A stretch of 64,000 nt of DNA from assembly GCA_035482045.1 (NCBI GenBank), contig DATHRD010000015.1, positions 14,597-78,596 of the forward strand. The letters are read 5' to 3'. The stretch comes from Thermoanaerobaculia bacterium (GTDB lineage: Bacteria > Acidobacteriota > Thermoanaerobaculia > Gp7-AA8). The position numbers and the translations under genes are program-made. The notes under the pieces are model-generated. The model searched no databases and was not told the origin of the DNA. It saw only the letters and a program-made list of their open reading frames with translations. How positions within the stretch are numbered: position 1 is the first letter of the stretch; every line of letters starts with the position of its first letter. Shown here one piece after another: positions 1 through 64,000 of this stretch.

Positions 1-1
1 T

Positions 2-157
2 GGCAATGCCCTTCAGGCGAACGGATACGACATCCATCCACACCGTCATGTGCGCGACCAGCTCGATGATCGAATGAACGTTCGGAAGAGGATGGGCGTG
101 GGCCTGTTCGTCCGTCACGTTGTCGAGAAGAGGACGGATGGCGACGCCGGTCCATGA
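2..157 (+). CDS. 3-prime end of an unidentified upstream CDS (partial; start lies outside the window)
   Basis: Open frame from the window edge ending ...VVEKRTDGDAGP with TGA at 155-157. The stop overlaps the ATG at 154 in an ATGA arrangement. No family recognised. Confidence 0.2.
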   Translation, partial: GNALQANGYDIHPHRHVRDQLDDRMNVRKRMGVGLFVRHVVEKRTDGDAGP

Positions 158-261
158 TGGTCCACCCCAGGCCCGGTTCAATTGGTCGAGAATGCGTTCG
201 ATCGCTCGCATGGACGGCGATTCTGCTACATTCGCGCCCCAACGCAAATCGAGGAGCGTCG

Positions 262-1050
262 ATGAGTTACGTCGTAGGTGAGTGGCTGAATCTCGCCGTC
301 CGCTGGACGCACGTCTTCGCGGCGATCATGTGGGTCGGGCAGACGTATTTCTTCACCTGGCTCGACCACACCTTCCAGGGAGAGAAGCAGGTCTGGATGG
401 TGCACAGCGGCGGTTTCTACATCGTCGACAAACAGAAGCGACCGGAACTGCTGAACCAGACGCTGCACTGGTTCAAATGGGAGGCGTTCTTCACGCTCGT
501 GTCGGGCTTTCTGCTGCTCATCCTCGTCTACTACGGCGGGGGCATCATGGTCGACGAAAGCGTCCTGAAGATCACGGCGTGGCAGGCGGCCGGACTCAGT
601 CTGGTCCTCATCGCGGCCTGCTGGTTCCTGTACGACTTTCTCTGGATCTCGCCGCTGCGAAGGTACGAGGTGGCGGGGACAATCGTCTCGTACCTGCTCC
701 TCGTCGGGGCCATCGTCGGTTCCACGCACCTCTTCTCCTCGCGGGCGGCATATATGCAGATCGGCGCCACGCTCGGCACGTTCATGGCGTTGAACGTCTG
801 GGTGCGCATCCTTCCGGCGCAGCGGCAGCTCATCGCGGCGGTGAAGGCCGGCGGTGAGCCGGACATGCGCCTGGCCGACCTCGCCAAGCAGCGCTCGAAG
901 CAGAACACGTTCATCGTCCTTCCCGTCGTCTTCATCATGATCAGCAGTCACTTCCCCGTCGCCACCTACGGCAGTCAGTACAACTGGCTCGTGCTGGCGG
1001 TGCTCGTGCTGGTGGGGTGGGGTGTAGCGAAGGTCATTCGTACGCGGTAG
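262..1050 (+). CDS. DUF989 / urate-oxidase-N-like polytopic membrane protein (PuuD membrane-domain-like, no cytochrome c domain seen)
   Basis: ORF 154..1050. Hydrophobic protein begins MSYVVGEWLNLAVRWTHVFAAIMWVGQTYFF at internal ATG 262, preceded by GAGGAG. Several predicted TM helices. Sits in a purine-catabolism neighbourhood. Confidence 0.5.
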   Translation: MSYVVGEWLNLAVRWTHVFAAIMWVGQTYFFTWLDHTFQGEKQVWMVHSGGFYIVDKQKRPELLNQTLHWFKWEAFFTLVSGFLLLILVYYGGGIMVDESVLKITAWQAAGLSLVLIAACWFLYDFLWISPLRRYEVAGTIVSYLLLVGAIVGSTHLFSSRAAYMQIGATLGTFMALNVWVRILPAQRQLIAAVKAGGEPDMRLADLAKQRSKQNTFIVLPVVFIMISSHFPVATYGSQYNWLVLAVLVLVGWGVAKVIRTR

Positions 1051-1145
1051 CGCGGTAGCGCGGTCGCGGGGTTGCGCGGTCTCGCGGTTTTCAACACCCG
1101 AGACCCCGAAACCGCGAGACCGCGAAACCGCGAAACCGCACACAG
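1045..1145. repeat. GC-rich palindromic intergenic element of the GCGGTCTCGCGG / CCGCGAGACCGC family
   Basis: gcggtagcgcggtagcgcggtcgcggggttgcgcggtctcgcggtttt...gaaaccgcgagaccgcgaaaccgcgaaaccgc. Inverted arms with internal short direct repeats. Confidence 0.7.
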
Positions 1146-1153
1146 GAGCTCAT

Positions 1154-2482
1154 TTGAAACGCACTCTCTCCGACAACGACATTCGCTCCGCCGCGGCGAA
1201 GCTCGATCCTGCTCTCACCAGATTCATGGCTCGCTTCCCGGAAGACTCAGGAGCCCGGCAGCCGGTGCACACGGTTTATGGCGGGGCACATCTCTTCAAG
1301 AGCGACACGACGCAGAAACTCGGCGTGCTGGCGCTGCGGGCTCTCGATGAGTACGGACCGGACGCGGCCACGCTTGGGAACGCCATCGGGATCGACCCGC
1401 GCTTCCAGGACGTCGTCTACGCGCGCGTCCTGGAGAAGCTCCGCCGCGAACCGGTCGAGGATTTCCGCATCGATTTCGAGGACGGCTACGGCAACCGCGC
1501 CGATGAGGAGGAGGACGGCCACGCCGCCGCTGCCGCGCACGAGGTTGCGGCGGGGATGAAGAACGGAACGCTGCCTCCCTTCATCGGCATTCGCATCAAA
1601 CAGTTCTCTCAGGAGCTGATGCCGCGTTCGATCCGCACGCTCGATATCTTCGTCTCGACGCTGCTCGATGACGCGGGTCTGCTGCCCCCCAACTTTGTCG
1701 TGACTCTGCCGAAGATCCAGTTGCCGCACCAGGTCACGGCGATGGCCGATCTTCTCGACGCCATGGAACCGAAGCTCGGCCTGGCGCATCACGCGCTCCG
1801 CTTCGAGTTCATGATCGAGACGACCCAGGCCATCCTGAGCGAGAACGGCGTCTCCAACCTGCCGCTCTTTCTCGACGCCGCGCGCGGGCGGGCCGTGGCC
1901 GCGCACTTCGGCACGTACGACTACACGGCGAGCTGCAACATCACCGCGGAGCATCAGCGGATGGACCACCCCGCCTGCGACTTCGCCCGCCACATGATGC
2001 AGGTGGCCTACGCTGGGACAGGTCTCTGGTTGTCGGATGGCGCCACGAACATCATGCCGATCGCGCCGCATCGCGTCACGCTCACAGCGCGGCAAATCGA
2101 GGAGAACCGCTCGGTCGTCCACCGCGCCTGGCGATTGCACGCCGATCACATCCGGAACTCGCTCATCAACGCGTACTACCAGGGATGGGACCTCAATCCG
2201 GCGCAGCTTCCGACGCGGTATGCCGCCGTCTACTCGTTTTTCCTGGAAGGCTTGCAGGCGGCCACTGATCGTTTACACAACTTCATCGAAAAGGCTGGCC
2301 AAGCCACCCTCGTCGGCGATGTTTTCGACGATGCCGCCACCGGACAGGGACTGCTCAACTACTTCCTCCGCGCGCTCAACTGCGGCGCCATCACGGAAGA
2401 GGAAGCGCTCGCCACGGGTCTGACTCTCGACGAGCTTCGCAGCCGCAGCTTCGTGAAGATCATGAAGGGGCGGAGGAAATGA
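1154..2482 (+). CDS. HpcH/HpaI/CitE-like aldolase-lyase family protein
   Basis: TTG start with AGGAG 5 nt upstream. Motifs RIDFEDGYG (DxEDA-like metal site) and FEFMIETTQAI (mIET motif) typical of the CitE/HpcH fold. Function in this locus unknown. Confidence 0.5.
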   Translation: MKRTLSDNDIRSAAAKLDPALTRFMARFPEDSGARQPVHTVYGGAHLFKSDTTQKLGVLALRALDEYGPDAATLGNAIGIDPRFQDVVYARVLEKLRREPVEDFRIDFEDGYGNRADEEEDGHAAAAAHEVAAGMKNGTLPPFIGIRIKQFSQELMPRSIRTLDIFVSTLLDDAGLLPPNFVVTLPKIQLPHQVTAMADLLDAMEPKLGLAHHALRFEFMIETTQAILSENGVSNLPLFLDAARGRAVAAHFGTYDYTASCNITAEHQRMDHPACDFARHMMQVAYAGTGLWLSDGATNIMPIAPHRVTLTARQIEENRSVVHRAWRLHADHIRNSLINAYYQGWDLNPAQLPTRYAAVYSFFLEGLQAATDRLHNFIEKAGQATLVGDVFDDAATGQGLLNYFLRALNCGAITEEEALATGLTLDELRSRSFVKIMKGRRK

Positions 2483-2490
2483 CCGCTCGT

Positions 2491-2841
2491 CTAACTTCCT
2501 CGATATGTTGAATATCCGAAGGGGCTGAGAAGCAACGGCACGTGAAAGTGCTGTGCCCCTTCGCTCACAATGAACTCGATCACCACCCGCGGAAAGAAAC
2601 CCTCGGGGTTGTAGGAGCCGGTATCGAACGAGAGCCGATACCTGCCGGCCTCCGGCATTTCGTCAGCGAGTTTCAGCCGTCCGCCGGCGTCCGTCGAACC
2701 GGTCGCGACGATCACCCATCCTTCGCGATCCATCTGGGGCAGGCGTGCTTCGGCCATATATGGACCGTGGCTCAGCGTGACCGCCAGGCCCGCTGCCGGT
2801 AGTCCCTTTGCGGTGTCGAGTACATGAGTCGAGATACCCAT
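2491..2841 (-). CDS. uraH: 5-hydroxyisourate hydrolase (transthyretin-like)
   Basis: MGISTHVLDTAKGLPAAG ... C-terminal YRGS signature. GGAGAC upstream of ATG 2841. Confidence 0.85.
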   Translation of the reverse strand: MGISTHVLDTAKGLPAAGLAVTLSHGPYMAEARLPQMDREGWVIVATGSTDAGGRLKLADEMPEAGRYRLSFDTGSYNPEGFFPRVVIEFIVSEGAQHFHVPLLLSPFGYSTYRGS

Positions 2842-2923
2842 TGTTGTCTCCACTCGGCGGCAAGACGCCGCCGAGCCAGCCGGCGGGACCCTTCGGCTCC
2901 GCTCAGGGCAGGCGCCAGCGCTC

Positions 2924-4411
2924 CTACCCTACCAACTTCATCAGCCGTAGCTTTGTGATCTTCATCTGCTCCTCGGCGGCGAGGCGCAGTTCGTCTTCAG
3001 GCGAATTCTCCAGCCGTTGCCAGGCCATGGCCAGCATCTCATCGGCGCTGCGGCCGGTGGCGCAGACGATGTAGATGTATCCGAAGCGCGCCTCGTACTC
3101 GCGATTCGCCGCTGCCAGTGCGTCCATGCTCTCGCTCGACGCCGAGGCGGTTCCCGACTGCTCCTGCTGTTCCCATCGTGAACCGGACCCGTCGCCGATG
3201 CGCGGATGTGCGGCGAAGGCTTCGCGCCAGTCGTCAGGCTTCAACGCGTGCCAGATCTGCTCGGCCTGGTGAATGAGATCGCTCCAGGCCGGGAACGGAC
3301 GCGCCCCGGTCATCCGCCGCACCCACTCGGTTGAGCCGCAGCAGTTCCTGAGCTGCATGGCCGCGAGCTCGTCCGTCAACGTATTGACGTACCTGACCAC
3401 AGCTTCGCCGCGGCCTTCCTCGGTGGCCACGCCGTGCACGCGCAGCCGGCTGACGCCGCCGTCAGGGAAGACATTGAGCCGCAGGTGCGTCACCGGCCCG
3501 TTCTGTGCCAGCTCGTCGATGAAGATGTGACGGGTATGGCCTTGCAGCTTCGTGCGCGGCAGTACCTCGAACCACTCAGCGTCGATGAGCGCCGCTCCCG
3601 CGGCGGCAAACGCGCGGGTGCCGTCGATCGAGCAGGTGTCTGGGTAGTTGCCTTTGAAATGGTTGGTGTCGATCTCGACACGCCGTATCAGCCCCTCGGC
3701 GGCGAGCTGCACGATGACCCAGTCGTTCCCCGGACCGCGCCGCCGCTTCGTCTCCCACCCATCGCTCATGTTGACGGCGCGGTCCGGCATGATCAAGTTG
3801 TGCTTCGGTCCGAAGAACATGTCGCTGCAGGCCAGCACGTCGCCGCCGTGCTCCGCCGCCGCGAGGTCGGTCTCGATGGACAGCCCGCCTTCACGCCGCC
3901 ACTCGGGGACGACCTGGCCGTGCACACGGAGCCGCGCTACGCCACCGTCGGGATAAATGTGGAGCCGCAGATGGGTGAAGGCGTACGGCGTGTCGACCGC
4001 AAAAGGGTTCTCGCTGTCACCTTTCAGTTCGGACTTCGGAAGGATCTCGATCCAGTTCGCCGCCAGAAGCGCCTCAACGTCGCTTTCTGGCGGAGTTGCA
4101 CACGCTTCGATGGAGCAATGCGACGGATAGTTGCCGCGAAAGAAAGCCGTATCGACGACGACCCCGCGAATCACACCGCGAAGGCCGAGGCGGATGATGG
4201 CGAAGTCATGGCCGGGAGTGCGCTTGCGGCGGCTTTCCCATCCATCCATCCACTTTCCGCGGTCTGTGTACTCGTATTCCTTCCACACCGGCTTCGCGGG
4301 GCGAAGCAGGTTCTCCTTCTCCGCGAAGTAATCGTCGGTGGCATAGAGCACCGATCCGCCGAGGCGCTCGGAGGCTAGGTCCAGCAGCTCTTGAAAATCG
4401 GTTTTGCTCAT
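2924..4411 (-). CDS. bifunctional allantoicase (two allantoicase repeats) fused to a C-terminal OHCU decarboxylase domain
   Basis: Two allantoicase repeats (KWMDGWESRRKR ... DGWETKRRRGPGNDW). C-terminal AFAAHPRIGD...FGYIYIVCATGRSADEML is OHCU decarboxylase-like. Start taken at MSKTDF (4411). The in-frame upstream ATG at 4477 lies inside a palindromic repeat. Confidence 0.75.
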   Translation of the reverse strand: MSKTDFQELLDLASERLGGSVLYATDDYFAEKENLLRPAKPVWKEYEYTDRGKWMDGWESRRKRTPGHDFAIIRLGLRGVIRGVVVDTAFFRGNYPSHCSIEACATPPESDVEALLAANWIEILPKSELKGDSENPFAVDTPYAFTHLRLHIYPDGGVARLRVHGQVVPEWRREGGLSIETDLAAAEHGGDVLACSDMFFGPKHNLIMPDRAVNMSDGWETKRRRGPGNDWVIVQLAAEGLIRRVEIDTNHFKGNYPDTCSIDGTRAFAAAGAALIDAEWFEVLPRTKLQGHTRHIFIDELAQNGPVTHLRLNVFPDGGVSRLRVHGVATEEGRGEAVVRYVNTLTDELAAMQLRNCCGSTEWVRRMTGARPFPAWSDLIHQAEQIWHALKPDDWREAFAAHPRIGDGSGSRWEQQEQSGTASASSESMDALAAANREYEARFGYIYIVCATGRSADEMLAMAWQRLENSPEDELRLAAEEQMKITKLRLMKLVG

Positions 4412-4515
4412 GAACGAACCGAGACGAATGTTGAATGTTGAACGTTGAGTGTTAAATGTTGAATGAAGGTCAGCCACTCAACATTCACCACTGAACATTC
4501 AACATTCAACATTCG
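4405..4515. repeat. imperfect long inverted repeat built from tandem AATGTTG heptamers, AT-rich relative to the rest of the window
   Basis: acgaatgttgaatgttgaacgttgagtgttaaatgttgaatg ... cactcaacattcaccactgaacattcaacattcaacattcgt. Overlaps the 3-prime end of allantoinase and the 5-prime region of the allantoicase fusion gene. Confidence 0.8.
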
Positions 4516-5878
4516 TTCTCCGAACCCACTCCCCAATCGCATTGCCAAGATGCCGCCCATCCTCCCACACCTTGTGGCCACGGACATACGTCGCTCGGAC
4601 GACGCCGGTGAGCGTCTCGCCGGCATACGGCGTGACCTTGTGCCGATGTTGAACGAGCTCCTCTCGAACGACGAAATGCGCATCCGGATCGAAGACGACG
4701 ATGTCGGCGTCGAAGCCGGCGGCCAGCTTTCCTTTGCGGTCGCCGAGTCCTGCCAGCGTTGCCGGGCCGGTCGTCATCAGATGGACAATCTGCTCGAACG
4801 CAATGCCGCGCTTCTTCGCCTCGGTCCAGACAATCGGCAGGCCGAACTGCAGCGAGGCGATTCCGCCCCAGGCCCGCGCGATGTCGACTGCGTCCATCCG
4901 TTTCAGCTCCGGTGTACACGGGGAGTGATCGCTGACGACGGCGGTGAAGAGTCCCTCGCGGAGGCCGCGCCACAGCTCCTCGCGGTTGGCGTGACCGCGG
5001 ATCGGCGGGGCGCACTTGAACTCCGTCGCTCCGTCCGGCACCTGCTCGGCGTCGAAGTAGAGATAATGCGGCGTGGTCTCGGCAGTCAGCGGCCCGTGCG
5101 CGTCGCGGGCGCGGCGAAGCGCATCGAGCCCGTTCGCCGAGGAGAGGTGGACGATGTGGGCATGCGTCCCAGTCTTCCGCGCCAGCGCGTAGACGAGTGC
5201 GATCGCTTCATCCTCGGCTTCGGCGGGACGTGTGGCGAGGTAGCTCGCATACGAACGATCGTGGCCCGCCGGCGCGTGGATGTGCTCCGGCAATTCCGCG
5301 TGGACCAGCAGAGGCGCGCCGGTGTCCCGCAACGCGTTCAATGCCTCTTCCAGTCCGCGAGCATCGAGATGGCCAAACTCCGGCACTCCCGAGTCGACGA
5401 GAAAGCATTTGAAGCCGCACGCTCCGGCTTCGAGCATGGCCCGAAGCTGTCCCGAGTTTCCCGGCACCGCGCCGCCCCACAACGCCACGTCGACGCGACA
5501 CTTCCCATCGAGAGCGCGCACCTTCGTCTCCAGCGCCGCAACGGATGTCGTCGGAGGGATCGAGTTCAAGGGCATATCGACGACCGTGGTCACGCCACCG
5601 GCCGCCGCCGCCCGTGTGGCCGTCTCGAACCCTTCCCATTCCGTCCGCCCCGGCTCGTTGACGTGTACGTGCGAGTCCACGATGCCGGGCATGAGGGTGA
5701 GACCGCCGTAGTCTTCGAACGGGGCTCCCGCGGGGACGTCGTCGAATTCGCTGACGCGCTCGATCACTTGCCCGTTGACGTGAATCGTCGACGGCCGGAT
5801 ACCATGCGGCGTGACGACGCTACGGCTGCGGAGGATCACGTTTCGGATGATAGCGGAGGCAATGTATGTCTCGAACAC
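4499..5878 (-). CDS. allB: allantoinase
   Basis: GIVDSHVHVNEPGRTEWEGFETATRAAAAGGVTTVVDMPLNSIPPTT and WGGAVPGN motifs of cyclic-amidohydrolase allantoinase. Confidence 0.85.
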   Translation of the reverse strand: MFETYIASAIIRNVILRSRSVVTPHGIRPSTIHVNGQVIERVSEFDDVPAGAPFEDYGGLTLMPGIVDSHVHVNEPGRTEWEGFETATRAAAAGGVTTVVDMPLNSIPPTTSVAALETKVRALDGKCRVDVALWGGAVPGNSGQLRAMLEAGACGFKCFLVDSGVPEFGHLDARGLEEALNALRDTGAPLLVHAELPEHIHAPAGHDRSYASYLATRPAEAEDEAIALVYALARKTGTHAHIVHLSSANGLDALRRARDAHGPLTAETTPHYLYFDAEQVPDGATEFKCAPPIRGHANREELWRGLREGLFTAVVSDHSPCTPELKRMDAVDIARAWGGIASLQFGLPIVWTEAKKRGIAFEQIVHLMTTGPATLAGLGDRKGKLAAGFDADIVVFDPDAHFVVREELVQHRHKVTPYAGETLTGVVRATYVRGHKVWEDGRHLGNAIGEWVRRTNVEC

Positions 5879-5912
5879 GCGCGCGGTGGGTGTGTTGACT
5901 TGTCATCCACTC

Positions 5913-6154
5913 TGTCATCCTGAGCCTGCCGGAGCCGCTGAGCGAGCGCAGCGCGAGTGCGGCGGAGGACGGCGAAGGATCTCCAGATGCGCTGCTTGGG
6001 GCAGAAGCACAGATGGGGTTTTGTCGTTGATCTTCCTCACAAAAACCACAGTTTCGCTACTGCCCCAGGCGCTGCCACTGGAGATCCTTCGCCGTCCTCC
6101 GCCGCTCTTCGCTCGCTACGCTCGCTCAGCGGCTGCGGCAGTCTCAGGATGACA
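5913..6154. mobile_element. MITE-like non-autonomous element, copy 1: about 74-bp near-perfect terminal inverted repeats with TGTCATCCTGAG termini
   Basis: Left arm tgtcatcctgagcctgccggagccgctgagcgagcgcagcgcgagtgcggcggaggacggcgaaggatctccag. Right arm ctggagatccttcgccgtcctccgccgctcttcgctcgctacgctcgctcagcggctgcggcagtctcaggatgaca. Central region of about 90 bp. A partial direct copy of the terminus (tgtcatcc) lies 12 bp upstream. Confidence 0.6.
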
Positions 6155-6194
6155 AATTGCCAATAGGGTTTCTTCACGGAGACCTGCGTTTCCT

Positions 6195-8540
6195 TCACGG
6201 CTGCGGTGCCGCCACTTCCCTCGCATCGCTTCCCCGTGCCGCCCGCCGGTACGCCGTCATCCGCGTCAAAATCTCTTCCCCCGTTGCCGGCGCGTTCAGT
6301 TTCGGGATCTCACCACCGCTGAGGTACGACAGCGCGTTCTTCACAGCCATCCAGACCGAGATGGCCAAGACGAGCGGGGGCTCGCCGGTCGCTTTGCTGG
6401 AGCGGATGTTGAGCGCGTTCTCCGCGTCGATCCAGTCGACATTGAAAACAGGCGGGACATCCTGGATGTTCGGGATCTTGTACGTCGTCGGCGAGTGCGA
6501 GAGGAGGTTGCCCTTGGCGTCGTAGCGCAACTCTTCGTTCGTGAGCCAGCCCATGCCCTGAATGAATGCACCGGTGATCTGGCCGCGGTCGATGCCGGGG
6601 TTGATCGGCTTGCCGATGTCCATCAGCAGGTCGGAGCGACGCACCTGCATCATGCCGGTGAAGCGATCGATCTCGACCTCGGAGATCGCCGTGCCCTGGG
6701 TGAAGTAGAGGAACGGCGTGCCGCGGCCCTTGTCCGCATCCCAGTCCAACCCCTGCGTCGCATAGAAACCGCGTTCGCCGAGGGAAACGCGCTCGATGTG
6801 ACACATCTTCACGAGAGCCGCAAAGGTGAGGCGCGGCTCCGGCACCCGGCGATCGAAGACGTCGCCGTCCTCGAAGACCACGTCATCGACGGATGGTGCC
6901 ACGGAGCCGGCGCGGCCGAAGTGCTCCGCGGCGACGGCCGCCATGCGTGATCGAATCTTCCGGCAGGCGTCGGCGGCGGCGCTGCCGTTGAGGTCCGCGC
7001 CGCTGGAGGCCGCCGTGGCCGAGGTGTTGTTGTTCTTCTCCGTCGACGTCGTCATCAGAAGGACGCGCTCGGCATCAATCCCCAGCTCATCGGCCACGAT
7101 CTGACGGATCTTCGTGTTGACGCCTTGACCCATCTCTGTCGCGCCGGTCGAGACCTGCACGGAGCCGTCGAGGTAGACGTTTACGAGGGCGTTGGCCTGG
7201 TTGAGGAACTTGGTGTTGAACGAGATGCCGAACTTCACCGCGGTACAGGCGATGCCGCGAAGATGGGTGCGCGAGGCCGCGTTGAAGCTGGCCACCTCGG
7301 CGGCACGCTTCGCGTAGTGGCCGCGTTTCGCGATCTCGTCGAAAAGATGAGGCAGGTGATTGTTGCGGACGACTTGACCGTAGGGCGTGATGTTGCGGTC
7401 GTCGATGCCGTAGCAGTTGCGGCGGCGGACTTCCAGCGGATCCATCTTCAGAATGACCGCGATCTCTTCCAGGATGTTCTCGATCGTGGCAATTCCCTGC
7501 GGTCCGCCGAAGCCGCGGAAGGCGGTGTTCGGCGGGTAATTGGTGCGACAAACCGTGCCGCGAATCAAGACGTCGGGCAGGTAATAGGCGTTGTCGGCGT
7601 GCGTCATGGCGCGCCCCAGGACCGCCGTCGAGAGGTCGGCGAAGGCGCCGCCGTCCGAGTAGAAATCGATGCGTGCGCCGGTGATCACGCCGTCGTCGTC
7701 GAACGCGACTCTGTAGTCGTTCTGGAACGGATGTCGCCCGCCGGTGACGCACATGTCGTCGTCTTTCGTGTAGGCGATGCGCGCCGGGCGCTTGAGCTTG
7801 TGTGCCACGAGTGCCGCAATCGCGGCAGGGTGCGTGGCCTGACACTCTTTCCCGCCAAAGCCGCCGCCCATCCTCTTGGTGACCACCGTTACCTTGTTGA
7901 TCGGCAGCCCGAGCAGATGAGCGATGACGTCCTGAACCTCGGAAGGGTTCTGCGTCGATGAGTGGACCGTGAGCTGATCGAATTCACCAGGCACGGCGAT
8001 CGCTGCCTGCGACTCAAGGTAGAAGTGATCCTGGCCGCCGCTGATGAACGTCCCCTCGAGAATGTGAGCGGCGGAAGCGAAGGCCGCCTCGACGTCGCCG
8101 CGCTGGATGGTCATCGTCCTGCCGATGAACAGGCAGCGCCGCTTCGCTTCGTCGATCGTGAACACCGGCTCCAGTTCTTCGATATCGACCCCGATGGTCG
8201 CCTTGGCCGCGCGGATGGCCGCGCGCGACTCGGCGGCGATGACGACGATCGGGTGCCCGATAAACGACGCCACGTCTTCGGCCAGGAGCAGTTCGTCCTG
8301 AATGATCGGCCCGAATAGGTTGTGGTGAAGATCGCGATAGGTGAAGAGTCCTGCGACGCCTGGCACCCTCCGCGCCGCATCGAGCTCGATCGAGCGGATC
8401 CGTCCATGGGCGACCGGCGACCAGACGAAGTCGACGATCAGCTCCCCGCGCAGCGGCGCCATGTCGTCGACGTACACCGACTCGCCGCTCACATGGCCGA
8501 CCGCCGAATCATGAGGGATGTTCTTTCCGACCGAGGACAT
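6195..8540 (-). CDS. xdhB: xanthine dehydrogenase molybdopterin-binding large subunit
   Basis: 781 aa. Ald_Xan_dh-like sequence throughout (e.g. FGGKE, molybdopterin-binding regions). Confidence 0.85.
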   Translation of the reverse strand: MSSVGKNIPHDSAVGHVSGESVYVDDMAPLRGELIVDFVWSPVAHGRIRSIELDAARRVPGVAGLFTYRDLHHNLFGPIIQDELLLAEDVASFIGHPIVVIAAESRAAIRAAKATIGVDIEELEPVFTIDEAKRRCLFIGRTMTIQRGDVEAAFASAAHILEGTFISGGQDHFYLESQAAIAVPGEFDQLTVHSSTQNPSEVQDVIAHLLGLPINKVTVVTKRMGGGFGGKECQATHPAAIAALVAHKLKRPARIAYTKDDDMCVTGGRHPFQNDYRVAFDDDGVITGARIDFYSDGGAFADLSTAVLGRAMTHADNAYYLPDVLIRGTVCRTNYPPNTAFRGFGGPQGIATIENILEEIAVILKMDPLEVRRRNCYGIDDRNITPYGQVVRNNHLPHLFDEIAKRGHYAKRAAEVASFNAASRTHLRGIACTAVKFGISFNTKFLNQANALVNVYLDGSVQVSTGATEMGQGVNTKIRQIVADELGIDAERVLLMTTSTEKNNNTSATAASSGADLNGSAAADACRKIRSRMAAVAAEHFGRAGSVAPSVDDVVFEDGDVFDRRVPEPRLTFAALVKMCHIERVSLGERGFYATQGLDWDADKGRGTPFLYFTQGTAISEVEIDRFTGMMQVRRSDLLMDIGKPINPGIDRGQITGAFIQGMGWLTNEELRYDAKGNLLSHSPTTYKIPNIQDVPPVFNVDWIDAENALNIRSSKATGEPPLVLAISVWMAVKNALSYLSGGEIPKLNAPATGEEILTRMTAYRRAARGSDAREVAAPQP

Positions 8541-8610
8541 GGAATTTGTAAGTATACGGCGGCGACAATGCTATATTAGCCGTACCTAAACAAACGCGAA
8601 GGCAATCTCT
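8541..8610. promoter_or_regulatory. AT-rich divergent promoter region between xdhB and the secreted-protein gene
   Basis: ttgtaagtatacggcggcgacaatgctatattag: TTGTAA and TGcTATATT-like boxes in an otherwise high-GC context. Spacing is not ideal, so treated as a low-confidence call. Confidence 0.3.
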
Positions 8611-10596
8611 ATGCGACATGTCGCCGTTGCGGCTGTGTTTCTGCTCGTCTGTCCGATCGCTATCGCCCAGCACCTCCACGCCACTACCGCCCCCGGGCGA
8701 GTCTCGCCGTGCGACAAAAAATTCGCGGAGGCTGTCAGCCAGCCGCAATTTGCGAACCGCGAGTGGGTAGTCACCAGCAACGGGACGGCGCAGAAGTACT
8801 TCGACCAAGGATTGACGCAGTATTACGGATTCAACTTTGAAGAGGCGCTGCGCAACTTCCGCGGAGCGGCGGCAGCCGATAGCACACTGGCCATGGCATA
8901 TTGGGGCATCGCGCTCGCGGCGGGCCCGAACATCAACCTCGGCATGGACGATCCGTGTCGCGCTGTGGCGCTGAAGGCGATCCTGGCTGCGGAGGAGCGG
9001 GCGAAGACGGGCAAAGACGACAGAGCCAAGCTGGCGCGCGCTCTGATCCACGCACTCTCGTTACGCTACAACGATCCGGGCGATCCGGTGTCGGAGGCAG
9101 TCGCCTACAGCGTCGCCATGGGCAAGATTTGGGACCAATACAAGGACCAACGCTCTGGCATCGGCGTCAGCGTTAATGTCGGCGCACTCTACGCCGAGAG
9201 TATGCTTGATCTACGCCCGTGGGGCGTGTACGACCATTGCAAGAGCGCTGCGCTCGAGACTCTCCAAATTGAGAGCGTCCTGGAGAACTGCATAGACAAT
9301 TCTCGCGACGCTCTCGGCGCGAATCACTTCTGGATACACACGGTCGAAGGGGGGCCCAAACCGGACACAGACCGGGATTTTTGGAGCGCGGAATTGCTGA
9401 CGCGGCTGGTTCCCGCGTCGGGGCATCTGGTGCACATGCCGTCGCACATTTTTCTGCTGAACGGCCAATACCTAAATTCTTTGAATAGCAACGTGCAGGC
9501 CGTGAACGCCGATTTAAGCGAGTACGAGGAATCCTGCCGCGGCTCGTACACGGTGTATAGCGCTAATGACAAATGCCCGCAGCTCTATTACGGCCACTAC
9601 CAAAGCCACAACTACTTCTTCGGCACCGTCTCCGCCACATTTCTCGGGCGAAGCGAGCAAGCGGTGAAACTAGCGTGCGACACGAGCGCGCACGCGCAGC
9701 GCTTCTCGGCCAATGAGCCGGAGTTGCAGCGATACATGACGGCGCCGCTCCTGACTCTGGTGATGAACCGCAACTGGTGCGCAGTCCTCAAGGAGCCGGA
9801 GCCACCCGAGGAGTGCTACATGTGCCCGTTTGTGCCGGATAAGTACCCGCTGAACGGTTGCCACATCCTTAGTTCCGTGCGGCATTGGGCGCGCGGGATG
9901 GCGTACATCGCCGGCGCCAACGACGACTCCAGCACATGCAAAGTCCAAGCACCCGATATCGCCAGGTCGCGCGGGGAGTATGACGCGATGGCGAAGGAGA
10001 TGACCAAGATCGTTCCTCCCACGCCGATCGGATGGGGTAACAACAGCGCCGCGGCGGTGCTGGCCATCGCTCAGTCGATGCTGAGGGCGCGCATCAGTTG
10101 GGCGAAAGGTCAGTGCGCGAAGTTCGGTGAGTGCAAAGCGGGCGGTTTGTGTGAGAAGGGTGGTCAGTGCGAGGCAGCCCTGGACGAGGCCATTTCGCAT
10201 CTGAAGCTCGCGGTCACGCACGAGGACGCGCTGGGATACGACGAGCCTCCACAGTGGTTCGCCCCCACCCGCGAGGCTCTCGGCGGCGCCTACCTGCAGC
10301 TAGGAGAGCTCCATCTTGCGGAGCAAGTATTCGATGAAGAGCTTGAGCGCCACCCGGCGAGCGGCCGCGCTCTCTATGGCAAGATGCGTGCACAAGGGAA
10401 AACCGACGATCTCGCTTTCTGCACTGCGTGGGCGAACGCTGATTACACGATGACCGACGAGGATCTTTGGCCGGCTGCGATACTCGATGCCAAGAGCAAT
10501 GTCGTAACGACATGCGGAAAAGAGATAAAGGCTCTGTCTAAAAAGAGTTGCTCAAATCCTTCGCTTCCGATCTCCTGCCCCACAAAGATGGAGTGA
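8611..10596 (+). CDS. secreted Cys-rich hypothetical protein with C-terminal TPR-like region
   Basis: Signal peptide MRHVAVAAVFLLVCPIAIAQ. Many Cys residues. C-terminal TPR-like segment. No family recognised. Inserted between xdhB and xdhA on the opposite strand. Confidence 0.6.
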   Translation: MRHVAVAAVFLLVCPIAIAQHLHATTAPGRVSPCDKKFAEAVSQPQFANREWVVTSNGTAQKYFDQGLTQYYGFNFEEALRNFRGAAAADSTLAMAYWGIALAAGPNINLGMDDPCRAVALKAILAAEERAKTGKDDRAKLARALIHALSLRYNDPGDPVSEAVAYSVAMGKIWDQYKDQRSGIGVSVNVGALYAESMLDLRPWGVYDHCKSAALETLQIESVLENCIDNSRDALGANHFWIHTVEGGPKPDTDRDFWSAELLTRLVPASGHLVHMPSHIFLLNGQYLNSLNSNVQAVNADLSEYEESCRGSYTVYSANDKCPQLYYGHYQSHNYFFGTVSATFLGRSEQAVKLACDTSAHAQRFSANEPELQRYMTAPLLTLVMNRNWCAVLKEPEPPEECYMCPFVPDKYPLNGCHILSSVRHWARGMAYIAGANDDSSTCKVQAPDIARSRGEYDAMAKEMTKIVPPTPIGWGNNSAAAVLAIAQSMLRARISWAKGQCAKFGECKAGGLCEKGGQCEAALDEAISHLKLAVTHEDALGYDEPPQWFAPTREALGGAYLQLGELHLAEQVFDEELERHPASGRALYGKMRAQGKTDDLAFCTAWANADYTMTDEDLWPAAILDAKSNVVTTCGKEIKALSKKSCSNPSLPISCPTKME

Positions 10597-10694
10597 GCTT
10601 TGGTGCCGGCTGAATGGGCTTGACGAAGGCGAGCCATGGCGGTTCCACGACACGAAACCGCGTCAACGATGTCAGCGTGGCTACGTCGTGACCG

Positions 10695-12164
10695 CTACAC
10701 CCGCGCGAAGCGACGTTCCGCCGCCTCTTCGAACACCTCGTACCAGAACTTCGCCATGATGTTCTCTGCGAGTTGCAGCCTGTAGTCGGCGGAGCCCCGC
10801 ACGTCGCTGATCGGCTTGATCTCGTCGCGGGCGATGCGGCCGGCGTGCTCGAAGGTATCAAGGGTGGCCGTCTTGCCGGCCAGGAAGGCTTCCGTGTGCG
10901 GGAGGCGGATGACGGTAGGGGCGACGCCGCCGTAGGCGATGATGGCGTGGTCGATCCGATCGCCGCTGATTGCCAATCGAATGGCGGCGGTGAAGGCGGA
11001 GATGTCGAGATCCTTGCGTCGCGAGACCTTGTAGAGCTTGAGCGTGTCGCGGACGATGGGGATGCGAACGCTGGTGATGATCTCGTCGGGATGGAGATCG
11101 AACTTCCGGTATCCGAGGTAGAAGCGGTCGATCGGAACGGTGCGAGTGCCGCCGTTCAGCGCGAGGGTGGCGCCGGCGACGAAGAGATAAGGCAACGTGT
11201 CGGCGATTGGAGAGCCGTTGGCGATGTTGCCGACCAGCGTTCCGGCGTTCTTGATCTGAGGTGAGCCGAACACGGCCAGGATGCCCGCCAGCTCGGGGAT
11301 GCGATCGGCGATGAACGTCTCGAAGTCGGCGAGCGTCGCATTCGCGCCGGCGACGATCGCGCCGTCTTCTTCGCGCAACTCGTTGAGCGATGCGATCTTC
11401 GACAGTGACAGCATCGCCGGCGCGGCGAGGTTCCGCTTGTTGACCCAGACGCCGACGTCGGTCCCCCCCTGCACGATCGTGCATCCGGGATGGCCGCGTT
11501 TGAAGGCGATTGCCTCGTCGAGCGTGGCCAGCGCGCAGAAGGAGCCGACCTCCACGGAATCGCTTGCATCCGGAAGATCGGGATAGCGGTCGCGCATCTT
11601 GCTGATCGGCGCGCCGTCGATCGCCAGCGCGGCCTTGATGATCGGCTCGTAGCCGGTGCAGCGGCAGAGGTTTCCGGTCAGCCCGTCACGTACCTGTTTT
11701 TCATCGACCCGGTCACAGCGCTCGAACATTCCGGCCATGGCCATGACGAAGCCGGGCGTGCAGTAGCCGCACTGCGCGCCGTGGCAACGAACCATGGCCT
11801 CCTGAACAGGATGGAGAACGTTTTTACGCGGAGACGCGGAGACGCGGAGGGAGTCCTCTTTTCTCCGCGTCTCCGCGCCTCCGCGTGAAACGGTTTTCGT
11901 TTCGCTCAATCCTTCCACCGTGACGATCGATGATCCATCGAGCTGCGCGAGCGAAAGGATGCAGGCGTTGACCGGACGATAGTCGGCATCGGCCGTGCGC
12001 CGGGTCAATACCGTGCAGGCGCCGCAATCCCCTTCCTCGCAGACGATCTTCGTCCCAGTGGCAGCGACATCCTGTCGAAGATAGTTCGCGAGGGTCTCGA
12101 AGGCGACATCGCCGGCGATGCGATGTTCACGGCCGTTGATGTGGATGAGGATGTGGTCGCGCAC
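10695..12164 (-). CDS. xdhA: xanthine dehydrogenase small subunit (2Fe-2S and FAD-binding)
   Basis: EEGDCGACTV and CGYCTPGFVM ferredoxin motifs followed by an FAD-binding domain. Contains an unusual in-frame palindromic segment (separate feature). Confidence 0.85.
   Translation of the reverse strand: MRDHILIHINGREHRIAGDVAFETLANYLRQDVAATGTKIVCEEGDCGACTVLTRRTADADYRPVNACILSLAQLDGSSIVTVEGLSETKTVSRGGAETRRKEDSLRVSASPRKNVLHPVQEAMVRCHGAQCGYCTPGFVMAMAGMFERCDRVDEKQVRDGLTGNLCRCTGYEPIIKAALAIDGAPISKMRDRYPDLPDASDSVEVGSFCALATLDEAIAFKRGHPGCTIVQGGTDVGVWVNKRNLAAPAMLSLSKIASLNELREEDGAIVAGANATLADFETFIADRIPELAGILAVFGSPQIKNAGTLVGNIANGSPIADTLPYLFVAGATLALNGGTRTVPIDRFYLGYRKFDLHPDEIITSVRIPIVRDTLKLYKVSRRKDLDISAFTAAIRLAISGDRIDHAIIAYGGVAPTVIRLPHTEAFLAGKTATLDTFEHAGRIARDEIKPISDVRGSADYRLQLAENIMAKFWYEVFEEAAERRFARV
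11826..11888. repeat. near-perfect 24-bp-stem hairpin embedded in frame in the xdhA interdomain linker
   Basis: cgcggagacgcggagacgcggaggga gtcctctttt ctccgcgtctccgcgcctccgcg. Encodes the low-complexity segment VSRGGAETRRKEDSLRVSASPRKN. Confidence 0.8.
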
Positions 12165-12166
12165 GT

Positions 12167-13498
12167 CTACAGCCGCACGATCCCGTTATACGTCTCCGGC
12201 CGCCTGTCCCGATAGAACTGCCACGTATTGCGGACTTCGCGGATCTTGTCCATATCCAGATCCGCGGTCACGAGCGCGTCCGCATCGCGAGGGCCCACGG
12301 CCAGCATCTGGCCACGCGGATCGCAGAAGTAGCTCTGGCCGTAGAACTCGCCGATGTTCCATGGCGCCTCGTAACCAACGCGATTGATGGCGCCGACGAA
12401 GTAGCCGTTGGCCACCGCGTGCGCCGGCTGCTCGAGCTTCCAGAGGTACTCCGAGAGACCGGCTACCGTCGCGGAAGGGTTCATCACGATTTCCGCTCCG
12501 GCCAGGCCCAACTCCCGGGCGCCCTCGGGGAAGTGGCGGTCGTAGCAGATGTAGACGCCGACCTTGGCGTAGGCCGTATCGAACACCGGGTACCCGAGGT
12601 TGCCGGGACGGAAGTAGAACTTCTCCCAGAAACCGGGCGCGACGTGCGGAATGTGGTTCTTACGGTACTTGCCGAGGTACGTGCCGTCGGCGTCGATCAC
12701 GGCGGCGGTGTTGTAGTAGACGCCGGTCGACTCTTCCTCATACAGCGGCACGATGATGACCATGCTGTATTTCTTGGCGTACTCCTGCATCAGCTTCGTG
12801 GTCGGACCGTCCGGGATCCTCTCCACGGAGTCGTACCAACGCGTGCTCTGCTCGGCGCAGAAGTAAGGGCCGGTGAAGATCTCCTGCATGCAGAGGACCT
12901 GAACGCCCTCGGCGCCGGCCTGGTCGACATACTTGAGCGTGCGCTCAGTCTGGGCCTCGCGGATCTTCTCGAGCGATTCGCTCGTGTCACAGGCCAGGGA
13001 CGTCTGAATCAAACCACCTTTAACGATTCGGGACATGTGTTTTCTCTCCGATTGGGGCTCGCGGATTATACCGGCACGGCCGGTAGCGTTGGTCGCCCGA
13101 GGCTCCGCCACAACGTGCGCGTAATCAACGTTTTCGCGCGGAGCTTCGTCGGCGACGATGATCGTCGGTTGTGGCGGCTCCGGGGGCGGAGGTGGGGGTG
13201 CTGGCTGCGGCACCGGCTCCGGTTCAATGATCGGCAACGGTTCCGGATCGGCGTCCGGCAACGGCTCGGGATCTTCGGGAGGAGGTTCTGCGTAGGTCGG
13301 ACTCTCAGTCCGACCGGGCGGTGGTACGACCTCGGACGCGCGGTCGGATTGGAGGTCGGACTGGAGAGTCCGACCTCCGTTCGTCCGACCTACGTTGGCC
13401 TCGTCTGCCTTCTCGCGTTCCGCGTTCTTCCGCCGCCATGACCCGCCGGCGATGATGATGACGACTGCAACAAGGATGAGGATGGTGATGTAGGTCAT
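12167..13498 (-). CDS. beta-ureidopropionase-like CN-hydrolase (N-carbamoyl amidohydrolase), possibly with an N-terminal membrane anchor and Pro-rich linker
   Basis: Catalytic domain motifs: YRKNHIP, PVFDT, ICYDRHFP, GAEIVMNPSAT. Two candidate starts. ATG 13498 overlaps the NCS1 stop (ATGA) and gives a TM helix plus Pro-rich region. ATG 13036 is preceded by TATAAT and GGAGAG. Confidence 0.75.
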   Translation of the reverse strand: MTYITILILVAVVIIIAGGSWRRKNAEREKADEANVGRTNGGRTLQSDLQSDRASEVVPPPGRTESPTYAEPPPEDPEPLPDADPEPLPIIEPEPVPQPAPPPPPPEPPQPTIIVADEAPRENVDYAHVVAEPRATNATGRAGIIREPQSERKHMSRIVKGGLIQTSLACDTSESLEKIREAQTERTLKYVDQAGAEGVQVLCMQEIFTGPYFCAEQSTRWYDSVERIPDGPTTKLMQEYAKKYSMVIIVPLYEEESTGVYYNTAAVIDADGTYLGKYRKNHIPHVAPGFWEKFYFRPGNLGYPVFDTAYAKVGVYICYDRHFPEGARELGLAGAEIVMNPSATVAGLSEYLWKLEQPAHAVANGYFVGAINRVGYEAPWNIGEFYGQSYFCDPRGQMLAVGPRDADALVTADLDMDKIREVRNTWQFYRDRRPETYNGIVRL

Positions 13499-14994
13499 GC
13501 GGCGGAGGGAACCTCGACGATGCCGCTCGGGCGGAAGGTTTTCATCAACAGAAGGTGGGTGATCGCGGCGACGCCGAAGCCGACGAACCAGGCATAGTCG
13601 TACAGCGGGCGCAGCGCGGGAACGACCAGACCGATCCAGGCCGCGGTGCAGCCGAGGAGTGTGGCGAGGACAGCGCGCCAGTTCCAGCCGCCCGCGTATC
13701 GGTACGCTCCGTCGATTCGATAGAGATCACCGAGCACCAGCAGCTTTTTCCGCACGATCCAGTAGTCGACGATCATCACGCCGCCGATCGAGCCGAGCCC
13801 GCCCGAGTAGCCGAGGAGCCACGTGAAGATGTAACCCGAGGGATCCGCCAGCAGACGCCAGGGCTGCATGGCGATCGCCAGCAGGCCGGTGATCAGGCCG
13901 CCGGTGCGGAAGGAGATCCATTTCGGGAATGCGTTCGCGAAGTCGTTCGCCGGCGAGACCACGTTGGCGGCGATGTTCACGGAAAGCGTGGCGATGACGA
14001 CGGTGAACATCGAGATGGCCACGACCAGAGGCTGCTTGAACTGCGCCACGAGCTTGAGTGGATCCCACAGCTCGTTGATGCTCATCGTCGGATAGATGAC
14101 GACTGCAGCGGAGGTGATGAGCACCCCCATTGCCGCGAAGATGGTCATCGTCGTCGGCAGTGCCACCGTCTGACCGATGGCCTGCTCGCGCTGGCTGCGG
14201 CCGAAACGGGTGAAGTCGGGCATGTTCAGCGACAGCGTGGCCCAGAAGCCGATCATCGCCGTCAACGAGGGGATGAAGATCGGACGGAACTGTGCCCAGG
14301 TCTCGAACTTCCCCTTCTCGTGCAGAAGGTAGCCGAGGCCGTGCGCTCGCCAGACCGCCCATCCCAGAAGGAAGGCCGTCATGACGAGGACAAACGGAGC
14401 CGCCCAGTTCTCAAAGCGGCGAAGCAGGTCCATGCCGCGGTAAATGATCAGAATGTTGAGCAGCCAGAAGAGGAGAAACGAGATCCATTCGGTGGTCGGA
14501 TGCCCAACGAACCTGCCGAGGAGGGTGGGCCAGGAGGGAAGGATCGAGGTGAAGAAAGTGTGGAGCGCTTCCCCGCCGATCCAGGCCTGAATCCCGAACC
14601 AGCCGCAGGCGACGATGGCGCGCATGAGCGCCGGAAGGTTCGAGCCGATCGTCCCGTAACTGGCCCTGGCGAAGACCGGAAACGGAATGCCGTACTTGGT
14701 TCCGGCGTGTGAGTTGAGGAGGATGGGGATGAGGACGATGGTGTTGCCCACGAGGATCGTCAGCAGCGCCTGCCACCAGTTCATCCCCGCGCCGATGAGT
14801 CCCGACGACATCATGTAAGTGGGGATGCAGTGCGCCATGGCGATCCAGAGCGCGGCGTAGTTGTAGGTGGTCCAGTTCCGCCGTGCCACCGGCACCGGCG
14901 CGAGGTCGTGGTTGTAGAGAGGGCTGGTGCGAATCCCCTCCTCGGAGCGAAGCTCGACACGTCCGTCTTCGTGTTGGATGACTGCGTCAGTCAT
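13495..14994 (-). CDS. NCS1 family nucleobase/hydantoin/allantoin:cation symporter
   Basis: 12-TM protein with typical NCS1 sequence. Start taken at MTDAVIQ (14994). Confidence 0.8.
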   Translation of the reverse strand: MTDAVIQHEDGRVELRSEEGIRTSPLYNHDLAPVPVARRNWTTYNYAALWIAMAHCIPTYMMSSGLIGAGMNWWQALLTILVGNTIVLIPILLNSHAGTKYGIPFPVFARASYGTIGSNLPALMRAIVACGWFGIQAWIGGEALHTFFTSILPSWPTLLGRFVGHPTTEWISFLLFWLLNILIIYRGMDLLRRFENWAAPFVLVMTAFLLGWAVWRAHGLGYLLHEKGKFETWAQFRPIFIPSLTAMIGFWATLSLNMPDFTRFGRSQREQAIGQTVALPTTMTIFAAMGVLITSAAVVIYPTMSINELWDPLKLVAQFKQPLVVAISMFTVVIATLSVNIAANVVSPANDFANAFPKWISFRTGGLITGLLAIAMQPWRLLADPSGYIFTWLLGYSGGLGSIGGVMIVDYWIVRKKLLVLGDLYRIDGAYRYAGGWNWRAVLATLLGCTAAWIGLVVPALRPLYDYAWFVGFGVAAITHLLLMKTFRPSGIVEVPSAA

Positions 14995-15169
14995 TGATTG
15001 TCTCCGGATTCCCAAAATGACGGGTGAGGCGCATTGTGCCACACCGATCCGGCAGGACACCGAAGCCCGATGGATGACTTGACCGACTTGGGCGAGCGAT
15101 CACTGGAACTCGTCAATGGATCGTCAAATATCGCAAATCATGGATGTTACAGCGCCTTCGTGATTGATG

Positions 15170-15415
15170 ACAACACCATCGAGAATGGCGATGTCGCCAA
15201 GAAAGATGGCGATGTTGCCATCGAACATGGCGATGTTGCCTTCGAAAATGGCGATATCGCCCCCAAAGATGGTGATTTGCCAAAAAAGATGGCGATGTCG
15301 CCCCCAAAGACGGCGATGTTGCCATCAAGGTTGATGATGTTGCCAAAAAAATGATGATGTCGCCAAGAAAAATGGCGAGGTTGTCATCCGAAGTGAGGAC
15401 GTTGCCATCACTCTC
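15170..15415. repeat. tandem array of about 11 degenerate 21-bp units, each containing the palindrome ATGGCGATGTTGCCAT
   Basis: gatggcgatgttgccatcgaac / atggcgatgttgccttcgaaa / atggcgatatcgcccccaaa ... Low-GC relative to the flanks. Lies upstream of the NCS1 permease gene and downstream of the dihydropyrimidinase gene. Confidence 0.8.
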
Positions 15416-15482
15416 ACAGAGTTAAGCGTCCAGGTTCTGGACACCCTCGGGTCTCGAGGCTTGCGTGTCCCGTCCTCCGGCG

Positions 15483-16868
15483 CTACCTCGGAGAAAACGC
15501 CTGTCCCCGTTTGAGGAACTGCCCCTTCCCAGCCCGTCCGACGTACTTTCCCTCTTCGATCACCAGCTCGCCACGCGAAAGCACCGTCTTGGTTACCCCG
15601 CGAACCCGGCGCCCCTCGTAGCAGGAGTAGTCGACGTTCATGTGGTGGGTCCTGGCGCTGATGGTCATCTCTTCGTCCGGATCGAAGATGACGATGTCGG
15701 CGTCGCTGCCGACGGCGATCGTTCCTTTGCGTGGGAAGAGGCCGAAGATCTTCGCGGCCGCGGTCGACGTGATCTCGACGAAACGGTTGAGCGAGATGCG
15801 CCCCTCGGCCACGCCGCCGTCGTAGACGAGCGACATCCGGTTCTCCACGCCCGGCCCGCCGTTGGGGATCTTGGAGAAGTCGTTCTTGCCGAGCTCCTTC
15901 TGCTCTTTCATGCAGAACGGGCAGTGGTCGGTCGAGACGACCTGCAGGTCGTTGAACTTCAGCCCGCGCCACAGCTTGTCCTGGTTCCACTTATCGCGAA
16001 TGGGCGGCGTCATCACGTACTTGGCGCCTTCGAATCCGGGCTGTTCGTAGACGCTGTAGTCGAGGAAGAGGTACTGCGGGCAGGTCTCGGCGAAGGCGTT
16101 GATGCCCATATCGCGCGCCCGCGTCACTTCCTGCAGCGAGTCGTCGCAACTGAGATGGACGATGTAGACCGGCGCGTCCGCCATCTCGGCGAGAGCGATG
16201 GCGCGATGAACGCCCTCCGCCTCCGCTTTGGTAGGTCTCGTCAGGGCGTGGTATTTCGGCGCCGTCTTCCCCTCGGCCAGCGCCTTCTTGACGATGGCAT
16301 CGATGACGACGCCGTTCTCGGCGTGCATGCAGATCAACCCGCCGTTCTCACCCGCCGTCCCCATGGCCTTGAAGATCGTAGCGTCGTCGACGAGGAACAC
16401 TCCCGGATAGGCCATGAAGAGCTTGAAGCTCGACACCCCTTCGTCGATCATCCCCTTCATCTCCGGCAACCGCTCGTCCGGCAGATCGGTACAAATGAGA
16501 TGGAACCCGTAGTCGATCGACGTCTTTCCCTCGGCCTTGGCGTGCCATACGTCGACCGCCTGCCGCAGCGACTGTCCCTTGTACTGCACGGCGAAGTCGA
16601 TGATCGTCGTCGTCCCCCCGTGCGCCGCCGCGATCGTGCCGGTCTCGAACGTGTCGGATGCCGAGGTTCCACCGAACGGCAGTTCCATGTGCGTGTGCGG
16701 ATCGATCCCGCCGGGGATGACGAGCCGCCCCCTGGCATCGATGACCTTGTCGGCCTGAGCGTCGATCGACTTCCCGATCATGGCGATCGTCCCGTCCTCG
16801 ATGAGGATGTCCGCGCGGTAGTCGTCGACGGCGGTGACGATGCGACCGTTCTTGATGAGGGTGGTCAT
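15483..16868 (-). CDS. dihydropyrimidinase / D-hydantoinase
   Basis: MTTLIKNGRIVTA...IPGGIDPHTHM. Cyclic amidohydrolase, 461 aa. Confidence 0.85.
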   Translation of the reverse strand: MTTLIKNGRIVTAVDDYRADILIEDGTIAMIGKSIDAQADKVIDARGRLVIPGGIDPHTHMELPFGGTSASDTFETGTIAAAHGGTTTIIDFAVQYKGQSLRQAVDVWHAKAEGKTSIDYGFHLICTDLPDERLPEMKGMIDEGVSSFKLFMAYPGVFLVDDATIFKAMGTAGENGGLICMHAENGVVIDAIVKKALAEGKTAPKYHALTRPTKAEAEGVHRAIALAEMADAPVYIVHLSCDDSLQEVTRARDMGINAFAETCPQYLFLDYSVYEQPGFEGAKYVMTPPIRDKWNQDKLWRGLKFNDLQVVSTDHCPFCMKEQKELGKNDFSKIPNGGPGVENRMSLVYDGGVAEGRISLNRFVEITSTAAAKIFGLFPRKGTIAVGSDADIVIFDPDEEMTISARTHHMNVDYSCYEGRRVRGVTKTVLSRGELVIEEGKYVGRAGKGQFLKRGQAFSPR

Positions 16869-17200
16869 GGCTGGACTCCTTGGTTCAAGTAGCGCTCGAT
16901 GATCGCTTTCAGTTTGGGCAAATCTTCAGTCGCGGTGTCCCACACGCGATCATTGTCGATGTCGAAGTAAGAATGAATGAGGTGGTTGCGCATTCCGACG
17001 ACTTCGGGCCAGGGAATCTCAGGCAGCTCGGCGCGCACTGCCATTCCGATGCGTGCCGCTGCCTCGCCGACAATTTCAATCGATTTCACGATTGCGAGTG
17101 CGAGCTGGTCATCTCCGTCCAGATCAGCGCGGGTGCGGCCGGCAATGAATCGCTCGACACGCCCTGCGGATTCGACGATGTGACGGAGGCGCTCGATGTC
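16865..17200 (-). CDS. hepT: HepT-like HEPN toxin (DUF86) with no canonical start codon across its N-terminal homology
   Basis: Rx4HxY motif (MRNHLIHSYFDID). Family-like N-terminal sequence DIERLRHIVESAGRVERFIAGRTRADLDGDDQLALAIV continues in frame upstream of the annotated GTG (17089), up to the MntA stop. That stretch has no ATG, GTG or TTG. Confidence 0.6.
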   Translation of the reverse strand, partial: DIERLRHIVESAGRVERFIAGRTRADLDGDDQLALAIVKSIEIVGEAAARIGMAVRAELPEIPWPEVVGMRNHLIHSYFDIDNDRVWDTATEDLPKLKAIIERYLNQGVQP

Positions 17201-17501
17201 AGGCGGCGGAATACTGCACCTCGGCCGAATGAACGACTTGGTCGCGGAAATAGCGGCTCAGCTCTGCCGGTGTTCTGAGGTCAACCTTTCGCCCAAGCCG
17301 CTCACCGAGCTCGATCTCCATGCCCGCCATGGCGATGTATCCCACCCGCGCCCCTTCTTCGAACTCCACCAGCACATCGACATCGCTCTCCGGCCGAAAA
17401 CGGTCTGTCAGCACGGAGCCGAAAAGAGCCAGCTTGCGAATGTGGTTTCGCTTGCAGAACTCCGAAACGAACGCCGGATCGAGCTGAATATGCGCCGTCA
17501 T
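17199..17501 (-). CDS. mntA: MntA-like minimal nucleotidyltransferase antitoxin
   Basis: LFGSVLTDRFRPESDVDVLVEF (GS...DxD nucleotidyltransferase motif). Alternative starts up to 17552. Confidence 0.7.
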   Translation of the reverse strand: MTAHIQLDPAFVSEFCKRNHIRKLALFGSVLTDRFRPESDVDVLVEFEEGARVGYIAMAGMEIELGERLGRKVDLRTPAELSRYFRDQVVHSAEVQYSAA

Positions 17502-17578
17502 CGCACCGTGCATTCTAGCGCGATGCCTCAATTCGGGCGCCGTCGCCGGCATGGAGGCCGCCGTTTCGCTGCGCAGCT

Positions 17579-18853
17579 CTATCCCTTCCTTTGTTCCAAA
17601 GCCCGGTACCCGATATCCATTCGATACCTTGCTCCCTCGAACCGCACTTTCGGCGCGGCCTGGTACGCCTTGGCCAGCGCTTCGGAGAGGGTTGCCGCGC
17701 GCGCGCAGACGCTGGCCACACGGCCGGCGACGTTGATCATCTTGCCGCCGCGGGAGATGGTCCCGGCGTGGAAGACCGTCACCGCCGGGTCGTCGATCGG
17801 ATCGATGATGACTTCCTGCCCCTTCTGGAAGTCCTCGGGATAGCCATCGACAGCGACGACGACGCAGGCCGCGGCTTCCTTGACCCAGTTCAGCTTCGTG
17901 TCGCCGAGGTTGCCGCGGGCCACCTTGAGACAGAGATCGGCCAGGTCGTCTTCGAGGCGGAGCATCTGCACCTGCGTTTCCGGATCGCCGAAGCGGCAGT
18001 TGTACTCCAGCACTTTGGGACCCTTGGGCGTGAGCATCACGCCCGCATAGAGGCAGCCGGTGTACGGGCGTCCCTCATCGGTCATCCCCTGGATCGTCGG
18101 CATGATGATTGTCTTCACAATCTCCGCCGCCGCTTCACCGGTCAGGACCACGGCCGGTGAGTGCGCCCCCATGCCGCCGGTGTTGGGACCTGTCTCGCCG
18201 TCGAAGGCCTTCTTGTAGTCCTTGGCAGGGGCCAGCGAGACGAACTTCGTCCCGTCGGTCAGGACCATGAACGACACTTCCTCGCCGGTCAGGAACTCCT
18301 CGACCAGGATGCGATTCGCGGCGTTCCCGAACTTCTTCTCCTCGAACACGAGCCGGAGATACTCCTCCGCTTCCGCCTTCGATCCGATGATGACGACACC
18401 CTTGCCGGCGGCCAGCCCGTCGACCTTCATGACCGCGGGGTAGCCGAACTCCTTCAGCGCCGCTTTGGCCTCGTCGGACGACGAGCAGACACGGGCCTCG
18501 GCGGTAGGGATACCGTACTTGCGCATGAACTCTTTGGAGAACGCCTTCGACCCTTCCAGCTCCGCGGCCAGACGTGTCGGGCCGAAGATGGGCAGACCGC
18601 GTTTCTGAAACTCGTCAACGATGCCGAGGGTTAGCGGCAGTTCCGGGCCGACGATGGTCAGGTCCATCTTCAGCGTCTCGGCAAAATCTGCCAACTCGAT
18701 GATGTCGGCAACGCCGATGTTCACGCAGTCGCCGACGGCGGCGATCCCGGCGTTCCCCGGGGCCGCATAGACCTCCCTGACGAGAGGAGACTGGCGGAGT
18801 TTCCACGCGATCGCATGCTCGCGTGCCCCTTGCCCAACGACCAGAACGCGCAT
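17579..18853 (-). CDS. purD: phosphoribosylamine--glycine ligase
   Basis: MRVLVVGQGAREHAIAWKL... ATP-grasp domain. Full length, 424 aa. Confidence 0.9.
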   Translation of the reverse strand: MRVLVVGQGAREHAIAWKLRQSPLVREVYAAPGNAGIAAVGDCVNIGVADIIELADFAETLKMDLTIVGPELPLTLGIVDEFQKRGLPIFGPTRLAAELEGSKAFSKEFMRKYGIPTAEARVCSSSDEAKAALKEFGYPAVMKVDGLAAGKGVVIIGSKAEAEEYLRLVFEEKKFGNAANRILVEEFLTGEEVSFMVLTDGTKFVSLAPAKDYKKAFDGETGPNTGGMGAHSPAVVLTGEAAAEIVKTIIMPTIQGMTDEGRPYTGCLYAGVMLTPKGPKVLEYNCRFGDPETQVQMLRLEDDLADLCLKVARGNLGDTKLNWVKEAAACVVVAVDGYPEDFQKGQEVIIDPIDDPAVTVFHAGTISRGGKMINVAGRVASVCARAATLSEALAKAYQAAPKVRFEGARYRMDIGYRALEQRKG

Positions 18854-18879
18854 GAGGTAGGTGTTTGAATTCTAGCACG

Positions 18880-19076
18880 CGGTTGCGGGGTCGCGCGGCA
18901 GCGTGATTGCGCGGTCTCGCGGATTCGGTTGCTGAGTCGCTGGGTTACTGAGTTGCTGAGTCTACGGAAGCTGCCCAGCAACCCAGCAACCCCAGCAACC
19001 CAGCAACCCCAGCAATCCAGCAACTCAGCAACTCAGCAACCCAGCACCCCGAGACCGCGCAGCCGCGAGACCGCGT
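18880..19076. repeat. long imperfect inverted repeat made of GTTGCTGAG / CCCAGCAAC short tandem units, flanked by GCGGTCTCGCGG and CGCGAGACCGCG
   Basis: Left arm gcgcggtctcgcggattcggttgctgagtcgctgggttactgagttgctgagtc. Right arm ccagcaacccagcaaccccagcaacccagcaaccccagcaatccagcaactcagcaactcagcaacccagcaccccgagaccgcgcagccgcgagaccgcg. Confidence 0.8.
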
Positions 19077-19136
19077 CCAACGAAATCCGACACCCTCCAT
19101 AGACGTTCCCAACCCCGCCGCCGTACATGTGTCACG

Positions 19137-19757
19137 ATGGCTGCGGAAGTCCTCCGAATGATCCCGACGAAAGAGTCCGTGGAACCCGACGACCGCCAAC
19201 TGGTCGAACAGATCCGGCAGGGCGACGATGGGGCGTTTGAGACGCTCGTCCGCCGGAAGACCTCCAAGGTCTACGGCCTTTGCTACCGCGTCATCGGCAA
19301 TGGGGAGGACGCCAAGGACATCTCCCAGCTCGTCTTCCTCAAATTGTGGGAGAACCTCGAGAAATACGACTCGGCGTACGCCTTCGACACCTGGCTCTAC
19401 CGGATGGTGACGAACGTGGCCATCGATTTCATGCGCAACAAACAGTCGCGCGACAACGCCGTCAACTCCAACCTGCGGCTCGTCAAGACCTCGGTCGACC
19501 CGGAACAGACGGTGACCGTGCAGCGAAAAGAGGTCGAGTCTGTCTTCAACGTCGTCTCGGGCGTCCTGTCACCGAAGCAGAAGACGATCTTCGTCATGAG
19601 CGAGATGGAAGACCTCCGTTCTTCGGAGATCGCCAGGATCCTCGGCTGCCGCGAGTCGACGGTGCGCAATCACCTCTTCAACGCCCGCAAGCTGATGCAG
19701 CAGCAGTTGAAGAAACGCTTCCCCGAATACGCGCGGCTTTGGGAGGAATCGCGATGA
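19137..19757 (+). CDS. ECF-type RNA polymerase sigma factor
   Basis: Sigma-70 region 2 (YRMVTNVAIDFMR) and region 4 (SEIARILGCRESTVRNHL). Confidence 0.8.
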   Translation: MAAEVLRMIPTKESVEPDDRQLVEQIRQGDDGAFETLVRRKTSKVYGLCYRVIGNGEDAKDISQLVFLKLWENLEKYDSAYAFDTWLYRMVTNVAIDFMRNKQSRDNAVNSNLRLVKTSVDPEQTVTVQRKEVESVFNVVSGVLSPKQKTIFVMSEMEDLRSSEIARILGCRESTVRNHLFNARKLMQQQLKKRFPEYARLWEESR

Positions 19758-20281
19758 TCACGTGCCGGCAATTCCGCGCCAACCTCCAACCCGGCACGGC
19801 CGACGCCGCCCTGCTCGATCATCTTCGGCATTGCGATGCATGCCTCGACTACGCCATGGGCATCGATCCTGACCTCTTCTTCCGCTCCATCGGCGGCGAG
19901 GAGCTCGTTCCGCCCGGCGGCTTGGACGCCTTCGTCGGCGACGTGATGTCGCAGGTGCGGGTTCGTGGTGCGGAGACCTCACTCGCGCCGCGCCGTGCGG
20001 CCGGGGTATGGCAGCGGCTGGCGATCGCCGCGACCGTCGCTGCCGGTGTTACCGGCGCAACGCTCGTTTATCGCATCGAGCAGAGGCCGCCGGCCGCTCA
20101 TCCCACGCAAACGGCAGCCGCCGCCGTCAAGTCTGCCGTGGCCCGTTCGGCGGCTCTTGCGACGAAATCGTTCGTGGAAACGTATTCATCTCACAACGCG
20201 ACGATCGTCGAGGTGCCGAACGAGGGCAGCGACGCTAAAATCGTGATGATCTTCGACGACACATTGCCGGCGGACCTATGA
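19754..20281 (+). CDS. zinc-finger (HxxxCxxC) anti-sigma factor with a single TM segment
   Basis: HLRHCDACLD motif. ATGA overlap with the sigma stop. TM segment WQRLAIAATVAAGVTGATLV. Confidence 0.65.
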   Translation: MITCRQFRANLQPGTADAALLDHLRHCDACLDYAMGIDPDLFFRSIGGEELVPPGGLDAFVGDVMSQVRVRGAETSLAPRRAAGVWQRLAIAATVAAGVTGATLVYRIEQRPPAAHPTQTAAAAVKSAVARSAALATKSFVETYSSHNATIVEVPNEGSDAKIVMIFDDTLPADL

Positions 20282-20976
20282 ATCTGAAGCGCATTCTCCT
20301 GATGATTTCGATGATGGCCGTCCTCTGCGGCGCCGCCATCGCCGAGCCCCCGGAAGCAGCGGCCGACGCCAGGACGCCGCTGGCGGTGCGCTCGTTTACC
20401 TTCAAGTTCAAGCAGGCCGACAAGGCCGCGGCGGCCATCAAGCCGCTTCTGAGCACCGATGGCTCGATGTCGATCCAGCCCTCGACGAACTCGCTCGTCG
20501 TCACCGACCGCACCGACAATATGAAAGCGATCGCGAAGATGATCGGCGACTTCGACAAGGAGCCGCAGAGCTTCCGGCTCTACGTCCGCATCGTCGGCGC
20601 CTCGCGCGTCGAAGGGACGCCGAAGATTGCCGACGACCTCAAGGATGTGGCCCGGAAACTGGCCATCCTGCCGTACAACGCTTTCGAGAGCGTCGGTGAA
20701 GCGACGGTCCAGGGGAAGGAAGGCGACCCCGGTCTCATCGACATGCAGAGCGGTTATCGCGCCGACTTCCGTTTCGGTGAATACGATCCGGCCAGCGATT
20801 CGATCGCGGTCAACGGCCTGCACATCGCCAAACTCACGGGACCACAGAAGGACCAGCTCACGTCGCTGCTCACGACGACGCTGAACCTCGCCATCGGCCA
20901 GACATACATTCTCGGCGCGTCAAAAGATCCGCAAAGTCATCGCGCGTTGATGATCGTCCTCGTCGCTCGACGTTAA
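20278..20976 (+). CDS. secreted protein with secretin-N-like (STN/GspD N-domain-like) repeats
   Basis: Signal peptide MNLKRILLMISMMAVLCGAAIA. FKFKQADKAAAAIKPLL...NSLVVTDRTDNMKAIAKMI resembles secretin N domains. ATGA overlap with the anti-sigma stop. Confidence 0.5.
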   Translation: MNLKRILLMISMMAVLCGAAIAEPPEAAADARTPLAVRSFTFKFKQADKAAAAIKPLLSTDGSMSIQPSTNSLVVTDRTDNMKAIAKMIGDFDKEPQSFRLYVRIVGASRVEGTPKIADDLKDVARKLAILPYNAFESVGEATVQGKEGDPGLIDMQSGYRADFRFGEYDPASDSIAVNGLHIAKLTGPQKDQLTSLLTTTLNLAIGQTYILGASKDPQSHRALMIVLVARR

Positions 20977-21000
20977 GAGCGGCCATCCTCCTACGCATTC

Positions 21001-21040
21001 GGGGCGCGGCGACTCACCCTCCGCCGCGCCCCACTTTTTG
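21001..21040 (+). terminator. rho-independent terminator
   Basis: ggggcgcggcg actcaccctc cgccgcgcccc acttttt: 11-bp perfect stem followed by a T-run. Confidence 0.7.
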
Positions 21041-21076
21041 CGGTTCCGCGGTCTCGCAGGTTTCGCGGTCTCGCGG
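21041..21076. repeat. direct repeats of the cgcggtctcgc motif
   Basis: cggttccgcggtctcgcaggtttcgcggtctcgcgg. Confidence 0.6.
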
Positions 21077-21189
21077 TAAGGCGGCACGGACAAGAGTGCC
21101 TGTGCCTGAAAAGAAGGTTGCCGCGCGACGGCGCAACCTCGCGACCTCGTCTGCTATCCTTTGAGCTGTCGCCGTTTCGGAGGATTTCA

Positions 21190-22587
21190 ATGCGCAGATT
21201 CGTTTTCGCAGCCGCGGTTTGCACGCTCATCGCGCTTCCCCTGGCCGCTCAGAACACCGACATCGAGTCGCTCTCCGGCCTGCAGTTCAACTTCGGCAAT
21301 CCCGGTGCCCGCTCGCTCGGCATGGGCGGTGCGTTCCTCGGCCTGGCCGATGATGCGTCCGCCGCTGAGGCCAATCCGGCCGGGCTCACAATCCTGAGGA
21401 AGCCCGAGATCACGATCGAAGGGCGCAACTATCAGGAAGAACAGGTCTTCACGACGAGTGGCACGTATCCCGACCTCCAGCGCACTGCGTTCAGCCACTA
21501 CAGCCAACGCGTCGACCCGACCTTCGCCAGCATCGTCTATCCGACGAAGTACTTCACCTTCGGCGCCTACTACCACGAGCCCCTCCGCAATGAAGGGACG
21601 GGCCAGGTGGTGCCTGTGCGCAACACCTTCACCGGCGAGATCAAGACAGACGTCCCCAACTTCTTCCTCCCGGTCGACTCCAACGGCAATCCGACCGGCG
21701 GCCCGATCACGTCCGCCGCATGCGACGCTCTGCGCGTGAATAACCCGTTCGCCTGCCTCGAGTACACGGTCCTGCCCTTTCTCAGCTCCGTCAAGATTCA
21801 GGAAAGGACGCTCGGCGTGGCCGCGGCGTTCAAGATCGGCACCTTATCCTTCGGCGCCGCGGCGCGCTTCCAACGTTTCAACGAGACGGCCTTCACATTC
21901 CGCGTGACGCCGACGGGCGACTTCTCGAGCATCTCCGTGCAGGCTTCGAGCGACATCACCAGCAACAATTCCGTCGCCAAAGATCAGACCGACCTCACCT
22001 TCTCCGGCGGCTTCAAGTGGGCGCCGACCGACAAGTTCTCGCTCGGCGGCGTCTACAAGCAGGGAGCGAAGTACGCCACGCCGACCTTTGCCGCGAACGA
22101 CACCACCAACTTCGCGTTCGTCAAAGCCGCCGACACGACGTTCCATATCCCCGATGTCTTCGGCGCCGGCGTCTCCTACCGTCCCATCCCCGTGCTGACG
22201 GTCAACGCCGACGTCGTGCGTGTGAAGTACTCGAATCTCGTCGACGACTTCGTCTCCATCAATGCCACCGTGCGTGCCATCGATCATGCATACAAGGCGG
22301 CCGATGCCACGGAGCTCCACCTCGGCGGCGAGTACTTCTTCTCGACGAGGATTCCGTTCGCCATGCGCGCCGGCTACTGGCGCGACCCGCAGCACTCCAT
22401 CACCTACACGGGCCCGCTCCAGAACGCGGACGAGGTGGCCGCGGCGTTGCTCTTCCCGAAGACGAAGTCTCAGAACCACGTCTCCGTCGGCGCGGGCCTG
22501 GCATGGCCCCGCTTCCAGATCGACGCCGCCTACGACAGGTCGGAACTGTTCAAGGTCGGGTCGATTTCGATGGTGACGAGGTTCTAG
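21190..22587 (+). CDS. FadL/OmpP1/TodX-family outer membrane beta-barrel transporter
   Basis: Signal peptide MRRFVFAAAVCTLIALPLAAQ. N-terminal LGMGGAFLGLADDASAAEANPAGL (NPA motif). C-terminal aromatic residue (F). Confidence 0.65.
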   Translation: MRRFVFAAAVCTLIALPLAAQNTDIESLSGLQFNFGNPGARSLGMGGAFLGLADDASAAEANPAGLTILRKPEITIEGRNYQEEQVFTTSGTYPDLQRTAFSHYSQRVDPTFASIVYPTKYFTFGAYYHEPLRNEGTGQVVPVRNTFTGEIKTDVPNFFLPVDSNGNPTGGPITSAACDALRVNNPFACLEYTVLPFLSSVKIQERTLGVAAAFKIGTLSFGAAARFQRFNETAFTFRVTPTGDFSSISVQASSDITSNNSVAKDQTDLTFSGGFKWAPTDKFSLGGVYKQGAKYATPTFAANDTTNFAFVKAADTTFHIPDVFGAGVSYRPIPVLTVNADVVRVKYSNLVDDFVSINATVRAIDHAYKAADATELHLGGEYFFSTRIPFAMRAGYWRDPQHSITYTGPLQNADEVAAALLFPKTKSQNHVSVGAGLAWPRFQIDAAYDRSELFKVGSISMVTRF

Positions 22588-22589
22588 AG

Positions 22590-22734
22590 GTGGTTGCTGA
22601 GTTGCAAGGTTGCTGGGTCTCTCGGCAGCGCGGTCTCGCAGTAGCGCGGCGGCCACGAGCAGAGACCGCGAGACTTCGAAACCGCGAGACTTCGAGACCC
22701 AGCAACCCAGCAACCCGCATCACAGCAACCCGCA
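22590..22734. repeat. inverted repeat element combining GTTGCTG / CAGCAAC units with GCGGTCTCG / CGAGACCGC cores
   Basis: gttgctgagttgcaaggttgctgggtctc...gcggtctcg ... cgagaccgcgagacttcgaaaccgcgagacttcgagacccagcaacccagcaacccgcatcacagcaacccgcatcacag. Confidence 0.8.
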
Positions 22735-23382
22735 TCACAGCCCTTCCAGCGGCAAATCGAGCAGCTCGAACTTATCCCAGCCGCGAAAGTCGAAGTGCCA
22801 CCATTCGGATGGCAATGGGTCGAAGCCGTGGCTGATCATGGCCTCCCGCAGCTTGGCGCGATTCGCGAGAACCTCGGCCGGCAGGTCGTTGAAGTCCTGG
22901 CGCGCCCGAGGGGTGAAGTCGTCGTAGCCGGTGGGCATCGGCAGCTCGCGGCCGGTGTGCAGATCGATGAGCGTCAGATCGACGGCCGCGCCGCGGTTGT
23001 GACGCGAGCCTTTGGCCGGGTCGGCGACGAAGTCGGGATTGCGGATCGGTTTCCACATCTGTACAGTCACGCGATAGGGCCGATAGCCGTCGAAGATCTT
23101 CAACCCCAGCCCCTGGCGCGCCAGATCGCGCTCGACATCGTGCAGTGCGATCGCGGCCGGGCGGCGCAGGAAGACTCGCGGCACCGGATACAACTGCTCG
23201 TGCATGAAGTTGTTCGTGGTGGCGTAGCGCACGTCACGCGGGAGGTCGGTGATCTCGACCAGCCGTTTGTCGGGGTCGGCAGCCACGAGCCGGTCGTACT
23301 CGGCGACATCGCGGACGACGGGCGGATGCGTCGTCGCGCATGCGGTCGCAAGGAGCAGCAATAGGGCGAGGGCTCTTCTCAT
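22735..23382 (-). CDS. D-Ala-D-Ala dipeptidase (VanX/DdpX, M15 family) lipoprotein
   Basis: SRHNRGAAVDLTL and EWWHFD motifs. Lipobox LLLLATAC. Confidence 0.75.
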   Translation of the reverse strand: MRRALALLLLLATACATTHPPVVRDVAEYDRLVAADPDKRLVEITDLPRDVRYATTNNFMHEQLYPVPRVFLRRPAAIALHDVERDLARQGLGLKIFDGYRPYRVTVQMWKPIRNPDFVADPAKGSRHNRGAAVDLTLIDLHTGRELPMPTGYDDFTPRARQDFNDLPAEVLANRAKLREAMISHGFDPLPSEWWHFDFRGWDKFELLDLPLEGL

Positions 23383-24569
23383 CGCGACATCCCCGGCGCC
23401 ACTTTCGTCATGAAGTCTTCCATATTCTTCATCACCCGCTTCGAATCGTGGTTATTGAAGTCGAACCAGAGCATCAGCCGGTCGTCAGGGTGGAAACGCT
23501 CGGTGATCTGCTTCGCGATCATCTCGGCATTGCCGATGAGGGCGTTTTCCGTGGCACGCTGCACCTTCACCTCATCGAGCGTCCCCTCGAGCGCGCGCCA
23601 GTAATTGATCAATGCCGCCCGTGCCTCCTCGGCCGCACGCGGCGGATCGTCGTGGATGAAGACCAGGACCGTGCGAGGCATCAGCCGCCGCTGCCAGCCG
23701 CCGCCGTCCGGATGATATGCGGTAGCCATCCGCTCGTTCGTCTTCTGGATTTCGTCGCCCGGCGTGATCGATAGATTGAAAACGCCGACCGGCAGGATCG
23801 TGTTGGCGAAGACCTGCGTTGCCGCATCGTGCGAGCCGATCGACAGCCGCAGCAGCTCCATCCGCGATTCCCGCGGCACGATCTTCAGATTCGGAAACAC
23901 CCAGCGCGGCGCCAACGGAATCTCGTCGGCGCTCTGTCCGCAAGCGTCCACGACACGCTGCCAGTCGCCATCGGAGCGAAAGTCTTTCGGTTGAAGCGAG
24001 CGATTCGCGATCATCGACGAGCTCAGAGTCTCCCCGCGCAGCAAACGGAGAAAGATCTCCGTCGCCTCTTCGAAGATTTTGTTTTTCACCACCGGCCAGG
24101 CAGCTTCCTCCACCGGCGTGCGCGGCACGATCCCGTACGGGATGTTGATGAACGGAAAGCGGCCCGCCGCGAAGCCGATCGTGAGCAGGCGCCGCTCCTT
24201 CGGATCGAGCCCGTGGAGAGCGAGAAACGTCTTGATCCTCTCCGCTGCCGCGATTGGGCCGCCGTTGCAGAGGATGTTCATGATCGCCGATCCGACGCCG
24301 ATCTGCTTCGTCCTTGCGAAGATCCGATGCCCGAGCTGCAGGATGTCGGTATTGAGCCCGATCTCTCCGACGAAATGCGGGATGACCGCTCCCCGATTCG
24401 TCTTCTGAACCTCCGTCGACAGATGACTCTCCGCCACCCATGCCGTCCCGAACCCGAGCCGGTCCGCGAGGATCACCTGCTCGAAGAAGTTCTCGAACAT
24501 GACCCGCTCGCTCGGCATGTAGCCGTTGACCTCGGTCTGCGAGATGGAGAAGAAGACGTCGAGCTCCAT
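23379..24569 (-). CDS. LLM-class (luciferase-like) flavin-dependent oxidoreductase
   Basis: MELDVFFSISQTEV...DRLGFGTAWVAEHH-like N-terminus. Start chosen at internal M (24569). Confidence 0.65.
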   Translation of the reverse strand: MELDVFFSISQTEVNGYMPSERVMFENFFEQVILADRLGFGTAWVAESHLSTEVQKTNRGAVIPHFVGEIGLNTDILQLGHRIFARTKQIGVGSAIMNILCNGGPIAAAERIKTFLALHGLDPKERRLLTIGFAAGRFPFINIPYGIVPRTPVEEAAWPVVKNKIFEEATEIFLRLLRGETLSSSMIANRSLQPKDFRSDGDWQRVVDACGQSADEIPLAPRWVFPNLKIVPRESRMELLRLSIGSHDAATQVFANTILPVGVFNLSITPGDEIQKTNERMATAYHPDGGGWQRRLMPRTVLVFIHDDPPRAAEEARAALINYWRALEGTLDEVKVQRATENALIGNAEMIAKQITERFHPDDRLMLWFDFNNHDSKRVMKNMEDFMTKVAPGMSR

Positions 24570-24589
24570 GGCTTCGGGGATCGTATAGG

Positions 24590-24665
24590 AATGGGGGTGG
24601 GGAGTGGCGGGTGGGGAGTCGGAGAACCTATCATTCGGAATGACAGATATCCCCACCCTCCACTC
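24590..24665. repeat. G-rich / C-rich palindrome of the GGGGTGGGGAGTGG family in a divergent intergenic region
   Basis: atgggggtggggagtggcgggtggggagtcgg ... tccccaccctccactccc, followed by TATAAT at about 24668-24673. Confidence 0.75.
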
Positions 24666-24679
24666 CCTATAATCCCCGC

Positions 24680-25744
24680 GTGCCCTTCAACGAAAACCAC
24701 CCCGTCAACTTCGCGCGGGCGATGCCGAACTGGCAGCCGCTGGTCGAATATCGGCGGAATGGCGTCGCGGAGAACACGATCCACGGCGCTGTGTCGTGGG
24801 TTTCGGGGAGGAGCGTCGTCCATTCGTTCGGCGGCAACGTCGAGGTCTACGGGCGGTCGATGGTCAAGCCGATCATGATGAAGGTCTTCGTCCGCGAGTT
24901 TGCGCGGGCGCTCAATGGCGAGCAGAAGGCCATTTCCGTTGCCTCTCACAACGGTGACACCGAGCATGTGCGCGTGGCCCGGTCGATCCTCATGCAGGGC
25001 GAATGGGGCCTCATGCAGGCTCCGCTCGACGTCCCCCTCGTGCAGTTCGGCCGGCAGGTGCGTCGTCCGCGCCGCTGGTATCACTGCTGCTCGGGAGAGC
25101 ACGCGGCCATCCTTCGCGGCTGCAAGCTGAAAGGGTGGTCCCGCGTCGGCTACGTCTGGCCCCATCACCCCTTCTTCCAGGAGTATCTGGCCTACATTCG
25201 CCACGTCCTCGGCGGCGAGTGGAAGCAGGGGACGATCGCCAAGGACGGCTGCGGATTGCCGACGGTTTCGATGACCGTCACCGACCTGGCCAGGCTCTTC
25301 GCCAACCTCGTCACCGAGAAAAACGACGACTGGATCTGGCAGGCCATGATCGAACATCCCGACCTCATCGGCGGCTTCAATCGTCTCGACTCGACCGTCC
25401 TCAAGGCCTGTCACGGTCGCGTGCTGGCCAAGGAAGGCGCTGACGGACTCCTCGGGCTGGCCATCGAACATCCCGAGTATCCCGAGGGCCTCGGCGTGGT
25501 CGTGAAGATCGCGCACGGCTGGAACCCGCAAGCGACGTGGTACATCGCCCGTTACATCCTCGGCGTTTTGGGGTTCGAGTTCCGCAATCCCTACAAACTG
25601 CGCCGCCAGAAAGCGTTCATCGTCCCCGAGGTCATCCCGCCGGGTCTCAGAGACCGGATGGCCGCCATCGTCCCGTGGGACTCATGGGATCCGGACATCG
25701 ACAAATGGGAGTTCGAGCCGGAGGAGTTCCTTGCCGCTCGCTAA
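24680..25744 (+). CDS. asparaginase_II (PF06089)-like protein
   Basis: HCCSGEHAA and DGCGLPT resemble the Cys-Lys-Cys zinc-site motifs of Rhizobium-type asparaginase II. GTG 24680 lies 7 nt after the TATAAT. Alternative ATG at 24722. Confidence 0.5.
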   Translation: MPFNENHPVNFARAMPNWQPLVEYRRNGVAENTIHGAVSWVSGRSVVHSFGGNVEVYGRSMVKPIMMKVFVREFARALNGEQKAISVASHNGDTEHVRVARSILMQGEWGLMQAPLDVPLVQFGRQVRRPRRWYHCCSGEHAAILRGCKLKGWSRVGYVWPHHPFFQEYLAYIRHVLGGEWKQGTIAKDGCGLPTVSMTVTDLARLFANLVTEKNDDWIWQAMIEHPDLIGGFNRLDSTVLKACHGRVLAKEGADGLLGLAIEHPEYPEGLGVVVKIAHGWNPQATWYIARYILGVLGFEFRNPYKLRRQKAFIVPEVIPPGLRDRMAAIVPWDSWDPDIDKWEFEPEEFLAAR

Positions 25745-27155
25745 CTTCATCGGAGGCGTCTTCGTTCCGCCGCACTCCGGTGCGTACTTCGACGACATCA
25801 ACCCTGCCACCGCCGAGGTCATCGCGCAGATTCCGGATAGTGACGAACGCGATATCGAGGATGCCGTGGGCGCGGCGAAAGCGGTGTTTCCGGCATGGTC
25901 GCGCACGCCTGCCGCGGAACGAAGCAACCTGCTTCTGAGGCTCGCCGATCTCATCGAACTGAACCTCGACGAGCTTGCCCGATGCGAGTCGATCGACAAC
26001 GGCAAGACGATCTCGCTGGCGAGGCGGTTGGACATCCCTAGGGCCGTGGCCAACTTCCGTTTCTTCGCCACGGCCATCCTCCACCAGTCCAGCGAGGCCC
26101 ACATCACGGATGCGACCGCTCTGAATTACACATTGCGGCAACCGCTCGGCGTCGTCGGTCTGATTTCGCCATGGAATCTGCCACTTTATCTGCTCTCATG
26201 GAAGATCGCCCCGGCCGTCGCCACGGGAAACACGTGCGTCGCCAAGCCGAGCGAGCTGACGCCGCTGACAGCCAATCGCCTGGCCGAGTTGTCGATCGAA
26301 GCAAGGATCCCGCCGGGCGTGATCAACATCGTCCACGGCTACGGCAACAAGGCCGGACGTGCGCTGACCTGTCACGAGGACGTCGCCGCGATCTCTTTCA
26401 CCGGCGGTACGGTCACCGGTGCCGCCGTGGCGGCAAACGCCGCGCCGCGATTCAAGAAGCTCTCTCTCGAGCTCGGGGGCAAAAACCCGAACATCATCTT
26501 CGCCGATGCCGATCTCGACGACGCTGTGGCCACGTCGATCCGTTCCAGCTTCTGGAACCAGGGAGAGATCTGTCTCTGCGGATCGCGCATCTTGGTCGAG
26601 CGTTCCATCCACGATGAATTCGTCGGGCGTTTTACCGCAGGCGTGAAGAAACTGCGCATCGGCGATCCGCTCGACGACGCCACCGACATCGGCGCTCTGA
26701 TCAGCGAGGTCCACCTGCAAAAGGTCATGGGGTACATCGATCTGGCAACGAAAGAGGGCGGCACCGTCGTGGCCGGTGGTCATCGCCTGGATCGTTCCGG
26801 CTATTTCGTCGAGCCGACGATCGTGACCGGCCTTGGGTGCGATTGCCGCGTTCTGCAGGAAGAGATCTTCGGTCCCGTGGTGACCGTCACCCCCTTCGAC
26901 AGCGAGGAGGAAGCCGTCCGCTTTGCCAACTCCACACGCTACGGCCTCTCCGCCACCGTCTGGACGCGCGACCTTTCGCGGGCCCATCGTGTCGCCGCAT
27001 CGCTCGATGCCGGCACGGTTTGGATCAACTGCTGGCTCCTCCGCGACCTCCGCGTCCCCTTCGGTGGGATGAAGGAGAGCGGGGTAGGACGCGAGGGGGG
27101 CGTCGAGTCGCTGGAGTTCTTTACCGAGGCGAAGAATGTTTGCGTGAGGATCTAG
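25731..27155 (+). CDS. NAD(P)-dependent aldehyde dehydrogenase (hydroxy/aminomuconic semialdehyde dehydrogenase-like)
   Basis: ELGGKNP, catalytic QGEICLCGSR, FGGMKESG. Confidence 0.8.
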   Translation: MPLANFIGGVFVPPHSGAYFDDINPATAEVIAQIPDSDERDIEDAVGAAKAVFPAWSRTPAAERSNLLLRLADLIELNLDELARCESIDNGKTISLARRLDIPRAVANFRFFATAILHQSSEAHITDATALNYTLRQPLGVVGLISPWNLPLYLLSWKIAPAVATGNTCVAKPSELTPLTANRLAELSIEARIPPGVINIVHGYGNKAGRALTCHEDVAAISFTGGTVTGAAVAANAAPRFKKLSLELGGKNPNIIFADADLDDAVATSIRSSFWNQGEICLCGSRILVERSIHDEFVGRFTAGVKKLRIGDPLDDATDIGALISEVHLQKVMGYIDLATKEGGTVVAGGHRLDRSGYFVEPTIVTGLGCDCRVLQEEIFGPVVTVTPFDSEEEAVRFANSTRYGLSATVWTRDLSRAHRVAASLDAGTVWINCWLLRDLRVPFGGMKESGVGREGGVESLEFFTEAKNVCVRI

Positions 27156-27159
27156 AGGT

Positions 27160-28338
27160 CTACGGCGTCTTCGGTACCAGGACCCAATCCGTCTTCACCC
27201 TCGCGCTCTCGTTGCCTGTCTTGTCGACCGACACCACCTCGTAGTAGTACGAGATGCCACGTTCGACGCCGGTGTCACGGTAGTTGGTGGCGGTGAGGAG
27301 GACGATTGGCGTCATCGGGATAGTGCCGACCGAATGCAGGTTCTCGATCCCCGATCCCTCGGTGCGATAGACCTTGTAGCCGGCCAGATCTGGGGCTTCG
27401 ACCGGGTTCCAGACCAGGCGGACCGCGCCGGTCTCGACAAGCGCGGTCAGGCCGGTGGGTGGTGGTGGAGGAACAAGGTCCTTGAAGATTGCGCCGGCAA
27501 TGGGTGAGGGGTCGCTCTCAATACGCGGAGATCCTGCTGCGGCGAGCGCGGTGACGAAGTAGTCGTGCGGGCCGTAGGAAGGGTTGTCCGTGTATGTCGC
27601 GGCCGTCACCGGCGAGGTATTGACCGGTGTCGCGAACTCGTCGGCCGGCTGGTCGTGCGGGAATCGATAGATGTTGTACCCGGCGATCGATGGTTTCTTT
27701 GCGCCGCTGATCGACGTGTCGGGAGCGGCCCAGGTCAGCACGACACCCTCGCGCCGCGCGGTTGCGGTGAGCGCGGTTGGCGCAACCGGCACGTCCATCG
27801 GCACGATGGGTACGAGGTTCGAGAGGTCACTGCTCGCCGATGTGCCCTCGGTGACGACGGCGTAGGTGACACGGATCGGGCGGCCGTCGCTTCCATGGAT
27901 TGGCGGCGTGTCCTCGTACGTCAGACGTGCTCCCGTGGTCGCGGCCGGCAACTTGGCCGCCTCGATGCTGTCGATACGGGCCCGGCGCTTCAGGAACTGA
28001 GGTGCGCTGAGAGGCGGCACTTTCGTAAAGGGTTGCATGTTCTGCGCAACGGCAGATTCGGGCTCCCGAAGTGCCGGCGAGACCGGCGCCGGCGAAGCTG
28101 CCGTCGCGACCGGCGTCTCTTCGATCGAGCGCCAGACCACGATGTGCTTGATGCCTGTCATGCTCTTGCCCGCCGTGGTCAGAGACGGGTAGCCCCACGA
28201 CAGGAGAACTTTGGGACCGCGCTGTGCTACAAGAAGATCGGTCGTCGCTTTCGGGATGACCGGCACAGGCGGATGCGGATCGCCGCGTTTGCCGCATGCC
28301 ACGACAGCGAACAGAAAAAGCACCGCAAGTTTTCTCAC
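27160..28338 (-). CDS. lipoprotein with fibronectin-III-like repeats
   Basis: Lipobox LFLFAVVACG. Repeated beta-rich segments ending in GYKVYR / GYNIYR. Confidence 0.5.
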   Translation of the reverse strand: MRKLAVLFLFAVVACGKRGDPHPPVPVIPKATTDLLVAQRGPKVLLSWGYPSLTTAGKSMTGIKHIVVWRSIEETPVATAASPAPVSPALREPESAVAQNMQPFTKVPPLSAPQFLKRRARIDSIEAAKLPAATTGARLTYEDTPPIHGSDGRPIRVTYAVVTEGTSASSDLSNLVPIVPMDVPVAPTALTATARREGVVLTWAAPDTSISGAKKPSIAGYNIYRFPHDQPADEFATPVNTSPVTAATYTDNPSYGPHDYFVTALAAAGSPRIESDPSPIAGAIFKDLVPPPPPTGLTALVETGAVRLVWNPVEAPDLAGYKVYRTEGSGIENLHSVGTIPMTPIVLLTATNYRDTGVERGISYYYEVVSVDKTGNESARVKTDWVLVPKTP

Positions 28339-28369
28339 CGTTGCGGAATTCTAACGGACAGGAAGCCTC

Positions 28370-30205
28370 ATGTGCGGAATCATCGGATATGTCGGGACGC
28401 GCGACGTCGTGCCGGTCCTGATCGGCGGGCTGAAAAAGCTCGAATATCGCGGCTACGACAGCGCGGGTATCGCCATCGTCGACAGTAACGGCGTGCAGAT
28501 CGTGCGCGCCGAGGGGAAACTGTCGAACCTCGAGGCAAAACTGGACAACCGTCCGCTCCACGGTACGTTCGGAATGGGCCACACGCGTTGGGCCACGCAC
28601 GGCAAACCGAACGAGAACAACGCCCATCCTCATCGCGACTGCAGCGGGAAAGTCGTGGTCATCCACAACGGCATCATCGAGAACTTCCTGCCCATCAAAC
28701 AGCGGCTGCAGAAGGCGGGGCACGAGTTCAAGACCGAGACCGATACGGAAGTCGTGGCCCACCTCATCGAAGAAAACATGAAGGATGGGACGAAGTTCGT
28801 CGAGGCCGTGAGGAAGACACTCAAAGAGTTGGAAGGCCACTACGCGCTGGTGATGATCGACGGCAACGAGCCCGGCACGATCGTGGCCGCGAAGCAGGGA
28901 CCTCCTCTGGTGGTCGGCCTGGGCGAAAACGAAAACTTCATCGCGTCTGACGTCGCGCCTCTCCTCGCCTACACGCGCGACGTCATCTATCTCGAGGATG
29001 GCGAGTACGCCGTCGTCGACCAGACCCACGTCTCCGTCTTCGATCAGGACGATCGGAAGATCGAGAGCGAACCGAAGCGCATCCTCTGGGATGCCGTCAT
29101 GGCCGAGAAGGAAGGCTACCGGCACTACATGCTCAAGGAGATTCACGAGCAGTCGCGGGCCGTTCGTGACACGTTCACCGGCCGGATGTTCGAGGAGTCG
29201 GGCGAGATTTTCTTCAACGACCTGCAGCTCGCGCCGGACGATTGGGCGAAGATCCGAAAGGTTCACATCGTTGCCTGCGGCACGTCGTGGCACGCGGGCC
29301 TGGTCGGCAAGTTCCTGCTCGAGGAGGCCGCCCGCATTCCCATCGAGGTCGATTATGGGTCGGAGTACCGCTATCGCAATCCGATCATCGACGCGAGTAC
29401 GCTCGTCGTCGGTGTCACGCAGTCGGGCGAGACCGCCGACACGATCGCCGGGATGCAGGAAGCGAAACGGCGGGGCGCGAAACTCATCACAATCTGCAAC
29501 GTCATCGGTGCCGCGGCCACGCGGATGTCGGATGGCGCGATCTACACGAACGCCGGGCCCGAGATCGGGGTTGCCTCGACGAAGGCGTTCACGACGCAGC
29601 TCACGGCCTTCTATCTTCTCGCGCTCTACATCCGCCAGCTCCGCGGCGAGGCGGTCGGCAATCGCCGCAAGGCCATGCACGAGATGAGCGCGATCCCGCA
29701 CAAGATCGAAGATCTTCTGGCCAAGCAGGAGAAGCACATCGAGGCCCTGGCGCACAAGTACGCGAAATCACAGGATTTCCTCTTCCTGGGCCGTGGCGTG
29801 CACTACCCGATCGCGCTCGAGGGGGCGCTCAAGCTCAAGGAGATCTCGTACATTCATGCCGAGGGCTATCCGGCGGGGGAGATGAAACACGGACCGATCG
29901 CCCTCATCGACGAGAACCTTCCGGTCGTGGCTATCGCCACGCACACGCCGGTATATGAGAAGGTCGTCTCCAACTTGCAGGAAGTGAAAGCGCGCGACGG
30001 CAAATTGATCGTGATCTGCGACGAGGGCGACGAGGCTATCCACAAGCTCGCCGACGACGTGATCGAGATCCCTTCGACGATCGAGCCCCTCCAGCCGATT
30101 CTCTCGGTCATCCCGACCCAACTCCTCGCGTACTACATCGCCTTGCGTCGCGGCTGCGACGTCGATCAGCCACGGAATCTGGCAAAGAGCGTGACCGTGG
30201 AGTGA
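28370..30205 (+). CDS. glmS: glutamine--fructose-6-phosphate aminotransferase
   Basis: MCGIIGYVG... N-terminal Cys. Two SIS domains. Ends ...VTVE. Confidence 0.95.
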   Translation: MCGIIGYVGTRDVVPVLIGGLKKLEYRGYDSAGIAIVDSNGVQIVRAEGKLSNLEAKLDNRPLHGTFGMGHTRWATHGKPNENNAHPHRDCSGKVVVIHNGIIENFLPIKQRLQKAGHEFKTETDTEVVAHLIEENMKDGTKFVEAVRKTLKELEGHYALVMIDGNEPGTIVAAKQGPPLVVGLGENENFIASDVAPLLAYTRDVIYLEDGEYAVVDQTHVSVFDQDDRKIESEPKRILWDAVMAEKEGYRHYMLKEIHEQSRAVRDTFTGRMFEESGEIFFNDLQLAPDDWAKIRKVHIVACGTSWHAGLVGKFLLEEAARIPIEVDYGSEYRYRNPIIDASTLVVGVTQSGETADTIAGMQEAKRRGAKLITICNVIGAAATRMSDGAIYTNAGPEIGVASTKAFTTQLTAFYLLALYIRQLRGEAVGNRRKAMHEMSAIPHKIEDLLAKQEKHIEALAHKYAKSQDFLFLGRGVHYPIALEGALKLKEISYIHAEGYPAGEMKHGPIALIDENLPVVAIATHTPVYEKVVSNLQEVKARDGKLIVICDEGDEAIHKLADDVIEIPSTIEPLQPILSVIPTQLLAYYIALRRGCDVDQPRNLAKSVTVE

Positions 30206-30214
30206 TCGGAAGAC

Positions 30215-30288
30215 AGATAGGAGTGTCTGTGCCTGCCAAAGTCGATCCCGTTCCACTCCACGACTTCTGTAAATTTCCGCAGCCGATG
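30215..30288. repeat. 20-bp inverted repeat pair in the glmS-alkA intergenic region
   Basis: acagataggagtgtctgtgcc ... ggcacagacactcctgtctgt. Confidence 0.5.
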
Positions 30289-30289
30289 T

Positions 30290-31090
30290 GTGGCACAGAC
30301 GGCACAGACACTCCTGTCTGTGCGGTGTGAAAATGCATTCGTGACAGCACTCGCCTACACCTCTCCCTATGACTGGGACGCCATCCTCGCCTTCCTCCGT
30401 CCGCGCGCGATCGCCGGCGTCGAAGTAATCAGCGCGGATGCCTACGAACGTGGCGGAGTGCAGGTAACGCATGACGCAACCAGGAAGGTCGTGATCGTCA
30501 GCGACCCTTCGCAGGCCGATCGCGTGCGGACGATGTTCGATCTCGATGCCGACATCGTCGCGATCGAGAAGCGGCTCGGGCGTGACCCCATGCTTGCGCC
30601 GCTCGTTCGCGCGCATCGCGGTATTCGCGTTCCGGGGACTTGGGACCCCTTCGAGATGGCTGTCCGGGCCGTGGTCGGGCAGCAGATCAGCGTGGCCGGG
30701 GCGACTACGATCATGGGGCGCATCGCTACGCGCCATGGCGTCACTCCCGAGTCGCTGATGCGCGCACGAGCGAACCCGGGAATGCCGCAGGCGCGCTGGA
30801 GCTCGATTCGCGGGTTGGCCCGTGCAGTGGCCCGCGGCGAGGTCACGTTCGAGCGCGGTACGACCCTCGAAGAGTCGATCGGCCGGCTGACATCGCTGCC
30901 CGGTATCGGTCCATGGACGGCCCACTACGTCGCCATGCGCGCCCTTCGCGAGCCCGACGCCTTCCCGCACACCGACCTCGGCATCCGCAAGGCTGCCGGC
31001 ATGATCGGTGACCGCGAGCTACTGGCGCGGGCGGAGGGGTGGCGGCCTTATCGGGCGTATGCCGCCATGTTGCTGTGGCGCAGTCTGTAG
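30290..31090 (+). CDS. DNA-3-methyladenine glycosylase II-like (HhH-GPD, AlkA family)
   Basis: HhH-GPD fold: LTSLPGIGPWTAHYVAMRAL plus a catalytic Asp region. Start codon uncertain. Confidence 0.65.
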   Translation: MAQTAQTLLSVRCENAFVTALAYTSPYDWDAILAFLRPRAIAGVEVISADAYERGGVQVTHDATRKVVIVSDPSQADRVRTMFDLDADIVAIEKRLGRDPMLAPLVRAHRGIRVPGTWDPFEMAVRAVVGQQISVAGATTIMGRIATRHGVTPESLMRARANPGMPQARWSSIRGLARAVARGEVTFERGTTLEESIGRLTSLPGIGPWTAHYVAMRALREPDAFPHTDLGIRKAAGMIGDRELLARAEGWRPYRAYAAMLLWRSL

Positions 31091-31114
31091 CGGCGTTATG
31101 ATCAAACGCGGCCG

Positions 31115-31594
31115 ATGACGACCTTCACCTACGTCGATACGCCGATCGGCGCACTGCTCGTCGCGGGAGACACGGACGGCATCGTCGAGATCCATTTCGC
31201 TGGCGCGAAGCCGAGATCGGACTGGGTGCGCGACGACGACTCTCTCGCGGACGCGGCCTCACAGTTGCGCGCGTACTTTGACGGCGAGCTGCGCGCGTTC
31301 GACCTTCCGCTGAAAACGGATGGAACCGAGTTCCAGCAGAGGGTCTGGAGCGCATTGCGCAAGATTCCGTACGGCGAGACGACCACCTACACCGCCATCG
31401 CCGAACGAATTGGAAGGCCGAGCGCTGTGCGCGCGGTTGGGGCCGCGAACGGCGCGAATCCGATCCCCATCGTGATCCCCTGTCATCGCGTCATCGGAGC
31501 GAGCGGTTCGATGACCGGCTTCGGCGGAGGAATCGACGTAAAGAAGCGACTGCTCGCGCTCGAAGCACGGGTGTCGGGTCGAACGCTCTTTTGA
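31115..31594 (+). CDS. ogt: methylated-DNA--protein-cysteine methyltransferase
   Basis: IPCHRVI active site. ...IPYGETTTY... DNA-binding region. Confidence 0.9.
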   Translation: MTTFTYVDTPIGALLVAGDTDGIVEIHFAGAKPRSDWVRDDDSLADAASQLRAYFDGELRAFDLPLKTDGTEFQQRVWSALRKIPYGETTTYTAIAERIGRPSAVRAVGAANGANPIPIVIPCHRVIGASGSMTGFGGGIDVKKRLLALEARVSGRTLF

Positions 31595-31628
31595 ACCCCT
31601 TCCGCACTGACGTAAACTGGCTGCTTCC

Positions 31629-33044
31629 ATGATCCTGCTGCCAATCGGGCGCGATGACGCGGTCATTCGCCGCCATGCCTGGGTTTCGTACTCCATCATC
31701 GGCCTGAACATCTTCGTCTGGCTGGCCATGGCCGTGTACGAGACGGCGGGCGGCAGCGCACACGCCAACGAGCAATGGGTGAAGACGATGCGCTTCTTCA
31801 TCGCGCATCCTTACCTGCACGTTCCGCCGTCGATCGACCTTCTCGTGCCCCCTTCGCTCAAGGTGCGCGTTGCGGCGACGGCCACGCCGCCGGCGGCCTC
31901 GGTGGATGTGCAGGGGGAACAGGCGACATTTGACGGCATGGCCGAAGATCTCGAGCGCGCCTACAAAGCTCTGCCAAGCATCCGTTTTGGCTACACTCCC
32001 GCGGAGGGGGGCGTCGTCCGCATCTTCACAGCGATGTTCATCCACCTCGGTTTTCTGCACCTTTTCGGCAACCTCCTCTTCTTTTTCATCTCGGGGCCGT
32101 TTGTGGAGGATGTCTTCGGCCGTCCGCTATTCGCTTTTCTCTACTTAAGCGGTGGTGTGGTGGCAACACTCGTCTTCGCCGCGAAGCATCCGGGCAGCAA
32201 CATATCGCTCGTCGGTGCCTCGGGCGCGATCGCCGCGGTGATGGGGGCTTACCTCGTCCGTTTCCTCAACTCGAAGGTGGAGTTCATCCTCATTCCGTTT
32301 CTGCTGGTGTGGAGGTGGAACTTCCGCTTTCACATGCCGGCCTTCGTCGCGCTTCCGCTCTGGTTCGCACAACAGTTCTACCTGACGACGACCGAGACAT
32401 CGGGTGGCGGGACGGCCTTCTCCGCGCACGTGGGCGGTTTTCTTTACGGCGTCGTCATCGCGCTCATGGTCAGGTTGCTGGGCATCGAGGAAAAGTTCGT
32501 CGCGCCTCTAGTCGAGAAGGAAACGACGTGGAAAGCGGACGACCGCCTGGTGCAAGCGGTAGCGGCCAGAGACGCCGGCGATCTCGACCGCGCGCGGACG
32601 TTGATCGCGGCGCTGCTGGCCGAACAGCCCCGCAACATCGACGCGCTTCGCTTCGCTCTCGACGCCTCGGTTGATGAACGAGCGCGCGACGGGTATGCCA
32701 CACGGCTGCTGGCGCGTGACATCGAAGAGAAGCACGATGATTCCGCCGTCGATCTGATTCGCGAGTTGCAAGCGGAACGGTTGCCGCATTTCCTGGCTCG
32801 CGCCGCGCAGTTCGCCGAGCGGCGCGGCCAGCGTGATTGGGCGATCGTCCTATACGAGTCGCTTTGCGATATCGAGACGACCGGCGTCAACGCCATCGGC
32901 CCGCTCGTCAAGCTTGGGACTCTGCGGAAGCTGTCCGGAGACGCCGCCGGCGCGCGCGACGCGCTGACAAGAGCGCGGCATCATCCCGACTGCTCACCGG
33001 AATGGGCTGCGAACGTCGAGGCGAAGCTGCAGCAATTGGCGTAA
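31629..33044 (+). CDS. rhomboid-family intramembrane serine protease with a C-terminal TPR-like domain
   Basis: GASGAI (catalytic Ser) and the downstream His in the rhomboid core. Soluble C-terminal helical-repeat region. Confidence 0.75.
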   Translation: MILLPIGRDDAVIRRHAWVSYSIIGLNIFVWLAMAVYETAGGSAHANEQWVKTMRFFIAHPYLHVPPSIDLLVPPSLKVRVAATATPPAASVDVQGEQATFDGMAEDLERAYKALPSIRFGYTPAEGGVVRIFTAMFIHLGFLHLFGNLLFFFISGPFVEDVFGRPLFAFLYLSGGVVATLVFAAKHPGSNISLVGASGAIAAVMGAYLVRFLNSKVEFILIPFLLVWRWNFRFHMPAFVALPLWFAQQFYLTTTETSGGGTAFSAHVGGFLYGVVIALMVRLLGIEEKFVAPLVEKETTWKADDRLVQAVAARDAGDLDRARTLIAALLAEQPRNIDALRFALDASVDERARDGYATRLLARDIEEKHDDSAVDLIRELQAERLPHFLARAAQFAERRGQRDWAIVLYESLCDIETTGVNAIGPLVKLGTLRKLSGDAAGARDALTRARHHPDCSPEWAANVEAKLQQLA

Positions 33045-33046
33045 CG

Positions 33047-34129
33047 TCAGCCGCGCGCGATCCAGCCGCCGCCGAGGCAGAGATCGCCGTCGTAGAAGAC
33101 AACTGCCTGACCGGGGGCGACGGCGCGGAGCTTCTGCGCGAACTGGACGCGGGCGCGGTCGCCGGCGAGCGGCGTAACCGTCGCGGCGACGTCGGCCGAA
33201 CGTGAACGAACGCGGGCCTGGACCTCGATCGGTCCGGACGGGGTCTCACCGCTGATCCAGTGAACGCGCCCGGCGACCAGCTCATCACGCTCCAGATCCG
33301 ACGCTTCGCCGACTACCACGCGCCTCGTGAACGGGTTCACGTCGAGGACGTACATCCGCTCGGCTGTTCCGCCGATGTCGAGGCCGCGTCGCTGCCCGAT
33401 GGTGAAGTGGTAGTACCCGTCATGGGTGCCGACCACGTTGCCGTCGACGTCGACGATCTCACCGGCCGCGTCTCCCGGTGCGATCGATGCCTCGCGCTCG
33501 ACGATGGCCGCGTAGCTGTCTTTCTGTGGCACAAAGCAGATCTCGTACGATTCCTTCTTCTGCGCCACCACGAGGCCTGCCGCCTCGGCGACGTCCCTGA
33601 CCTGCGGCTTGGTCATCTCGCCCAGCGGGAAGAGCGCGCCGGCGAGTTGCTCCTGCGTCAGCTCGAAGAGGAAGTACGACTGATCCTTGGCCAGATGCCG
33701 GGCCTTGCGCAACTCGAACCGGCCGGCGTCGTCGCGGGTAATGCGGGCGTAGTGGCCGGTGGCAATTCTCTCGGCACCGATGGCCCGCGCTTTCTCGTGG
33801 AAAAGGTCGAATTTCACGTGTGTGTTGCAGAGCACACACGGGCTGGGGGTCAGGCCGCTCAGGTACGACTGAACGAACGGAGTGATGACCTTTTCGTGAA
33901 AGTTCTGCTCCAGATTCAGCGTGAAGTGGGGGATCTCGAGCTTCCAGGCCACACGGCGGGCGTCGGCGAGATCGTCGATCGTGCAGCAGCCGCCGTAGGT
34001 CGTGTCGGCATTGGCCAGGTTGTCGTACATCTGCATCGACAGACCGACGACATCATGTCCGGCCGACTTGAGAATGTACGCGGCGGTCGACGAATCGACC
34101 CCGCCTGACATGGCTACAGCGACTTTCAA
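33047..34129 (-). CDS. mnmA: tRNA-specific 2-thiouridylase
   Basis: (M)KVAVAMSGGVDSS PP-loop. TTG start at 34129 with GGAGGG upstream. The longer in-frame ORF up to 34621 appears spurious. Confidence 0.85.
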   Translation of the reverse strand: MKVAVAMSGGVDSSTAAYILKSAGHDVVGLSMQMYDNLANADTTYGGCCTIDDLADARRVAWKLEIPHFTLNLEQNFHEKVITPFVQSYLSGLTPSPCVLCNTHVKFDLFHEKARAIGAERIATGHYARITRDDAGRFELRKARHLAKDQSYFLFELTQEQLAGALFPLGEMTKPQVRDVAEAAGLVVAQKKESYEICFVPQKDSYAAIVEREASIAPGDAAGEIVDVDGNVVGTHDGYYHFTIGQRRGLDIGGTAERMYVLDVNPFTRRVVVGEASDLERDELVAGRVHWISGETPSGPIEVQARVRSRSADVAATVTPLAGDRARVQFAQKLRAVAPGQAVVFYDGDLCLGGGWIARG

Positions 34130-34198
34130 GGCCCTCCGAGAAGCACCCGCGGAGAGTGCGATATTCCGAAAGGCACCTGTTGTGCATGTGAATGAACC

Positions 34199-34657
34199 GT
34201 GGTCCAAACAGGTGAAGAGGTGACGGAGAAACCTCCGTTTTGCGTATTGGTGGTTGACGATGACCCGAGCATCCGGCGGATGATCGTGGCAGCGCTCAAG
34301 CGCGACGGCTATGTCTTTCATGAAGCACCGAACGGGAAAGAGGCCCTCGACCTCATGCGAAGCGAGCACCCGAACGTCGTCGTGCTCGATCTGATGATGC
34401 CGGTCCTTTCCGGTTGGGACGTGCTGCAGGCGCGCGAGCTGGAGCCGGAGCTGAAGAGCATCCCGGTCATCATCATCAGCGCGAATCGCGCTCCCGAGGT
34501 TGCCACGGCGGTCGACAAGGGTATTTGTGCCTTCCTGCCGAAGCCGTTCGATATCGGTGCGCTGAGTGCGCTCGTGAGAAGCTGTCTGCCGGTGACGGGG
34601 CAGTCCCGCGCCTTGGCTCACGCCCAGGACGGCGAGGCAAAAGCACCGGCCTGCTGA
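34199..34657 (+). CDS. single-domain CheY-like response regulator
   Basis: VLVVDDDPSIRRMI...VVLDLMMPVLSGWDVL (phospho-acceptor Asp context). Confidence 0.8.
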   Translation: MVQTGEEVTEKPPFCVLVVDDDPSIRRMIVAALKRDGYVFHEAPNGKEALDLMRSEHPNVVVLDLMMPVLSGWDVLQARELEPELKSIPVIIISANRAPEVATAVDKGICAFLPKPFDIGALSALVRSCLPVTGQSRALAHAQDGEAKAPAC

Positions 34658-34677
34658 GCCCTGATACCATTCGCTCC

Positions 34678-35172
34678 ATGTGGGTGAGCATCATCATGGG
34701 AAGCGATTCGGACGCCGAGGTCATGTCGCAGGCCTGCGCGGCACTCGATGAGTTTGGCGTCGCCTACGAGATGAAGGTCGCATCCGCGCACCGGAGTCCG
34801 GACCGAACGAAACAGATCATCATCGACGCGGAGCGCGACGGGGCGGCCGTATTCATCGCCGGAGCGGGGATGGCGGCCCATCTGCCGGGCGTCGTGGCGT
34901 CGTTCACCACGAAGCCGGTCATCGGCGTACCGCTCGCGGGAGGAGCGTTGCAGGGACTCGATGCCCTGCTGGCGGTCGTGCAGATGCCGCCTGGAGTCCC
35001 GGTGGCCACCGTGGCGGTCGGCGGCGCTCGAAACGCGGGCATCCTTGCGGCGCAGATCATCGCTCTGACGGACGAGGGCCTCGCGGCGCGGCTGCGCGAA
35101 CAGCGCGTCTCGATGGCGGATGCCGTTGGGAAGAAGTCGAAGAAGGTCGAACGCTCGACGAGAGTGGATTAG
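34678..35172 (+). CDS. purE: N5-carboxyaminoimidazole ribonucleotide mutase
   Basis: MWVSIIMGSDSD...AGAGMAAHLPGVVA. Confidence 0.9.
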   Translation: MWVSIIMGSDSDAEVMSQACAALDEFGVAYEMKVASAHRSPDRTKQIIIDAERDGAAVFIAGAGMAAHLPGVVASFTTKPVIGVPLAGGALQGLDALLAVVQMPPGVPVATVAVGGARNAGILAAQIIALTDEGLAARLREQRVSMADAVGKKSKKVERSTRVD

Positions 35173-35178
35173 TAGGAG

Positions 35179-36093
35179 ATGGCTCCTCACGACCATCATC
35201 ACGAAGCTCGCGGCGCAACCGTATCGCGCAAGCTGATGGTTGCTTCCATCGCCACGGCGATTTTCGTTGGCGTGGAGGTAGTGGTCGGAATCGAAGCGAG
35301 ATCGCTCGCTTTGATCGGCGATGCGCTCCACAACGTGACCGACACGTTGGCGCTCCTTCTGGCCTTGTTCGCCGTGCGCCTGGAGAGGCGGCCGGCTACG
35401 AGCGCGAAATCCTACGGCTGGCACCGCGCCGGCGTGCTGGCGGCCTTCATCAACGCCGGCGCACTGGCGGCGTTCACGATCTTCCTCTTCGTCGCATCCG
35501 CACAACGGCTGCGCACTCCCGTGCCCGTCAACAGCACGGCCATGCTCATCACCGCCGCGGCAGCGCTGCTCCTCAACGGCTCGATCACACTCTGGCTTCG
35601 CGGCCATGGGCACGATCTCAATCTTCGGGGCGCCATGCTTCACATGCTCGGCGACGCCATCTCCTCGGCGGGGATCATCGCGGCCGCTCTCCTGATCCGC
35701 TCGACCGGTGCCCTGTTCTGGGATCCGGCCGTCTCCGTCGCCATCGGCATTCTGATCCTCTGGAGCAGTTGGGGGATTCTGCGCGAAGCCATCAACCTGC
35801 TGCTAGAAGGGACGCCGTCCGGCATCGATCCGGAGGCGGTGACGCGCGCGATCGCGGCACTCGACGGCGTTGACGGTGTGCATCACCTTCACATCTGGGC
35901 TCTCGGCGCGTCGCGGCCGGCGCTGTCGTGTCATCTCATGGTCGGGGATATCCCGGTCCGGTCGACGGGCAATCTGCTCGCGCGGGTCAACGGACTCCTG
36001 GAGCATGAATACGGGATCGCGCACACGACGATCCAGTTCGAGTTCGCGAGCTGCGATACCGACGACCCGTACTGCGTGCCGTACGAAACGTAA
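35179..36093 (+). CDS. cation diffusion facilitator (CzcD/ZitB-like) metal efflux transporter
   Basis: His-rich N-terminus. 6 TM helices with the HNVTD motif. C-terminal cytoplasmic domain. Confidence 0.8.
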   Translation: MAPHDHHHEARGATVSRKLMVASIATAIFVGVEVVVGIEARSLALIGDALHNVTDTLALLLALFAVRLERRPATSAKSYGWHRAGVLAAFINAGALAAFTIFLFVASAQRLRTPVPVNSTAMLITAAAALLLNGSITLWLRGHGHDLNLRGAMLHMLGDAISSAGIIAAALLIRSTGALFWDPAVSVAIGILILWSSWGILREAINLLLEGTPSGIDPEAVTRAIAALDGVDGVHHLHIWALGASRPALSCHLMVGDIPVRSTGNLLARVNGLLEHEYGIAHTTIQFEFASCDTDDPYCVPYET

Positions 36094-36094
36094 C

Positions 36095-37087
36095 CTACCT
36101 CTTCGCGCGGAGCGCGGCCTCGTGAGCACGCGCACGATCGAGCGCCTTTTCGAGGGTGCGAACGACCTCGCTCGCGGAGGCCAGCAGCGACTCCAGCTCC
36201 ACCCGCTCCGCGCCCGTGTCGTGAATCTCCGTGGCACCCGCGGCAAACGGGTCGTCTGCCCCGTCCGGCTCGACCTCGACGGCGACCACGGCGCCGAAGG
36301 GATCTTCCTCTTCAGCTACGTGGACTTCGATCGGTTCCGCCTCGAACGGTGAGACCGTGACCGTCTCGTCGGCGTCGAACGACGGCTGGGCAGGCGTCGT
36401 TTTCATCGACAGCTTCGGAGTTCCCGCCGACGTCGGCGTCACGCCCGATCTCGCTGACATATCCGGCGCGCCAAGCTCCGGCTCCTCGTGCAACGTCGTG
36501 TCGACGTTGTTCTTGAGATTGTCGAGGATGCGGGATACCGCGGCGCGGAGCGTAGCAGTGACGCCGCTACCGGTGATGGCCGCCGCCTCAACGGTCGGTA
36601 CTCCGTTCGGATTCAAATACTCGTTCATCACCTCGACCGAGTCGATGTTCGGCAGGTCACGCTTGTTGTACTGGTAAACCAGGGCCACTTTCCCCGGATC
36701 GATGCGGTTGATCCGGAGATTCGTCTTCAGGTTCTCCAGGCTGTCGAGGTTCGAGTCGCGCATCGTCGACTGCGAGTCGGCCACGAAGACCACGCCGTCG
36801 GCACCGCGCAGCACGAGCTTTCTCGTGGCGTTGTAGAACACCTGGCCGGGCACGGTGTAGAGCTGCACGCGTACTTTCTGACCGGCGATCGTGCCCAGCT
36901 CCATCGGCATGAAGTCGAAAAAGAGGGTCCGGTCCGTCTCCGTCGACATCGAGATCATCTTGCCCTTGTTGTCGAGCTTCGGATTTCCGTAGATCTTCTC
37001 GAGATTCGTGGTCTTCCCGCACAGGCCTGGCCCGTAATAGACGAGCTTGACCGTCACCTCGTTGATCGCCTTGTTGATCAGGACCAT
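36095..37087 (-). CDS. mglA: MglA-family Ras-like small GTPase with a long acidic C-terminal extension
   Basis: KLVYYGPGLCGKTTNLEKI...STETDRTLFFDF...LYTVPGQVFY...YQYNKRDLP is near-identical to MglA core motifs. About 130 aa of extra acidic C-terminus. No mglB adjacent. Confidence 0.8.
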   Translation of the reverse strand: MVLINKAINEVTVKLVYYGPGLCGKTTNLEKIYGNPKLDNKGKMISMSTETDRTLFFDFMPMELGTIAGQKVRVQLYTVPGQVFYNATRKLVLRGADGVVFVADSQSTMRDSNLDSLENLKTNLRINRIDPGKVALVYQYNKRDLPNIDSVEVMNEYLNPNGVPTVEAAAITGSGVTATLRAAVSRILDNLKNNVDTTLHEEPELGAPDMSARSGVTPTSAGTPKLSMKTTPAQPSFDADETVTVSPFEAEPIEVHVAEEEDPFGAVVAVEVEPDGADDPFAAGATEIHDTGAERVELESLLASASEVVRTLEKALDRARAHEAALRAKR

Positions 37088-37099
37088 GGCGGGATTAGC

Positions 37100-37240
37100 T
37101 TACCTGATGTTGGGGGGTGGGGAGTGGGGGTGGGGAGTGGGAGAGGGAGTCGCGGTGGGAAGCTACTGCTCTGAAATCCAACTCCCAACTGCCACTCCCA
37201 CCCCCCACTCCCCACTCCCCACCCCCCACCCCGCGATATC
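37100..37240. repeat. G-rich / C-rich long palindrome of the GGGGTGGGGAGTGG family between mglA-like and eda-like genes
   Basis: ggggggtggggagtgggggtggggagtgggagagggag ... ctcccaactgccactcccaccccccactccccactccccaccccccacccc. Confidence 0.8.
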
Positions 37241-37248
37241 CTTTCCTC

Positions 37249-37926
37249 ATGTCCCGCAAAGAACTGTTCGAAAAAGTGTCGCTGGAGCAGATCATCGGTG
37301 TCGTGCGTGAAGAGAGCGTCGAGGCCGCTGAGTCGGTGGCCGAGGCGTATGCGCGCAACGGTATCCGCCTCCTGGAGGTGACGTTGACGACGCCCAAGGC
37401 GTTCGACCTCATTGCCCGATTCGCGCAGAAGTACGCGCCGCTCGACGTCGTCATCGCCGCGGGCACCGTGCGCAGTTCAAACGACGCCGCACAGGCACAG
37501 CGGGCTGGCGCAAGGGTCATCGTCTCGCCCCACACCGACGTGGGCGTGATCGAGTACGCGAATGAGAACGATCTTCTCTGCGTCGCCGGCGCCGGTACAG
37601 CCACGGAAATCGTTCGTGCATTCGAGGCTGGCTGCGACATCGTGAAGGTGTTCCCGGCGCTCTACCTCGGCGGTCCCGACTACATCCGAACACTGCGCGG
37701 TCCGATTCGCGACGTGCCGATGCTGGCCGGCGGCCCGGTGCCGCTCGACGCGATCGAAAGCTATCTCGATGCCGGCTGCATCGCCGTGAACCTCGGAGCC
37801 TCGCTGGCCGTGCCGGAGTTGGTGCAGACCGAGCAGTGGGAGGAGATCGGCCGCCGCGCGCTTCTGGCGACCTCGATTGTGCAGTCGCGCAACGTCGCCG
37901 TCGAGTCCGACTCTTACGTCCACTGA
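37249..37926 (+). CDS. eda: KDPG / 4-hydroxy-2-oxoglutarate aldolase family protein
   Basis: IRLLEVTLTTP, IAAGTVRS, GTATEIVRAFEAGCDIVKVFPA. Confidence 0.7.
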   Translation: MSRKELFEKVSLEQIIGVVREESVEAAESVAEAYARNGIRLLEVTLTTPKAFDLIARFAQKYAPLDVVIAAGTVRSSNDAAQAQRAGARVIVSPHTDVGVIEYANENDLLCVAGAGTATEIVRAFEAGCDIVKVFPALYLGGPDYIRTLRGPIRDVPMLAGGPVPLDAIESYLDAGCIAVNLGASLAVPELVQTEQWEEIGRRALLATSIVQSRNVAVESDSYVH

Positions 37927-37928
37927 TC

Positions 37929-39239
37929 GTGAGCGGATTGATTCAGAAGGCATACCTCGTTCCGGGGCAGCCGCATATTCTCCTTGCGCCGGACCGCAGC
38001 TCGGGCTGGGCGTCGCTCCGGCAGAGCTACGAGGCGATCGGCCGTGAGATCGAACGCTCCGGCGCGGAGCTGATGCTGCTCTATTCGACGCAATGGTTCT
38101 CCGTCATCGGCCATCTTTTCCAGACCGCTCCGAATCCGAAATGGACGTTGGTCGATCAAAACTGGTACGAGCTCGGCGAGATCCCCTATTCGTTCCGCGT
38201 CGATCCGGAGTTCGGAACGCTCTACGCCGGCATCTGCAAGGATCTCGGCATGCAGACGGCGACCGTCGACTATCACGGCTTCCCGATCGACACCGGTACC
38301 GTCGTCGCTCTCAAGCTGCTCAATCCCAACAATGCCGTGCCCGCGTCCGTGGTCTCGTGCAACATCTACGCGGAGCGCGATGAGACACGCGCCCTCGGCC
38401 GCGCCGCCCGGACCGCGATCGACCGCTACGGCAGAAAGACGATCGTCGTGGTGGTCTCGAATCTCTCCAACCGCTACGAGGTCGGCGACATCGACCCGGC
38501 ACAGGACCACATCTCCTCGTCGAAGGACGACGAATGGAACCGCAAGATCCTGGAGATGCTGGGCGAAGGCCGGCTCGAGGATGTGGCCCAGGTTGCCCGC
38601 GAGTTCGGCCGCGAGGCCAATGCCGACATGGGTTTCAAGGCCATCTGGTGGCTGGGCGCGCTCGCGGGCGAGAACAACAAGTACGACGGCAAGGTGTGGG
38701 ACTACCAGCCGGTCTGGGGTACGGGAAACGCGCTCGTCGAGCTGACGCCCAATCTGCACAAGGAGCTCGACTTCGAGAAGGAGTTCGACGAGGGGCCCGT
38801 CGATGCAGGAACGGGGCTGGAATCGCACAACGTGATCGCCGGCGGTTCAGAGGCGCTCGAGTCGGGCTTCAAGATCATCGCGCCCCAGGCTGCTTCTCCC
38901 GTCGGTGCCTATCCTCACGCACGCCGCGTTGGCGATCTGCTCTTCCTTTCCGGCATCGGGCCGCGGCGGCCGGTCACCAATGAAATCCCCGAAGGGATCG
39001 AGGCTCAGACGCGGGCCGCGGTCGACAATGTCCGGGCGATTCTCGAAGCGGCGGGCAGCTCGCTGGAGAAAATCCTGGACGTGACTGTCTATTTGACTGA
39101 CATGAAAGGCGACTTCGAGCGATTCAACCGGGTTTATACCGAGGTCCTCGGGATGATCCAGCCCACACGCACCACCGTGGGGGTCGACTCGTTGCCGACC
39201 CCGATCTCCGTCGAGATGAAGATCATCGCGTCAGCCTGA
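37929..39239 (+). CDS. class III extradiol ring-cleavage dioxygenase (LigB family) fused to a C-terminal RidA/YjgF-like domain
   Basis: GTG start immediately after the eda stop. C-terminal AYPHARRVGDLLFLSGIGP...VTVYLTDM is RidA-like. N-terminal about 300 aa is LigB-like. Confidence 0.45.
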   Translation: MSGLIQKAYLVPGQPHILLAPDRSSGWASLRQSYEAIGREIERSGAELMLLYSTQWFSVIGHLFQTAPNPKWTLVDQNWYELGEIPYSFRVDPEFGTLYAGICKDLGMQTATVDYHGFPIDTGTVVALKLLNPNNAVPASVVSCNIYAERDETRALGRAARTAIDRYGRKTIVVVVSNLSNRYEVGDIDPAQDHISSSKDDEWNRKILEMLGEGRLEDVAQVAREFGREANADMGFKAIWWLGALAGENNKYDGKVWDYQPVWGTGNALVELTPNLHKELDFEKEFDEGPVDAGTGLESHNVIAGGSEALESGFKIIAPQAASPVGAYPHARRVGDLLFLSGIGPRRPVTNEIPEGIEAQTRAAVDNVRAILEAAGSSLEKILDVTVYLTDMKGDFERFNRVYTEVLGMIQPTRTTVGVDSLPTPISVEMKIIASA

Positions 39240-39868
39240 TGACTCTCATCGACATTTCGCCTGTGATCGATGCCGCGATCAACGTCTGGCCGGGCGATAC
39301 ACCGTTCGTACGGACGATCAACGCCGACTTGAACGACGGCGCGAACCTGACGCTCAGCGACATCCGGACGTCGCTGCACGTCGGCGCGCATGCCGACGCG
39401 CCGAGCCATTACGTCGCGAACGGCGCCGACATCGCCTCGCGGCCGCTCGATCTCTACCTCGGCCTCTGCGTCGTTGTACACGTCGACGTCGCGCGCGGGG
39501 AGCGAATTACGCCCGACCATGTCGCGGACAAGTGCGAGGCTCTCACTGCACCGCGCGTCCTCTTTCGCACGGGGACGTTTCCCGACCATCGCCACTGGAA
39601 CAACGACTTCGCCAGCCTCTCACCCGAGCTGGTCGACGATCTCCACCACCACGGCGTTCGCCTCATCGGCATCGACACCCCCTCGGTCGATCCGTTCGAC
39701 TCGAAAGCGCTCGAGGCGCATCAAGCCTTCGCCAGGAACGACATGGCCATGCTCGAGGGACTCGTGCTCGACGGTGTCGAAGAAAGGGAGTACGAGCTGA
39801 TCGCTCTGCCGCTGCGAATCAAGGGTGCCGATGCCAGTCCCCTGCGGGCGGTGCTGCGAACGCTGTGA
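39239..39868 (+). CDS. cyclase-family protein (kynurenine formamidase KynB-like)
   Basis: HVGAHADAPSHY metal-binding motif of the cyclase / arylformamidase family. Confidence 0.6.
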   Translation: MTLIDISPVIDAAINVWPGDTPFVRTINADLNDGANLTLSDIRTSLHVGAHADAPSHYVANGADIASRPLDLYLGLCVVVHVDVARGERITPDHVADKCEALTAPRVLFRTGTFPDHRHWNNDFASLSPELVDDLHHHGVRLIGIDTPSVDPFDSKALEAHQAFARNDMAMLEGLVLDGVEEREYELIALPLRIKGADASPLRAVLRTL

Positions 39869-39879
39869 CCGAGGCCCCA

Positions 39880-40215
39880 GAGTCGATGTTTTGTCTCCCG
39901 GAGCAAAAGCTTTGACTCCCAGAGCCCAAGTCTTGACTCCCAGAGTCGAAGTTTTGACTGACAGAGTCGAAGTTTTGACTCCCGGAGTCGAAGTTTTGAC
40001 TCCCGGAGTCGCACTTTAGACTCCCAGAGTCGCACTTTAGACTCCCAGAGTCGCACTTTAGACTTCCGGAGTCGCACTTTAGACTTCCGGAGTCGCACTT
40101 TAGACTTCCGGAGTCGCACTTTAGACTCCCAGAGTCGCACTTTAGACTCTCAGAGTCGCACTTTAGACTCTCAGAGTCGCACTTTAGACTCTCAGAGTCG
40201 ATGCTTAGGCTCACT
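39880..40215. repeat. tandem array of about 15 copies of a 21-bp unit GAGTCGCACTTTAGACTCCCA, forming continuous alternating palindromes GAGTC...GACTC
   Basis: Early copies are the variant gagtcgaagttttgactccc[ag]. Later copies are gagtcgcactttagact[ct]cc[ag]. Lies in a convergent 3-prime/3-prime intergenic region. Confidence 0.85.
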
Positions 40216-40257
40216 GAGCGCCCTCGAGGCCCGAATAGCGGAACTTAACGGCGCCGG

Positions 40258-41316
40258 CTAGAGGCTCCGGTAGACCTCCATCAGTCTGGCGGCCGCTCTC
40301 TCGTAACCGAAGAGCTCCGATTGTTCGTACGCGCGTCGGCGGAGATCGGCGAGGTCACCGTTCGATGCCGCAATCACCTTCGAGGCCGTTGCATCCGGTG
40401 TTCCGTTATCGGCAATGAGCCGCGGTGCGAGATCGCCGAGCAGCGCGGACATCCCTTCGAGCGGAAACGTGACCGGCACGACCCCGCAGGCCATCGCCTC
40501 GAGAACCGCACGATGTCCTTCATCCGAGCCGCGGGCGGTGAAGAGGAGGACATCCGCGGCCCGGTAATACTCGGCAAGATCGTCCTCATGGTAACCGGCC
40601 CAGATCACGTCGATCGCGAGATCGCGCGCCAGGTTTTCGAGTGCGGGCCTGTGTTCGCCGTGTCCCACGATCATGAGGCGCGCGTTCGCGATCTCGCGCC
40701 GCACCAGGGAAAAGGTTCGCAGTACTTTTTCGAAGCCACGACCCTTCGAAAGCTTGCCGATCGCCAGCAGGAGCAAAACCTCCGGGCCGAGGCCGTAGTG
40801 TTCGCGGACGTCGCGTCCGATGGGAGTGAATTGCCGCTGAGGAATCGGCGGAGGAGTGAATTGAGGCTCGTGCCCGCGGATCGGCAAGGCATCGATAAAC
40901 GAGTCGTTGACGACGCAGATCCGGGCGGTGCGGGCGATCAGCCATCTCGTGAACAGATCGCCTCGTATCGCGCGCCGCGCGTGAAACGTTCGCACGACTT
41001 CAGTCCGCTTGCCGCGCGTTGCGAAATACGCGAGCCAATGGTCGTAGGTGAGGTGCGCGTGAATGACCTCGAATCGGTGATGATCGATGAGCCGCCCGAT
41101 CGTGTCGGCGGTGCTTGCGAACGAAAAGGGGTTCTGCGCTTTGGCGATGATGGGGTGCGCGAAATCGTGATGCCCGATCTTTTTCTGCAGCTTGTAGCCG
41201 CCGACGTATGCGAAGTGCGCGTCGACGCCGGCTTCCCGAAGCGCCTCTGTTTCGGCAAACGCCGGGGCGGCCGCGCCGGTCCATCGATTGCCGGCGGCGA
41301 GGTGGAGGACTTTCAT
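40258..41316 (-). CDS. GT4-family glycosyltransferase
   Basis: C-terminal EGHRAVLEAMACGVPVV-like motif (E...E). Start MKVLHLAAGNRWTGAA. Confidence 0.75.
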   Translation of the reverse strand: MKVLHLAAGNRWTGAAAPAFAETEALREAGVDAHFAYVGGYKLQKKIGHHDFAHPIIAKAQNPFSFASTADTIGRLIDHHRFEVIHAHLTYDHWLAYFATRGKRTEVVRTFHARRAIRGDLFTRWLIARTARICVVNDSFIDALPIRGHEPQFTPPPIPQRQFTPIGRDVREHYGLGPEVLLLLAIGKLSKGRGFEKVLRTFSLVRREIANARLMIVGHGEHRPALENLARDLAIDVIWAGYHEDDLAEYYRAADVLLFTARGSDEGHRAVLEAMACGVVPVTFPLEGMSALLGDLAPRLIADNGTPDATASKVIAASNGDLADLRRRAYEQSELFGYERAAARLMEVYRSL

Positions 41317-41319
41317 GCG

Positions 41320-41414
41320 GTTTTGTGGCTGCGGTCTTGCGGTCGCGGAGTGAAAGGCGGCGCTTCCGCGCAACCTCGCAACCGCGAGACCGCGATGTTA
41401 CACTCCGCGCCGCC
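41320..41414. repeat. GCGGTC / GACCGC palindromic element directly abutting two divergent start codons
   Basis: gcggtcttgcggtcgcgg ... cgcaaccgcgagaccgcg ATG. Left arm abuts the GT4 ATG on the minus strand. Confidence 0.75.
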
Positions 41415-41654
41415 ATGGCAATTCAGCCTCAGCTCCTCGAAATACTGGCCTGCCCGATCTGCAAGGAAGAGGTCCGACCCGTGCCTCTTTCGGATGCACG
41501 CCGCGTTACGGTACGCGACAAATTCCGCGACAAGATGCGCGGCGAGGAGCTCGTCGTCGAAGAGGGGCTGCAGTGCGTGAAGTGTCACCGTGTTTATCCC
41601 ATCGTCAGCGACATTCCGGTAATGCTCCTCGACGAAGCGTTCGAAGAAGCGTGA
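41415..41654 (+). CDS. Trm112/YcaR-like small zinc-ribbon protein (UPF0434)
   Basis: LEILACPICK...LQCVKCHRVYPIVSDIPVML. Confidence 0.7.
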   Translation: MAIQPQLLEILACPICKEEVRPVPLSDARRVTVRDKFRDKMRGEELVVEEGLQCVKCHRVYPIVSDIPVMLLDEAFEEA

Positions 41655-41663
41655 CGCCCGCCC

Positions 41664-42872
41664 GTGTCTCTCGCCAGACGTCTCGGCCTTCCTGAAGAGA
41701 CGCCCAAACCGGTCGCGCTGGCAGTCCTCTTTTACCTCGGTCATCTTTTCTGCGCCGGTTGGGCGGCCTCGTCCGAGATATTCGCGTTCGCGACGATGGT
41801 GACGGTCGGCTATGCGCTCTACCGGCGCCTGCTGGTCCCCTCGTTTCACATCCTCTACGTTCCGTTGGCGTTGTATGGACTCGACTCGACGGTCTCCTCG
41901 TTCGTGGCGGGCCGTCACATCCACACCTTCGGCGAGAGCGCGCTCTGGGGAAAGATGTTTCTCTTCCCGGCGGCGCTGATTCTCTTTCGAAACGTCCCAC
42001 GGAGCCGCGTGGCGGCTCTGCGGATGCTTCTCATCTTCGGCGTCTTCTCGGCGGGCTACGGCTTTGTGCAGTATTTTGCGCTGAGCGCACACCACGATCT
42101 CGATCACCGCATCACCGGCCCCGCGGCGCACGTGATGACTCTGTCGGGATTGCTCCTGCCCGTGGCGCTTTTGTTTCTCGTACTCTGGATCTACGACCTG
42201 CGCAATATGTTGCTCATCGCCGGCGTGGCGATGACGCACTTTGCTCTGCTGCTCACGTTCACACGCAGCGTGTGGCTTGGCTGGGTCGCGGCCGTGGCCG
42301 TCCTGCTCGTGCTGAAGTGGCCGAAAGCGTTGGCCTGGGCGGTGCCGGTGGCCATTCTGGCCGTCAGTTTCGCTCCGCTGCCCTTTTTCAGCAGGGTTGT
42401 CTCCAGCTTTGACGTGAGGCAGTCGTCGAACCTCGATCGAATCCGGATGGCGGAAGCCGGCATCGAGATCATCAAGGACTACCCGCTTTTCGGCGTAGGT
42501 CCGGCGAACGTCAAGGAAACCTATCCCCTTTACCGCAAGCACGATGCGCCCCGCTTCCGTATCCCACACCTGCACAACAACGTCATCCAGCTCTGGGCTG
42601 AGCGGGGGATCCTCGGGCTGGTGGCCTACCTCTTCCTCCAGTTTCTCTTCCTGCGCGCGTGTGCCCATGCTTGGGGGGGGCCGGCCACGAAGTTCGCGGA
42701 GGCCGGCGTCGCCGTGGCGGTCGGGCTGGCCGTGGCCGGCCTGTTCGAGTTCAACTTCGGCGATACCGAAGTCTTCTGGATGCTGCTGGACGTCTTCGCG
42801 CTCGTGATCGCCTTCATCGAACGGCCTCAGCCGTCGAATGAAGCCCTGTCGGCTGGTGTTCCGGGATCGTAA
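41664..42872 (+). CDS. O-antigen ligase / Wzy_C-domain polytopic membrane protein
   Basis: IPHLHNNVIQLWAERGILG matches the H..N....E.G signature of WaaL/Wzy_C. Confidence 0.6.
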   Translation: MSLARRLGLPEETPKPVALAVLFYLGHLFCAGWAASSEIFAFATMVTVGYALYRRLLVPSFHILYVPLALYGLDSTVSSFVAGRHIHTFGESALWGKMFLFPAALILFRNVPRSRVAALRMLLIFGVFSAGYGFVQYFALSAHHDLDHRITGPAAHVMTLSGLLLPVALLFLVLWIYDLRNMLLIAGVAMTHFALLLTFTRSVWLGWVAAVAVLLVLKWPKALAWAVPVAILAVSFAPLPFFSRVVSSFDVRQSSNLDRIRMAEAGIEIIKDYPLFGVGPANVKETYPLYRKHDAPRFRIPHLHNNVIQLWAERGILGLVAYLFLQFLFLRACAHAWGGPATKFAEAGVAVAVGLAVAGLFEFNFGDTEVFWMLLDVFALVIAFIERPQPSNEALSAGVPGS

Positions 42873-42974
42873 CCTTATCCCTGCCAGCCAGCGTCTGGAG
42901 AAGAAAACCGGTTGTAACCTTTCCCCGCGAGCTTGCGTCAAGTAGAGAGAACCGGGCCCGTAACCTTTCCCAGC

Positions 42975-43586
42975 ATGCCTTCGTCAAAGAAGAGAAACCG
43001 GGATTTGAAACGCCTGACCGATCAGGAGTTGATGGATCTCGTTCAGGCGGGTGATTTTTCTCCCGCCGCGGAGATTTACGAACGCTATTCGAGCCGTATC
43101 TACAGTTTTGCCTACCGCTTCCTGAGGAACAGCGAGGCGGCCGAGGACATAACCCAGGAAGTCTTCATCAAGATCATGAAACGCGCGGCCCAGTTTCACG
43201 GTGGATCAAAACTTTCGACGTGGCTTCTCGCAATCACGGCCAATTCCTGCCGCGACCACCTGAGGAAACAGGAGAACAGGCCGAAAGCAGGAGAGGATGT
43301 TTTGATCGAACTTCCCGCGCCATACGAGCTCTCGCCGGAGCGGTACATGGAGCGGCGCGACGCGGAAAGACGGATTCAGGAAGCGCTGACGGTGCTCACG
43401 CCCGACCAGCGCGAAGCCATTCTGCTCTCGCGGTACCAGGGACTCTCGTACGCCGAGATCGCGCAGGTTGCCGGTTGTTCGGAGGGAGCGGTGAAGACGA
43501 GAGTATTTCGCGCCATGGAGGTGCTGAAGAAAGCGCTGACCGGCGGTGCCCATGGAGGTGACCAATGCCTGACTGTGATGCCATGA
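42975..43586 (+). CDS. ECF-type sigma factor
   Basis: Sigma-70 regions 2 and 4 (SYAEIAQVAGCSEGAVKTRVFRA). Confidence 0.8.
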   Translation: MPSSKKRNRDLKRLTDQELMDLVQAGDFSPAAEIYERYSSRIYSFAYRFLRNSEAAEDITQEVFIKIMKRAAQFHGGSKLSTWLLAITANSCRDHLRKQENRPKAGEDVLIELPAPYELSPERYMERRDAERRIQEALTVLTPDQREAILLSRYQGLSYAEIAQVAGCSEGAVKTRVFRAMEVLKKALTGGAHGGDQCLTVMP

Positions 43587-44584
43587 GAGAAAACATGCCC
43601 CTGCTGCTGACCGAGTCGCTGGACCCGGTGCAGCGTGAGCTGACCCATCAGCACATCGAAACGTGCCCGGCCTGCACCAGAGACTGGTCTTCGTACAAAG
43701 AGACCTGGCGGATGCTCGACAGCCTTCCAGAGCTGGAAGTACCGGCTCGCGTGAAGCAGCGTTTCCTGGCCGGGATCGCACCGGAGCTTGCGGAAACGAA
43801 TGTTGTTCCATTCCATCGCGGTCGAGCGGTCCGCTGGCTGGCGCAGGCGGCAGCGATCGTCATCGTCGGCGGCAGCGCGTTCTATGCCGGCCACCGTGTG
43901 GCACCAAGGGTTCAGCTCAACCCGACAGAGGCAAGGGTGAGTGGTGTTCAGCAGCTTGTGCCTGCGGCCGCCTATTCGATCGCGGAATCGCGCGTCCTTC
44001 CCGCGGCTTCGATCAGCCCGCAAATCGAGGGACGGCCCGACATCCAGAACGTGCAATTCACCGATGCCACGCCGTCAAACGATCAGATCGGCGTCTCATT
44101 CGACATCACGTCTCACGTGACCGTGACCGGGCATCCGACAGACAAGAGCATGGTCAGCCTGTTGCGCTACGTTCTCGAGAACGAAGACCGGGAGTCGCCG
44201 TCGCGCTCGCGTGCCATCGACTGGGTCCGTTCGACGTACTCGCGTGTCGACAAGCCGGCCCCGGAGATCATCGACGCGCTGGCGAACGTGTTGCGCAACG
44301 ACCAGCACCAGGGTGTGCGCATCAAAGCCGCCGACACGCTGCAGTCGCTGCGGTCGGCGATGACCGACAGCACACGTGATGCGCTCGTCGAGGCGTTGAA
44401 AAACGATCCCAACCCGGCCGTCCGCATCAAAGCGGTCGAGGCATTGGCGAAGCTCGCGCGCAGCGGCGCCCCCCTCGATCCGGGGATGGTCGACATGCTC
44501 CGCCAGAAGGCTTCACAGGGTGACGAGAATGTTTATGTCCGCGTCAAAGCGGCAGAGGCACTGAGCAGCATTCAACCCCGATGA
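43565..44584 (+). CDS. anti-sigma factor: N-terminal zinc finger, TM helix, periplasmic HEAT-repeat domain
   Basis: HQHIETCPACTRDW. TM segment LAQAAAIVIVGGSAFYAG. C-terminal repeats ...VRIKAADTL... / ...VRIKAVEAL... / ...VRVKAAEAL.... Confidence 0.6.
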   Translation: MPDCDAMRENMPLLLTESLDPVQRELTHQHIETCPACTRDWSSYKETWRMLDSLPELEVPARVKQRFLAGIAPELAETNVVPFHRGRAVRWLAQAAAIVIVGGSAFYAGHRVAPRVQLNPTEARVSGVQQLVPAAAYSIAESRVLPAASISPQIEGRPDIQNVQFTDATPSNDQIGVSFDITSHVTVTGHPTDKSMVSLLRYVLENEDRESPSRSRAIDWVRSTYSRVDKPAPEIIDALANVLRNDQHQGVRIKAADTLQSLRSAMTDSTRDALVEALKNDPNPAVRIKAVEALAKLARSGAPLDPGMVDMLRQKASQGDENVYVRVKAAEALSSIQPR

Positions 44585-46143
44585 GATTGACGATACGAAT
44601 TTCCATTGCGGCTGTGACGGTGCTCTTCGCGGCGCAGCTCTTCGGCGCAGCGTTTGCGCCGGGCAACCGCATCGTGCGGGAGTTTCCAATCGATCCCGCC
44701 GGATCGATCTGGATCGAGAATCCCTTCGGCACCGTCGAAGTGATCGGCGGCGAGGGGAAGCTCGTCTCCGTCACGGCCGATCGGGTGATAACGGCCCCGG
44801 ATGCAGCCTCGATGAAGGACGCCGCGGACAGCGTGGGGATCGACTTCAAGGGCGACACGAAAGCTCTGCTCATGTGGACGGTCTTCCCCCCGGCGCATAA
44901 CGCGCGTTGGAACGTGGCGGTCAACTACGTGGTCCGGGTTCCCCGCGGCGTCAGCGTCAAGGTCGACTCGAAGCTGGCAGAGCACATCCGGGTATCGCAC
45001 CTGAGCGGCGGCGTCACGATCAACGGATTCGCCGGGACGGTGATCCTGGACGACGTCGCAGGAGCATCCTCGATCAGCATGGTCAATGGCCGGATCGTCT
45101 ACGACTACGCGCAGCGGCCTGTCTCGAAGGCGGTGGTGCAGGCGGTCAATGCCGACATCGACATCTACCTGCCTCCCAACTCGAGCTTCGATTGGATCGC
45201 GAACACGATCAACGGCGACATTCTGACGACGTTCCCCGTTCGCGGCGGCCGTTTCAGTGGAACGATATTCCACGGCACGGTCGGCTCGGGAGGGCCGACG
45301 ATCGACACGACGACGATGATGGGCCGCATCCTCGTGCAGGCCAAGGGAACGAAATTAAGTCAGGCCCAATCGGTGCGGGTCAACCAGGCCAGTCATCAGC
45401 CGGTTCCCGGCGATGTGCTGCTTCAGCCGCCGGTGAAGATTCAGTTGCCGTTCGTCAACGGCGACTTCAATTCGGCGGCCTCGGTAGCCGATGTCACGAT
45501 CAGCGAGGTGCGCGGCAACGCACATATCGTCTTCGGAGCCGGCCGGGTGGAGCTGGGTGCTGTCTATGGCCAGTGCAACGTGACCTCGATGGGGGGACCG
45601 CTGAACCTTGGCGACATCATCGGCGCACTCTTCGCGCATACGGGCGCCGGTGACATCTACGTGCGTGTCGCCCGGATGGGGGGACAGGTTACGACGGACG
45701 GCGGCACCATTCGCGTCATCGTTGCCGGTGGGCCGATGACGTTGCGTTCCGGCGGCGGTGACATCATCGTGCGCCAGGCTTCCGCGGCGATCGACGCCGA
45801 GACTACCTCCGGCGACGTCACGCTGACGGCAGATCCCAAACAGAAGACGCTCAAGGCCACGGCCCGCACACTGCAGGGAAATATCATCCTGAACGTCAGT
45901 CCACACTTCGCGGCGGACATCGACGCCACGATCCTGACAAGCGATCCCGACGTGAACGAGATGCACATCGACTTCAACGGTATCTCGGTGCGCCGCGAGC
46001 AGGTCGGCAATAAAACACGCATCCACGCCACCGGCAAGATCAACGGAGGCGGGGAGCGCGTCGAGCTCTACGCCGAGGAAGGCGACATCCATATCTCCGC
46101 GCACACGATCACCCCGATCAAAGTGGCCTCGCCGAAGCGGTAA
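44581..46143 (+). CDS. secreted DUF4097-type beta-strand repeat (putative adhesin) protein
   Basis: Signal peptide MRLTIRISIAAVTVLFAAQLFGAAFA. Repeated SGDV..T / GG.I beta-strand units. In an operon with the sigma / anti-sigma pair. Confidence 0.55.
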   Translation: MRLTIRISIAAVTVLFAAQLFGAAFAPGNRIVREFPIDPAGSIWIENPFGTVEVIGGEGKLVSVTADRVITAPDAASMKDAADSVGIDFKGDTKALLMWTVFPPAHNARWNVAVNYVVRVPRGVSVKVDSKLAEHIRVSHLSGGVTINGFAGTVILDDVAGASSISMVNGRIVYDYAQRPVSKAVVQAVNADIDIYLPPNSSFDWIANTINGDILTTFPVRGGRFSGTIFHGTVGSGGPTIDTTTMMGRILVQAKGTKLSQAQSVRVNQASHQPVPGDVLLQPPVKIQLPFVNGDFNSAASVADVTISEVRGNAHIVFGAGRVELGAVYGQCNVTSMGGPLNLGDIIGALFAHTGAGDIYVRVARMGGQVTTDGGTIRVIVAGGPMTLRSGGGDIIVRQASAAIDAETTSGDVTLTADPKQKTLKATARTLQGNIILNVSPHFAADIDATILTSDPDVNEMHIDFNGISVRREQVGNKTRIHATGKINGGGERVELYAEEGDIHISAHTITPIKVASPKR

Positions 46144-46152
46144 CGGTGTCGG

Positions 46153-48009
46153 CTACGCCTTATTCGCTGTGCGACGCCGCTTCGCGTGCAGGCGGTCGAT
46201 GAGCTTCGTCGTGGACCGGATCTGCTCGAGGATCTTCTCTTCGAGGCCCGCGCCCTTGGCCTTGAAGCTCTTCGCTTTGCGGAACACCTGACGGGCGCGA
46301 TCCTTCTGGCCGCTCTCGAGCAGGGCCATTCCGAGGTGCATGAGGTTCGTCGCTGTCGGTCCCAGATCGGCGGACTTCGTGAGGAAGTCGACCGCGTTCC
46401 CGAACTCGCGGCGTTTGAAGTACACCCATCCGAGGGCGGCCAGGGGGAACTGCTTCAGCTCCTTCGGCGAGTAGCGGAGCGCCAGTTGGGCCGACTCGAG
46501 GGCTTCGTCGAGGTTCTCTTCCATCTCGGCGAGGTTGTATGCCTTCTCGTAGTACGCGATCGACTTCGCGTAGTTGGAGGTGTAGTCGTGCAGCATCTCT
46601 TCGAGCGCGCGGTTGGCGTCTTTGAAGTTCCCCTCGGCGCGGAGTGCTTCGACGAGCGTCGTGTACGCAGCGGCCGCGACGACATCGGTCGGCCGCTGCC
46701 GCAACACGCGCCGCGCCGCCGCGATCGCCTCGGTGTTCATCTCCAGGTGCGAGCAGAGAAGCGCATAGGGCATCAGGATGCTGATGTTGTCGGGGTCGAC
46801 GGCCGAAGCGCGGCGATAGTGATCGAGGGCCTCGATGTAGTTTCCGCTCGTGGCCAGTCCTTCAGCGTGCTTGAACTCTTCGGCGGCCGGACCCTCCAGC
46901 GGGATGTGGCCGGAGATCCCTTCGTAGATTTTCACCGCCTGCTGGTACTCGATCTTGTTGGGGTTGAGCTCCAGCGCTTCCTGGAAGCAGTCGATGGCCT
47001 TGCGGTTCCAGTTGCGGTCCAGATAGCAAAGCCCGAGGTGATAGATCGCCTCCTCGTACTCCGGATCGAGCTTCAGCGCGGATTGGAAGGCCTTGATGGC
47101 GCGCTCGAGTTGGCCTTTGTCATAGAAGATCGTGCCGAGCAGGTAGTACGCCTGCGGCAACTGCTCGATCTGGATGGCCTTCTCCAGGAACTTCTGCGCA
47201 CGCAGCAGCTTGCCCTTGCGCGCGTAGATCGCGCCGAGCGAGAAGTACGGCAGGAACGACTCCTGTGAGATCTGGATGGCGCGCCGGAGCCATCGCTCAG
47301 CGCCTTTGAGATCCTGCCGCTCGTGGAGTAGCACGCCGTAGAAGACGGCCGCGTCGAAGTGATCGGGCTGCACCTCGAGCGTCCGTTCCAGATAGTGCTT
47401 GGCGCGATCGAGGTTTCCGTCGTTGAAGAACATCTCGCCGAGGAAGAACGACAGCTCGTAATTGTCGCGATCGAGCTTGAACGCCTCCTCGAGTGCCTTG
47501 ATGCCGCGATCGGGGTCAAAGGCATCGATGGCCGATTCGGCTTCCGCCAGTAGCTGCAGGAAGCGCTCGCGCCGCTCGCCGCGGAAGAGCGACATGATCC
47601 GGTCTTTCCGCTCGGTGAAGCGCTGCTTCTTTTCGAGAGCGAGCATCTGCTCGCCCATCTTCGATTCCCACAGTTCGACGAGCTCGTCCGCGGAGACGAC
47701 GTTCTTGCGCTCCAGAAGCTCCTTCACGGAAAGGAGGCCGGTCTGGTTGATGAAGATCGCCCGTTCATGTTTCTGCACGGCATCGACGACGCTCCGAAGC
47801 GTCTCGGCGCTGCGCTTGACGATCTCCTCGAGGCCGGAGACGCGCTCGAGCAGATGCTCGTCGAGAGATACGTCACCTTCCTCGTCGTACTCCTCGACTT
47901 CGTCTTCTTCGAAGGAGTTCACTCCCGAGAGAACGAGAAGCTTCGCCTGGCAGCGAAAGCAGTACTCGCGCTCGTCGTCATTCAACGCACTACAGGTCTG
48001 ACAGAGCAT
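46153..48009 (-). CDS. TPR-repeat protein with N-terminal double zinc ribbon
   Basis: CQTCSALNDDEREYCFRCQ followed by more than 10 TPR units. Confidence 0.7.
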   Translation of the reverse strand: MLCQTCSALNDDEREYCFRCQAKLLVLSGVNSFEEDEVEEYDEEGDVSLDEHLLERVSGLEEIVKRSAETLRSVVDAVQKHERAIFINQTGLLSVKELLERKNVVSADELVELWESKMGEQMLALEKKQRFTERKDRIMSLFRGERRERFLQLLAEAESAIDAFDPDRGIKALEEAFKLDRDNYELSFFLGEMFFNDGNLDRAKHYLERTLEVQPDHFDAAVFYGVLLHERQDLKGAERWLRRAIQISQESFLPYFSLGAIYARKGKLLRAQKFLEKAIQIEQLPQAYYLLGTIFYDKGQLERAIKAFQSALKLDPEYEEAIYHLGLCYLDRNWNRKAIDCFQEALELNPNKIEYQQAVKIYEGISGHIPLEGPAAEEFKHAEGLATSGNYIEALDHYRRASAVDPDNISILMPYALLCSHLEMNTEAIAAARRVLRQRPTDVVAAAAYTTLVEALRAEGNFKDANRALEEMLHDYTSNYAKSIAYYEKAYNLAEMEENLDEALESAQLALRYSPKELKQFPLAALGWVYFKRREFGNAVDFLTKSADLGPTATNLMHLGMALLESGQKDRARQVFRKAKSFKAKGAGLEEKILEQIRSTTKLIDRLHAKRRRTANKA

Positions 48010-48056
48010 GTGTGGGCGATTAGAACACCGTGGACGCTCTTCGTCATCCCCGAGAT

Positions 48057-48908
48057 TCAGGCTTTGCGATAGTCATAGAACCCGCGTCCACTTTTGCGTC
48101 CGAGCCAGCCGGCATCAACCATCTTCACCAGGAGGGGACAGGGCCGGTACTTCGGGTCGCCGAATCCTTCCTCCAGCACGCGAAGAATGGCCAGACAAAC
48201 ATCAAGGCCGATGAAGTCAGCGAGCGTGAGAGGTCCCATGGGATGGTTCATGCCCAGCTTCATCACGCCGTCGATCGACTCCGGCGTGGCCACGCCTTCG
48301 AACAGGGCAAAGATCGCCTCGTTGATCATCGGCATCAGCACGCGGTTGGAGACGAAACCGGGATAGTCATTGACCTCGATCGCCGTCTTTCCCAGCCGCG
48401 CCGACAGCTCGGCGACGCGTGCGTACGTCTCATCGCTGGTGGCGATGCCGCGGATGACTTCCACGAGGGTCATGACCGGCACGGGGTTCATGAAGTGCAT
48501 GCCGATCACCTTGTCGGGACGGTTCGTTGCCGCGGCGATCTTGGTGATGGAGATCGACGATGTATTCGAGGCCAGGATGCAATCGGCGCCGGTGAGTGAA
48601 TCAAGCGTGGTGAACAGTTGCGTCTTGGCGGCAAGATGCTCGCTGATGGCCTCGATGACGATGTCGGCGTCCGCCGCGGCGGACATGTCGCTCGTGGCGT
48701 GGATCCGTCCGAGAGCCTGCTGTTTGTCTTCGGCCGTGATCTTCCCCTTGTCGACGCCGCGCTGCAGGTTGGCGGAGATCGTCGACATACCGCTGGCGAG
48801 CATGGTCGAGGCGATGTCGATGAGGGTGACGCCGAAGCCGGATACGGCGGCCGTGTGGGCGATGCCGTTGCCCATCGTGCCGGCGCCGATCACGACGATC
48901 TGTTTCAT
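48057..48908 (-). CDS. hbd: 3-hydroxybutyryl-CoA / 3-hydroxyacyl-CoA dehydrogenase
   Basis: MKQIVVIGAGTMGNGIA Rossmann motif. C-terminal 3HCDH domain. Confidence 0.85.
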   Translation of the reverse strand: MKQIVVIGAGTMGNGIAHTAAVSGFGVTLIDIASTMLASGMSTISANLQRGVDKGKITAEDKQQALGRIHATSDMSAAADADIVIEAISEHLAAKTQLFTTLDSLTGADCILASNTSSISITKIAAATNRPDKVIGMHFMNPVPVMTLVEVIRGIATSDETYARVAELSARLGKTAIEVNDYPGFVSNRVLMPMINEAIFALFEGVATPESIDGVMKLGMNHPMGPLTLADFIGLDVCLAILRVLEEGFGDPKYRPCPLLVKMVDAGWLGRKSGRGFYDYRKA

Positions 48909-48988
48909 GGGCTCCCTCCAGACGGCGGCGAAGCCTACCACGTTGCAGAGGCGCTGGAAGCGGGCGTAAGATCACCAGTCCAGAGTCT

Positions 48989-50236
48989 ATGGCGTCTAAG
49001 TGCTTCATGTGCGGTGCGGCGATTGCGCGGGGAATCCTCTGCGAGCGATGTGACACGCCACGAAAACCAAAACAAGCACAAACAAAACAGAGTCCGGAGC
49101 CGACACTCGCGGCCGCTGAGCCACCACCGGTTCCAGTGAAACCCGCGGCCGAAGGTGGCAGTCAGCCACGGCGCTCCGCGGGCCCTGCGGCCGCGGCAGC
49201 CACGGCACCTGCTCCCGAACCGGAGCCGTTTCCCAAAGCTCCGCTGTTGCCGTTTCCCGTGGAGTCGGCGTCGCCGGCTATCACCAGCGTCGCCAACGTC
49301 ATCACGGCCGCCGGCGCTCCGGCGATTGTCCTCGGCGCCGACCGCGGCGTGAAGTTCATCACCGAGGAAGCGAAGAAGCTCTTCGGTGTGCCGCAGGCGG
49401 ACCTGTCCTCCGTCAAGCAGATCGAGGCGCTCAGCGGCGCCCGGATCGGTGAGCTGTCCGTTCCCGCGTCCACCGCGCTGCGTATCCGCAATCGCAACAT
49501 CCTCTTTTCCCTTGTGCCGATCTCGGGCGGTGCGATGGGAGCGGTGCTGATGTTCCGCGAAGCCGACACGATGAATCCTTCTCACGCGTCCTTCGTGGCG
49601 TTCGTGCGGGAGACTGTCTTCACCCCGTTGCGATCGTTGCGCGAGTCAGTGCTCGTGTCGTCCCGCGCGCGCCAGCGGGACCCGCTCCTCGAAGACTGGG
49701 CGGCCACGATCGATCAGATCCTCTCCTCTCTGGAGATGGCACCCGAAGTGGAAGAACCGGCACCGGCCGCACGGACCCCGAGAGTGGTCGACGTCATCCA
49801 CTCGGTGGCCAACCGCTTCGGTCCGTTCGCTGACCTGAAGAGCATCCAACTGCAGATCGACGTGCCGGAGCTCGAGGAGCAGTTCAGGAATCACGAGCAA
49901 CTCGTTGAAGCCCTCGGCATCATGATGGACAACTCGCTCCACTACGTTCCACCGGGCGGACAGGTCGTGGTCGGCGTCCGGTGGATGGAGCACAAAGGCA
50001 AGCCTCTGCTGCTTTTCTTCGTGATGGACAACGGTCCGGTCGTGCCGGAGCTGCTTCGTCAGGCCATCTTCGAGCCGGGCTTCGCATGGAATCCGCAGGC
50101 GGCCGAACGGACGGGGCGAAGTCTCTTCAAAGTTCGCGAGTTTGCGGCCGCGCACGCGGGGTCGGTCTGGGTCGAGTCAAAGACGGGGAAGGCATGTACC
50201 TTCTTCCTCCGCGTGCGGCCCGACGGCGTACGATAG
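48989..50236 (+). CDS. cytoplasmic sensor histidine kinase with N-terminal zinc ribbon and diverged H-box
   Basis: CFMCGAAIARGILCERCD. H-box-like SHASFVAFVRETVFTPL. HATPase_c segment (GIMMDNSLHYVPPGG ... GRSLFKVREFAAAHAGSVWVES). Confidence 0.55.
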   Translation: MASKCFMCGAAIARGILCERCDTPRKPKQAQTKQSPEPTLAAAEPPPVPVKPAAEGGSQPRRSAGPAAAAATAPAPEPEPFPKAPLLPFPVESASPAITSVANVITAAGAPAIVLGADRGVKFITEEAKKLFGVPQADLSSVKQIEALSGARIGELSVPASTALRIRNRNILFSLVPISGGAMGAVLMFREADTMNPSHASFVAFVRETVFTPLRSLRESVLVSSRARQRDPLLEDWAATIDQILSSLEMAPEVEEPAPAARTPRVVDVIHSVANRFGPFADLKSIQLQIDVPELEEQFRNHEQLVEALGIMMDNSLHYVPPGGQVVVGVRWMEHKGKPLLLFFVMDNGPVVPELLRQAIFEPGFAWNPQAAERTGRSLFKVREFAAAHAGSVWVESKTGKACTFFLRVRPDGVR

Positions 50237-50249
50237 TCGGCATGCTCCC

Positions 50250-50406
50250 TGTCATCCTGGGGCGGCGGCGCCCCGGAGGGGCAAAGCGCGCCGAAGGACC
50301 CCCAACGCGCTTGCATCGACGGATAACCACCACCCGCCCTGGTTACCAGGCTGGGGGTCGTTCGTCGTCCTGCACCCCTCCGGGGTTTCGGCGACTCAGG
50401 ATGACA
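50250..50406. mobile_element. MITE-like element, copy 2, with the same TGTCATCCTG...CAGGATGACA termini as copy 1
   Basis: tgtcatcctggggcggcggcgccccggaggggcaaagcgcg ... ccggggtttcggcgactcaggatgaca. Fills the convergent gap between the histidine kinase and the Spy-like gene. Confidence 0.6.
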
Positions 50407-50409
50407 GCA

Positions 50410-50784
50410 TTATTTCGGTCGCGGAGGCTGGCCCCGGTCGCGGCGTCGTGCTCCGATCTGCATCCGAAGCGTTTCGAACTTCGTCCGCTGCTCCGGCGTA
50501 AGGATGTGCTCGATCTCCGCGTTCGTGGCGTCCAGCTCCTGGCGCACTTGTGGTCGGACGGTGCTCATCGTCGCATCGATTTTCGCTCGATGGCGCTCGA
50601 TGATCTGCTGCACTTCGGTTTTCTGCTGCGGCGAGAGCTGCAGCGCACGGCCCAGGTTGTCGGCCATGCGCTCGGCGGAAAAGCGCGGGGCCCGGCGCGG
50701 GTAGTGGATCAGGTAGAGATGATCGCCGGCCACGCCGACGAGGACGCCGGTAATGAAAGCGACGACGACCACCACGGCCGCCAT
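50410..50784 (-). CDS. periplasmic LTXXQ-motif (Spy/CpxP-like) protein
   Basis: LQLSPQQKTEVQQI and LTPEQRTKFETLR motifs. N-terminal TM / signal segment MAAVVVVVAFITGVLVGVAG. Confidence 0.6.
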   Translation of the reverse strand: MAAVVVVVAFITGVLVGVAGDHLYLIHYPRRAPRFSAERMADNLGRALQLSPQQKTEVQQIIERHRAKIDATMSTVRPQVRQELDATNAEIEHILTPEQRTKFETLRMQIGARRRDRGQPPRPK

Positions 50785-50791
50785 GCGAGTG

Positions 50792-51115
50792 TTACTCGAC
50801 ACTGAACGTATCCCCTCCGACCGAGATGTCGACGCTCTGCGTGCTCGTGAGCGCATCGAGCGCCGTGGCTGGCGTTTCGCGAGGTTGTTCGAGCCACTGT
50901 ACGCCCAGCGCCGCCACGAGCGCGAGCGTGCCCAGTGAGGCTACGACGGGGCGGAACCAGCGGGCCAGAACAAGGGCGATGCCAGCCTGCGACTCGGCCG
51001 TGATCCGCTCGCGGACGCGCGCGGCGATGCGTGTGGTCATTATGTCGTCCGGCTCGAAACGGAGTTGCCGTGCCTCGCCGCGTAGTCGATCCAGGAAGTC
51101 GTCGTCCTCAGTCAT
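50792..51115 (-). CDS. small membrane anti-sigma-like protein
   Basis: 107 aa with a single TM helix (WFRPVVASLGTLALVAALGV). Overlaps the sigma gene stop. Confidence 0.4.
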   Translation of the reverse strand: MTEDDDFLDRLRGEARQLRFEPDDIMTTRIAARVRERITAESQAGIALVLARWFRPVVASLGTLALVAALGVQWLEQPRETPATALDALTSTQSVDISVGGDTFSVE

Positions 51116-51767
51116 TGCTGCCCCCGTGAAGGTCTGCGAGTTTCTCTTTCAGTTTGCCGCGGGCGAGCGATAGATGAGAGCGTACCGTCCCTTCGCTCAG
51201 TCCCGTCATCGTTGCGATTTCAGAGTGCCCGAATTCGTCGACCAGATACAAGCGTGCCACGATTCTCTGCATCTCCGGCAGTGACTCGATGCCGCGATCG
51301 ATCCGCTGCGCCAGCTCGTTCGCGATCGCGGGCAGGTCGGCGCGGTCGCGCCGCGCCGCCGGTGCCGCGTCGGTGATCTCTTCGTGCCGGAACCTCTTCC
51401 GATGCTTCATCACGTCGAGCGCCAGATTCGTCACGATGCGGTAGATCCATGGTCCGAACGGTTCGCCGGTCTTGAACCGTCCGACGCTCTCGAACGCCTT
51501 GACGAACGCCTCCTGCGCCAGGTCCTCCGCGTCGGCCGCGTTGCGTACGATTCCCCAGCCGATCGAGACCACCCGCTTCATGTATTTCGAAACGAGGTAG
51601 TCGTATGACCCGGCGTCGCCGGCTTTGACGGCGGCAATCGCACGCGCTTCAATCGGATCTTCGTTTGCTGCGCTTCTCGTCTGCGCCCTCTCCGCCGAAA
51701 AAACCAGACGACCGAGCGCGAGGGGGCCGCCCGCGGCACCCCCGAACATCGACGTGGCGTCCATCAT
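51108..51767 (-). CDS. ECF-type sigma factor
   Basis: Regions 2 and 4 (IATMTGLSEGTVRSHLSLARGKL). Confidence 0.8.
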   Translation of the reverse strand: MMDATSMFGGAAGGPLALGRLVFSAERAQTRSAANEDPIEARAIAAVKAGDAGSYDYLVSKYMKRVVSIGWGIVRNAADAEDLAQEAFVKAFESVGRFKTGEPFGPWIYRIVTNLALDVMKHRKRFRHEEITDAAPAARRDRADLPAIANELAQRIDRGIESLPEMQRIVARLYLVDEFGHSEIATMTGLSEGTVRSHLSLARGKLKEKLADLHGGSND

Positions 51768-51771
51768 CTTC

Positions 51772-52242
51772 CTACTTGTCTGCGAGCTTTGCCATCCGCT
51801 GTTGCAGGAAGGCCGCAGCCTTGGTTCGTTGATCGGACGTTAGCACGTTGAGCGCCTTCGAGGCAGCGGCGAGCGTGTTCACCTTGATCTGCCGCTCGGC
51901 GTCGGCCTGCTTGTCGATCAGCGCCTGCGGGGTGGCCAGGTCGTTCGGGTTGGCGAGCAACGCCTGAGCGATCGACTGCCTTCCAGCCCGAAGTGCCGTG
52001 CGGTAGGGTTCATTCTGCGCCTGCAGGTCTGTGAAGATCTTCTTGATGTCGGTGGCCTGCTGATCCGAAAGTCCGAGTGCGGCTTTGGCCTTCCCCATGC
52101 GACCGAACATCATCATGCTGCTGCCACCCGTGCAGCCGTGTGCGCGGCTGGCGGCATGCAAGCGCTGCGCTACCGCGAACGGCACGGCGAGCGCGACGAT
52201 GAGGATCGCCGCCGCCGAGAAAATCAGAGTGCGCTTCTTCAT
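51772..52242 (-). CDS. periplasmic LTXXQ-motif (Spy/CpxP-like) protein
   Basis: Signal peptide MKKRTLIFSAAAILIVALAVPFAVAQ. LGLSDQQATDIKKIF and LTSDQRTKAAAFL. Confidence 0.6.
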   Translation of the reverse strand: MKKRTLIFSAAAILIVALAVPFAVAQRLHAASRAHGCTGGSSMMMFGRMGKAKAALGLSDQQATDIKKIFTDLQAQNEPYRTALRAGRQSIAQALLANPNDLATPQALIDKQADAERQIKVNTLAAASKALNVLTSDQRTKAAAFLQQRMAKLADK

Positions 52243-52325
52243 GAGGGTTCTCCTTGTTGCCGAAGAGGTTACGACGGTATGAGGGGAACGTTGAACATAT
52301 AATCCCGGCAACTCGATCCGCTCCT

Positions 52326-53627
52326 ATGCGCCCTCTTTTTGCAGCCATGGCTCTTATCGCCGCGGGTCTCAGCCCCGCTCTCGCGCAGCCTCTTGTCTGT
52401 CCCCCTGTCGCCTCCGTCGCCGGCCGTGCGTGCGACACGTTTCACTATCACGTGCAGATGTTCAAGCCGGATACCCGCGAGTTCGTCGAGCTTTACGGGG
52501 TCAACCAGTTCGCCTCGATGGCGGCTTGTGAACGTGCCCGCGATGTGCAGTTCAAACGCAACATGGCGGTTGTCGAGTTCTTTCGTGCGCAGAGGAGAGA
52601 CTGGTGGCAGGCCGACAAATTCGGGCAGTGCCATTGCGACATGACCGTCGAACGCGCCAGCCCGAACGCGTTGACGGACGCCGCGCGGGTCCAGCAGATC
52701 CACGACGCGGAAGAGGTTCGGCAACGCGTCCGGGAGCGCCTGCTCGATGCCAGAGTCCCGGCAGACGCAGAGCTGATCCGCGATCTGGCCCCGCCGGTCA
52801 GCACCACACCGCTCATCGGCGGTCCCAAGCTGGTGTCGATGCCGCCTCCGGTTGCGGCCACGACAGTCTCGGGCTCGCCCGACGATCTTCGGATCACGAA
52901 GGCGGTCGATACGACCCCAGCATCGACGACATCGCTCGATCTGCCTCTCGTCGATGTCCCGTTGCCGGGCATCGCGCCGGCCATGGAAACCGCTCCCGCC
53001 ACTACGCCGACGCAAGTGCCGCCGCCCTCCGTGCCGCAGACGTCTGCCCCGGCTCCAGTCAGCAACGCCCCGGCGCAAGCGGTTCCAGCACCGCAGCCCG
53101 CGCAACCTTCGCCAGCCCCCGTCTCCACCGAGCCGTTGGCCATCGTCGACGATCCCGATCTCCCGGCGCCTGAAGATGTCGCAGACGCCTTCGTCAGCTA
53201 TGAGTCGCAGCGTATCCAGAACGTGTTGAAGGTCAGCGGCAGCATCGGCGACGAATCGATCAAGGCTCAGGTGCTCGATGCCTGTACGCAGCGGATCCAA
53301 CTCCTTTCGAACCTTCGCTCGATCATCGTCGGGTCCGGTGCGAAGAGTCGTCTGGTCGCGGCCACGAATGTCGCGAGAAAAGAGAGCGACCGCCTGGCCG
53401 TGGTGGCAAAACTGTTCGGGAGTGACGTGCCGCCGCACTGGGCGCCCAAGGATGCGTCCGATGTGATCTTCGACCCGGGTGTCACGGACCCGGAGCGAGT
53501 GCTCCGCGACAGCTCGTCGTCCGATCAACAGAAACGCCACGCTCTCTACGTTCTGCTGGCGACGACATCGCCGACCGAGCAGCAGCAGATGTGGCTAAAC
53601 TCCGTGATCGAGGCGCTGCTGAAATGA
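52326..53627 (+). CDS. secreted hypothetical protein with Pro/Thr/Ala-rich linker
   Basis: Signal peptide MRPLFAAMALIAAGLSPALAQ. Low-complexity PAPQPAQPSPAP segment. No family recognised. Confidence 0.5.
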   Translation: MRPLFAAMALIAAGLSPALAQPLVCPPVASVAGRACDTFHYHVQMFKPDTREFVELYGVNQFASMAACERARDVQFKRNMAVVEFFRAQRRDWWQADKFGQCHCDMTVERASPNALTDAARVQQIHDAEEVRQRVRERLLDARVPADAELIRDLAPPVSTTPLIGGPKLVSMPPPVAATTVSGSPDDLRITKAVDTTPASTTSLDLPLVDVPLPGIAPAMETAPATTPTQVPPPSVPQTSAPAPVSNAPAQAVPAPQPAQPSPAPVSTEPLAIVDDPDLPAPEDVADAFVSYESQRIQNVLKVSGSIGDESIKAQVLDACTQRIQLLSNLRSIIVGSGAKSRLVAATNVARKESDRLAVVAKLFGSDVPPHWAPKDASDVIFDPGVTDPERVLRDSSSSDQQKRHALYVLLATTSPTEQQQMWLNSVIEALLK

Positions 53628-55423
53628 AACCAGAAACCAGAAACCAAGAACCAGAAACCAGAAACCAGAAACCAGCAAGCGTGCGGCGATCACGATTCTC
53701 ATTTCCGCCTTCTGGTTTCTGGTTTCTGGTTTCTGGTTTCTGCCTTCTGGTTTCTGCCTCCTGCCTTTTCGCGCAGGCGCCGCCAGCTTCGCCCGTTCCG
53801 GCGCAGCCCGCAGGCCCTCCTTCTCAGCCCGCCGCGTCCGCGGCCATGCCTCCGAGCGAAGAGTTCGTGAAGGCGGTTTACTTCGGCGAAAAGTTCGCCG
53901 AGATGAAGGATTACGCAAACGCCTATCAGCAGTTCGCGAAGGCGGACGCGCTGCAGCCCGATGTGCCAGGTGTGCTGTACAACATGGGGGTTCTCCTCGC
54001 CCGCGCCGGCCGCTTCTCGGAGGCACAGGCCAAGGTCGATCGCTACAACCAGCTCTTTCCGGCCGGTGCCGAGAAACCGCTCGTCGCCAAACTGCAACTC
54101 GATCTGGAGTTCGAGCGGGAGCTTCAAAAGAAACGGCAGACGGATGAGGAGTACACCGCCATCTTCACGAGGGGCCGGTTCCTTTACGGCAAGGGTGATC
54201 TTTCAGCCGCGCTCAAGCTGTTCCAGGACGCCGAGCAACAGCGCCCTACCGATCCGGCCGCCGTTTTCAACCAGGGCGTTGTCTATGAAAAGCTCGGGGA
54301 TCTGAACAGAGCGGCGGAGCGCTTTCACCGCTACGAAGAACTGGAGCCCGACGCGAACGCGAAGTCGTCGGCGGATCAGCGCCTGCTCGGTATCGAGAGC
54401 GAGATGTCGGACATGAAGACGAAGATTGTCTGCCCCTTCTGCGGATGGCGGCTGCCGATCGGGTCGATCTGGTGCCCGCACTGCTGGCACGGTCCGTATC
54501 TCACGTCACAATCGCACTGGAATTCGAGGCCGTGTACCGATGGAGCAACGGCGACGCGCGCGACGTATTACGCTGACGGTCGTTTCGCGAAAAACGATTC
54601 ACTGCCTTGTCTCTTCAACGGCATGATGCTCGACGCGCTCCGCTATACGCCTGACCGCCAGCGGCGAGTCCAGGAGACGCGCAAGGCCGAGGGGTGGACG
54701 TACAGCGGAGACCTCATCCAGGGGTGGCATGACCGGCAGGGCAATGAGATTCGTTACGTCCAGGGGGCCGACTACCTCGAAAAGATCGTTTCCCCCAGCG
54801 GCGGAGACCTGCTGCTGTTCAACGCTCACAAAGCGCCTGATGCCGGTATCTGGCTGCTCGATCGGGAGGATGTCGTCATCGACGGTCAGAAGTACACGTC
54901 GCGCTACACCTTCGACGCCCAGAATCGCGTCGCCGAGCAGCAGGTCGTTTATCAGAACGCCGCCGGCTGCAATGACGTCATCACGATGACGGCACTCGCC
55001 ACGTACACGAACGATCTTCTGGCGGGGTTGCAGATCCGCGGAGGTTATACGGGCACTGTCGTTCAGGGCTCGCCGCGCGTCGATTGGGAGGCCAACGTCG
55101 CCTTCTCCTATGACGTCAACGCGCGAGAGACGAAGGAAGAGCTGGCCGTGAGCTCGATGACGAAGACCTACACGGAAAAGCCCTACGGCATGATGCGTCA
55201 GGAAGTGGCCGCGCTCTATCCGGAAATGCGCGTCCGCAAACCGATCGAGAGGATCCTCTATCTCGGCGATCGCTGCGGTGTCTCCGGCACGACAGTCCTC
55301 GGCAATCCCGTCGACCTCCGGCCGTTCTATGCCCTCACTCCGAATCTGGCCGTGGCCATCGCCAGCGGCGTCACCCGTGCGACGGTGAGTTTCACGTATC
55401 CGGACTCGTATAGGGTTCGATAG
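53624..55423 (+). CDS. secreted TPR-containing protein; signal peptide encoded by a (GAAACCA)n / (TGGTTTC)n inverted repeat
   Basis: MKPETRNQEPETRNQKP...FWFLVSGFCLLVSASCLFAQA then TPR-like units. ATGA overlap with the upstream stop. Confidence 0.55.
   Translation: MKPETRNQEPETRNQKPASVRRSRFSFPPSGFWFLVSGFCLLVSASCLFAQAPPASPVPAQPAGPPSQPAASAAMPPSEEFVKAVYFGEKFAEMKDYANAYQQFAKADALQPDVPGVLYNMGVLLARAGRFSEAQAKVDRYNQLFPAGAEKPLVAKLQLDLEFERELQKKRQTDEEYTAIFTRGRFLYGKGDLSAALKLFQDAEQQRPTDPAAVFNQGVVYEKLGDLNRAAERFHRYEELEPDANAKSSADQRLLGIESEMSDMKTKIVCPFCGWRLPIGSIWCPHCWHGPYLTSQSHWNSRPCTDGATATRATYYADGRFAKNDSLPCLFNGMMLDALRYTPDRQRRVQETRKAEGWTYSGDLIQGWHDRQGNEIRYVQGADYLEKIVSPSGGDLLLFNAHKAPDAGIWLLDREDVVIDGQKYTSRYTFDAQNRVAEQQVVYQNAAGCNDVITMTALATYTNDLLAGLQIRGGYTGTVVQGSPRVDWEANVAFSYDVNARETKEELAVSSMTKTYTEKPYGMMRQEVAALYPEMRVRKPIERILYLGDRCGVSGTTVLGNPVDLRPFYALTPNLAVAIASGVTRATVSFTYPDSYRVR
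53625..53765. repeat. inverted repeat composed of tandem GAAACCA heptamers (left arm) and TGGTTTC heptamers (right arm)
   Basis: gaaaccagaaaccagaaaccaagaaccagaaaccagaaaccagaaacc ... ttctggtttctggtttctggtttctgccttctggtttctg. Confidence 0.85.
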
Positions 55424-55446
55424 GGCGCGGAGAAAGTCCAGCATCC

Positions 55447-56157
55447 ATGACCTGGTACCGGGAATGGTTCGGTGAGGAGTACCTGGAGCTCTATGCGCAT
55501 CGTGACGAGCACGAGGCCCGGCGGCAGGTCGCGTTCTTCCGCGAGCACTTCACTAAAGTCGACGGCATCATTCTTGACCTGGCCTGCGGTACGGGACGCC
55601 ACCTCGCGGAGATGAACGTGGAGGGCATCGTCGCAGTCGGCTGCGATCTTTCATTCACGCTCCTCCGTGCGGGCATCGACGAACATGGGCTGCTGCCGGT
55701 GGCACGCGCCGACATGCGCTCGTTGCCGTTCTGCAGCAACAGCTTCGGCGGCCTGGTCAACTTCTTCACGAGTTTCGGATACTTCGCGAAGGAAGACGAG
55801 AACCTGCAGGTGGTGCGCGAGATGGCGCGCGTACTGCGCTCCGGCGGCGTTTTCCTCTTCGACTATCTCAATGTCGACCGGGAGCTCGACAAGCTGGTCG
55901 AGCGCGAGACGCTGGATACGCCGAGCGGGCGGGTGGAGATCGAGCGGTGGTTCGACCCCCGTGACCGTTCGTTCAACAAACGGATCACGATCGGTCAAAA
56001 GCGTTACCTTGAGCGCGTTCGCGGATACGATCTCCATGAGATCTCCACGATGTTCACCTCCTCGGAACTGTTGATCCGCGAATCGTTTGGCGACTTTCAC
56101 GGCGCGCCGTTCGACGCCTCGTCGCCTCGTCTCATCCTGGTCGGGAGCAGAAGATGA
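55447..56157 (+). CDS. class I SAM-dependent methyltransferase
   Basis: ILDLACGTGRH motif I. Post-I acidic residue. Motif II LRSGGVFLFD. Confidence 0.75.
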   Translation: MTWYREWFGEEYLELYAHRDEHEARRQVAFFREHFTKVDGIILDLACGTGRHLAEMNVEGIVAVGCDLSFTLLRAGIDEHGLLPVARADMRSLPFCSNSFGGLVNFFTSFGYFAKEDENLQVVREMARVLRSGGVFLFDYLNVDRELDKLVERETLDTPSGRVEIERWFDPRDRSFNKRITIGQKRYLERVRGYDLHEISTMFTSSELLIRESFGDFHGAPFDASSPRLILVGSRR

Positions 56158-57680
56158 TGAGCGGCGCCGCGTTGGAGGCCGCCTGTCTTCGAATTCCGCT
56201 GACGACGTACGGCTTGAACCCATTCACGCTCGACTGGATGGCCGGCCACTCCAGCGCTACGCGGTTCCTTCCACGAAACGCGGCGGGGAGTTCCAGCCCG
56301 ACCGCCCATCCACCCGCCCTCGCGGACGCCCTGATCGCATCCAACCGCCAATGGGGCCGTGACGTCGGCGACGAAGTTCTCCGCTGGTCTCGCGGCGAGA
56401 CCTTCACGGTCATCGCCGGCCAGCAGGTCGGCTTCGCCGGCGGCCCGATCTACACACTGGCCAAGCTCACCGGAATGCTGAAGCTGAAGCGTGAAAACGA
56501 GAAGCGCGGCATTCCGACGACGGTTTTCTTCTGGCTGGCCACCGAAGACCACGACTTCGCGGAGGTGGCCACGCTGGCGTTGCCGAAGCGCGACCCGAAG
56601 CAGCAACTCGACCTCACGACATTTCGCGCGCGGCACCATGAATCGAAAACCGCCGTCGGCGGGCTGCCGGTCCCCGAGGAGCTGACGCGAGCGCTCGTCG
56701 AATACCTGGACATTCCCCGACCGGCATGGCTGCGCGAGGGCATCACCTTCCGGGACTCGTTCGCGGAGCTGATCAGCGAGGCAGTCGATGGCGGCTTCAT
56801 CCTCGTGGACGCGCTCCTTCCTGAGCTGCGCCGCGCCGGCGCGCCGGTGTTCGACGGGATACTCACGAACTGGGACCGCATTCAGCGCGAGCTGGAACTG
56901 CGCGCCGAGGCGCTGCAAAGTGCCGGTTACACGCCGCAGGTCGTGCCCCGTCCCGGCGAGGCGCACACGCTGCTCTTTGAGCTCGATGAGAACGGCCGGC
57001 GCGAGCTGATCGACAAGCCACGGCCGCTGGCCGCGCCGGAGAGGACATCGACTTCCGCGCTGACCCGTCCCCTGCTCCAGGATTCCGTGCTCCGCCCCGA
57101 CCTGTTCGTCGGGGGACCGGCCGAGGTCGCGTATTACGCGCAGATCGCGCCGCTGCACGAGCTACTCGGTATTGCCATGCCCCGCGTCGCGTTGCGCGCG
57201 CACGAGATGCTCGCGCCGAGGCGCATCGTGCGAACCGTTGCGCGCTACGACATCAGGCCCGAGGAGATTTTCGCCGGAGCCGACGCGCTGCTCGCGGCGC
57301 GCGAGCCCTCCGGCGTCGCCGAGGTACGGACCATCGCTCGAAACGCGCGGCACGAGCTCGCCGAACAGATCACCCGAATCGGCGAGATCGCGCTCCCTGC
57401 CGAGCACGCGCTCGCCCGCGCCATCAGCCGGTCCATCGGTCACATCGAGTACCACTTCGACAAACTGGCCGAACGCGCCATCCTCGGACTGGCGCGGAGG
57501 GATCGCGAGCGATATGCCGCCGTCCGCGAACTGGTGACCACGCTCGTTCCCGACGGCGTTGCCCAGGATCGCGTGACCGGCTGGTTCGGTTACTGGCAGG
57601 AGTATGGCCAGCATCTCGTCGGCCGCATGATCGATGAAGCGGAACAGGACGAGGATGTATGCAAGGTGGTGAGTTTGTGA
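56154..57680 (+). CDS. bshC: bacillithiol biosynthesis cysteine-adding enzyme BshC-like
   Basis: VIAGQQVGFAGGPIYTLAK resembles the BshC GQQ.G..GP.YT motif. About 508 aa. Adjacent to bshB and bshA. Confidence 0.6.
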   Translation: MMSGAALEAACLRIPLTTYGLNPFTLDWMAGHSSATRFLPRNAAGSSSPTAHPPALADALIASNRQWGRDVGDEVLRWSRGETFTVIAGQQVGFAGGPIYTLAKLTGMLKLKRENEKRGIPTTVFFWLATEDHDFAEVATLALPKRDPKQQLDLTTFRARHHESKTAVGGLPVPEELTRALVEYLDIPRPAWLREGITFRDSFAELISEAVDGGFILVDALLPELRRAGAPVFDGILTNWDRIQRELELRAEALQSAGYTPQVVPRPGEAHTLLFELDENGRRELIDKPRPLAAPERTSTSALTRPLLQDSVLRPDLFVGGPAEVAYYAQIAPLHELLGIAMPRVALRAHEMLAPRRIVRTVARYDIRPEEIFAGADALLAAREPSGVAEVRTIARNARHELAEQITRIGEIALPAEHALARAISRSIGHIEYHFDKLAERAILGLARRDRERYAAVRELVTTLVPDGVAQDRVTGWFGYWQEYGQHLVGRMIDEAEQDEDVCKVVSL

Positions 57681-58408
57681 TCGATGGACTCGAGCCGGTC
57701 GACCTGATTTTCTTCGGCGCGCATGCCGACGACATCGAGCTTTCGTGTGGCGGCACGATCGCGAAGGGGGTGCAGGACGGGCTGCGCATCGGCATCATCG
57801 AGCTGACGCGCGGCGAGCTGGGGACACGTGGCACGCCGCGGGTCCGCCGGCGCGAGGCGCTCAAGGCAGCGAAGATCCTGGGAGCCCGTTTCCGCGAGCA
57901 TCTCGACTTCGGAGACGGCGGCATGCGCACCGGCCGCGAGGAGGAGCTGCAGGTCATCGAGATCGTCCGCCGCTGCCGGCCGAAGCTCGTCTTCAGCATG
58001 TGGCCCGATGACCGGCATCCGGATCACATTCGAACCGGACGGATCGTCACCGAGGCGTCGTTCTACTCCGGGCTGCGCCAGTTGGAGACCGGCCTTCCCG
58101 CGCACCGGCCGCAGGCGACGATTTACTATCCGCAGAACTATCTCGTCACGCCGAGCTTCGTGGTCGACGTCACGAAGACCTGGAAGACGAAGATGCGCGC
58201 CGTCGCCGCGTTCAAGTCGCAGTTCTACGACCCGAAATCGAAAGAGCCGCCCACGTTCATCGCGGACAAGAAGTTTCTGGAGATGATCGAGGCGCGTGGC
58301 CGCCACTTCGGCGCGCTGATCGGCGTCGAGTTCGGCGAAGCGTTCATGACAAAGCAGCCGCCGAAGGTCGATGACGTGATCGCCGCGTACAGCGGGAGGG
58401 AGCCGTGA
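57656..58408 (+). CDS. bshB: PIG-L/LmbE-family deacetylase (BshB-like)
   Basis: LIFFGAHADDIELSCGGTIAK ... PDDRHPDH zinc-site motifs. Confidence 0.7.
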   Translation, partial: CMQGGEFVIDGLEPVDLIFFGAHADDIELSCGGTIAKGVQDGLRIGIIELTRGELGTRGTPRVRRREALKAAKILGARFREHLDFGDGGMRTGREEELQVIEIVRRCRPKLVFSMWPDDRHPDHIRTGRIVTEASFYSGLRQLETGLPAHRPQATIYYPQNYLVTPSFVVDVTKTWKTKMRAVAAFKSQFYDPKSKEPPTFIADKKFLEMIEARGRHFGALIGVEFGEAFMTKQPPKVDDVIAAYSGREP

Positions 58409-58414
58409 GAGCTG

Positions 58415-58493
58415 TTGCGAAGTGGCGCGGTTGCGGGGTCTCGCGGCGGCCGGCTACCGCGCGACCTCGGAACCGCGAGACTGCGAGACCGCG
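58415..58493. repeat. GCGGTCTCGCGG palindromic element abutting the bshA start codon
   Basis: gcggttgcggggtctcgcgg ... ccgcgagactgcgagaccgcg ATG. Confidence 0.75.
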
Positions 58494-59612
58494 ATGAGAA
58501 TCGGCATCACCTGCTATCCCACATTCGGAGGCTCGGGCGTTGTGGCCACGGAGCTCGGCGTCGCCCTGGCCCGCGGCGGCGACGACGTTCACTTCATAAG
58601 CTACGCCATGCCGTCGCGCCTCAACGTGCTGCACGAGCGCGTCCGCTTTCACGAGGTAACGGTCACGCCGTATCCCCTGTTTGATCCGTACCCGCCCTAC
58701 ACGCTGGCTCTGGCCACGAAGATGGCCGAGGTGGCCGTTTACGAAAAGCTCGACATCCTCCACGTGCACTACGCGATCCCGCACGCCATCAGCGCGCACC
58801 TGGCGCGCGAGATCGTCGGCTCGAAGGACCTTCGCTTCATCACGACGCTGCACGGTACCGACATAACGCTCGTCGGACGCGACGCAAGTTATCTGCCGAT
58901 CACCAGGTTCGGCATCGAGGTGTCCGACGGCGTGACCGCGGTGTCGGAATGGCTTCGAAAAGAGACCGCGAAGAACTTCGCCACCGAGAAGGAAATCGAA
59001 GTCATCCCGAACTTCGTCGATCCGGCCCGATTCCGCAAGCACGACAGCTCTCTCTCGAATCTTTTCTCCTCTTCGGGCGAGAAGCTGCTCTGTCATGTCT
59101 CCAACTTCCGCCCCGTCAAACGGATCATGGACGTGCTCGTGGTGTTCGAGCGCGTGTCGCGCGTGGTGCCCAGTCGTCTGGTGATGATCGGCGACGGCCC
59201 GGACCGTTCCCTCGCGGAGGCCTTCTGCCGCGACCATCACCTGCGCGAGAAAGTCTTTTTCCTCGGCAACGTTCCGAACCTCGAGGAGGTCGTTGGCGCC
59301 GCGGACGTTTTTCTCCTCCCGTCCGAGGCCGAGTCATTCGGTATGGCCGCTCTCGAAGCGATGGCCTCCGAGGTGCCGGTGATCGGCAGCCGTGCCGGCG
59401 GCCTGACCGAAGTCGTCGTGGAGGGAGAGACCGGCTACCTTCTCCCCGTCGGCGACGTCGAAGCGATGGCCGAGCGCGCCATCGAGATCCTCTCGAATCC
59501 CGACCTCCACCGCCGCCTGGGGCGGAATGGGCGGGATCTGGCGGAGGGGAAGTTCAACGTGAATCGTGTGGTGCCGAGGTATCGGGAGTTCTACGAGAGG
59601 GTGATCGGGTAG
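58494..59612 (+). CDS. bshA: GT4 glycosyltransferase BshA-like (N-acetylglucosaminyl-malate synthase)
   Basis: [22 protein letters not shown] is a BshA-type N-terminus. C-terminal E..E GT4 motif. Confidence 0.7.
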
Positions 59613-59657
59613 GGTGGGAACGCGTCATCACCGCGCGGCGTTAGAATAGTTGTCATC

Positions 59658-59870
59658 ATGTCTGGCAAAGTCATCATCACCACCCCGTTCCCGACGCCGG
59701 ATGAGGTTGCGGCCTACCTTCGCATCCCGCCGAAACGGGTCGCAGAGCTCCGGCGCATGATTGATGAAGTACGCGCGGAGACGTCGCGCAGTGATCGCAA
59801 CAAGAAGGCGCGGCGGAACGGCGGCCGAGCGCTTTCCACCCGCGGCAAAGCTACGCGCGCGAAGAAGTGA
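59658..59870 (+). CDS. small excisionase/AlpA-like HTH DNA-binding protein with basic tail
   Basis: TPDEVAAYLRIPPKRVAELRR resembles an HTH_17-type helix-turn-helix. Lys/Arg-rich C-terminus. Confidence 0.4.
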   Translation: MSGKVIITTPFPTPDEVAAYLRIPPKRVAELRRMIDEVRAETSRSDRNKKARRNGGRALSTRGKATRAKK

Positions 59871-59882
59871 GGTCGTACCACG

Positions 59883-60501
59883 GTGGCCACAAACCAGCCG
59901 AAGCCGCCGGTCGCCTTCATCAACATCCCATACGCGAAACAATACGAACGCGTGTATCTGGCGTTTATCGCCGGCACAGCCGGGTACGGTCTCGTTCCTA
60001 CGGCGGCTGTTCGGGACCCGTCGAGTCGGTTTCAGCTTGAACGCATTTACGAGCTGATCTCAACAGCTCAGTATTCGTTTCACGACCTGTCGTGGATGTC
60101 GCTCGATAGGAAATCGCCGCGGACACCACGTCTTAATATGGCCTTCGAGCTCGGGCTGGCTGTAGCGGTCAGCCGGGCTGCAGGCGCAGATCATCAGTGG
60201 TTCGCATTCGACACAGTCGCCTACCGTCTAGACAAGGCACTGAGTGATCTTGGCGGGATACGGCCACGAATCCGACCGATCGCCCGAGAGCGTCCTCCGC
60301 GCGCTGATGAACGTTCTCGGACGCGTGAGCGACCGGCCAACTTTTGCAAACCTGATCAACACCTATCGTGAGGTTGAAAAAGTGGCGCGACGAATCAAAC
60401 GCAATTACTCTCGTGATCTCTTTGATACGAAGCCTTTCAACGAATTGGTCTTTGTCGCCAGTGAAACAGCGCAACGATTCACACCAACAATTGCTGGCTG
60501 A
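59883..60501 (+). CDS. hypothetical protein split over two overlapping frames (possible frameshift); weak TIR-like resemblance
   Basis: ORF 59883..60371 (VAFINIPYAK ... YSFHDLSWM ... AFELGLAVAV) and ORF 60244..60501 (GTG start, protein-like sequence). The tail of the first ORF is Arg-rich and junk-like after about 60240. Confidence 0.3.
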
Positions 60502-60543
60502 ATATGGCTTCGACTGGACCCCTGAACGCCACGATAAGCGTCT

Positions 60544-60996
60544 TCACGATCCCTCCTCCCTCGCCAGCGTCCCCGAGAAAACCGCGTGGGGGGCTCGCTT
60601 GAGAATCTCGTTTCGAGCGATGGCGTAGCCAAGGATCGCGTCGACCAGCATGCGCCGCCCGTCGTGGGAGAAGAGGATCAGGACCTTTCGCTTGATCTCG
60701 CGGACTTCGACGATGTCTTCCCAGCGCATCCAACGCCCGCGCTTGCCGAACAGCTTCAGCACCCAGTTCTCGTACATCAGGCCGTCGTCGCTGAGGTAGA
60801 TGTGATCGCCGTACTGCACGGCAGCCGCGGCCAGCGTACCGAGGAAGAGCAGGATGAGGGCCACGATCGGCAGCGCCTCGATCTCCTTTTCACCCTTCGA
60901 CAGATAGTCGAACAGCAATGCCGCAGAGGCAAAGGACGCCGCGCAGGAGATCAGGCGCGCGACCGGCGTGCGGTCGAATTTGAGGATCTGAGACAT
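60544..60996 (-). CDS. small membrane protein with two TM helices and a bacterial-PH-like (DUF304/YdbS-like) C-terminal region
   Basis: TM segments LISCAASFASAALLF and LPIVALILLFLGTLAAAAV. C-terminal YENWVLKLFGKRGRWMRWEDIVEVREIK. Confidence 0.4.
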   Translation of the reverse strand: MSQILKFDRTPVARLISCAASFASAALLFDYLSKGEKEIEALPIVALILLFLGTLAAAAVQYGDHIYLSDDGLMYENWVLKLFGKRGRWMRWEDIVEVREIKRKVLILFSHDGRRMLVDAILGYAIARNEILKRAPHAVFSGTLAREEGS

Positions 60997-61007
60997 GGCG
61001 GGAAAGT

Positions 61008-61095
61008 ATAGGACGCGGTGTGTCGCGGTCTCGGGGTTGCGGGGTTACGAGGTCTCGGGGTTACGAGATCGCGGAGTGGGGGTTGCTGGGTTGCT
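61008..61095. repeat. GCGGTCTCG-family element forming the left flank of a 22-bp tandem array
   Basis: gcggtgtgtcgcggtctcggggttgcggggttacgaggtctcggggttacgagatcgcggagtgggggttgctgggttgc. Confidence 0.7.
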
Positions 61096-61129
61096 TAACG
61101 CGCGCATGGCCGGCGAAGCAGGCGACCGG

Positions 61130-61620
61130 TCAGTCATGGCTGTGAATCCGTCCATTCCAGACCCCGTGACTTGATGTCCCAGACCCCGAGACCTGATGTT
61201 CTGAACCCCGTGGATTGACGTCCCAAACCCCGAGACCTGACGTTCCACACTTCGGGACTCGCGTTCCGTACCCGGGACCTGACGTTCCGCACCCCGGGAC
61301 CTGACGTTCCGCACCCCGGGACCTGAGGTTCCGGACCCCGGGACCTGACGTTCCACACCCCGGGACCTGACGTTCCGGACCCCGAGACCTGACGTTCCGG
61401 ACCCCGAGACCTGACGTTCCGCACCCCGGGACCTGACGTTCCGGGCCCCGAAACCTGACGTTTCACACCCCGGGACCTGACGTTACGGACCCCGAGACCT
61501 GACATTACGCACCCTGGGACCTGACGTACCAAACCCCGAGACCTGACGTACCAAACCCCGAGACCTGACGTTACGGACCCCGAGACCTGACGTTACGGAC
61601 CCCGAGACCCGACGTTCCAC
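61130..61620. repeat. tandem array of about 20 degenerate copies of a 22-bp unit ACCCCGGGACCTGACGTTCCGC
   Basis: Copy variants accccgagacctgacgttccgg, accccgggacctgaggttccgg and others, with period 22. Closed by accgcgagaccgc at about 61620-61632. Confidence 0.85.
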
Positions 61621-61679
61621 ACCGCGAGACCGCATAACCTCGGCCCATGACCCACCTGCCGAAACTGCGCGACCGCGAA

Positions 61680-61702
61680 ACCTCGACTACAATCCCCGCC
61701 CC
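61680..61702 (+). promoter_or_regulatory. possible -10 element (TACAAT) 11 nt upstream of the proS ATG
   Basis: cgactacaatccccgccccATG. No Shine-Dalgarno sequence between the box and the start codon. Confidence 0.3.
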
Positions 61703-63415
61703 ATGCGCTGGAGCCAATATTTCATCAACACGTTGCGCGAAGTACCCGCTGACGCGGACGTCATCAGCCAGAAGCTGATGATGCGCGCCAGCATGATCCG
61801 CAAGGTCGCGGCGGGCATCTACACCTACCTCCCCCTGGGCCTTCGCTCGATGCAGAAGCTGGAAGCGATCGTACGCGAGGAGATGGGACGCGCCGGCGCC
61901 GTAGAGCTGTCGATGCCGACGATCCAGCCGGCCGAGCTATGGATGGAGTCGAAGCGCTGGGAGCGCTACGGCAAAGAGTTGCTGCGCGTCAAAGACCGCC
62001 ACGAGCGCGACTTCGTCTACGCGCCGACGGCGGAAGAGGTCATCACCGATACCGTTCGCGACGCCATCAACTCCTATCGCCTCCTGCCGGTGAATCTCTA
62101 TCAGATCCAGACGAAGTTCCGCGACGAAGTGCGCCCCCGCTTCGGCCTGATGCGTGGCCGCGAGTTCGTGATGAAGGATGCGTACTCGTTTCACGCCACG
62201 CGCGAATCGCTCGACGAGACGTACGAGAAGATGCGTGTCGCCTACAGCGCCGTCTTCCGCCGCTGCGCGCTGGACCATGTCGCCGTCGACGCCGACACCG
62301 GCAATATCGGCGGCTCGGCGTCGCACGAGTTCATGGTGCTGGCGCAGTCGGGCGAGGACGCGGTCGTGTCGTGTCCGAATTGCAATTACGGCGCGAACGT
62401 AGAGAAGGCGACGTCCACGTTCTTTCGCAGCGAGTTGGAGCCGGCAACGATGGTCGGGCTGGCCGCGGTCCACACGCCGGGCACTCAGTCGATCGACGAC
62501 GTCGGCAAGTTCCTCGGCAAGCCGACTTCGGAGCTGGTGAAGACGCTCGTCTTCGACACCGACAACGGTTGCGTGATGGTCCTGGTACGCGGCGACCGCG
62601 ACGGGAACGAGGTCAAGATCAAGAATCACCTCGGCGCGCAGTTCCTGGAGATGATGCCGGACACGCGGTTCGAACAAGCCACGGGCGGTCCGGTCGGCTA
62701 CTGCGGACCGGTTGGTACGAAGGCGCCGCGCGTTCTCGCCGACGTCTCCCTCAGGGGGCAGGTGAACTGGGTTGTCGGCGCCAATAAGCGCGATACGCAC
62801 CTCACCGGCGCGAATCCCGGCCGCGATTTTCCGGAGCCGGAGTACGGAGATTTCACGACCGTCTTTGCCGGCGATCCGTGCCCGCGGTGTGCCACGCCGC
62901 TGGAGATTTACCGCGGCATCGAGGTCGGTCACGTCTTCAAGCTCGGTACGAAGTACTCCGAGCCGATGAACTGCACGTTCCTCGACGAGAAGGGCGCGCG
63001 CCAGCCGATGATCATGGGCTGCTACGGCCTCGGCATCGGCCGTACGGTCGCCGCCGCCATCGAGCAGAGCCACGACGACGACGGCATCATCTGGCCGATG
63101 CCGATCGCGCCGTTCGAGGTGGTGGTGACGCAGATCGGCAAGGAAGACAACGTCCGTTCAACGGCCGGCGATATCTACCGCCAACTGTGCGACGCCGGTG
63201 TCGACGCAATCCTCGACGACCGCGACGAACGTCCGGGGGTGAAGTTCAAGGACGCGGACCTGATCGGCTTCCCGCTCCGCATCGGTGTGGGCGCGAAGAG
63301 CCTAGCCAACGGCCAGATCGAGTGGAGCTTCCGCAAGGATCGCGTGAAGCAGCTCGGAGCGGCGGATGAGGTCGTGGCGCGGGTGATCGAAGACGTGCGC
63401 AACGCGAGGGTGTGA
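61703..63415 (+). CDS. proS: prolyl-tRNA synthetase (bacterial type with editing domain)
   Basis: MRWSQYFINTLREVPADADVISQKLMMRA... Class II aminoacyl-tRNA synthetase motifs and anticodon-binding domain. 570 aa. Confidence 0.95.
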   Translation: MRWSQYFINTLREVPADADVISQKLMMRASMIRKVAAGIYTYLPLGLRSMQKLEAIVREEMGRAGAVELSMPTIQPAELWMESKRWERYGKELLRVKDRHERDFVYAPTAEEVITDTVRDAINSYRLLPVNLYQIQTKFRDEVRPRFGLMRGREFVMKDAYSFHATRESLDETYEKMRVAYSAVFRRCALDHVAVDADTGNIGGSASHEFMVLAQSGEDAVVSCPNCNYGANVEKATSTFFRSELEPATMVGLAAVHTPGTQSIDDVGKFLGKPTSELVKTLVFDTDNGCVMVLVRGDRDGNEVKIKNHLGAQFLEMMPDTRFEQATGGPVGYCGPVGTKAPRVLADVSLRGQVNWVVGANKRDTHLTGANPGRDFPEPEYGDFTTVFAGDPCPRCATPLEIYRGIEVGHVFKLGTKYSEPMNCTFLDEKGARQPMIMGCYGLGIGRTVAAAIEQSHDDDGIIWPMPIAPFEVVVTQIGKEDNVRSTAGDIYRQLCDAGVDAILDDRDERPGVKFKDADLIGFPLRIGVGAKSLANGQIEWSFRKDRVKQLGAADEVVARVIEDVRNARV

Positions 63416-63464
63416 TCTGAACGAGTCTGGCCGCGCGGCCTCCGCATGACGATATCGTTGCCGG

Positions 63465-64000
63465 TCAGTTCCGCCGTGCTTTCAGGTACTCCGCGACTTC
63501 CTCAACCGGCTTCGTGTTGAAGATCTCCTTCGCCGAGAGCCCTGCCTTGCGCGCCACCCAGGTGCCGCTGATGAGCGCGGCGTATTCGTGGACGGAGTGG
63601 GCGTCGGGATTGATGCTGAAGCCGACGCCGAGGTCCAGGGCGCGGCGGACGTGGCGCCAGTCGATATCGAGGCGGTTCGGATTGCCGTTGATCTCGATCA
63701 TCACCCCGCGCGCGGCTGCCTTCTCGAAGACACGCTCGTAGTCGATCGTGTAGCCGTCGCGCGAAAGGAGCTTGCGGCCGGTCAGATGGCCCAGGAATGT
63801 CACGTAAGGGTTGTCGAGCGCGCGCAACATGCGCTCCGTCATCTCGTCTTTCGGCATGTGGAACCGCGAATGGATCGAGGCGATGACGAAGTCGAATTTC
63901 GCCAGCGTCCTGGCATCGTAATCGATCGTGCCGTCCGGGAGAATGTCTGCCTCGGTGCCGCGGAAGACGCGCATCGGCGCGACATCGCCTTCGGTGGCGG
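63465..64000 (-). CDS. PHP-domain phosphoesterase (PolX-family C-terminal / histidinol-phosphatase-like), 5-prime partial
   Basis: ADILPDGTIDY...DFVIASIHS...GHLTGRKL...INPDAHS His/Asp metal ligands of the PHP fold. The ORF runs off the window end. Confidence 0.6.
   Translation of the reverse strand, partial: ATEGDVAPMRVFRGTEADILPDGTIDYDARTLAKFDFVIASIHSRFHMPKDEMTERMLRALDNPYVTFLGHLTGRKLLSRDGYTIDYERVFEKAAARGVMIEINGNPNRLDIDWRHVRRALDLGVGFSINPDAHSVHEYAALISGTWVARKAGLSAKEIFNTKPVEEVAEYLKARRN

Follow-up and report, generated by a model that had tools for sequence, protein, structure and literature searches.

Comparative genomics has intensively mined the textbook pathway from urate through allantoin to glyoxylate, and PuuD was the last enzyme to be added to it. 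The cofactor-less uricase, a soluble enzyme with a T-fold, generates H2O2. PuuD was described as a DUF989 domain with eight transmembrane (TM) helices in an Nout–Cout arrangement and a C-terminal cytochrome c, with an invariant CxxCH motif and a distal Met (Doniselli 2015, PMC4562309). In A. fabrum, deletion of this long PuuD abolished urate use, and PuuD apparently could not work without its cytochrome c domain or without ccmC, needed for cytochrome c maturation (PMC4562309). The same study called cytochrome c invariant in purine-linked DUF989 proteins and assigned a 'short DUF989' group, with four TM helices (I, II, V and VI), to non-purine gene contexts (PMC4562309).

Gene content of the locus

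We analysed a locus of soil Acidobacteria at positions 262–16868 of the window, the whole 64-kb stretch of DNA under study, together with L001, a sequence that covers this locus and reaches 10 kb further upstream than the window. The xanthine-breakdown genes comprise xdhA, xdhB, HIU hydrolase, an allantoicase::OHCU-decarboxylase fusion and allantoinase (Table 1). As originally predicted, HIU hydrolase and OHCU decarboxylase are both present, the latter as the C-terminal half of the allantoicase fusion. These genes account for the formation of urate by XdhAB and for the steps by which HIU hydrolase, OHCU decarboxylase, allantoinase and allantoicase take hydroxyisourate to ureidoglycolate and urea.

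Table 1 Features of the locus (window positions).
Feature	Position	Strand	Evidence
Short DUF989/PuuD-type membrane protein, 262 aa, 7 TM	262..1050	+	PF06181 (Urate_ox_N) 4.1e-76, 256.7 bits vs cut-off 26.9, profile positions 3-265 of 295
DUF6986 protein, 442 aa, TTG start	1154..2482	+	PF22484 6.2e-185, 615 bits vs cut-off 27, profile positions 6-408 of 408
5-hydroxyisourate (HIU) hydrolase	2491..2853	-	PF00576 2.7e-29; TIGR02962 101.5 bits, above cut-off 87.45; gene call in L001 2491-2841
Allantoicase::OHCU decarboxylase fusion	2924..4477	-	PF03561 5.6e-103 and PF09349 6.6e-43; TIGR02961 and TIGR03180 above cut-offs; gene call in L001 2924-4411
Allantoinase AllB	4499..5878	-	TIGR03178 3e-163, 543.7 bits vs cut-off 357.85
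Xanthine dehydrogenase molybdopterin subunit XdhB	6195..8540	-	TIGR02965 2e-276, above cut-off
661-aa secreted, Cys-rich protein, between xdhB and xdhA	8611..10596	+	Gene call in L001
Xanthine dehydrogenase small (Fe-S/FAD) subunit XdhA	10695..12164	-	PF00941, PF03450, PF01799; TIGR02963 8e-131, slightly below cut-off
CN-hydrolase (carbamoylase-like), 180-aa N-terminal extension	12167..13498	-	PF00795 5.1e-58
NCS1 nucleobase/allantoin/hydantoin permease	13495..15060	-	PF02133 4.8e-126
D-hydantoinase/dihydropyrimidinase	15483..16868	-	TIGR02033 1.6e-193, above cut-off

The region 12167–16868 forms a hydantoinase/carbamoylase/NCS1-permease module and does not belong to urate catabolism. The 661-aa secreted protein, which matched nothing in Pfam, NCBIfam or the PDB and is missing from 80 related loci, probably lies outside the pathway. 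Rfam at gathering thresholds gave no match over positions 1–20000, and a promoter and terminator scan of positions 1–3000 returned nothing beyond shuffle expectation.

No conventional urate oxidase was recognised. Pfam scans of the ORFs from 154 to 55423 detected neither uricase nor HpxO, and HMMs for uricase (built from 21 sequences of related loci), HpxO and AllA each gave 0 matches against the six-frame translation of the whole window and L001. Consistent with the original prediction, canonical uricase is thus missing from the window and equally from the 10 kb upstream of it. A urate oxidase could be encoded elsewhere in this genome, beyond the 74 kb examined. The locus may form a complete catabolic unit leading from xanthine to glyoxylate (or malate); the full reading, in which it works as such a unit with the DUF989 protein as urate oxidase and DUF6986 acting at the glyoxylate end, we consider evenly poised.

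A cytochrome-less DUF989 protein as candidate urate oxidase

The DUF989 gene starts at the ATG at 262 rather than at 154, and its 262-aa product is 100% identical to P0121, a protein of a Thermoanaerobaculia MAG that carries the name 'urate hydroxylase PuuD'. The product has no CxxCH motif, and the next gene begins 104 bp after its end. The proposal that it resembles only the membrane domain of PuuD, lacking the haem c motif, was thereby upheld. In the AlphaFold2 (AF2) model, of moderate confidence (pLDDT 72), the protein folds into seven helices. Its alignment stops after helix VII, whereas long forms go on to helix VIII, and the last 30 positions of the PF06181 profile, covered by long PuuD, are unmatched. 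A Foldseek search of the model against the PDB found no match below E 0.26 and hence no structural relative; NCBIfam yielded no model match for either this protein or DUF6986.

The alignment of short DUF989 with cytochrome-bearing PuuD revealed 48 near-invariant residues in common, and the conserved cytoplasmic loops HSGGFY and HWFKWE, together with the transmembrane His, Arg and Asn, are intact in the short form. Within the short clade, identity is 67–91%, 99 alignment columns are invariant and the ORFs are intact in 22 species-level genomes. All of the 120 closest database relatives have PF06181 as their sole domain. One DUF989 fusion, in locus L076, has a C-terminal domain that gave no Pfam match.

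Across 160 related loci, canonical uricase occurred in 36 and DUF989 in 60, and never did both occur together. The pattern held in both halves of the set: 80 DUF6986-anchored genome loci (uricase 21, DUF989 30, both 0; Fisher p ~7e-6, shared ancestry ignored) and 80 allantoicase-anchored metagenome loci (15, 30 and 0; p ~3e-4, shared ancestry likewise ignored). Either gene fills the same operon slot, in the order AllB-Alc-OHCUdc-HIUase-[Uox or DUF989]-DUF6986, and 22 of the 30 DUF989 genes in the DUF6986-anchored loci encode proteins of 259–288 aa without CxxCH. An identical position combined with mutual exclusion suggests that DUF989 and uricase serve one pathway step, and thus that short DUF989 is most likely the urate oxidase. 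Accordingly, the claim that the pathway lacks a recognisable uricase stands for the canonical enzyme and needs amendment otherwise: judged from shared residues and gene order, the short DUF989 protein is probably the urate oxidase of this locus, as a cytochrome-less variant. Its occurrence in purine operons contradicts the published invariance of cytochrome c in purine-linked DUF989.

A different reading takes short DUF989 as a degenerate remnant or as an accessory or transport protein, with urate oxidised by another enzyme that is encoded elsewhere or is of unknown type. The cytochrome c domain of PuuD has been described as invariant and functionally required (PMC4562309), the DUF989 domain alone is not known to be active, and about ten loci with HIUase beside DUF6986 lack both uricase and DUF989 within 10 kb, indicating that urate oxidase genes can sit elsewhere. 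Against this reading stand the strong conservation and intact ORFs of the short clade, its strict alternation with uricase in one slot and a GC3 of 0.85, typical for expressed genes here. The full rescue of an A. fabrum puuD deletion by a cytosolic uricase (PMC4562309) argues against a role in transport. Taken together, we regard this reading as fairly unlikely.

If short DUF989 is indeed the urate oxidase, the 262-aa, seven-TM protein would represent the catalytic core of PuuD. Because TM8 and the periplasmic cytochrome c are absent, the electrons from urate would have to leave through an unfused acceptor, which may be the quinone pool or a periplasmic carrier with a gene of its own. Clustering of the neighbour ORFs in 80 loci, however, disclosed no conserved partner such as a stand-alone cytochrome or cupredoxin; the clusters found in at least 5 of the 80 loci held only known pathway genes and an M49-like peptidase. 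Two upstream DinB_2 genes and the 661-aa secreted protein were also considered as partners and rejected as lineage-specific.

The existence of a populous cytochrome-less clade in purine operons implies that the catalytic unit does not intrinsically include the fused cytochrome, which would narrow the location of the active site and cofactor. The 262-aa protein also offers a smaller target for studying the structure and mechanism of a urate oxidase that forms no H2O2, of relevance to hyperuricaemia therapy. Should the DUF989 core suffice, urate oxidation in many soil Acidobacteriota would be respiratory, H2O2-free and independent of cytochrome c.

DUF6986 and its proposed role at the glyoxylate end of the pathway

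The 'CitE-like' ORF, which had been singled out for its lack of an obvious purine role, has no textbook function in purine catabolism; it belongs to the CitE/malate-synthase superfamily, within a family of its own, DUF6986 (PF22484). It scored 21 bits against the Pfam malate-synthase TIM barrel, below the cut-off of 26.4, and had no match to PF03328 (HpcH_HpaI) at E<=0.001, while its homologue P0380 reached 32.6 bits against a cut-off of 25. The AF2 model (pLDDT 95.2) displays a compact malate-synthase/CitE fold, with 3QQW and 3R4I as best Foldseek matches, followed by malate synthases A, H and G and malyl-CoA lyase. The top PDB profile match was the CitE-like 3R4I, and CLYBL was also among the matches.

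Profile–profile comparison by hhalign paired DUF6986 with E. coli AceB (91.6% probability, E 8e-7), a match that indicates homology at the superfamily level only. The paired positions include DFEDG, an Arg (R147, in the Arg loop of AceB), LPK, E222 with E250 and D256 with D278. The DDAAT motif lies at 392–396; D393 in FDDAAT resembles D447 in the EDAAT of AceB by motif only, because this region is outside the hhalign range. R147, E222, D256 and D393 may thus correspond to the catalytic Arg, the Glu and Asp that bind Mg2+, and the catalytic Asp of AceB. The putative catalytic residues are conserved in the family, which has many invariant arginines and comprises ~2,500 clusters at 50% identity; identity to any solved relative is only 12–19%. 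A full-text literature search for DUF6986/PF22484 found no paper on the family, and searches for a link between ureidoglycolate and malyl-CoA, between allantoicase and citrate lyase beta, or between ureidoglycolate lyase and RB-TnSeq gave nothing relevant. The NCBI name 'phosphoenolpyruvate kinase' on close homologues was disregarded, as we found no evidence for it.

Purine context was seen in 56 of 80 DUF6986 loci from several phyla (HIUase 56/80, OHCUdc 53/80, Alc 48/80 and AllB 45/80). Across Acidobacteriota, Myxococcota, Bacteroidota, Gemmatimonadota, Melainabacteria and Actinomycetota, DUF6986 is found beside uricase, short DUF989 or long PuuD. Among Actinomycetota its companion is uricase, with DUF989 missing. 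Actinobacterial operons that contain DUF6986 include xdhABC-guaD-DUF6986-cupin in Tsukamurella and DUF6986-Alc-PuuE in Nocardia. One DUF6986::OHCU-decarboxylase fusion lies inside an xdh-allB-alc-...-HIUase-uricase operon. A glycerate kinase gene near a Paenarthrobacter homologue, considered as a clue to the fate of glyoxylate, belongs to a tartrate cluster and was set aside.

These neighbourhoods bear on the idea of a urate oxidase with two components, DUF989 and DUF6986, the latter standing in for cytochrome c. The two genes are indeed adjacent and co-directional here, separated by 104 bp, and share contigs in many close relatives. The suggested co-occurrence of DUF989 with CitE-like genes is real, but it is not specific: the urate oxidase beside DUF6986 was uricase in 21 of the 80 loci, short DUF989 in 22 and cytochrome-bearing PuuD in 5, or there was none. 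Moreover, actinomycetotal DUF6986 manages without any DUF989, several long loci with short DUF989 lack DUF6986 within 8 kb, and DUF6986 has a cytosolic TIM-barrel lyase fold devoid of redox-cofactor motifs, whereas the absent cytochrome domain lies in the periplasm. A two-component oxidase is thus highly improbable; DUF6986 does not substitute for the missing cytochrome and belongs to the urate/allantoin pathway in general. DUF989 and DUF6986 are presumably co-transcribed here and would act independently of one another.

Most likely, DUF6986 acts at the glyoxylate end. It would be a soluble member of the malate-synthase/malyl-CoA-lyase/CitE superfamily, dependent on Mg2+, and would handle the two-carbon end product. 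Glyoxylate (or an alpha-hydroxy adduct) could be bound through Glu222, Asp256 and Mg2+, with Arg147 polarising the partner carbonyl and Asp393 of the 'DDAAT' loop serving as acid/base. We tentatively favour a malate synthase or malyl-CoA lyase, a choice that we place slightly short of even; in the preferred reaction, acetyl-CoA would condense with the glyoxylate derived from purines. The 160 loci yielded no other enzyme that consumes glyoxylate, and in a Streptomyces replicon without DUF6986 a canonical malate synthase adjoins allB-alc.

Alternatively, DUF6986 may be a non-homologous ureidoglycolate lyase that replaces AllA and converts (S)-ureidoglycolate to glyoxylate and urea. The malyl moiety of malyl-CoA (HOOC-CHOH-CH2-CO-S-) and ureidoglycolate (HOOC-CHOH-NH-CO-NH2) are isosteric, so the Mg2+/Arg/Asp machinery, whose putative catalytic residues are all conserved, could cleave C2–N instead of the C2–C3 bond of malyl-CoA. 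In Proteobacteria (Acinetobacter, Moraxella, Vibrio and Ensifer), alc and allA often lie side by side, and DUF6986 is the only additional gene conserved at the place expected for AllA. It overlaps by 4 bp with a ureidoglycine-aminohydrolase-like cupin gene in Tsukamurella and lies directly upstream of the urease operon in Gordonia. The AllA HMM had 0 matches in the 160 allantoicase/DUF6986 loci, the window, its upstream flank and the actinobacterial loci, although it was built from only three sequences, all proteobacterial, and genomes were searched within ±10 kb of the anchors. This absence fits a ureidoglycolate lyase equally well. When we looked for a positional swap of AllA for DUF6986 in the 80 allantoicase-anchored metagenome loci, every locus lacked AllA, and the comparison could not separate the two readings. 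The many invariant arginines and the PaaI thioesterase gene that overlaps the start of the Gordonia homologue, however, are better suited to a CoA substrate, and AllA is dispensable in principle. According to the EC 3.5.3.4 entry, allantoicase degrades (R)-ureidoglycolate too; ureidoglycolate reportedly racemises, an observation ascribed to Gravenmade in 1970 (cited in PMC4016543). We know of no member of the superfamily that cleaves a C–N bond. A ureidoglycolate lyase is a real contender, yet on the improbable side, and the joint proposal, in which the DUF989 core is by itself a full urate oxidase delivering electrons to the quinone pool or an unfused carrier and DUF6986 is a ureidoglycolate lyase on a malate-synthase/malyl-CoA-lyase scaffold, is unlikely.

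Whichever reaction applies, DUF6986 is a highly conserved soluble family tied to urate/allantoin genes across phyla and absent from the literature searched. Knowing its reaction would give either the enzyme that fills the AllA gap of Acidobacteriota and Actinomycetota or a fourth type of malate synthase, dedicated to purine-derived glyoxylate. As a ureidoglycolate lyase, DUF6986 would be the superfamily's first C–N lyase and would take the place of AllA in at least six phyla.

Comparison with described enzymes

Short DUF989 shares with PuuD the PF06181 domain (33–41% identity to the alphaproteobacterial and Vibrio proteins), helices I–VII, the cytoplasmic loops and a purine-catabolic context without another urate oxidase. 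It differs in having neither helix VIII nor the C-terminal cytochrome c (CxxCH...Met), and its C-terminus is predicted to be cytoplasmic. With seven helices in the AF2 model and a purine context, it is also distinct from the described four-TM short group. Its likeness to the cofactor-less uricase (PF01014) is one of position, identical in operons of sister lineages and never with both present; there is no homology, and DUF989 is a polytopic membrane protein.

DUF6986 resembles malate synthase A (AceB, 3CUZ) and H. volcanii malate synthase H (3OYX) in the TIM-barrel core motifs DFED, Arg, LPK, Glu/Asp and [DE]DAAT, and is close in size to isoform H. It departs from them in its low identity (12–14%), its own N-terminal clasp and C-terminal domain, and its purine-dedicated gene context. 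The best profile and fold matches are 3R4I (Bxe_B2899), 3QQW (Reut_B4148), the malyl-CoA lyases 4L9Y, 5UGR and 6KKH, and human CLYBL (profile E 7.6e-7; Foldseek 5e-10; target-normalised TM-score 0.72–0.75); the closest two, 3R4I and 3QQW, are themselves uncharacterised. Compared with CitE-like proteins, DUF6986 is ~120 residues longer, has an extra N-terminal helical region and is 16–19% identical. With AllA (PF04115), whose step is the one unaccounted for in these loci, the parallel is one of place: AllA adjoins alc in Proteobacteria, and DUF6986 takes that place in Acidobacteriota and Nocardia. The two have unrelated folds, that of AllA being cupin-like, and no sequence similarity, and their equivalence in function would be hypothetical.

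Gene content of the locus and its upstream flank

The left end of the window (63% GC) is a purine-catabolic locus, as annotated with Pfam and NCBIfam. The true start of its DUF989 gene is the ATG at position 262, and the resulting 262-aa product is identical to P0121, a protein from a Thermoanaerobaculia (Acidobacteriota) metagenome-assembled genome (MAG) that carries the NCBI name 'urate hydroxylase PuuD'. As the original prediction held, HIU hydrolase (HIUase) and OHCU decarboxylase (OHCUdc) are both present in a urate pathway without a recognisable uricase or HpxO hydroxylase. Neither turned up in Pfam scans of ORFs up to 55.4 kb, and HMMs (the one for uricase built from 21 sequences) had no match when the whole window and L001, the window locus with 10 kb of upstream sequence, were translated in all six frames; the 10 kb upstream of the window contain no uricase either. 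The predicted lack of a haem c motif likewise stands: the DUF989 protein matches PF06181, and its translation carries no CxxCH.

Features of the window, with profile matches or remarks
Feature	Position	Strand	Match or remark
Urate_ox_N PF06181 (formerly DUF989) protein	154/262-1050	+	4.1e-76
PF22484 DUF6986 protein	1154-2482	+	6.2e-185; malate-synthase TIM-barrel match sub-threshold
GWDLNP motif, DUF6986 residues 344-349	2195-2212		family consensus GWDLHP
HIU hydrolase	2491-2853	-	Pfam/NCBIfam
Allantoicase::OHCU decarboxylase fusion	2924-4477	-	Pfam/NCBIfam
Allantoinase AllB	4499-5878	-	Pfam/NCBIfam
XdhB	6195-8540	-	Pfam/NCBIfam
661-aa ORF	8611-10596	+	signal peptide, Cys-rich
XdhA	10695-12164	-	Pfam/NCBIfam
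CN-hydrolase, NCS1 permease and D-hydantoinase	12167-16868	-	Pfam/NCBIfam
Luciferase-like monooxygenase, asparaginase II, aldehyde dehydrogenase cluster	23379-27155		
LigB-dioxygenase::RidA fusion, then cyclase-family protein	37836-39868		

The 661-aa ORF separates xdhB from xdhA, is encoded on the other strand and had no match in Pfam, NCBIfam or the PDB. It is missing from 80 related loci, and the xdh genes are adjacent in L007, a 90%-identical relative; the ORF looks like a lineage-specific insertion splitting the xdh operon. Directly downstream of xdhA, a hydantoin/pyrimidine-type module, including the D-hydantoinase/dihydropyrimidinase, is joined to the purine locus, and its CN-hydrolase (443 aa) has a 180-aa N-terminal extension. 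The upstream flank in L001 contains two DinB_2 genes, XdhC, glutamate dehydrogenase, aldehyde dehydrogenase, a permease and a RES/Xre pair. Immediately before window position 1, the two DinB_2-family genes and xdhC (L001 8684-9950) are transcribed divergently from the DUF989 gene; the first of them reaches window position ~211 with its 5' end, and the facing start codons are ~50 bp apart. These genes are confined to the window lineage (1/80 loci).

A short DUF989 protein in the uricase slot

Reference proteins were mapped onto 80 species-representative genome loci encoding DUF6986 (set 1) and 80 metagenome loci encoding allantoicase (set 2), most of the compared loci being MAG contigs and many of them truncated. 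Within a search reach of +/-10 kb around each locus, canonical uricase (confirmed in set 1 as PF01014, 4e-62) was found in 21/80 loci of set 1 and 15/80 of set 2, DUF989 in 30/80 of each, and both together in 0/80 of either. One-sided Fisher tests, uncorrected for shared ancestry, gave p values of 7e-6 (set 1) and 3e-4 (set 2), and of 1e-7 and 8e-6, respectively, when restricted to HIUase-bearing loci. The two genes share one slot in a syntenic operon, XdhBA-AllB-allantoicase-OHCUdc-HIUase-(uricase or DUF989)-DUF6986, as seen by comparing L019, L043, L050 and L081 with L055, L062 and L071. The pattern is a classic analogous gene displacement. Because of this displacement, together with Agrobacterium fabrum genetics for the long, cytochrome-bearing PuuD, we consider that the short DUF989 protein is probably the urate oxidase of the locus.

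Short forms of 259-288 aa without CxxCH account for 22 of the 30 DUF989 genes of set 1, and long forms of 395-409 aa with CxxCH for five (from 'Deltaproteobacteria' MAGs, Gemmatimonadaceae and Flavobacteriales); the cytochrome domain was detected by tblastn, with ORF length and a search for CxxCH as additional checks, and gene calls in these loci are longest-ORF approximations that sometimes chose the antisense frame. The remaining genes comprise one seemingly frameshifted, one cut by a contig end and one with another, non-haem C-terminal domain. All 120 closest database relatives of the window protein match PF06181 only, nearly all with lengths of 257-289 aa (one entry has 383 aa).

The window protein covers positions 3-265 of the 295-position PF06181 profile, compared with 2-294 for a long Azospirillum PuuD. 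Its AF2 model (pLDDT 72, pTM 0.72) has seven long helices, and no structural relative was found in the PDB. Alignment with long forms showed that it stops directly after helix VII, where the long forms add helix VIII, a linker and the CxxCH domain. Across short and long proteins, 48 positions are at least 93% conserved, including His17, His48 (HSGGFY), His69 (HWFKWE), His230 (NHFP), Arg14, Arg161, Arg211, Asp125 and Asn178 (262-aa numbering). With the helix I-VII core conserved and the end placed right after helix VII, the short form looks not decayed but as if it had cleanly lost, or never acquired, a 'helix VIII plus cytochrome' module. By the positive-inside rule, both conserved loops and the C-terminus would be cytoplasmic. 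Clustering of all neighbouring ORFs gave no conserved neighbour as a candidate electron acceptor.

The type-1 copper loop of amicyanin is C-x2-H-x2-M. The set-1 protein with the non-haem domain (L076, MAG 'Proteobacteria bacterium' RFNO01000106.1) has 527 aa, and its gene lies ~5 kb upstream of DUF6986. Its helix VIII is followed by a ~230-aa C-terminal domain that has neither CxxCH nor a Pfam match and contains CDLHPWM; since this resembles the amicyanin loop, the domain may be a cupredoxin fused in the cytochrome's place. Separately, about ten loci carry HIUase beside DUF6986 with no urate oxidase nearby. Two Melainabacteria MAG loci, L052 and L068, have a compact four-gene operon, AllB-OHCUdc-HIUase-DUF6986 (7666-11455), and uricase, DUF989 and allantoicase are all absent within 10 kb in L052.

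DUF6986: context, fold and candidate reactions

Within 10 kb of DUF6986 in the 80 loci of set 1 we found HIUase (56), OHCU decarboxylase (53), allantoicase (48), AllB (45) and XdhA (29). The hosts include Acidobacteriota, Myxococcota, 'Deltaproteobacteria', Bacteroidota (among them the cultured Flavobacterium wongokense), Gemmatimonadota, Verrucomicrobiota and Melainabacteria; between phyla the protein is strongly conserved, at 57-90% identity in these loci. Distant homologues (36-46% identity) occur on actinobacterial replicons: in Tsukamurella as xdhA-xdhB-xdhC-guaD-DUF6986-(ureidoglycine-aminohydrolase-like cupin), the last two genes overlapping by 4 bp; in Nocardia farcinica as DUF6986-allantoicase-PuuE, with OHCUdc-HIUase-uricase close by; in Paenarthrobacter as PuuE divergent from DUF6986-NCS1; and in Gordonia as PaaI thioesterase-DUF6986-(urease operon). 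P0380, which represents one cluster, fuses DUF6986 to OHCU decarboxylase, and its gene belongs to a translationally coupled operon, xdh...-allB-alc-(fusion)-HIUase-uricase; such fusions lie in L178 (8001-9737), L179 and L180. The co-occurrence of DUF989 with this gene, called CitE-like in the original prediction, was borne out, but it is not specific: DUF6986 occurs with every type of urate oxidase, not just with the haem-less DUF989.

The neighbours of a few homologues are non-purine genes. In some Pyrinomonadaceae, DUF6986 is placed elsewhere, beside an M49-like peptidase. This secreted protein (~555 aa, HExxH) adjoins DUF6986 ~1.2-2.3 kb downstream in ten Pyrinomonadaceae/Blastocatellia loci (L016, L020, L022, L024, L031, L034, L037, L042, L046 and L064), seven of which have no purine genes nearby.

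The family comprises 2,476 clusters at 50% identity (E<=1e-3). In the AF2 model of the window protein (pLDDT 95.2, pTM 0.92), a TIM barrel (residues ~103-346) lies between a helical region at the N-terminus and a helical domain at the C-terminus. The top two Foldseek hits, 3QQW and 3R4I, are uncharacterised CitE-like structural-genomics proteins (target-normalised TM-score 0.72-0.75, 16-19% identity), followed by malate synthase A, Haloferax volcanii malate synthase, malyl-CoA lyase, CLYBL and malate synthase G; these families also came up when PDB sequences were searched with a profile. Aligned with Escherichia coli AceB by hhalign (probability 91.6%), DUF6986 pairs DFEDG with DFEDS, the GIRIK arginine with the Arg loop, TLPK with YLPK, MIET (E222) with LIET (E250), YDY (D256) with WDY (D278), and GWDL(H/N)P with TWIAHP. 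Additionally, a C-terminal FDDAAT (D393), present in 186/270 family members, mirrors the MEDAAT of AceB, whose D447 is the catalytic base. These pairs and this motif suggest, at the sequence level, that the catalytic apparatus of the malate-synthase/malyl-CoA-lyase group is fully retained. DUF6986 is too distant for placement in any characterised family. The window protein has GWDLNP, as do 96/120 closest relatives, where the consensus His is at least 90% conserved in a diverse alignment; the substitution, adjoining the last strand of the barrel, is specific to the clade.

An assigned enzyme is present for each step from xanthine to ureidoglycolate in DUF6986 operons. Ureidoglycolate lyase (AllA), whose gene is commonly adjacent to alc in Proteobacteria, was found neither in Pfam scans of window ORFs to 55.4 kb nor with an HMM built from three sequences, all proteobacterial, in six frames of the window and L001, in the 160 loci (+/-10 kb) or in the actinobacterial loci. 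Among the same 160 loci, the glyoxylate-consuming enzymes AceA, Hyi and GlxK had no match, GlxR and Gcl matched in one locus each (L158 and L066), and the sole AceB match lay inside DUF6986. We propose that DUF6986 acts at the glyoxylate end of the pathway, which is common to two readings. We tentatively regard it as a putative malate synthase/malyl-CoA lyase. This reading draws on what the superfamily is known to catalyse, on the apparently intact Claisen machinery and many invariant arginines of DUF6986, on the thioesterase gene that overlaps it in Gordonia, and on a Streptomyces replicon that lacks DUF6986 and has a canonical malate synthase next to allB-alc. That it is instead a putative ureidoglycolate lyase seems somewhat less likely; this would fill the AllA-shaped hole in DUF6986 loci and would suit its linkage to urease and to a gene resembling ureidoglycine aminohydrolase; ureidoglycolate is also, we infer, near-isosteric with the malyl moiety.

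Comparison with characterised families

PuuD has been defined as an eight-helix DUF989 domain with a periplasmic cytochrome c in which CxxCH is invariant, and the short DUF989 proteins of the same study have four helices and unrelated gene contexts (Doniselli et al., PMC4562309). The window protein fits neither class: it departs from two of the features by which PuuD is defined, the eight helices and the cytochrome c, and differs from the four-helix group. It would work like PuuD; 'cytochrome-less PuuD variant' describes it best. The literature searched mentions a cytochrome-less PuuD in no paper, and likewise DUF6986/PF22484; the annotation of the short protein as 'PuuD' is already in NCBI and is not new. 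DUF6986 constitutes an uncharacterised family of its own, resembling malate synthases, malyl-CoA lyases and CitE-like proteins at the superfamily level. What is new is the conflict of a short purine-operon DUF989 with the published 'invariant cytochrome', and the pathway-wide association of DUF6986.

Follow-up and report, generated by a model that had tools for sequence, protein, structure and literature searches.

Tandem-unit hairpins in the window

The window, a 64,000-nucleotide stretch of DNA from a Thermoanaerobaculia bacterium, was characterized for palindromic repeats and for their position relative to its ∼55 genes. A sequence-only reading had described a dispersed family of palindromes built on GCGGTCTCG, and the counts bear this out: 13 exact matches are present in the window versus 3.18 expected (0/100 shuffles reach 13), and 12 of the 13 lie in non-coding DNA, which makes up 8.4% of the window (binomial p = 1.5e-12). 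The sole coding match, at 29428, is within glmS. What is conserved is not a fixed 12-mer but a loose octamer, G[C/G]GGTNNC; allowing the 12-mer at most one mismatch gave 17 matches versus 2.75 expected. Inverted arms and short tandem units were found at each locus listed by that reading. The elements are real, but they number seven, not eight, since 61008-61095 and 61620-61700 belong to a single composite as its two arms. Folding against shuffles gave z values of -6 to -7.5 at 1040-1142, 18878-19078, and 22588-22734 and of about -3 at 21041-21152, 41317-41396, and 58409-58493.

The element at 1043..1139 (RNA MFE -66.9 kcal/mol, z = -6.1) consists of ∼5.8 octamer units (GCGGTAGC / GCGGTCGC / GGGGTTGC / GCGGTCTC), a 10-14-nt loop, and ∼5 complementary units (CGAGACCG / CGAAACCG). 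Its first unit contains the stop codon (TAG, 1048-1050) of an upstream urate-oxidase-like gene, and AGGAG (1144-1148) and the TTG start (1154) of a DUF6986 gene follow downstream. The element at 18878..19076 (MFE -107.4, z = -7.5; 100% identical in an independent assembly) is a composite hairpin, with outer arms of the GCGGTCTCGCGG type (18878-18922 / 19047-19075) enclosing inner arms of GTTGCTGA x4 (18927-18961) and CCAGCAAC x9 (18974-19046). Its neighbors are two divergent genes, purD (ATG 18853, minus strand) and an ECF sigma gene (ATG 19137), and its left arm adjoins the sequence TGcTAGAAT (18869-18877, minus strand), an extended -10 box. A canonical intrinsic terminator (ggggcgcggcg...cgccgcgcccc acttttt; 21001-21040) runs directly up to the hairpin at 21041..21152 (z = -2.8), whose left arm reads GCGGTTCC GCGGTCTC GCAGGTTTC GCGGTCTC GCGG and whose right arm is degenerate (CCGCGCGACGGCGCAACCTCGCGACCTCG, 21121-21150). 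A second composite, at 22590..22734 (outer arms GTTGCTG / CAGCAAC, inner arms GCGGTCTCGC / GCGAGACC; z = -6.6), makes up the entire gap between the convergent stops of a FadL-like gene (ends at 22587) and an M15 peptidase gene (ends at 22735, minus strand).

The hairpin at 41317..41394 (GCGGTTTTGTGGCTGCGGTCTTGCGGTCGCGG / loop / CGCGCAACCTCGCAACCGCGAGACCGCG; z = -2.8) separates a GT4 gene from a Trm112-like gene, both of which had been said to start flush with an arm. For GT4 this is so, the start (CAT 41314-41316, minus strand) directly preceding the left edge gcggtttt. For the Trm112-like gene it is not: the arm-side ATG at 41395 is in another frame, and its TG belongs to an extended -10 box, TGtTACACT (41396-41404), that adjoins the right edge of the element 10 nt upstream of the real ATG. 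The latter is 20 nt further on, at 41415, where the Trm112p-domain ORF (PF03966) starts; an independent gene call likewise gave 79 aa. The element at 58410..58493 (plus strand; MFE -49.6, z = -3.0) fills the spacer between bshB (stop TGA 58406-58408) and bshA (ATG 58494). The large composite at 61013..61690 has a left arm of GSGGTNNC units (61013-61095) that does not fold alone (61008-61095, z = -0.8), its partner being the right arm at 61620-61690. At its center is a 22-nt x 22 tandem array (61155-61631, TTCCGGACCCCGAGACCTGACG), and it is bounded by two -10 boxes standing back to back: TATACT at 61005-61010 (minus strand) and TACAAT at 61688-61693.

Four further hairpins have the same architecture with other units. 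At 4424..4516 (GAATGTT x5.7 / AACATTC x5.3; z = -9.7), the first units on the minus strand are the last codons and TGA stop of an amidohydrolase gene (4499-5878). The hairpin at 37111..37232 (TGGGGAG / TGGGGGG x ∼5 facing ACTCCCC x ∼7; z = -7.3) lies between a divergent small-GTPase-like gene (starts at 37087, minus strand) and a KDPG aldolase gene. On the minus strand at 11814..11898, ACGCGGAG x3 / CTCCGCGT x3 (z = -9.2) is in frame within an xdhA-like gene (10695-12164) and codes for ∼24 extra residues between the two [2Fe-2S] domains of the product; in an alignment to R. capsulatus XDH (2w3r_A), query residues 88-115 lie opposite just 4 residues (83-86). A search for a target-site duplication at the xdhA element found no clear one. 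The hairpin at 53626..53767 (plus strand; GAAACCA x7 / TGGTTTC x6.7; z = -11.3) has a right arm that, when translated, is the hydrophobic core of the signal peptide of a TPR protein; the loop contains a GTG (53681) that shares its reading frame with ATG 53624, and this ATG overlaps the upstream TGA.

The window thus contains 11 tandem-unit hairpins. The GCGGTCTCG palindromes are one flavor of a larger hairpin class in soil Thermoanaerobaculia (Acidobacteriota), in which the arms are tandem 7-8-nt units and their complements; that this family is one of many built alike had been missed. The class occupies nearly all dispensable intergenic space, comprising ∼30% of the non-coding DNA of the window. 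Rfam 15 covariance models gave 0 matches at gathering thresholds over the whole window, and Pfam analysis of the ∼55 window genes revealed no RAYT (IS200/IS605-type Y1 transposase) and no other transposase. The window also carries CTGTCATCCTGAG palindromes (5908-6159 and 50249-50407), a MITE-like family whose copies are alike throughout.

Census among related loci

Eighty related Thermoanaerobaculia loci contained ∼90 further tandem-armed hairpins with more than 60 different units; all of these loci were picked around bshA, and junction counts include orthologous sites repeatedly. Strict pairing over 1.27 Mb yielded 102 array/complement pairs (period 7 in 75, period 8 in 21), and an independent hairpin finder yielded 92 tandem-armed hairpins (period 7 in 64/92, period 8 in 22/92). 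Shuffles of the window produced 0-1 such hairpins versus 6 observed. Element length had a median of 96 nt (range, 36 to 260) and the ungapped arm a median of 30 nt. Hairpins of the GGTCTCGCGG...CCGCGAGACC form also recur in many soil-metagenome contigs, at the same positions.

Most units are without GGG or G-runs (for example, GAATGTT, AGTCCTG, and GAAACCA). A strong polarity was seen, with G exceeding C in the 5' arm in 78/87 elements (p = 7e-15) and motif:mirror counts of 19:1, 21:2, 15:0, and 16:1; stop-codon content did not account for it. A GTAG/CGTC tag within 8 nt of an end was absent in 76/90 elements, and GTAG was seen just as one octamer variant (GCGGTAGC). Copies shared no loops, lengths, or unit order, the degenerate 8-nt unit alone being common to them. 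Eight loci had zero arrays versus 0.43 expected, and whole clades were without elements.

Position relative to genes and signals

The median distance from the upstream stop codon to an element was ∼4 nt. As had been proposed, some members adjoin starts: of the 111 genes flanking elements, 36 had their first possible start ≤12 nt from the element edge, and 30 of these 36 starts were ATG. Co-directional, divergent, and convergent junctions were all occupied. Convergent junctions were depleted (7/87 elements versus 21% of background junctions) and divergent junctions enriched (28/87 versus 20% of background, in bshA-centered loci with orthologous sites recounted). Three genes next to elements are flanked by leaderless-type promoters, in which the -10 box is 8-10 nt from the ATG; these promoters are conserved across species. 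Intrinsic (Rho-independent) terminators were rejected as an identity for the elements, given that no T-tract follows the GCGGTCTCG-type elements in the window, that a separate ACTTTTT terminator is present at 21001-21040, and that convergent junctions are depleted.

The suggestion that the family doubles as a 5' leader, taken as a designed function, was not supported, since stop codons and -10 boxes are adjoined equally and since elements occur at all junction types, in xdhA, and in a signal-peptide region. At co-directional junctions, would-be G.U stem mismatches numbered 39 on the transcribed strand versus 41 on the other, which argues for maintenance at the DNA level rather than the RNA level. 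We think that the elements are tolerated rather than functional, a view based on the occupation of all junction types, the convergent depletion, the neighboring terminator, the in-frame xdhA copy, and the element-free clades.

The bshB-bshA junction

As the sequence-only reading stated, bshA (ATG 58494, MRIGITCYP...) starts directly after ...gagaccgcg, with no Shine-Dalgarno sequence between. In the predicted fold of 58410..58493, the stem base lies 3 nt past the TGA and 2 nt short of the ATG, which would set stop and start side by side. Hairpins with many different units were present at this junction in 30/81 related loci; in 35/81, the genes were separated by ≤12 nt, nearly all with a 4-nt overlap. 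The 4-nt stop/start overlap is the ancestral state, so that any added sequence has to touch both codons; in the explanation favored below, elements adjoin start codons because ancestral spacers were near zero. At this junction (A/G/T)TGA is found repeatedly at the left edge and ATGA at the right; the copies are often not identical, and selection demands the same pattern.

All 30 filled junctions used ATG, versus ATG 20, GTG 11, TTG 3, and CTG 1 at overlapping ones (Fisher p = 1.6e-5, phylogeny ignored). Other bshB-bshA junctions have short spacers (13-58 nt) without structure, and all of these use ATG as well, indicating that ATG tracks loss of the overlap and not the presence of a hairpin.

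The single stem, with its base 2-3 nt from TGA and ATG, invites the interpretation that the elements function as RNA hairpins in punctuating or coupling cistrons, joining stop and start or directing cleavage at the stem base, and that downstream genes without Shine-Dalgarno sequences are translated by re-initiation or as leaderless mRNAs. We consider this combination unlikely. The ATG bias at filled junctions would fit it, but the hairpin-free spacers show the same bias and the Fisher test ignores phylogeny. The conserved leaderless-type promoters, the third of flanking starts within 12 nt of an element, and the enrichment of start-containing junctions are likewise as expected, whereas copies at convergent junctions, within xdhA, and after a terminator are not; nor are the lack of a G.U excess on the transcribed strand and the many related genomes without elements.

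Strain and species turnover

Comparison of strains, which the sequence-only reading had recommended, revealed that both presence and type of element vary. A strain ∼97% identical to the window has an unrelated element at the bshA junction, so turnover outpaces point substitution; the unit there was replaced without change in the flanking genes. At 61013-61095, strain L202 has exactly two fewer octamer units, as well as fewer 22-mers in the array, and in L204 a 21-mer array differs by one unit; these differences in unit number point to slippage. L008 and L012 are empty at the 61013..61690 junction, and in L001 this junction is minimal (20 nt). Other elements persist: 41317..41394 has a 1-nt difference, in the loop, relative to a strain 95.6% identical overall and is more conserved than its flanks between strains, and in the GAAGGCA series some elements are retained at orthologous sites in species whose BshA identity is 75-95%. 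Selection could underlie both cases.

The 53626-53767 junction is graded among relatives. L077 has no array there, and L006, L007, and L011 have the coding (TTCTGCC)n array only. A short left arm complementary to this array is present in L010, and left arms of four units are present in L004, L002, L003, and L051. In the window and L001, both arms have changed in concert to GAAACCA / TGGTTTC. The graded left arms argue for palindromization in situ. At the proS junction of L004 and L010, GGGGAGT-type units are found within GCGGT-type remnants; together with the nested composites at 18878-19076 and 22590-22734, this suggests growth or insertion at the center.

Seven loci in 64 kb bear the same octamer, as do many contigs, so pure local slippage is insufficient and spread or strong convergence is needed. 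Non-autonomous mobile elements (REP/REPIN- or MITE-like), with a transposase elsewhere in the genome and the hairpin as its recognition structure, would supply such spread, and would also explain orthologous sites that are filled or empty or hold different families, lineage-specific abundance, whole-element replacement between strains, and the in-frame xdhA insertion, which recalls Rickettsia palindromic elements. We regard this explanation as doubtful, because copies have the degenerate 8-nt unit alone in common, with loops, lengths, and unit order varying, unlike the CTGTCATCCTGAG family, which is alike over its full length; because 76/90 elements have no GTAG/CGTC tag; and because the left arm can be traced growing in situ and the window genes include no transposase. 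The (A)TGA often repeated at left and right edges resembles a target duplication, but it is what selection demands at an overlapping stop/start, and the copies often differ (GTGA left, ATGA right).

A model for the origin of the elements

The explanation that we favor, at about even odds, is that the elements are DNA-level palindromic long-unit simple sequence repeats (SSRs) that grow by slippage and strand-switching and have no dedicated function. Each element consists of tandem 7-8-nt units, a short unique loop, and the tandem reverse complement. Replication slippage would alter unit number, and strand-switching (fold-back copying) or hairpin-tip repair would copy one arm onto the other and add new units centrally. 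Occasional templated repair or recombination from other copies would seed a unit type at further loci and could swap out a whole element. Elements would persist wherever no essential signal is destroyed. The genome has almost no spare intergenic DNA, with stops and starts overlapping and -10 boxes 8-15 nt from ATG; elements thus end flush at stop codons, start codons, and -10 boxes. Transcribed elements would necessarily form long RNA hairpins, and folded operon junctions such as bshB-bshA probably let translation of the downstream gene continue. The strong G-rich-5' polarity is not predicted by slippage and strand-switching.

That the elements are binding-site arrays for a sequence-specific protein, or form G-quadruplex/i-motif structures acting on DNA topology or transcription, is very improbable, for although the 7-8-nt periodicity, the G-rich 5' arm, the occupation of would-be -35 regions of divergent promoters, and the in vitro G-quadruplexes of Xanthomonas GGGAATC repeats (PMC4692102) would fit, more than 60 unrelated units would need equally many binding proteins, most units have no G-runs, and units are swapped between strains with flanking genes unchanged.

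Comparison with known repeat systems

The family had been called REP-like. REPs are 20-40 nt long, tagged with GTAG or CGTC, conserved throughout, and linked to RAYT genes (PMC3733652; PMC3116915); Rickettsia palindromic elements (RPEs) are also mentioned in PMC3733652. The likeness to REP/BIME/REPIN sequences is that of abundant, species-specific, GC-rich intergenic palindromes that are sometimes in genes and form RNA hairpins if transcribed. Membership was not supported: at a median of 96 nt the elements are too long, their arms are built of tandem units, 76/90 are tagless, loops are neither conserved nor shared, and no RAYT is among the window genes. MITE membership was not supported either, since copies share the unit alone and are not alike over their full length. 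RPEs are conserved palindromes of 100-150 nt that can sit in frame in protein genes. The in-frame palindrome at 11814-11898 in xdhA resembles them; unlike RPEs, the elements here are tandem-unit arrays, with one in-frame case only.

Cyanobacterial STRR, which Mazel is said to have described in 1990, are reportedly tandem heptamers in direct arrays, nearly all intergenic. The largest class of TAACTGA heptamer repeats in Beggiatoaceae and cyanobacteria ends 1 nt before a start codon; these are direct arrays in fixed orientation to the gene, with one inverted case (MacGregor 2015, PMC4679880). They share with the present elements tandem heptamers and a nearly wholly intergenic location, but inverted pairing is the rule here.

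The closest published analogue is the inverted GGGAATC heptamer repeats of Xanthomonas. These SSRs are ∼90% intergenic and near ORF ends (Rehm et al. 2015, PMC4692102), with 70-75 convergent array pairs per genome forming inverted repeats capable of a stem-loop. Downstream of ORFs it is the coding strand that carries the G-rich version, whereas upstream of ORFs it is the non-coding strand, and the repeats vary in length and sequence between close strains while neighboring genes are conserved (PMC4692102). In Xanthomonas a single G-run unit dominates and has been studied for its ability to form G-quadruplexes, whereas the present elements show more than 60 units, 7 and 8 nt long, several families per genome, nested composites, wholesale replacement between strains, overlap with coding sequence, and edges that adjoin start codons and -10 boxes. 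Common to both are a tandem unit of ∼7 nt, a copy number that varies between strains, and convergent arrays, intergenic and near ORF ends, that obey the same polarity rule, G-rich first.

Tandem-unit hairpins in the window

Searched on both strands, the window contained the motif GCGGTCTCG 13 times, compared with 3.18 matches expected from dinucleotide-preserving shuffles (n = 100), none of which reached 13. With up to one mismatch allowed, the 12-mer gave 17 matches versus 2.75 expected. When genes were mapped from GC3-supported ORFs and Pfam, the noncoding 8.4% of the window held 12 of the 13 GCGGTCTCG matches (p = 1.5e-12); the 13th, at 29428 within glmS, looks like a chance occurrence. A dispersed, intergenic motif family, as proposed in the sequence-only reading, was thus confirmed, and metagenome copies were likewise located near stop codons and ATGs (see below).

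Inverted arms were seen at every locus named in that reading. The count of eight loci was reduced to seven elements, since 61008-61100 and the eighth locus form the left and right arms, respectively, of a single 680-nt composite; alone, 61008-61100 did not fold beyond shuffles (z = -0.8). RNA folding z scores were -6.1 for 1040-1142, -7.5 for 18878-19078, and -6.6 for 22588-22734, and approximately -3 for 21041-21152, 41317-41396, and 58409-58493.

In Tandem Repeats Finder and an inverted-repeat search, the GCGGTCTCG arms proved to consist of octamers in tandem (loose consensus, G[C/G]GGTNNC), after which comes the tandem complement. Hairpins of identical construction with unrelated units were also present, namely, GAATGTT (4424-4516), ACGCGGAG (11814-11898), GTTGCTGA (inside 18878-19076 and around 22590-22734), TGGGGAG (37111-37232), and GAAACCA (53626-53767). 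The 11 elements of the window sum to 1835 nt, approximately 30% of its noncoding DNA, and a whole-window Rfam search at gathering thresholds returned no match. An assembly artefact was ruled out: stretches of 4 to 8.6 kb with four elements matched an independent assembly, made from another run, at 100% identity. Complete chromosomes of relatives bear elements of like kind.

A class of polar elements in related bacteria

A BshA search yielded 80 syntenic loci, all from MAGs of Thermoanaerobaculia/Acidobacteriota (BshA identity, 71-96%), which together with the window made up a comparison set of 1.27 Mb. Period-7 and period-8 arrays were abundant in this set. Strict pairing of each array with a reverse complement no more than 250 nt away gave 102 pairs, of which 75 had period 7 and 21 had period 8, and an independent hairpin finder detected 92 tandem-armed hairpins with more than 60 different units in 43 of the 81 sequences. 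By the strict criteria, six were observed in the window versus 0 to 1 in shuffles. Copies of one family have only the unit in common; the loop and the order of units differ.

The elements were strongly polar, with the G-rich arm 5' in 78 of 87 (p = 7e-15; G:C = 1075:504), compared with 100:73 for ordinary hairpins. Observed and mirror orders numbered 19 and 1 for GTTGCTG...CAGCAAC, 21 and 2 for GAAGGCA...TGCCTTC, 15 and 0 for AGTCCTG...CAGGACT, and 16 and 1 for GGTTGGC...GCCAACC. Since a palindrome is alike on both strands, this polarity means that a G-rich arm follows each stop codon and a C-rich arm precedes each start codon. Stop codons as the cause of the polarity were ruled out, the 5' arms containing barely more stops than the 3' arms.

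The median distance from the element edge to the upstream stop codon was approximately 4 nt, and the stop codon sometimes lies within the first unit (e.g., 1048-1050 and 4499). The first possible start was within 12 nt of the element in 36 of 111 flanking genes (ATG in 30 of the 36) and 13 to 40 nt away in another 37, far enough to accommodate a -10 box or a Shine-Dalgarno sequence. Element junctions were codirectional in 52 cases, divergent in 28, and convergent in 7, versus 490, 160, and 169 in the background; because orthologous sites recur and the loci were picked for bshA, this comparison is inflated. With convergent junctions so scarce (7 of 87) and no T-tract at the elements, a terminator role was ruled out; the element at 21041 has a separate canonical terminator, complete with T-tract, as its immediate neighbor.

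Arrays per locus were overdispersed (mean, 4.8; variance, 18.5). Eight loci (L008, L012, L014, L015, L031, L037, L049, and L080) lacked period-7 and period-8 arrays, versus 0.43 expected, with none in 12 to 21 kb of syntenic DNA compared with 8 to 17 in others. The first four have zero arrays at 90-92% BshA identity to the window. Array abundance looks like a lineage-level on/off trait.

To follow the GCGGTCTC family in metagenomes, the pattern GGTCTCGCGG-N3-33-CCGCGAGACC was scanned, and at least 120 stretches matched. By eye, about half of the matches listed were tandem-octamer-armed elements on soil contigs (GC, 0.60-0.68), and the remaining matches listed were chance palindromes in ORFs of higher-GC contigs; automatic sorting was too strict (31 of 123 family-like among the matches listed), and these numbers are qualitative only. 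Family members among the matches listed begin 0 to 15 nt past stop codons. They are followed directly by ATG on four metagenome contigs (L136, L182, L199, and L200), by a -10 box approximately 9 nt ahead of ATG on four others (L086, L109, L118, and L195), and by a Shine-Dalgarno sequence and ATG on L183. Many members show a gradient of units from GGTTGCTG via GGTTGCGG and GGTCTCGG to GGTCTCGC, indicating that two apparent extensions of the motif in the sequence-only reading are related unit variants. A lack of intergenic or gene-start enrichment, the result that would have refuted that reading, was not seen.

Gene starts and -10 boxes at element edges

Two gene starts are flush against an arm, as had been proposed. 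The conserved BshA N terminus, MRIGITCYP, begins at 58494 directly after ...gagaccgcg; the bshA product is a GT4 enzyme, with bshC and PIG-L deacetylase genes upstream. At the other site, the start of a second GT4 gene (40258-41316), read as CAT at 41314-41316, adjoins gcggtttt. The Trm112 gene, which had been placed against an arm in the same way, is not flush: the ATG after the arm, at 41395, is in another frame, and the ORF with the Trm112p domain starts at 41415, as it does in an independent gene call (79 aa).

The -10 boxes were identified by eye from the sequence. An extended -10 box, TGtTACACT (41396-41404), is 10 nt 5' of the true Trm112 ATG. Other genes beside elements are arranged alike: TACAAT is 9 nt 5' of the proS ATG and is kept in the relatives shown, TATACT is 8 nt ahead of the ATG of the gene divergent from proS, and TGcTAGAAT is 15 nt 5' of purD. 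The -10-like boxes TACACT, TACAAT, TATACT, and TAGAAT, two of them preceded by TGn, are thus only 8 to 15 nt ahead of ATGs (41396-41417, 61688-61705, 60994-61010, and 18851-18877), and this spacing suggests that leaderless or very-short-leader mRNAs may be common in this lineage.

Turnover at orthologous sites

The bshB-bshA junction is at most 12 nt long in 35 loci, nearly all with a 4-nt stop/start overlap and GGGAGG within the bshB end, and contains a strongly folding insert of 44 to 190 nt in 30 loci. The insert units vary by species and include GCGGTCTC, GTTGCTGA, TCCTGAG, GGTTCCTC, GGCAGAT, GGTTGGC, GTGGGCA, GCTTAGG, AGTCGCAA, and others. The bshA start was ATG at all filled junctions, versus 20 ATG, 11 GTG, 3 TTG, and 1 CTG at overlapping ones (Fisher p = 1.6e-5, kinship of loci ignored). 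Short unstructured spacers at this junction likewise all precede ATG, which is therefore associated with the lost overlap and not with the hairpin itself.

Replacement was also seen between close strains. In the related locus L202, the BshA protein is identical to that of the window and flanking DNA is 96.6-97.6% identical, yet the bshB-bshA junction holds a 130-nt GTTGCTG-type element versus the 85-nt GCGGTCTC-type element of the window, with only the first ~13 nt in common. At another L202 site the difference is exactly two octamer units, a contig of the same sample shows a one-unit difference in a 21-mer array, and a single loop base differs between strains in element 41317-41394. These differences in unit number, whole elements, and single bases indicate that turnover is episodic, with slippage and occasional wholesale replacement.

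The proS junction was compared in ten related loci (L001-L004, L007-L010, L012, and L077). The space between its two -10 boxes is approximately 12 nt in L008 and L012, 20 nt in L001, and 680 nt in the window. L004 and L010 have GGGGAGT-type units nested in GCGGT-type remnants, and L077 and L009 bear large inserts in the loop. New material arises at the center of older palindromes, as in the nested composites of the window.

In 53626-53767 the right arm encodes a signal peptide's hydrophobic core, and the orthologous junction forms a graded series across loci. No array is present in L077; a coding (TTCTGCC)n array stands alone in L006, L007, and L011; the left arm, complementary and short in L010, reaches four units in L004, L002, L003, and L051; and in the window and L001 both arms have changed in concert to GAAACCA/TGGTTTC, with the signal peptide also altered. 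At this junction the left arm arose in place as an inverted copy of the existing repeat. The probable start codon, GTG at 53681, is in the loop of 53624-53767, where a one-unit slip would shift the reading frame.

On the minus strand, element 11814-11898 lies in frame within an xdhA-like gene (10695-12164) and adds approximately 24 residues between two [2Fe-2S] domains when compared with xanthine dehydrogenases of solved structure; residues 88 to 115 of the query are opposite four residues of 2w3r_A.

Other repeats and neighboring genes

A separate MITE-like family of long, nontandem palindromes with termini CTGTCATCCTGAG...CTCAGGATGACAG occurs in the window at 5908-6159 and 50249-50407 and, in the related locus L058, upstream of bshA. 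In L002 and L006 the convergent gap filled by the 50249-50407 copy is only approximately 44 and 22 nt, respectively.

Four tandem arrays were noted. At 39876-40201, a 21-nt unit (CCCAGAGTCGAAGTTTTGACT; 15.5 copies), with a small AGTC...GACT palindrome per unit, separates convergent cyclase and GT4 genes and has one extra unit in a strain 95.6% identical. At 61155-61631, 22 copies of a 22-nt unit (TTCCGGACCCCGAGACCTGACG) lie within the loop of the composite 5' of proS; each includes CCGAGACC, a right-arm octamer, and L202 has fewer of them. The others are a 21-nt unit (9.6 copies) between permease and amidohydrolase genes (15185-15407) and a 46-nt unit (3 copies) that covers the end of a Wzy_C gene and the first part of an ECF sigma gene (42861-43002).

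Gene calls on the source contig place a HepT-like/nucleotidyltransferase (MNT) toxin-antitoxin pair on the minus strand (16865-17089 and 17199-17552), in the amidohydrolase-purD interval. A HicB-like antitoxin gene lies downstream of bshA in L202 (4589-4795), and none was called there on the source contig of the window (L201). The bshC-bshB-bshA cluster for bacillithiol synthesis spans 56154-59612, and bshB and bshA are adjacent in 80 of 80 Thermoanaerobaculia/Acidobacteriota relatives.

Origin and significance of the elements

The reading to which we give the most weight, at about an even chance, is that the elements are DNA-level palindromic simple-sequence repeats. Slippage would alter the number of units; strand switching, or repair at the hairpin tip, would copy one arm onto the other and add central units; and templated repair or recombination would carry a unit type to further loci and replace elements. 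Elements would persist where essential signals survive, which in a compact genome would leave them flush with stop codons, start codons, and -10 boxes. The main weaknesses of this reading are that the mechanism of spread between loci is inferred, that the polarity is not accounted for, and that some elements persist for long periods.

That the elements are functional hairpins, coupling or punctuating genes that lack a Shine-Dalgarno sequence, is unlikely. Such a role would suit their tight placement between stop and start codons. Selection at the RNA level left no signal, with stem mismatches at codirectional junctions occurring as G.U 39 times on the transcribed strand versus 41 on the other.

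Mobilization of REP- or MITE-like elements by a transposase is equally doubtful. The sequence-only reading had proposed a REP-like family, but membership fails on length, terminal tag, and whole-length conservation (PMC3733652). The MITE-like copies at 5908-6159 and 50249-50407 are alike over their entire length, unlike the tandem-unit elements, and a Pfam scan of the called genes of the window found no RAYT, transposase, integrase, or reverse transcriptase. Target-site duplications were looked for at the bshA, proS, TPR, and xdhA sites: (A/G/T)TGA on the left and ATGA on the right recur at the bshB-bshA junction, where selection on the stop and start codons would demand them and the two copies often differ, and xdhA showed no clear duplication.

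A joint reading that we regard as quite improbable is that an enzyme-driven process in some Thermoanaerobaculia lineages writes and rewrites the elements, with the hairpins co-opted for translation. G-rich tandem units of 7 to 8 nt would be synthesized at a DNA end or at an existing hairpin tip and then copied by fold-back, which would account for the fixed G-rich-5' polarity. Whole elements would be rewritten within strain-level divergence, and the co-opted hairpins would keep genes of the leaderless type or without a Shine-Dalgarno sequence translatable across operon junctions. Protein-binding or G-quadruplex arrays, for which the G-rich tandem units might be taken, are very improbable.

Whether as DNA-level repeats or otherwise, nothing else in these otherwise syntenic and conserved chromosomes of abundant but uncultured soil bacteria changes as fast as the elements. 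They occupy the usual places of promoters and ribosome-binding signals, and their hosts seem to depend to a large degree on coupled translation and on translation of the leaderless type. Gene callers can be misled, as ORFs cross C-rich arms and start codons can fall in loops, and proteins are altered by the 24-residue xdhA insertion and the remodeled signal peptide. With many families, strict polarity, intermediate stages, and strain-level replacement, the elements offer a comparative handle on the overrepresentation of heptamers in some bacteria, and they could be used as strain-typing markers.

Comparison with known repeats

In a limited literature search, we did not find descriptions of so diverse a set of 7- and 8-nt families, several of them in one genome, of one family nested inside another, of wholesale element replacement between strains, of overlap with coding sequence, or of occurrence in this bacterial lineage. 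The TAACTGA repeats of Beggiatoaceae most often end 1 nt ahead of start codons and are direct repeats, unlike the inverted pairs described here (PMC4679880). The closest published case is the GGGAATC heptamer repeat of Xanthomonas, which is approximately 90% intergenic, forms 70 to 75 convergent inverted pairs per genome, varies between strains, and follows the same G-rich/coding-strand rule relative to ORFs (PMC4692102).

Follow-up and report, generated by a model that had tools for sequence, protein, structure and literature searches.

Two palindromic inserts in a Thermoanaerobaculia genome, probably gene-less derivatives of Ssn-type GIY-YIG nuclease elements

The window, a 64-kb stretch of a Thermoanaerobaculia genome, contained two short inserts in the spacers between genes. 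Copy 1 was located in a 316-nt spacer between the stop of xdhB (6195), which encodes the MoCo subunit of xanthine dehydrogenase, and the start of an allantoinase-type amidohydrolase gene (5878), with both genes on the minus strand. Copy 2 was located in a 173-nt spacer between a histidine kinase gene (stop 50236) and a convergent LTXXQ/Spy-like gene (stop 50410), and both locations agreed with the original prediction, which had been made from the sequence of the window. Both inserts started with TGTCATCCTG(A/G)G and ended with CTCAGGATGACA, and each formed a single long imperfect palindrome. The terminal sequence TGTCATCCTGRG had exactly four matches in the window, at 5913-5924 (+), 6143-6154 (-), 50250-50261 (+) and 50395-50406 (-), which made up two inward-facing pairs (5913/6154 and 50250/50406) and confirmed the predicted termini and their pairing; the mean was 0.4 matches in shuffled sequence, and none of 100 shuffles reached four. 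All four arms began with TGTCAT. The inner box CGAAGGAYCYCC was also common to all of them (5973-5984, 6080-6091, 50292-50303 and 50353-50364), whereas CCCCGGAGGGG, which had been taken for a core shared by the two inserts, was found only in copy 2. Near-perfect terminal inverted repeats of about 74 bp had been proposed, but the arms of copy 1 were 67 nt ungapped with 79-81% complementarity, and its pairing spanned nearly the whole element (about 105 nt in each arm), interrupted by mismatches and a 3-nt indel. Copy 1 (242 nt) folded as one hairpin with an energy of -190.5 kcal/mol (z -18.7), and copy 2 (157 nt) folded with -95.2 kcal/mol (z -6.05). The features of both inserts are listed in Table 1 together with the gene-bearing relatives found at other loci.

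Table 1. Parts of the two inserts in the window, and gene-bearing relatives elsewhere
Feature	Position or location	Strand	Description and basis
Copy 1, gene-less palindromic derivative of an Ssn (GIY-YIG) element	5913..6154	.	242 nt; termini, hairpin fold, deletion series from gene-bearing L177
Copy 1 left arm, unit like the Ssn-related motif	5913..5984	+	boxes located; helix ATCCT/AGGAT predicted in single-arm DNA fold, with family covariation
Order within left arm	5913..5984	+	TGTCAT, helix strand ATCCT, GA, nested GC-rich insert, GA, AGGAT, CTCC
Copy 1 inner part	5985..6079	.	inverted-repeat extension (CCAG..GGGGCAG / CTGCCCC..CTGG) and deletion junction between 6031 and 6032; MAFFT series
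GTCGTTGAT, all that is left of the nuclease gene's 3' end	6023-6031		within copy 1; MAFFT series L177 > L153 > L175 > L151 > L152/window
Copy 1 right arm, unit like the Ssn-related motif as in left arm	6080..6154	-	opposite strand; boxes and single-arm fold
Outer flank module AATTGCCAATAGGGTTTCTTCACGGAGACC	6155..6194	.	on one side of copy 1 only; resembles a ~35-nt outer module AATTGCCC..TTTTTTCACAACCTC accompanying many copies elsewhere
Partial duplicated terminus TTGTCATCC	5900..5908	+	4 nt before the true left end; read directly
Copy 2, inverted doublet of degenerate units like the Ssn-related motif, different subfamily	50250..50406	.	157 nt; termini, fold
Copy 2 left unit TGTCATCCTGGG..CCCCGGAGGGG..CGAAGGACCCCCA	50250..50304	+	conserved GA mutated to GG
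Copy 2 right unit TGTCATCCTGAG..CCCCGGAGGGG..CGAACGACCCCCA	50352..50406	-	helix 3' strand mutated (ACGA for AGGA)
Relative P0031/L177	between methylmalonyl-CoA mutase and ybeY		~650 nt; arms closely match the window copy
Relative P0025/L187	between cmk and rpsA		arms resemble the window copy
Relative P0108/L197	Anaerolineaceae		covarying variant GTCATTTCGA..GAAATC
Relative P0111/L198	Binataceae, between gyrB and gyrA		compact ~395-nt unit with exactly the window's termini
Relative P0033/L200			gene between inverted GTCAT-hairpin units

A search for further copies, proposed with the original prediction, showed that copy 1 belongs to a dispersed family. The 21-mer GGAGGACGGCGAAGGATCTCC from its arm had 64 matches, which fell in 55 stretches of the genome collection and without exception in about ten metagenome-assembled genomes (MAGs) of Thermoanaerobaculia (Acidobacteriota). 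In one fragmented MAG about 28 contigs bore the exact 21-mer; a complete 6.6-Mb chromosome contained it five times, and the window itself had two elements in 64 kb. Most of the copies bearing the 21-mer were complete inverted doublets of 143-317 nt. Over its full length, copy 1 shared 80-94% identity with copies at unrelated loci of the Thermoanaerobaculia MAGs, with the edges of similarity at 5912/5913 on the left and at 6154-6161 on the right, and several BLAST matches reached 6161-6177. The rest of the window had no match to these loci, except for one unrelated hairpin at 18927-19050.

The repeated unit was also found outside these genomes. A scan of viral contigs for TGTCATCCTGRG..CGAAGGAYC returned at least 120 stretches, and the unit in the contigs listed consisted of (C/T)TGTCATCCTGAG, a variable and often hairpin-forming insert, and CGAAGGA(T/C)C; its short form was TGTCATCCTGAGCGAAGCGAAGGATCTCC. 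The unit was mostly single, with an inverted partner within 500 nt at 11 of about 240 termini among the viral-contig matches listed. In 1.88 Mb of loci, the arrangement GTCA-X4-GA...GA-rc(X4) was kept in 351 of 392 cases when X4 was TCCT, in 43 of 55 for TTCT and in 26 of 43 for TCCC, and the variants TTCC (16/26), TGCT (12/16) and TTTC (10/12) covaried in the same way, while the controls gave 0-1. With six variants of X4 covarying against controls of 0-1, the unit is therefore a hairpin under selection, in which GTCA is followed by a short helix, then by a tandem G-A step and finally by a variable tip. A comparison of 84 element ends showed that TGTCATCCTGAG recurs at the junctions of flank modules in Thermoanaerobaculia. 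In the window, the single arms of copy 1 did not fold more stably than their shuffled versions (z +1.5 and +0.75), and the arms of copy 2 had lost the conserved helix, so the dominant structure in the window copies is the whole-element hairpin and not the local motif. The local hairpin in these copies is supported by the covariation and not by the thermodynamics of single arms.

Full-length relatives of about 400-865 nt shared the termini of the inserts, and within Thermoanaerobaculia also the arms, and enclosed a gene for a single-domain GIY-YIG protein of 82-105 aa. The complete unit of related Thermoanaerobaculia consisted of an arm, a leader of about 200 nt, the 82-105-aa ssn gene and an inverted arm. 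Locus L170 contained an 865-nt version with the termini and arms of copy 1 and a 105-aa GIY-YIG ORF inside (Pfam PF01541, E ~5e-15), and two more GIY-YIG genes adjoined elements in L141 and L148. GIY-YIG was the sole domain found by Pfam in the enclosed proteins; the protein had no match in NCBIfam, and the PDB returned only weak UPF0213 matches and no informative name. A protein search yielded 597 homologues, named "GIY-YIG nuclease family protein" or "putative endonuclease" in their sources and in many cases located on very short contigs. In all five of the further homologues inspected, the gene was positioned between inverted GTCAT-hairpin units. No ssn gene was detected in the window by tblastn. 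Gene-bearing partners with matching termini were found (L170, L177 and others), but they encode a GIY-YIG nuclease and not the transposase that the original prediction had suggested looking for.

Alignment with MAFFT arranged the gene-bearing and gene-less forms in a nested deletion series, from L177 (about 650 nt, with the gene) through L153 (317 nt), L175 (290 nt) and L151 (281 nt) to L152 (244 nt) and the window copy (242 nt). The intermediates retained the codons for KGW(A/T)RK(R/Q)KIELI; L153 still had the codons KGWARKQKIELIKSMNP, and L152 and the window copy kept only ATCAACGAC. By this series, copy 1 is a complete unit from which the leader and nearly the whole gene have been lost; the gene of its ancestor would have lain on the minus strand of the window. 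The deletion junction, at which TGTGAGGAAG abuts ATCAACGACAAA(A/C)C on the minus strand (also given as TGTGAGGAAG abutting ATCAACGACAAACC), was common to 10 further loci, which came from three MAG species, and an all-against-all BLAST revealed no mutual homology of 500 nt or more among these 10 loci. This specific deletion derivative was found at many loci in several species with 91-94% identity, and the surrounding intergenic DNA was unalignable. Since the exact junction recurs at 10 other loci, the gene-less form spread as a unit; a deletion of single origin now found in many positions is what marks a non-autonomous element as spreading.

Copy 2 had a different background. The original prediction regarded 50250-50406 as a second copy of the same element, but outside the two boxes it was unrelated to copy 1, and it is assigned to another subfamily. 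BLAST found no relatives of copy 2 among the loci of the copy 1 type, and a pattern specific to its arms had no match in viral contigs. Its best match was the left arm adjoining the nuclease gene in L148, with 84% identity over 56 nt. Copy 2 is a more decayed doublet of another subfamily, and the sequence that would link it to ssn elements is this single 56-nt match.

Comparison of related genomes showed that both sites in the window can be empty or differently occupied, a check suggested with the original prediction. The xdhB-allantoinase arrangement was kept in about 20 metagenome relatives, in which the spacer ranged from 0 to 1293 nt and contained nothing, other hairpins, minisatellites or different GTCATCC doublets (100 and 145 nt). 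Four related genomes lacked copy 2 behind their orthologous kinase gene (79-88% amino-acid identity): two had no spacer there, one had a different long hairpin and one an unrelated sequence. The kinase orthologues were likewise named Thermoanaerobaculia, which agrees with the lineage of the window. Elsewhere, locus L165 was filled and L125 was empty between the same convergent genes, with eight bases at the site in L125; each side of the DNA inserted in this pair also carried a further module of about 35 nt (GAGGTTGTGAAAAAA..CAATT). The element of L152 was absent in L175 and L164, but this comparison was too rearranged to define the boundaries of insertion, and the L165/L125 pair was cleaner. 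The filled and empty sites thus differed by extra outer modules and rearrangements rather than by a clean cut at TGTCAT. Many other long hairpins, unrelated to the inserts, were carried at similar positions by the window and its relatives, orthologous sites included.

Target-site duplications, which the original prediction had suggested as a check, were not found: among 42 elements and with four assumed end offsets, no direct flank repeat of 5 nt or longer was observed, and the L165/L125 pair had none either. The flanks were more often inverted complements, with GGCAATT before and AATTGCC after the element, or CAC and GTG. These results weigh against the reading of the inserts as classical MITEs, that is, deletion derivatives of an IS mobilised by a DDE transposase that recognises TGTCATCCTGAG terminal inverted repeats. 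The inserts do have terminal inverted repeats, are small and non-coding, occur in multiple dispersed copies and show filled and empty sites. In addition, the tandem partial termini of the form TGTCATCC N3-5 TGTCATCC, seen at 5900..5908 and also in L135, L138, L140, L141, L166 and L170, resemble repeated transposase-binding sites. Besides the missing duplications and the inverted-complementary flanks, however, the genes found between such termini were all GIY-YIG nuclease genes and never transposase genes, and the terminus belongs to a covarying hairpin unit that was mostly single (11 of about 240 paired, among the viral-contig matches listed). A DDE-type MITE was rejected on the absence of target-site duplication and on the enclosed gene, which is not a transposase, and we regard this origin as very unlikely. 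The likeness to bacterial MITEs such as Correia/NEMIS, RUP and Nezha is nonetheless real in several respects: these too are small, non-coding, inverted-repeat-bounded elements amplified as deletion derivatives of a gene-bearing parent, with presence/absence polymorphism and possible long hairpins in transcripts. The inserts differ from them in having no target-site duplication and a parent without a DDE transposase. Of the original proposal of non-autonomous elements mobilised in trans, the derivative logic therefore stands for copy 1, given its gene-bearing relatives, deletion series, recurrent junction and filled and empty sites, while the identity as MITEs does not, as the partner is an Ssn-family GIY-YIG nuclease and not a transposase, and duplications are lacking.

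The absence of duplications is shared with another class of repeats, the REPIN-like doublets of REP sequences mobilised by RAYT (an HUH Y1 tyrosine transposase), or PATE-like derivatives of IS200/IS605. Such repeats are organised in the same way as the present ones. They are short intergenic hairpin units that lack duplications, frequently pair up as inverted doublets folding into one long hairpin, and in some cases form mosaics with other modules. The inverted hairpin doublet is the apparent replicating unit in REP/BIME/REPIN-RAYT systems as it is here, and a single small protein gene is flanked by units in both. The gene flanked by the units here nevertheless encoded a GIY-YIG protein (Pfam PF01541, E ~5e-15) and not Y1_Tnp, and no RAYT-type gene was present between units in any locus read. 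REP sequences have the head GTAG or GTGG, whereas the conserved head of the present unit is TGTCAT. A nicking nuclease of the GIY-YIG type is also distinct from an HUH Y1 transposase with its covalent intermediates. A REP origin is accordingly considered highly improbable.

The original prediction had offered a structured small RNA gene in two copies as its alternative. The RNA folds are very stable and the short helix covaries, as would be expected of such a gene. The window had no Rfam match at the gathering threshold, however, and the sub-threshold matches were generic long-hairpin miRNA models. The inserts are nearly symmetric on both strands, the window copies share only the boxes, and the sites are vacant or otherwise occupied at orthologous loci. 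Copy 1 is also a deleted protein-coding element, and the Neisseria SsnA protein does not bind RNA (PMC11893778). Together these observations leave the small RNA with a probability that is practically nil.

A different possibility is that the inserts are domesticated host repeats, now immobile and retained for the benefit that long hairpins at the ends of genes give the host. They could act either as transcript-end or mRNA-stability structures or as sites at which a host Ssn governs recombination or the uptake of single-stranded DNA, a function proposed for the NTS repeats of Neisseria. Copy 2 fills the spacer of convergent genes, copy 1 comes after xdhB, both fold with extreme stability, many unrelated long hairpins occupy the same kind of position (orthologous sites included), and an effect on transformation at the level of the host has been reported in Neisseria (PMC11893778). 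Against this, neither hairpin was followed by a T-tract, and in a test for intrinsic terminators, defined as a GC-rich hairpin and then a T-tract, no such site coincided with copy 1 or copy 2. The elements were not conserved at orthologous sites, and the recurrence of one deletion derivative at many loci with 91-94% identity indicates spread and not local retention. Domestication as the main explanation appears unlikely, but it is compatible with an Ssn origin as a secondary role.

The Ssn system provided the closest published parallel. SsnA of Neisseria meningitidis is a single-domain GIY-YIG protein of 94 aa (Chenal et al., Nat Commun 2025, PMC11893778). The protein binds NTS (CGTCATTCCCGCGMAVGCGGGAATCYRG), a hairpin repeat, as single-stranded DNA only and on one strand only; it makes its cut upstream of this motif and reduces transformation by DNA that is flanked by NTS. 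Cleavage that is specific for site and strand and limited to single-stranded DNA is known only for the Neisseria and Wolbachia enzymes (PMC11893778). About half of the dRS3 copies of Neisseria are NTS (PMC11893778). Ssn homologues across phyla are flanked by "Ssn-related motifs" (SRM) with the published form GTCAT, hairpin and ATC, and 42% have motifs on both sides; the motif-gene-motif architecture was called "identical to IS" by the authors and was compared with REP/RAYT (PMC11893778).

When the Thermoanaerobaculia protein was compared with a chromosome-sized N. gonorrhoeae record by tblastn, a match was found with E 5e-12, where the criterion of the paper is E < 1e-10. This gonococcal match was a 94-aa ORF amid nine NTS repeats, and pairwise BLASTP gave 40% identity over 89 aa (E 4e-21). 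The architecture of the unit parallels that of NTS, CGTCAT-TCCCGCG..GCGGGAAT-C. The oriented head of the SRM, 5' HGTCWY, was present as TGTCAT in all four window arms, the helix after the head covaried across the loci, and SRM flanked the small GIY-YIG gene on both sides in L170, L177, L187, L197, L198 and L200. The published degenerate SRM pattern, run as the regular expression HGTCWYN(0-2)YYVSBRHN(0-5)WNVSBRGN(0-2)RNCYNB, had no match in the window; NTS passed, but the short consensus unit and both left arms of the window failed. The unit thus resembles the SRM-SsnA system in its conserved 5' head (H)GTCAT, behind which come a hairpin and then ATC, in the inverted motifs on both sides of a single-domain GIY-YIG gene of about 90-105 aa, and in the many extra gene-less intergenic copies and the protein 40% identical to gonococcal SsnA. 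It differs in that its sequence falls outside the published search pattern, its helix has a tandem G-A step with a tip often replaced by long nested hairpins, its arms are about 105 nt as against a motif of 20-50 nt, and Thermoanaerobaculia mostly carry it as a palindrome that spans the whole element and retains gene remnants. The dRS3/NIME mosaics of Neisseria also have short conserved repeats at the junctions of variable intergenic modules, but they belong to another lineage with another sequence, and the modules described here include recognisable pieces of a nuclease gene.

Taken together, the hairpin repeat of both inserts is most likely a variant of the SRM, the putative recognition motif of Ssn-family GIY-YIG nucleases, present in each as an inverted doublet without a gene. 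The inserts are non-autonomous derivatives of Ssn elements, MITE-like in their logic but not classical MITEs, and they place an Ssn element, of a kind first described in 2025, in a new lineage with a motif variant outside the published definition. By analogy with the Neisseria system, we infer that they may be mobilised in trans by Ssn. A trans-acting nuclease in the organism of the window is assumed, because the window is without an ssn gene. In single-stranded DNA, each arm would fold locally, by analogy with the biochemistry of Neisseria SsnA, and Ssn encoded elsewhere in the genome might bind the arm and nick a few nt 5' of TGTCAT. The proposed nick position would be the element boundary on either strand, and copying or recombination initiated by the nick could spread or maintain the doublets without target-site duplication. 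Several points sit uneasily with this scheme. The single arms of the window copies fold poorly, the inserted DNA at filled sites includes outer modules, and an inverted doublet offers just one cleavable motif per strand. To our knowledge, GIY-YIG enzymes make simple nicks, and we know of no transposition chemistry that follows. Once inserted, the hairpin with its stem of about 100 bp probably also acts as a transcript-end structure, as a side effect rather than as the reason for the element.

The mobility of the motif-gene-motif unit is a question posed explicitly in PMC11893778, and the window and its relatives constitute a natural data set for it, with full-length, partly deleted and fully deleted forms, a multiplied deletion derivative and filled and empty sites. 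A further reading, held tentatively and at somewhat less than even chances, is that SRM-ssn-SRM units are autonomous mobile elements of a new class, whose sole protein is a single-strand nickase of about 100 aa of the GIY-YIG type, and that the window inserts are their trans-mobilised MITE-like derivatives. If so, the deletion series and the junction at 11 loci (the window and 10 others, in the window organism and three MAG species) would be the first comparative evidence for the mobility of Ssn elements, and the route of transposition would need neither DDE, HUH nor serine/tyrosine recombinase.

The main text of PMC11893778 did not contain the terms "MITE", "non-autonomous", "Acidobacter" or "Bacteroid". 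Searches of the full-text literature for the terminus, the box sequences and the pseudo-peptide VILSEAKDL returned unrelated primer matches only; the literature on generic GIY-YIG mobile elements was mostly on fungal mitochondria, and COG2827/UPF0213/YhbQ gave nothing related. The published search pattern misses the variant TGTCATCCTGAG..CGAAGGATC, which is very widespread (at least 120 viral-contig stretches). The doublets also break metagenome assemblies and generate spurious ORFs, so that recognising them helps annotation.

Many of the TGTCATCC-headed palindromic doublets were preceded by an outer module of ~35-45 nt, (TGTCATC)CTGAGAGGTTGTGAAAAAA-N12-GGGCAATT, which was tandem in some cases. 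In the filled/empty site pair L165/L125 (L numbers denote comparison loci), the inserted DNA included the outer module. TGTCATCCTGAG therefore recurs where modules join, similar to dRS3, the intergenic repeat found at the module junctions of Neisseria mosaics. The gonococcal ssnA locus and the array of NTS hairpin repeats used for comparison were taken from the PLSDB record NZ_CP119140.1 (L286) of N. gonorrhoeae, which was labeled as a plasmid but was chromosome-sized at 2.17 Mb.

Positions of the modules, repeats and related features
Feature	Locus	Positions
Outer module	Window	6155-6194
Outer module	L165	1561-1600; 1280-1317
Outer module	L157, L129, L169, L158	flanks
TAGTGTCGTGTCAAGATTGAAATCGGAGGTTAAGC.CCTCTCAATTCAC module	L125, L137, L153, L122, L133	flanks
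Doublets at one orthologous site	L124	2026-2232
Doublets at one orthologous site	L142	1192-1424
Second palindromic repeat	L170	1430-1620
Cupin-like gene with a doublet on either side	L123 (Thermoanaerobaculia SMAG_U12840)	3600-4800 (gene 3980-4393)
Spacer minisatellites	L206	1090-1450
Spacer minisatellites	L207	1160-1470
Other window hairpins	Window	53626-53763; 4424-4516; 11814-11898; 18894-19075; 22601-22715; 37111-37232; 1060-1139

Doublets of different subfamilies occupied one orthologous site in two MAG species (L124 and L142, with flanks 82% identical), which indicates either a hotspot that was inserted into repeatedly or fast turnover in place. Within the 865-nt gene-bearing element of L170, an unrelated second palindromic repeat, formed by GGGGAGAAGGTGCCGAAGGCGGATGAGGGGG and its complement, suggests the nested insertion of another repeat family. 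In L123, a small secreted cupin-like gene was bounded on one side by a mini-doublet of 60 nt and on the other by a complete doublet of 245 nt, and 27 nt from the start of the adjoining kinase gene were duplicated and present on both sides. The cupin-like gene segment was 94% identical in another species (L174), where it adjoined a truncated element. This arrangement resembles the outcome of gene capture or of elements recombining with each other.

Separately, a repeated module, TAGTGTCGTGTCAAGATTGAAATCGGAGGTTAAGC.CCTCTCAATTCAC, directly adjoined TGTCATCC at several unrelated loci, and its start, TGTCA, was common to the main element.

In two relatives, the xdhB-allantoinase spacer was filled by long minisatellites with periods of 21 nt (GACTCCACGAGTCCATGAATT) and ~24 nt (GAACCAGAAACCTGGTCCCC..). 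Further intergenic hairpins were numerous in the window, with arms built of tandem short repeats such as (GAAACCA)n/(TGGTTTC)n, (GAATGTT)n, (GCGGAGAC)n, (GGTTGCTGA)n, and (GGGGAGTG)n; these hairpins are unrelated to the TGTCATCC elements. One of them (18927-19050) showed a 77% match to positions 116-234 of comparison locus L175.
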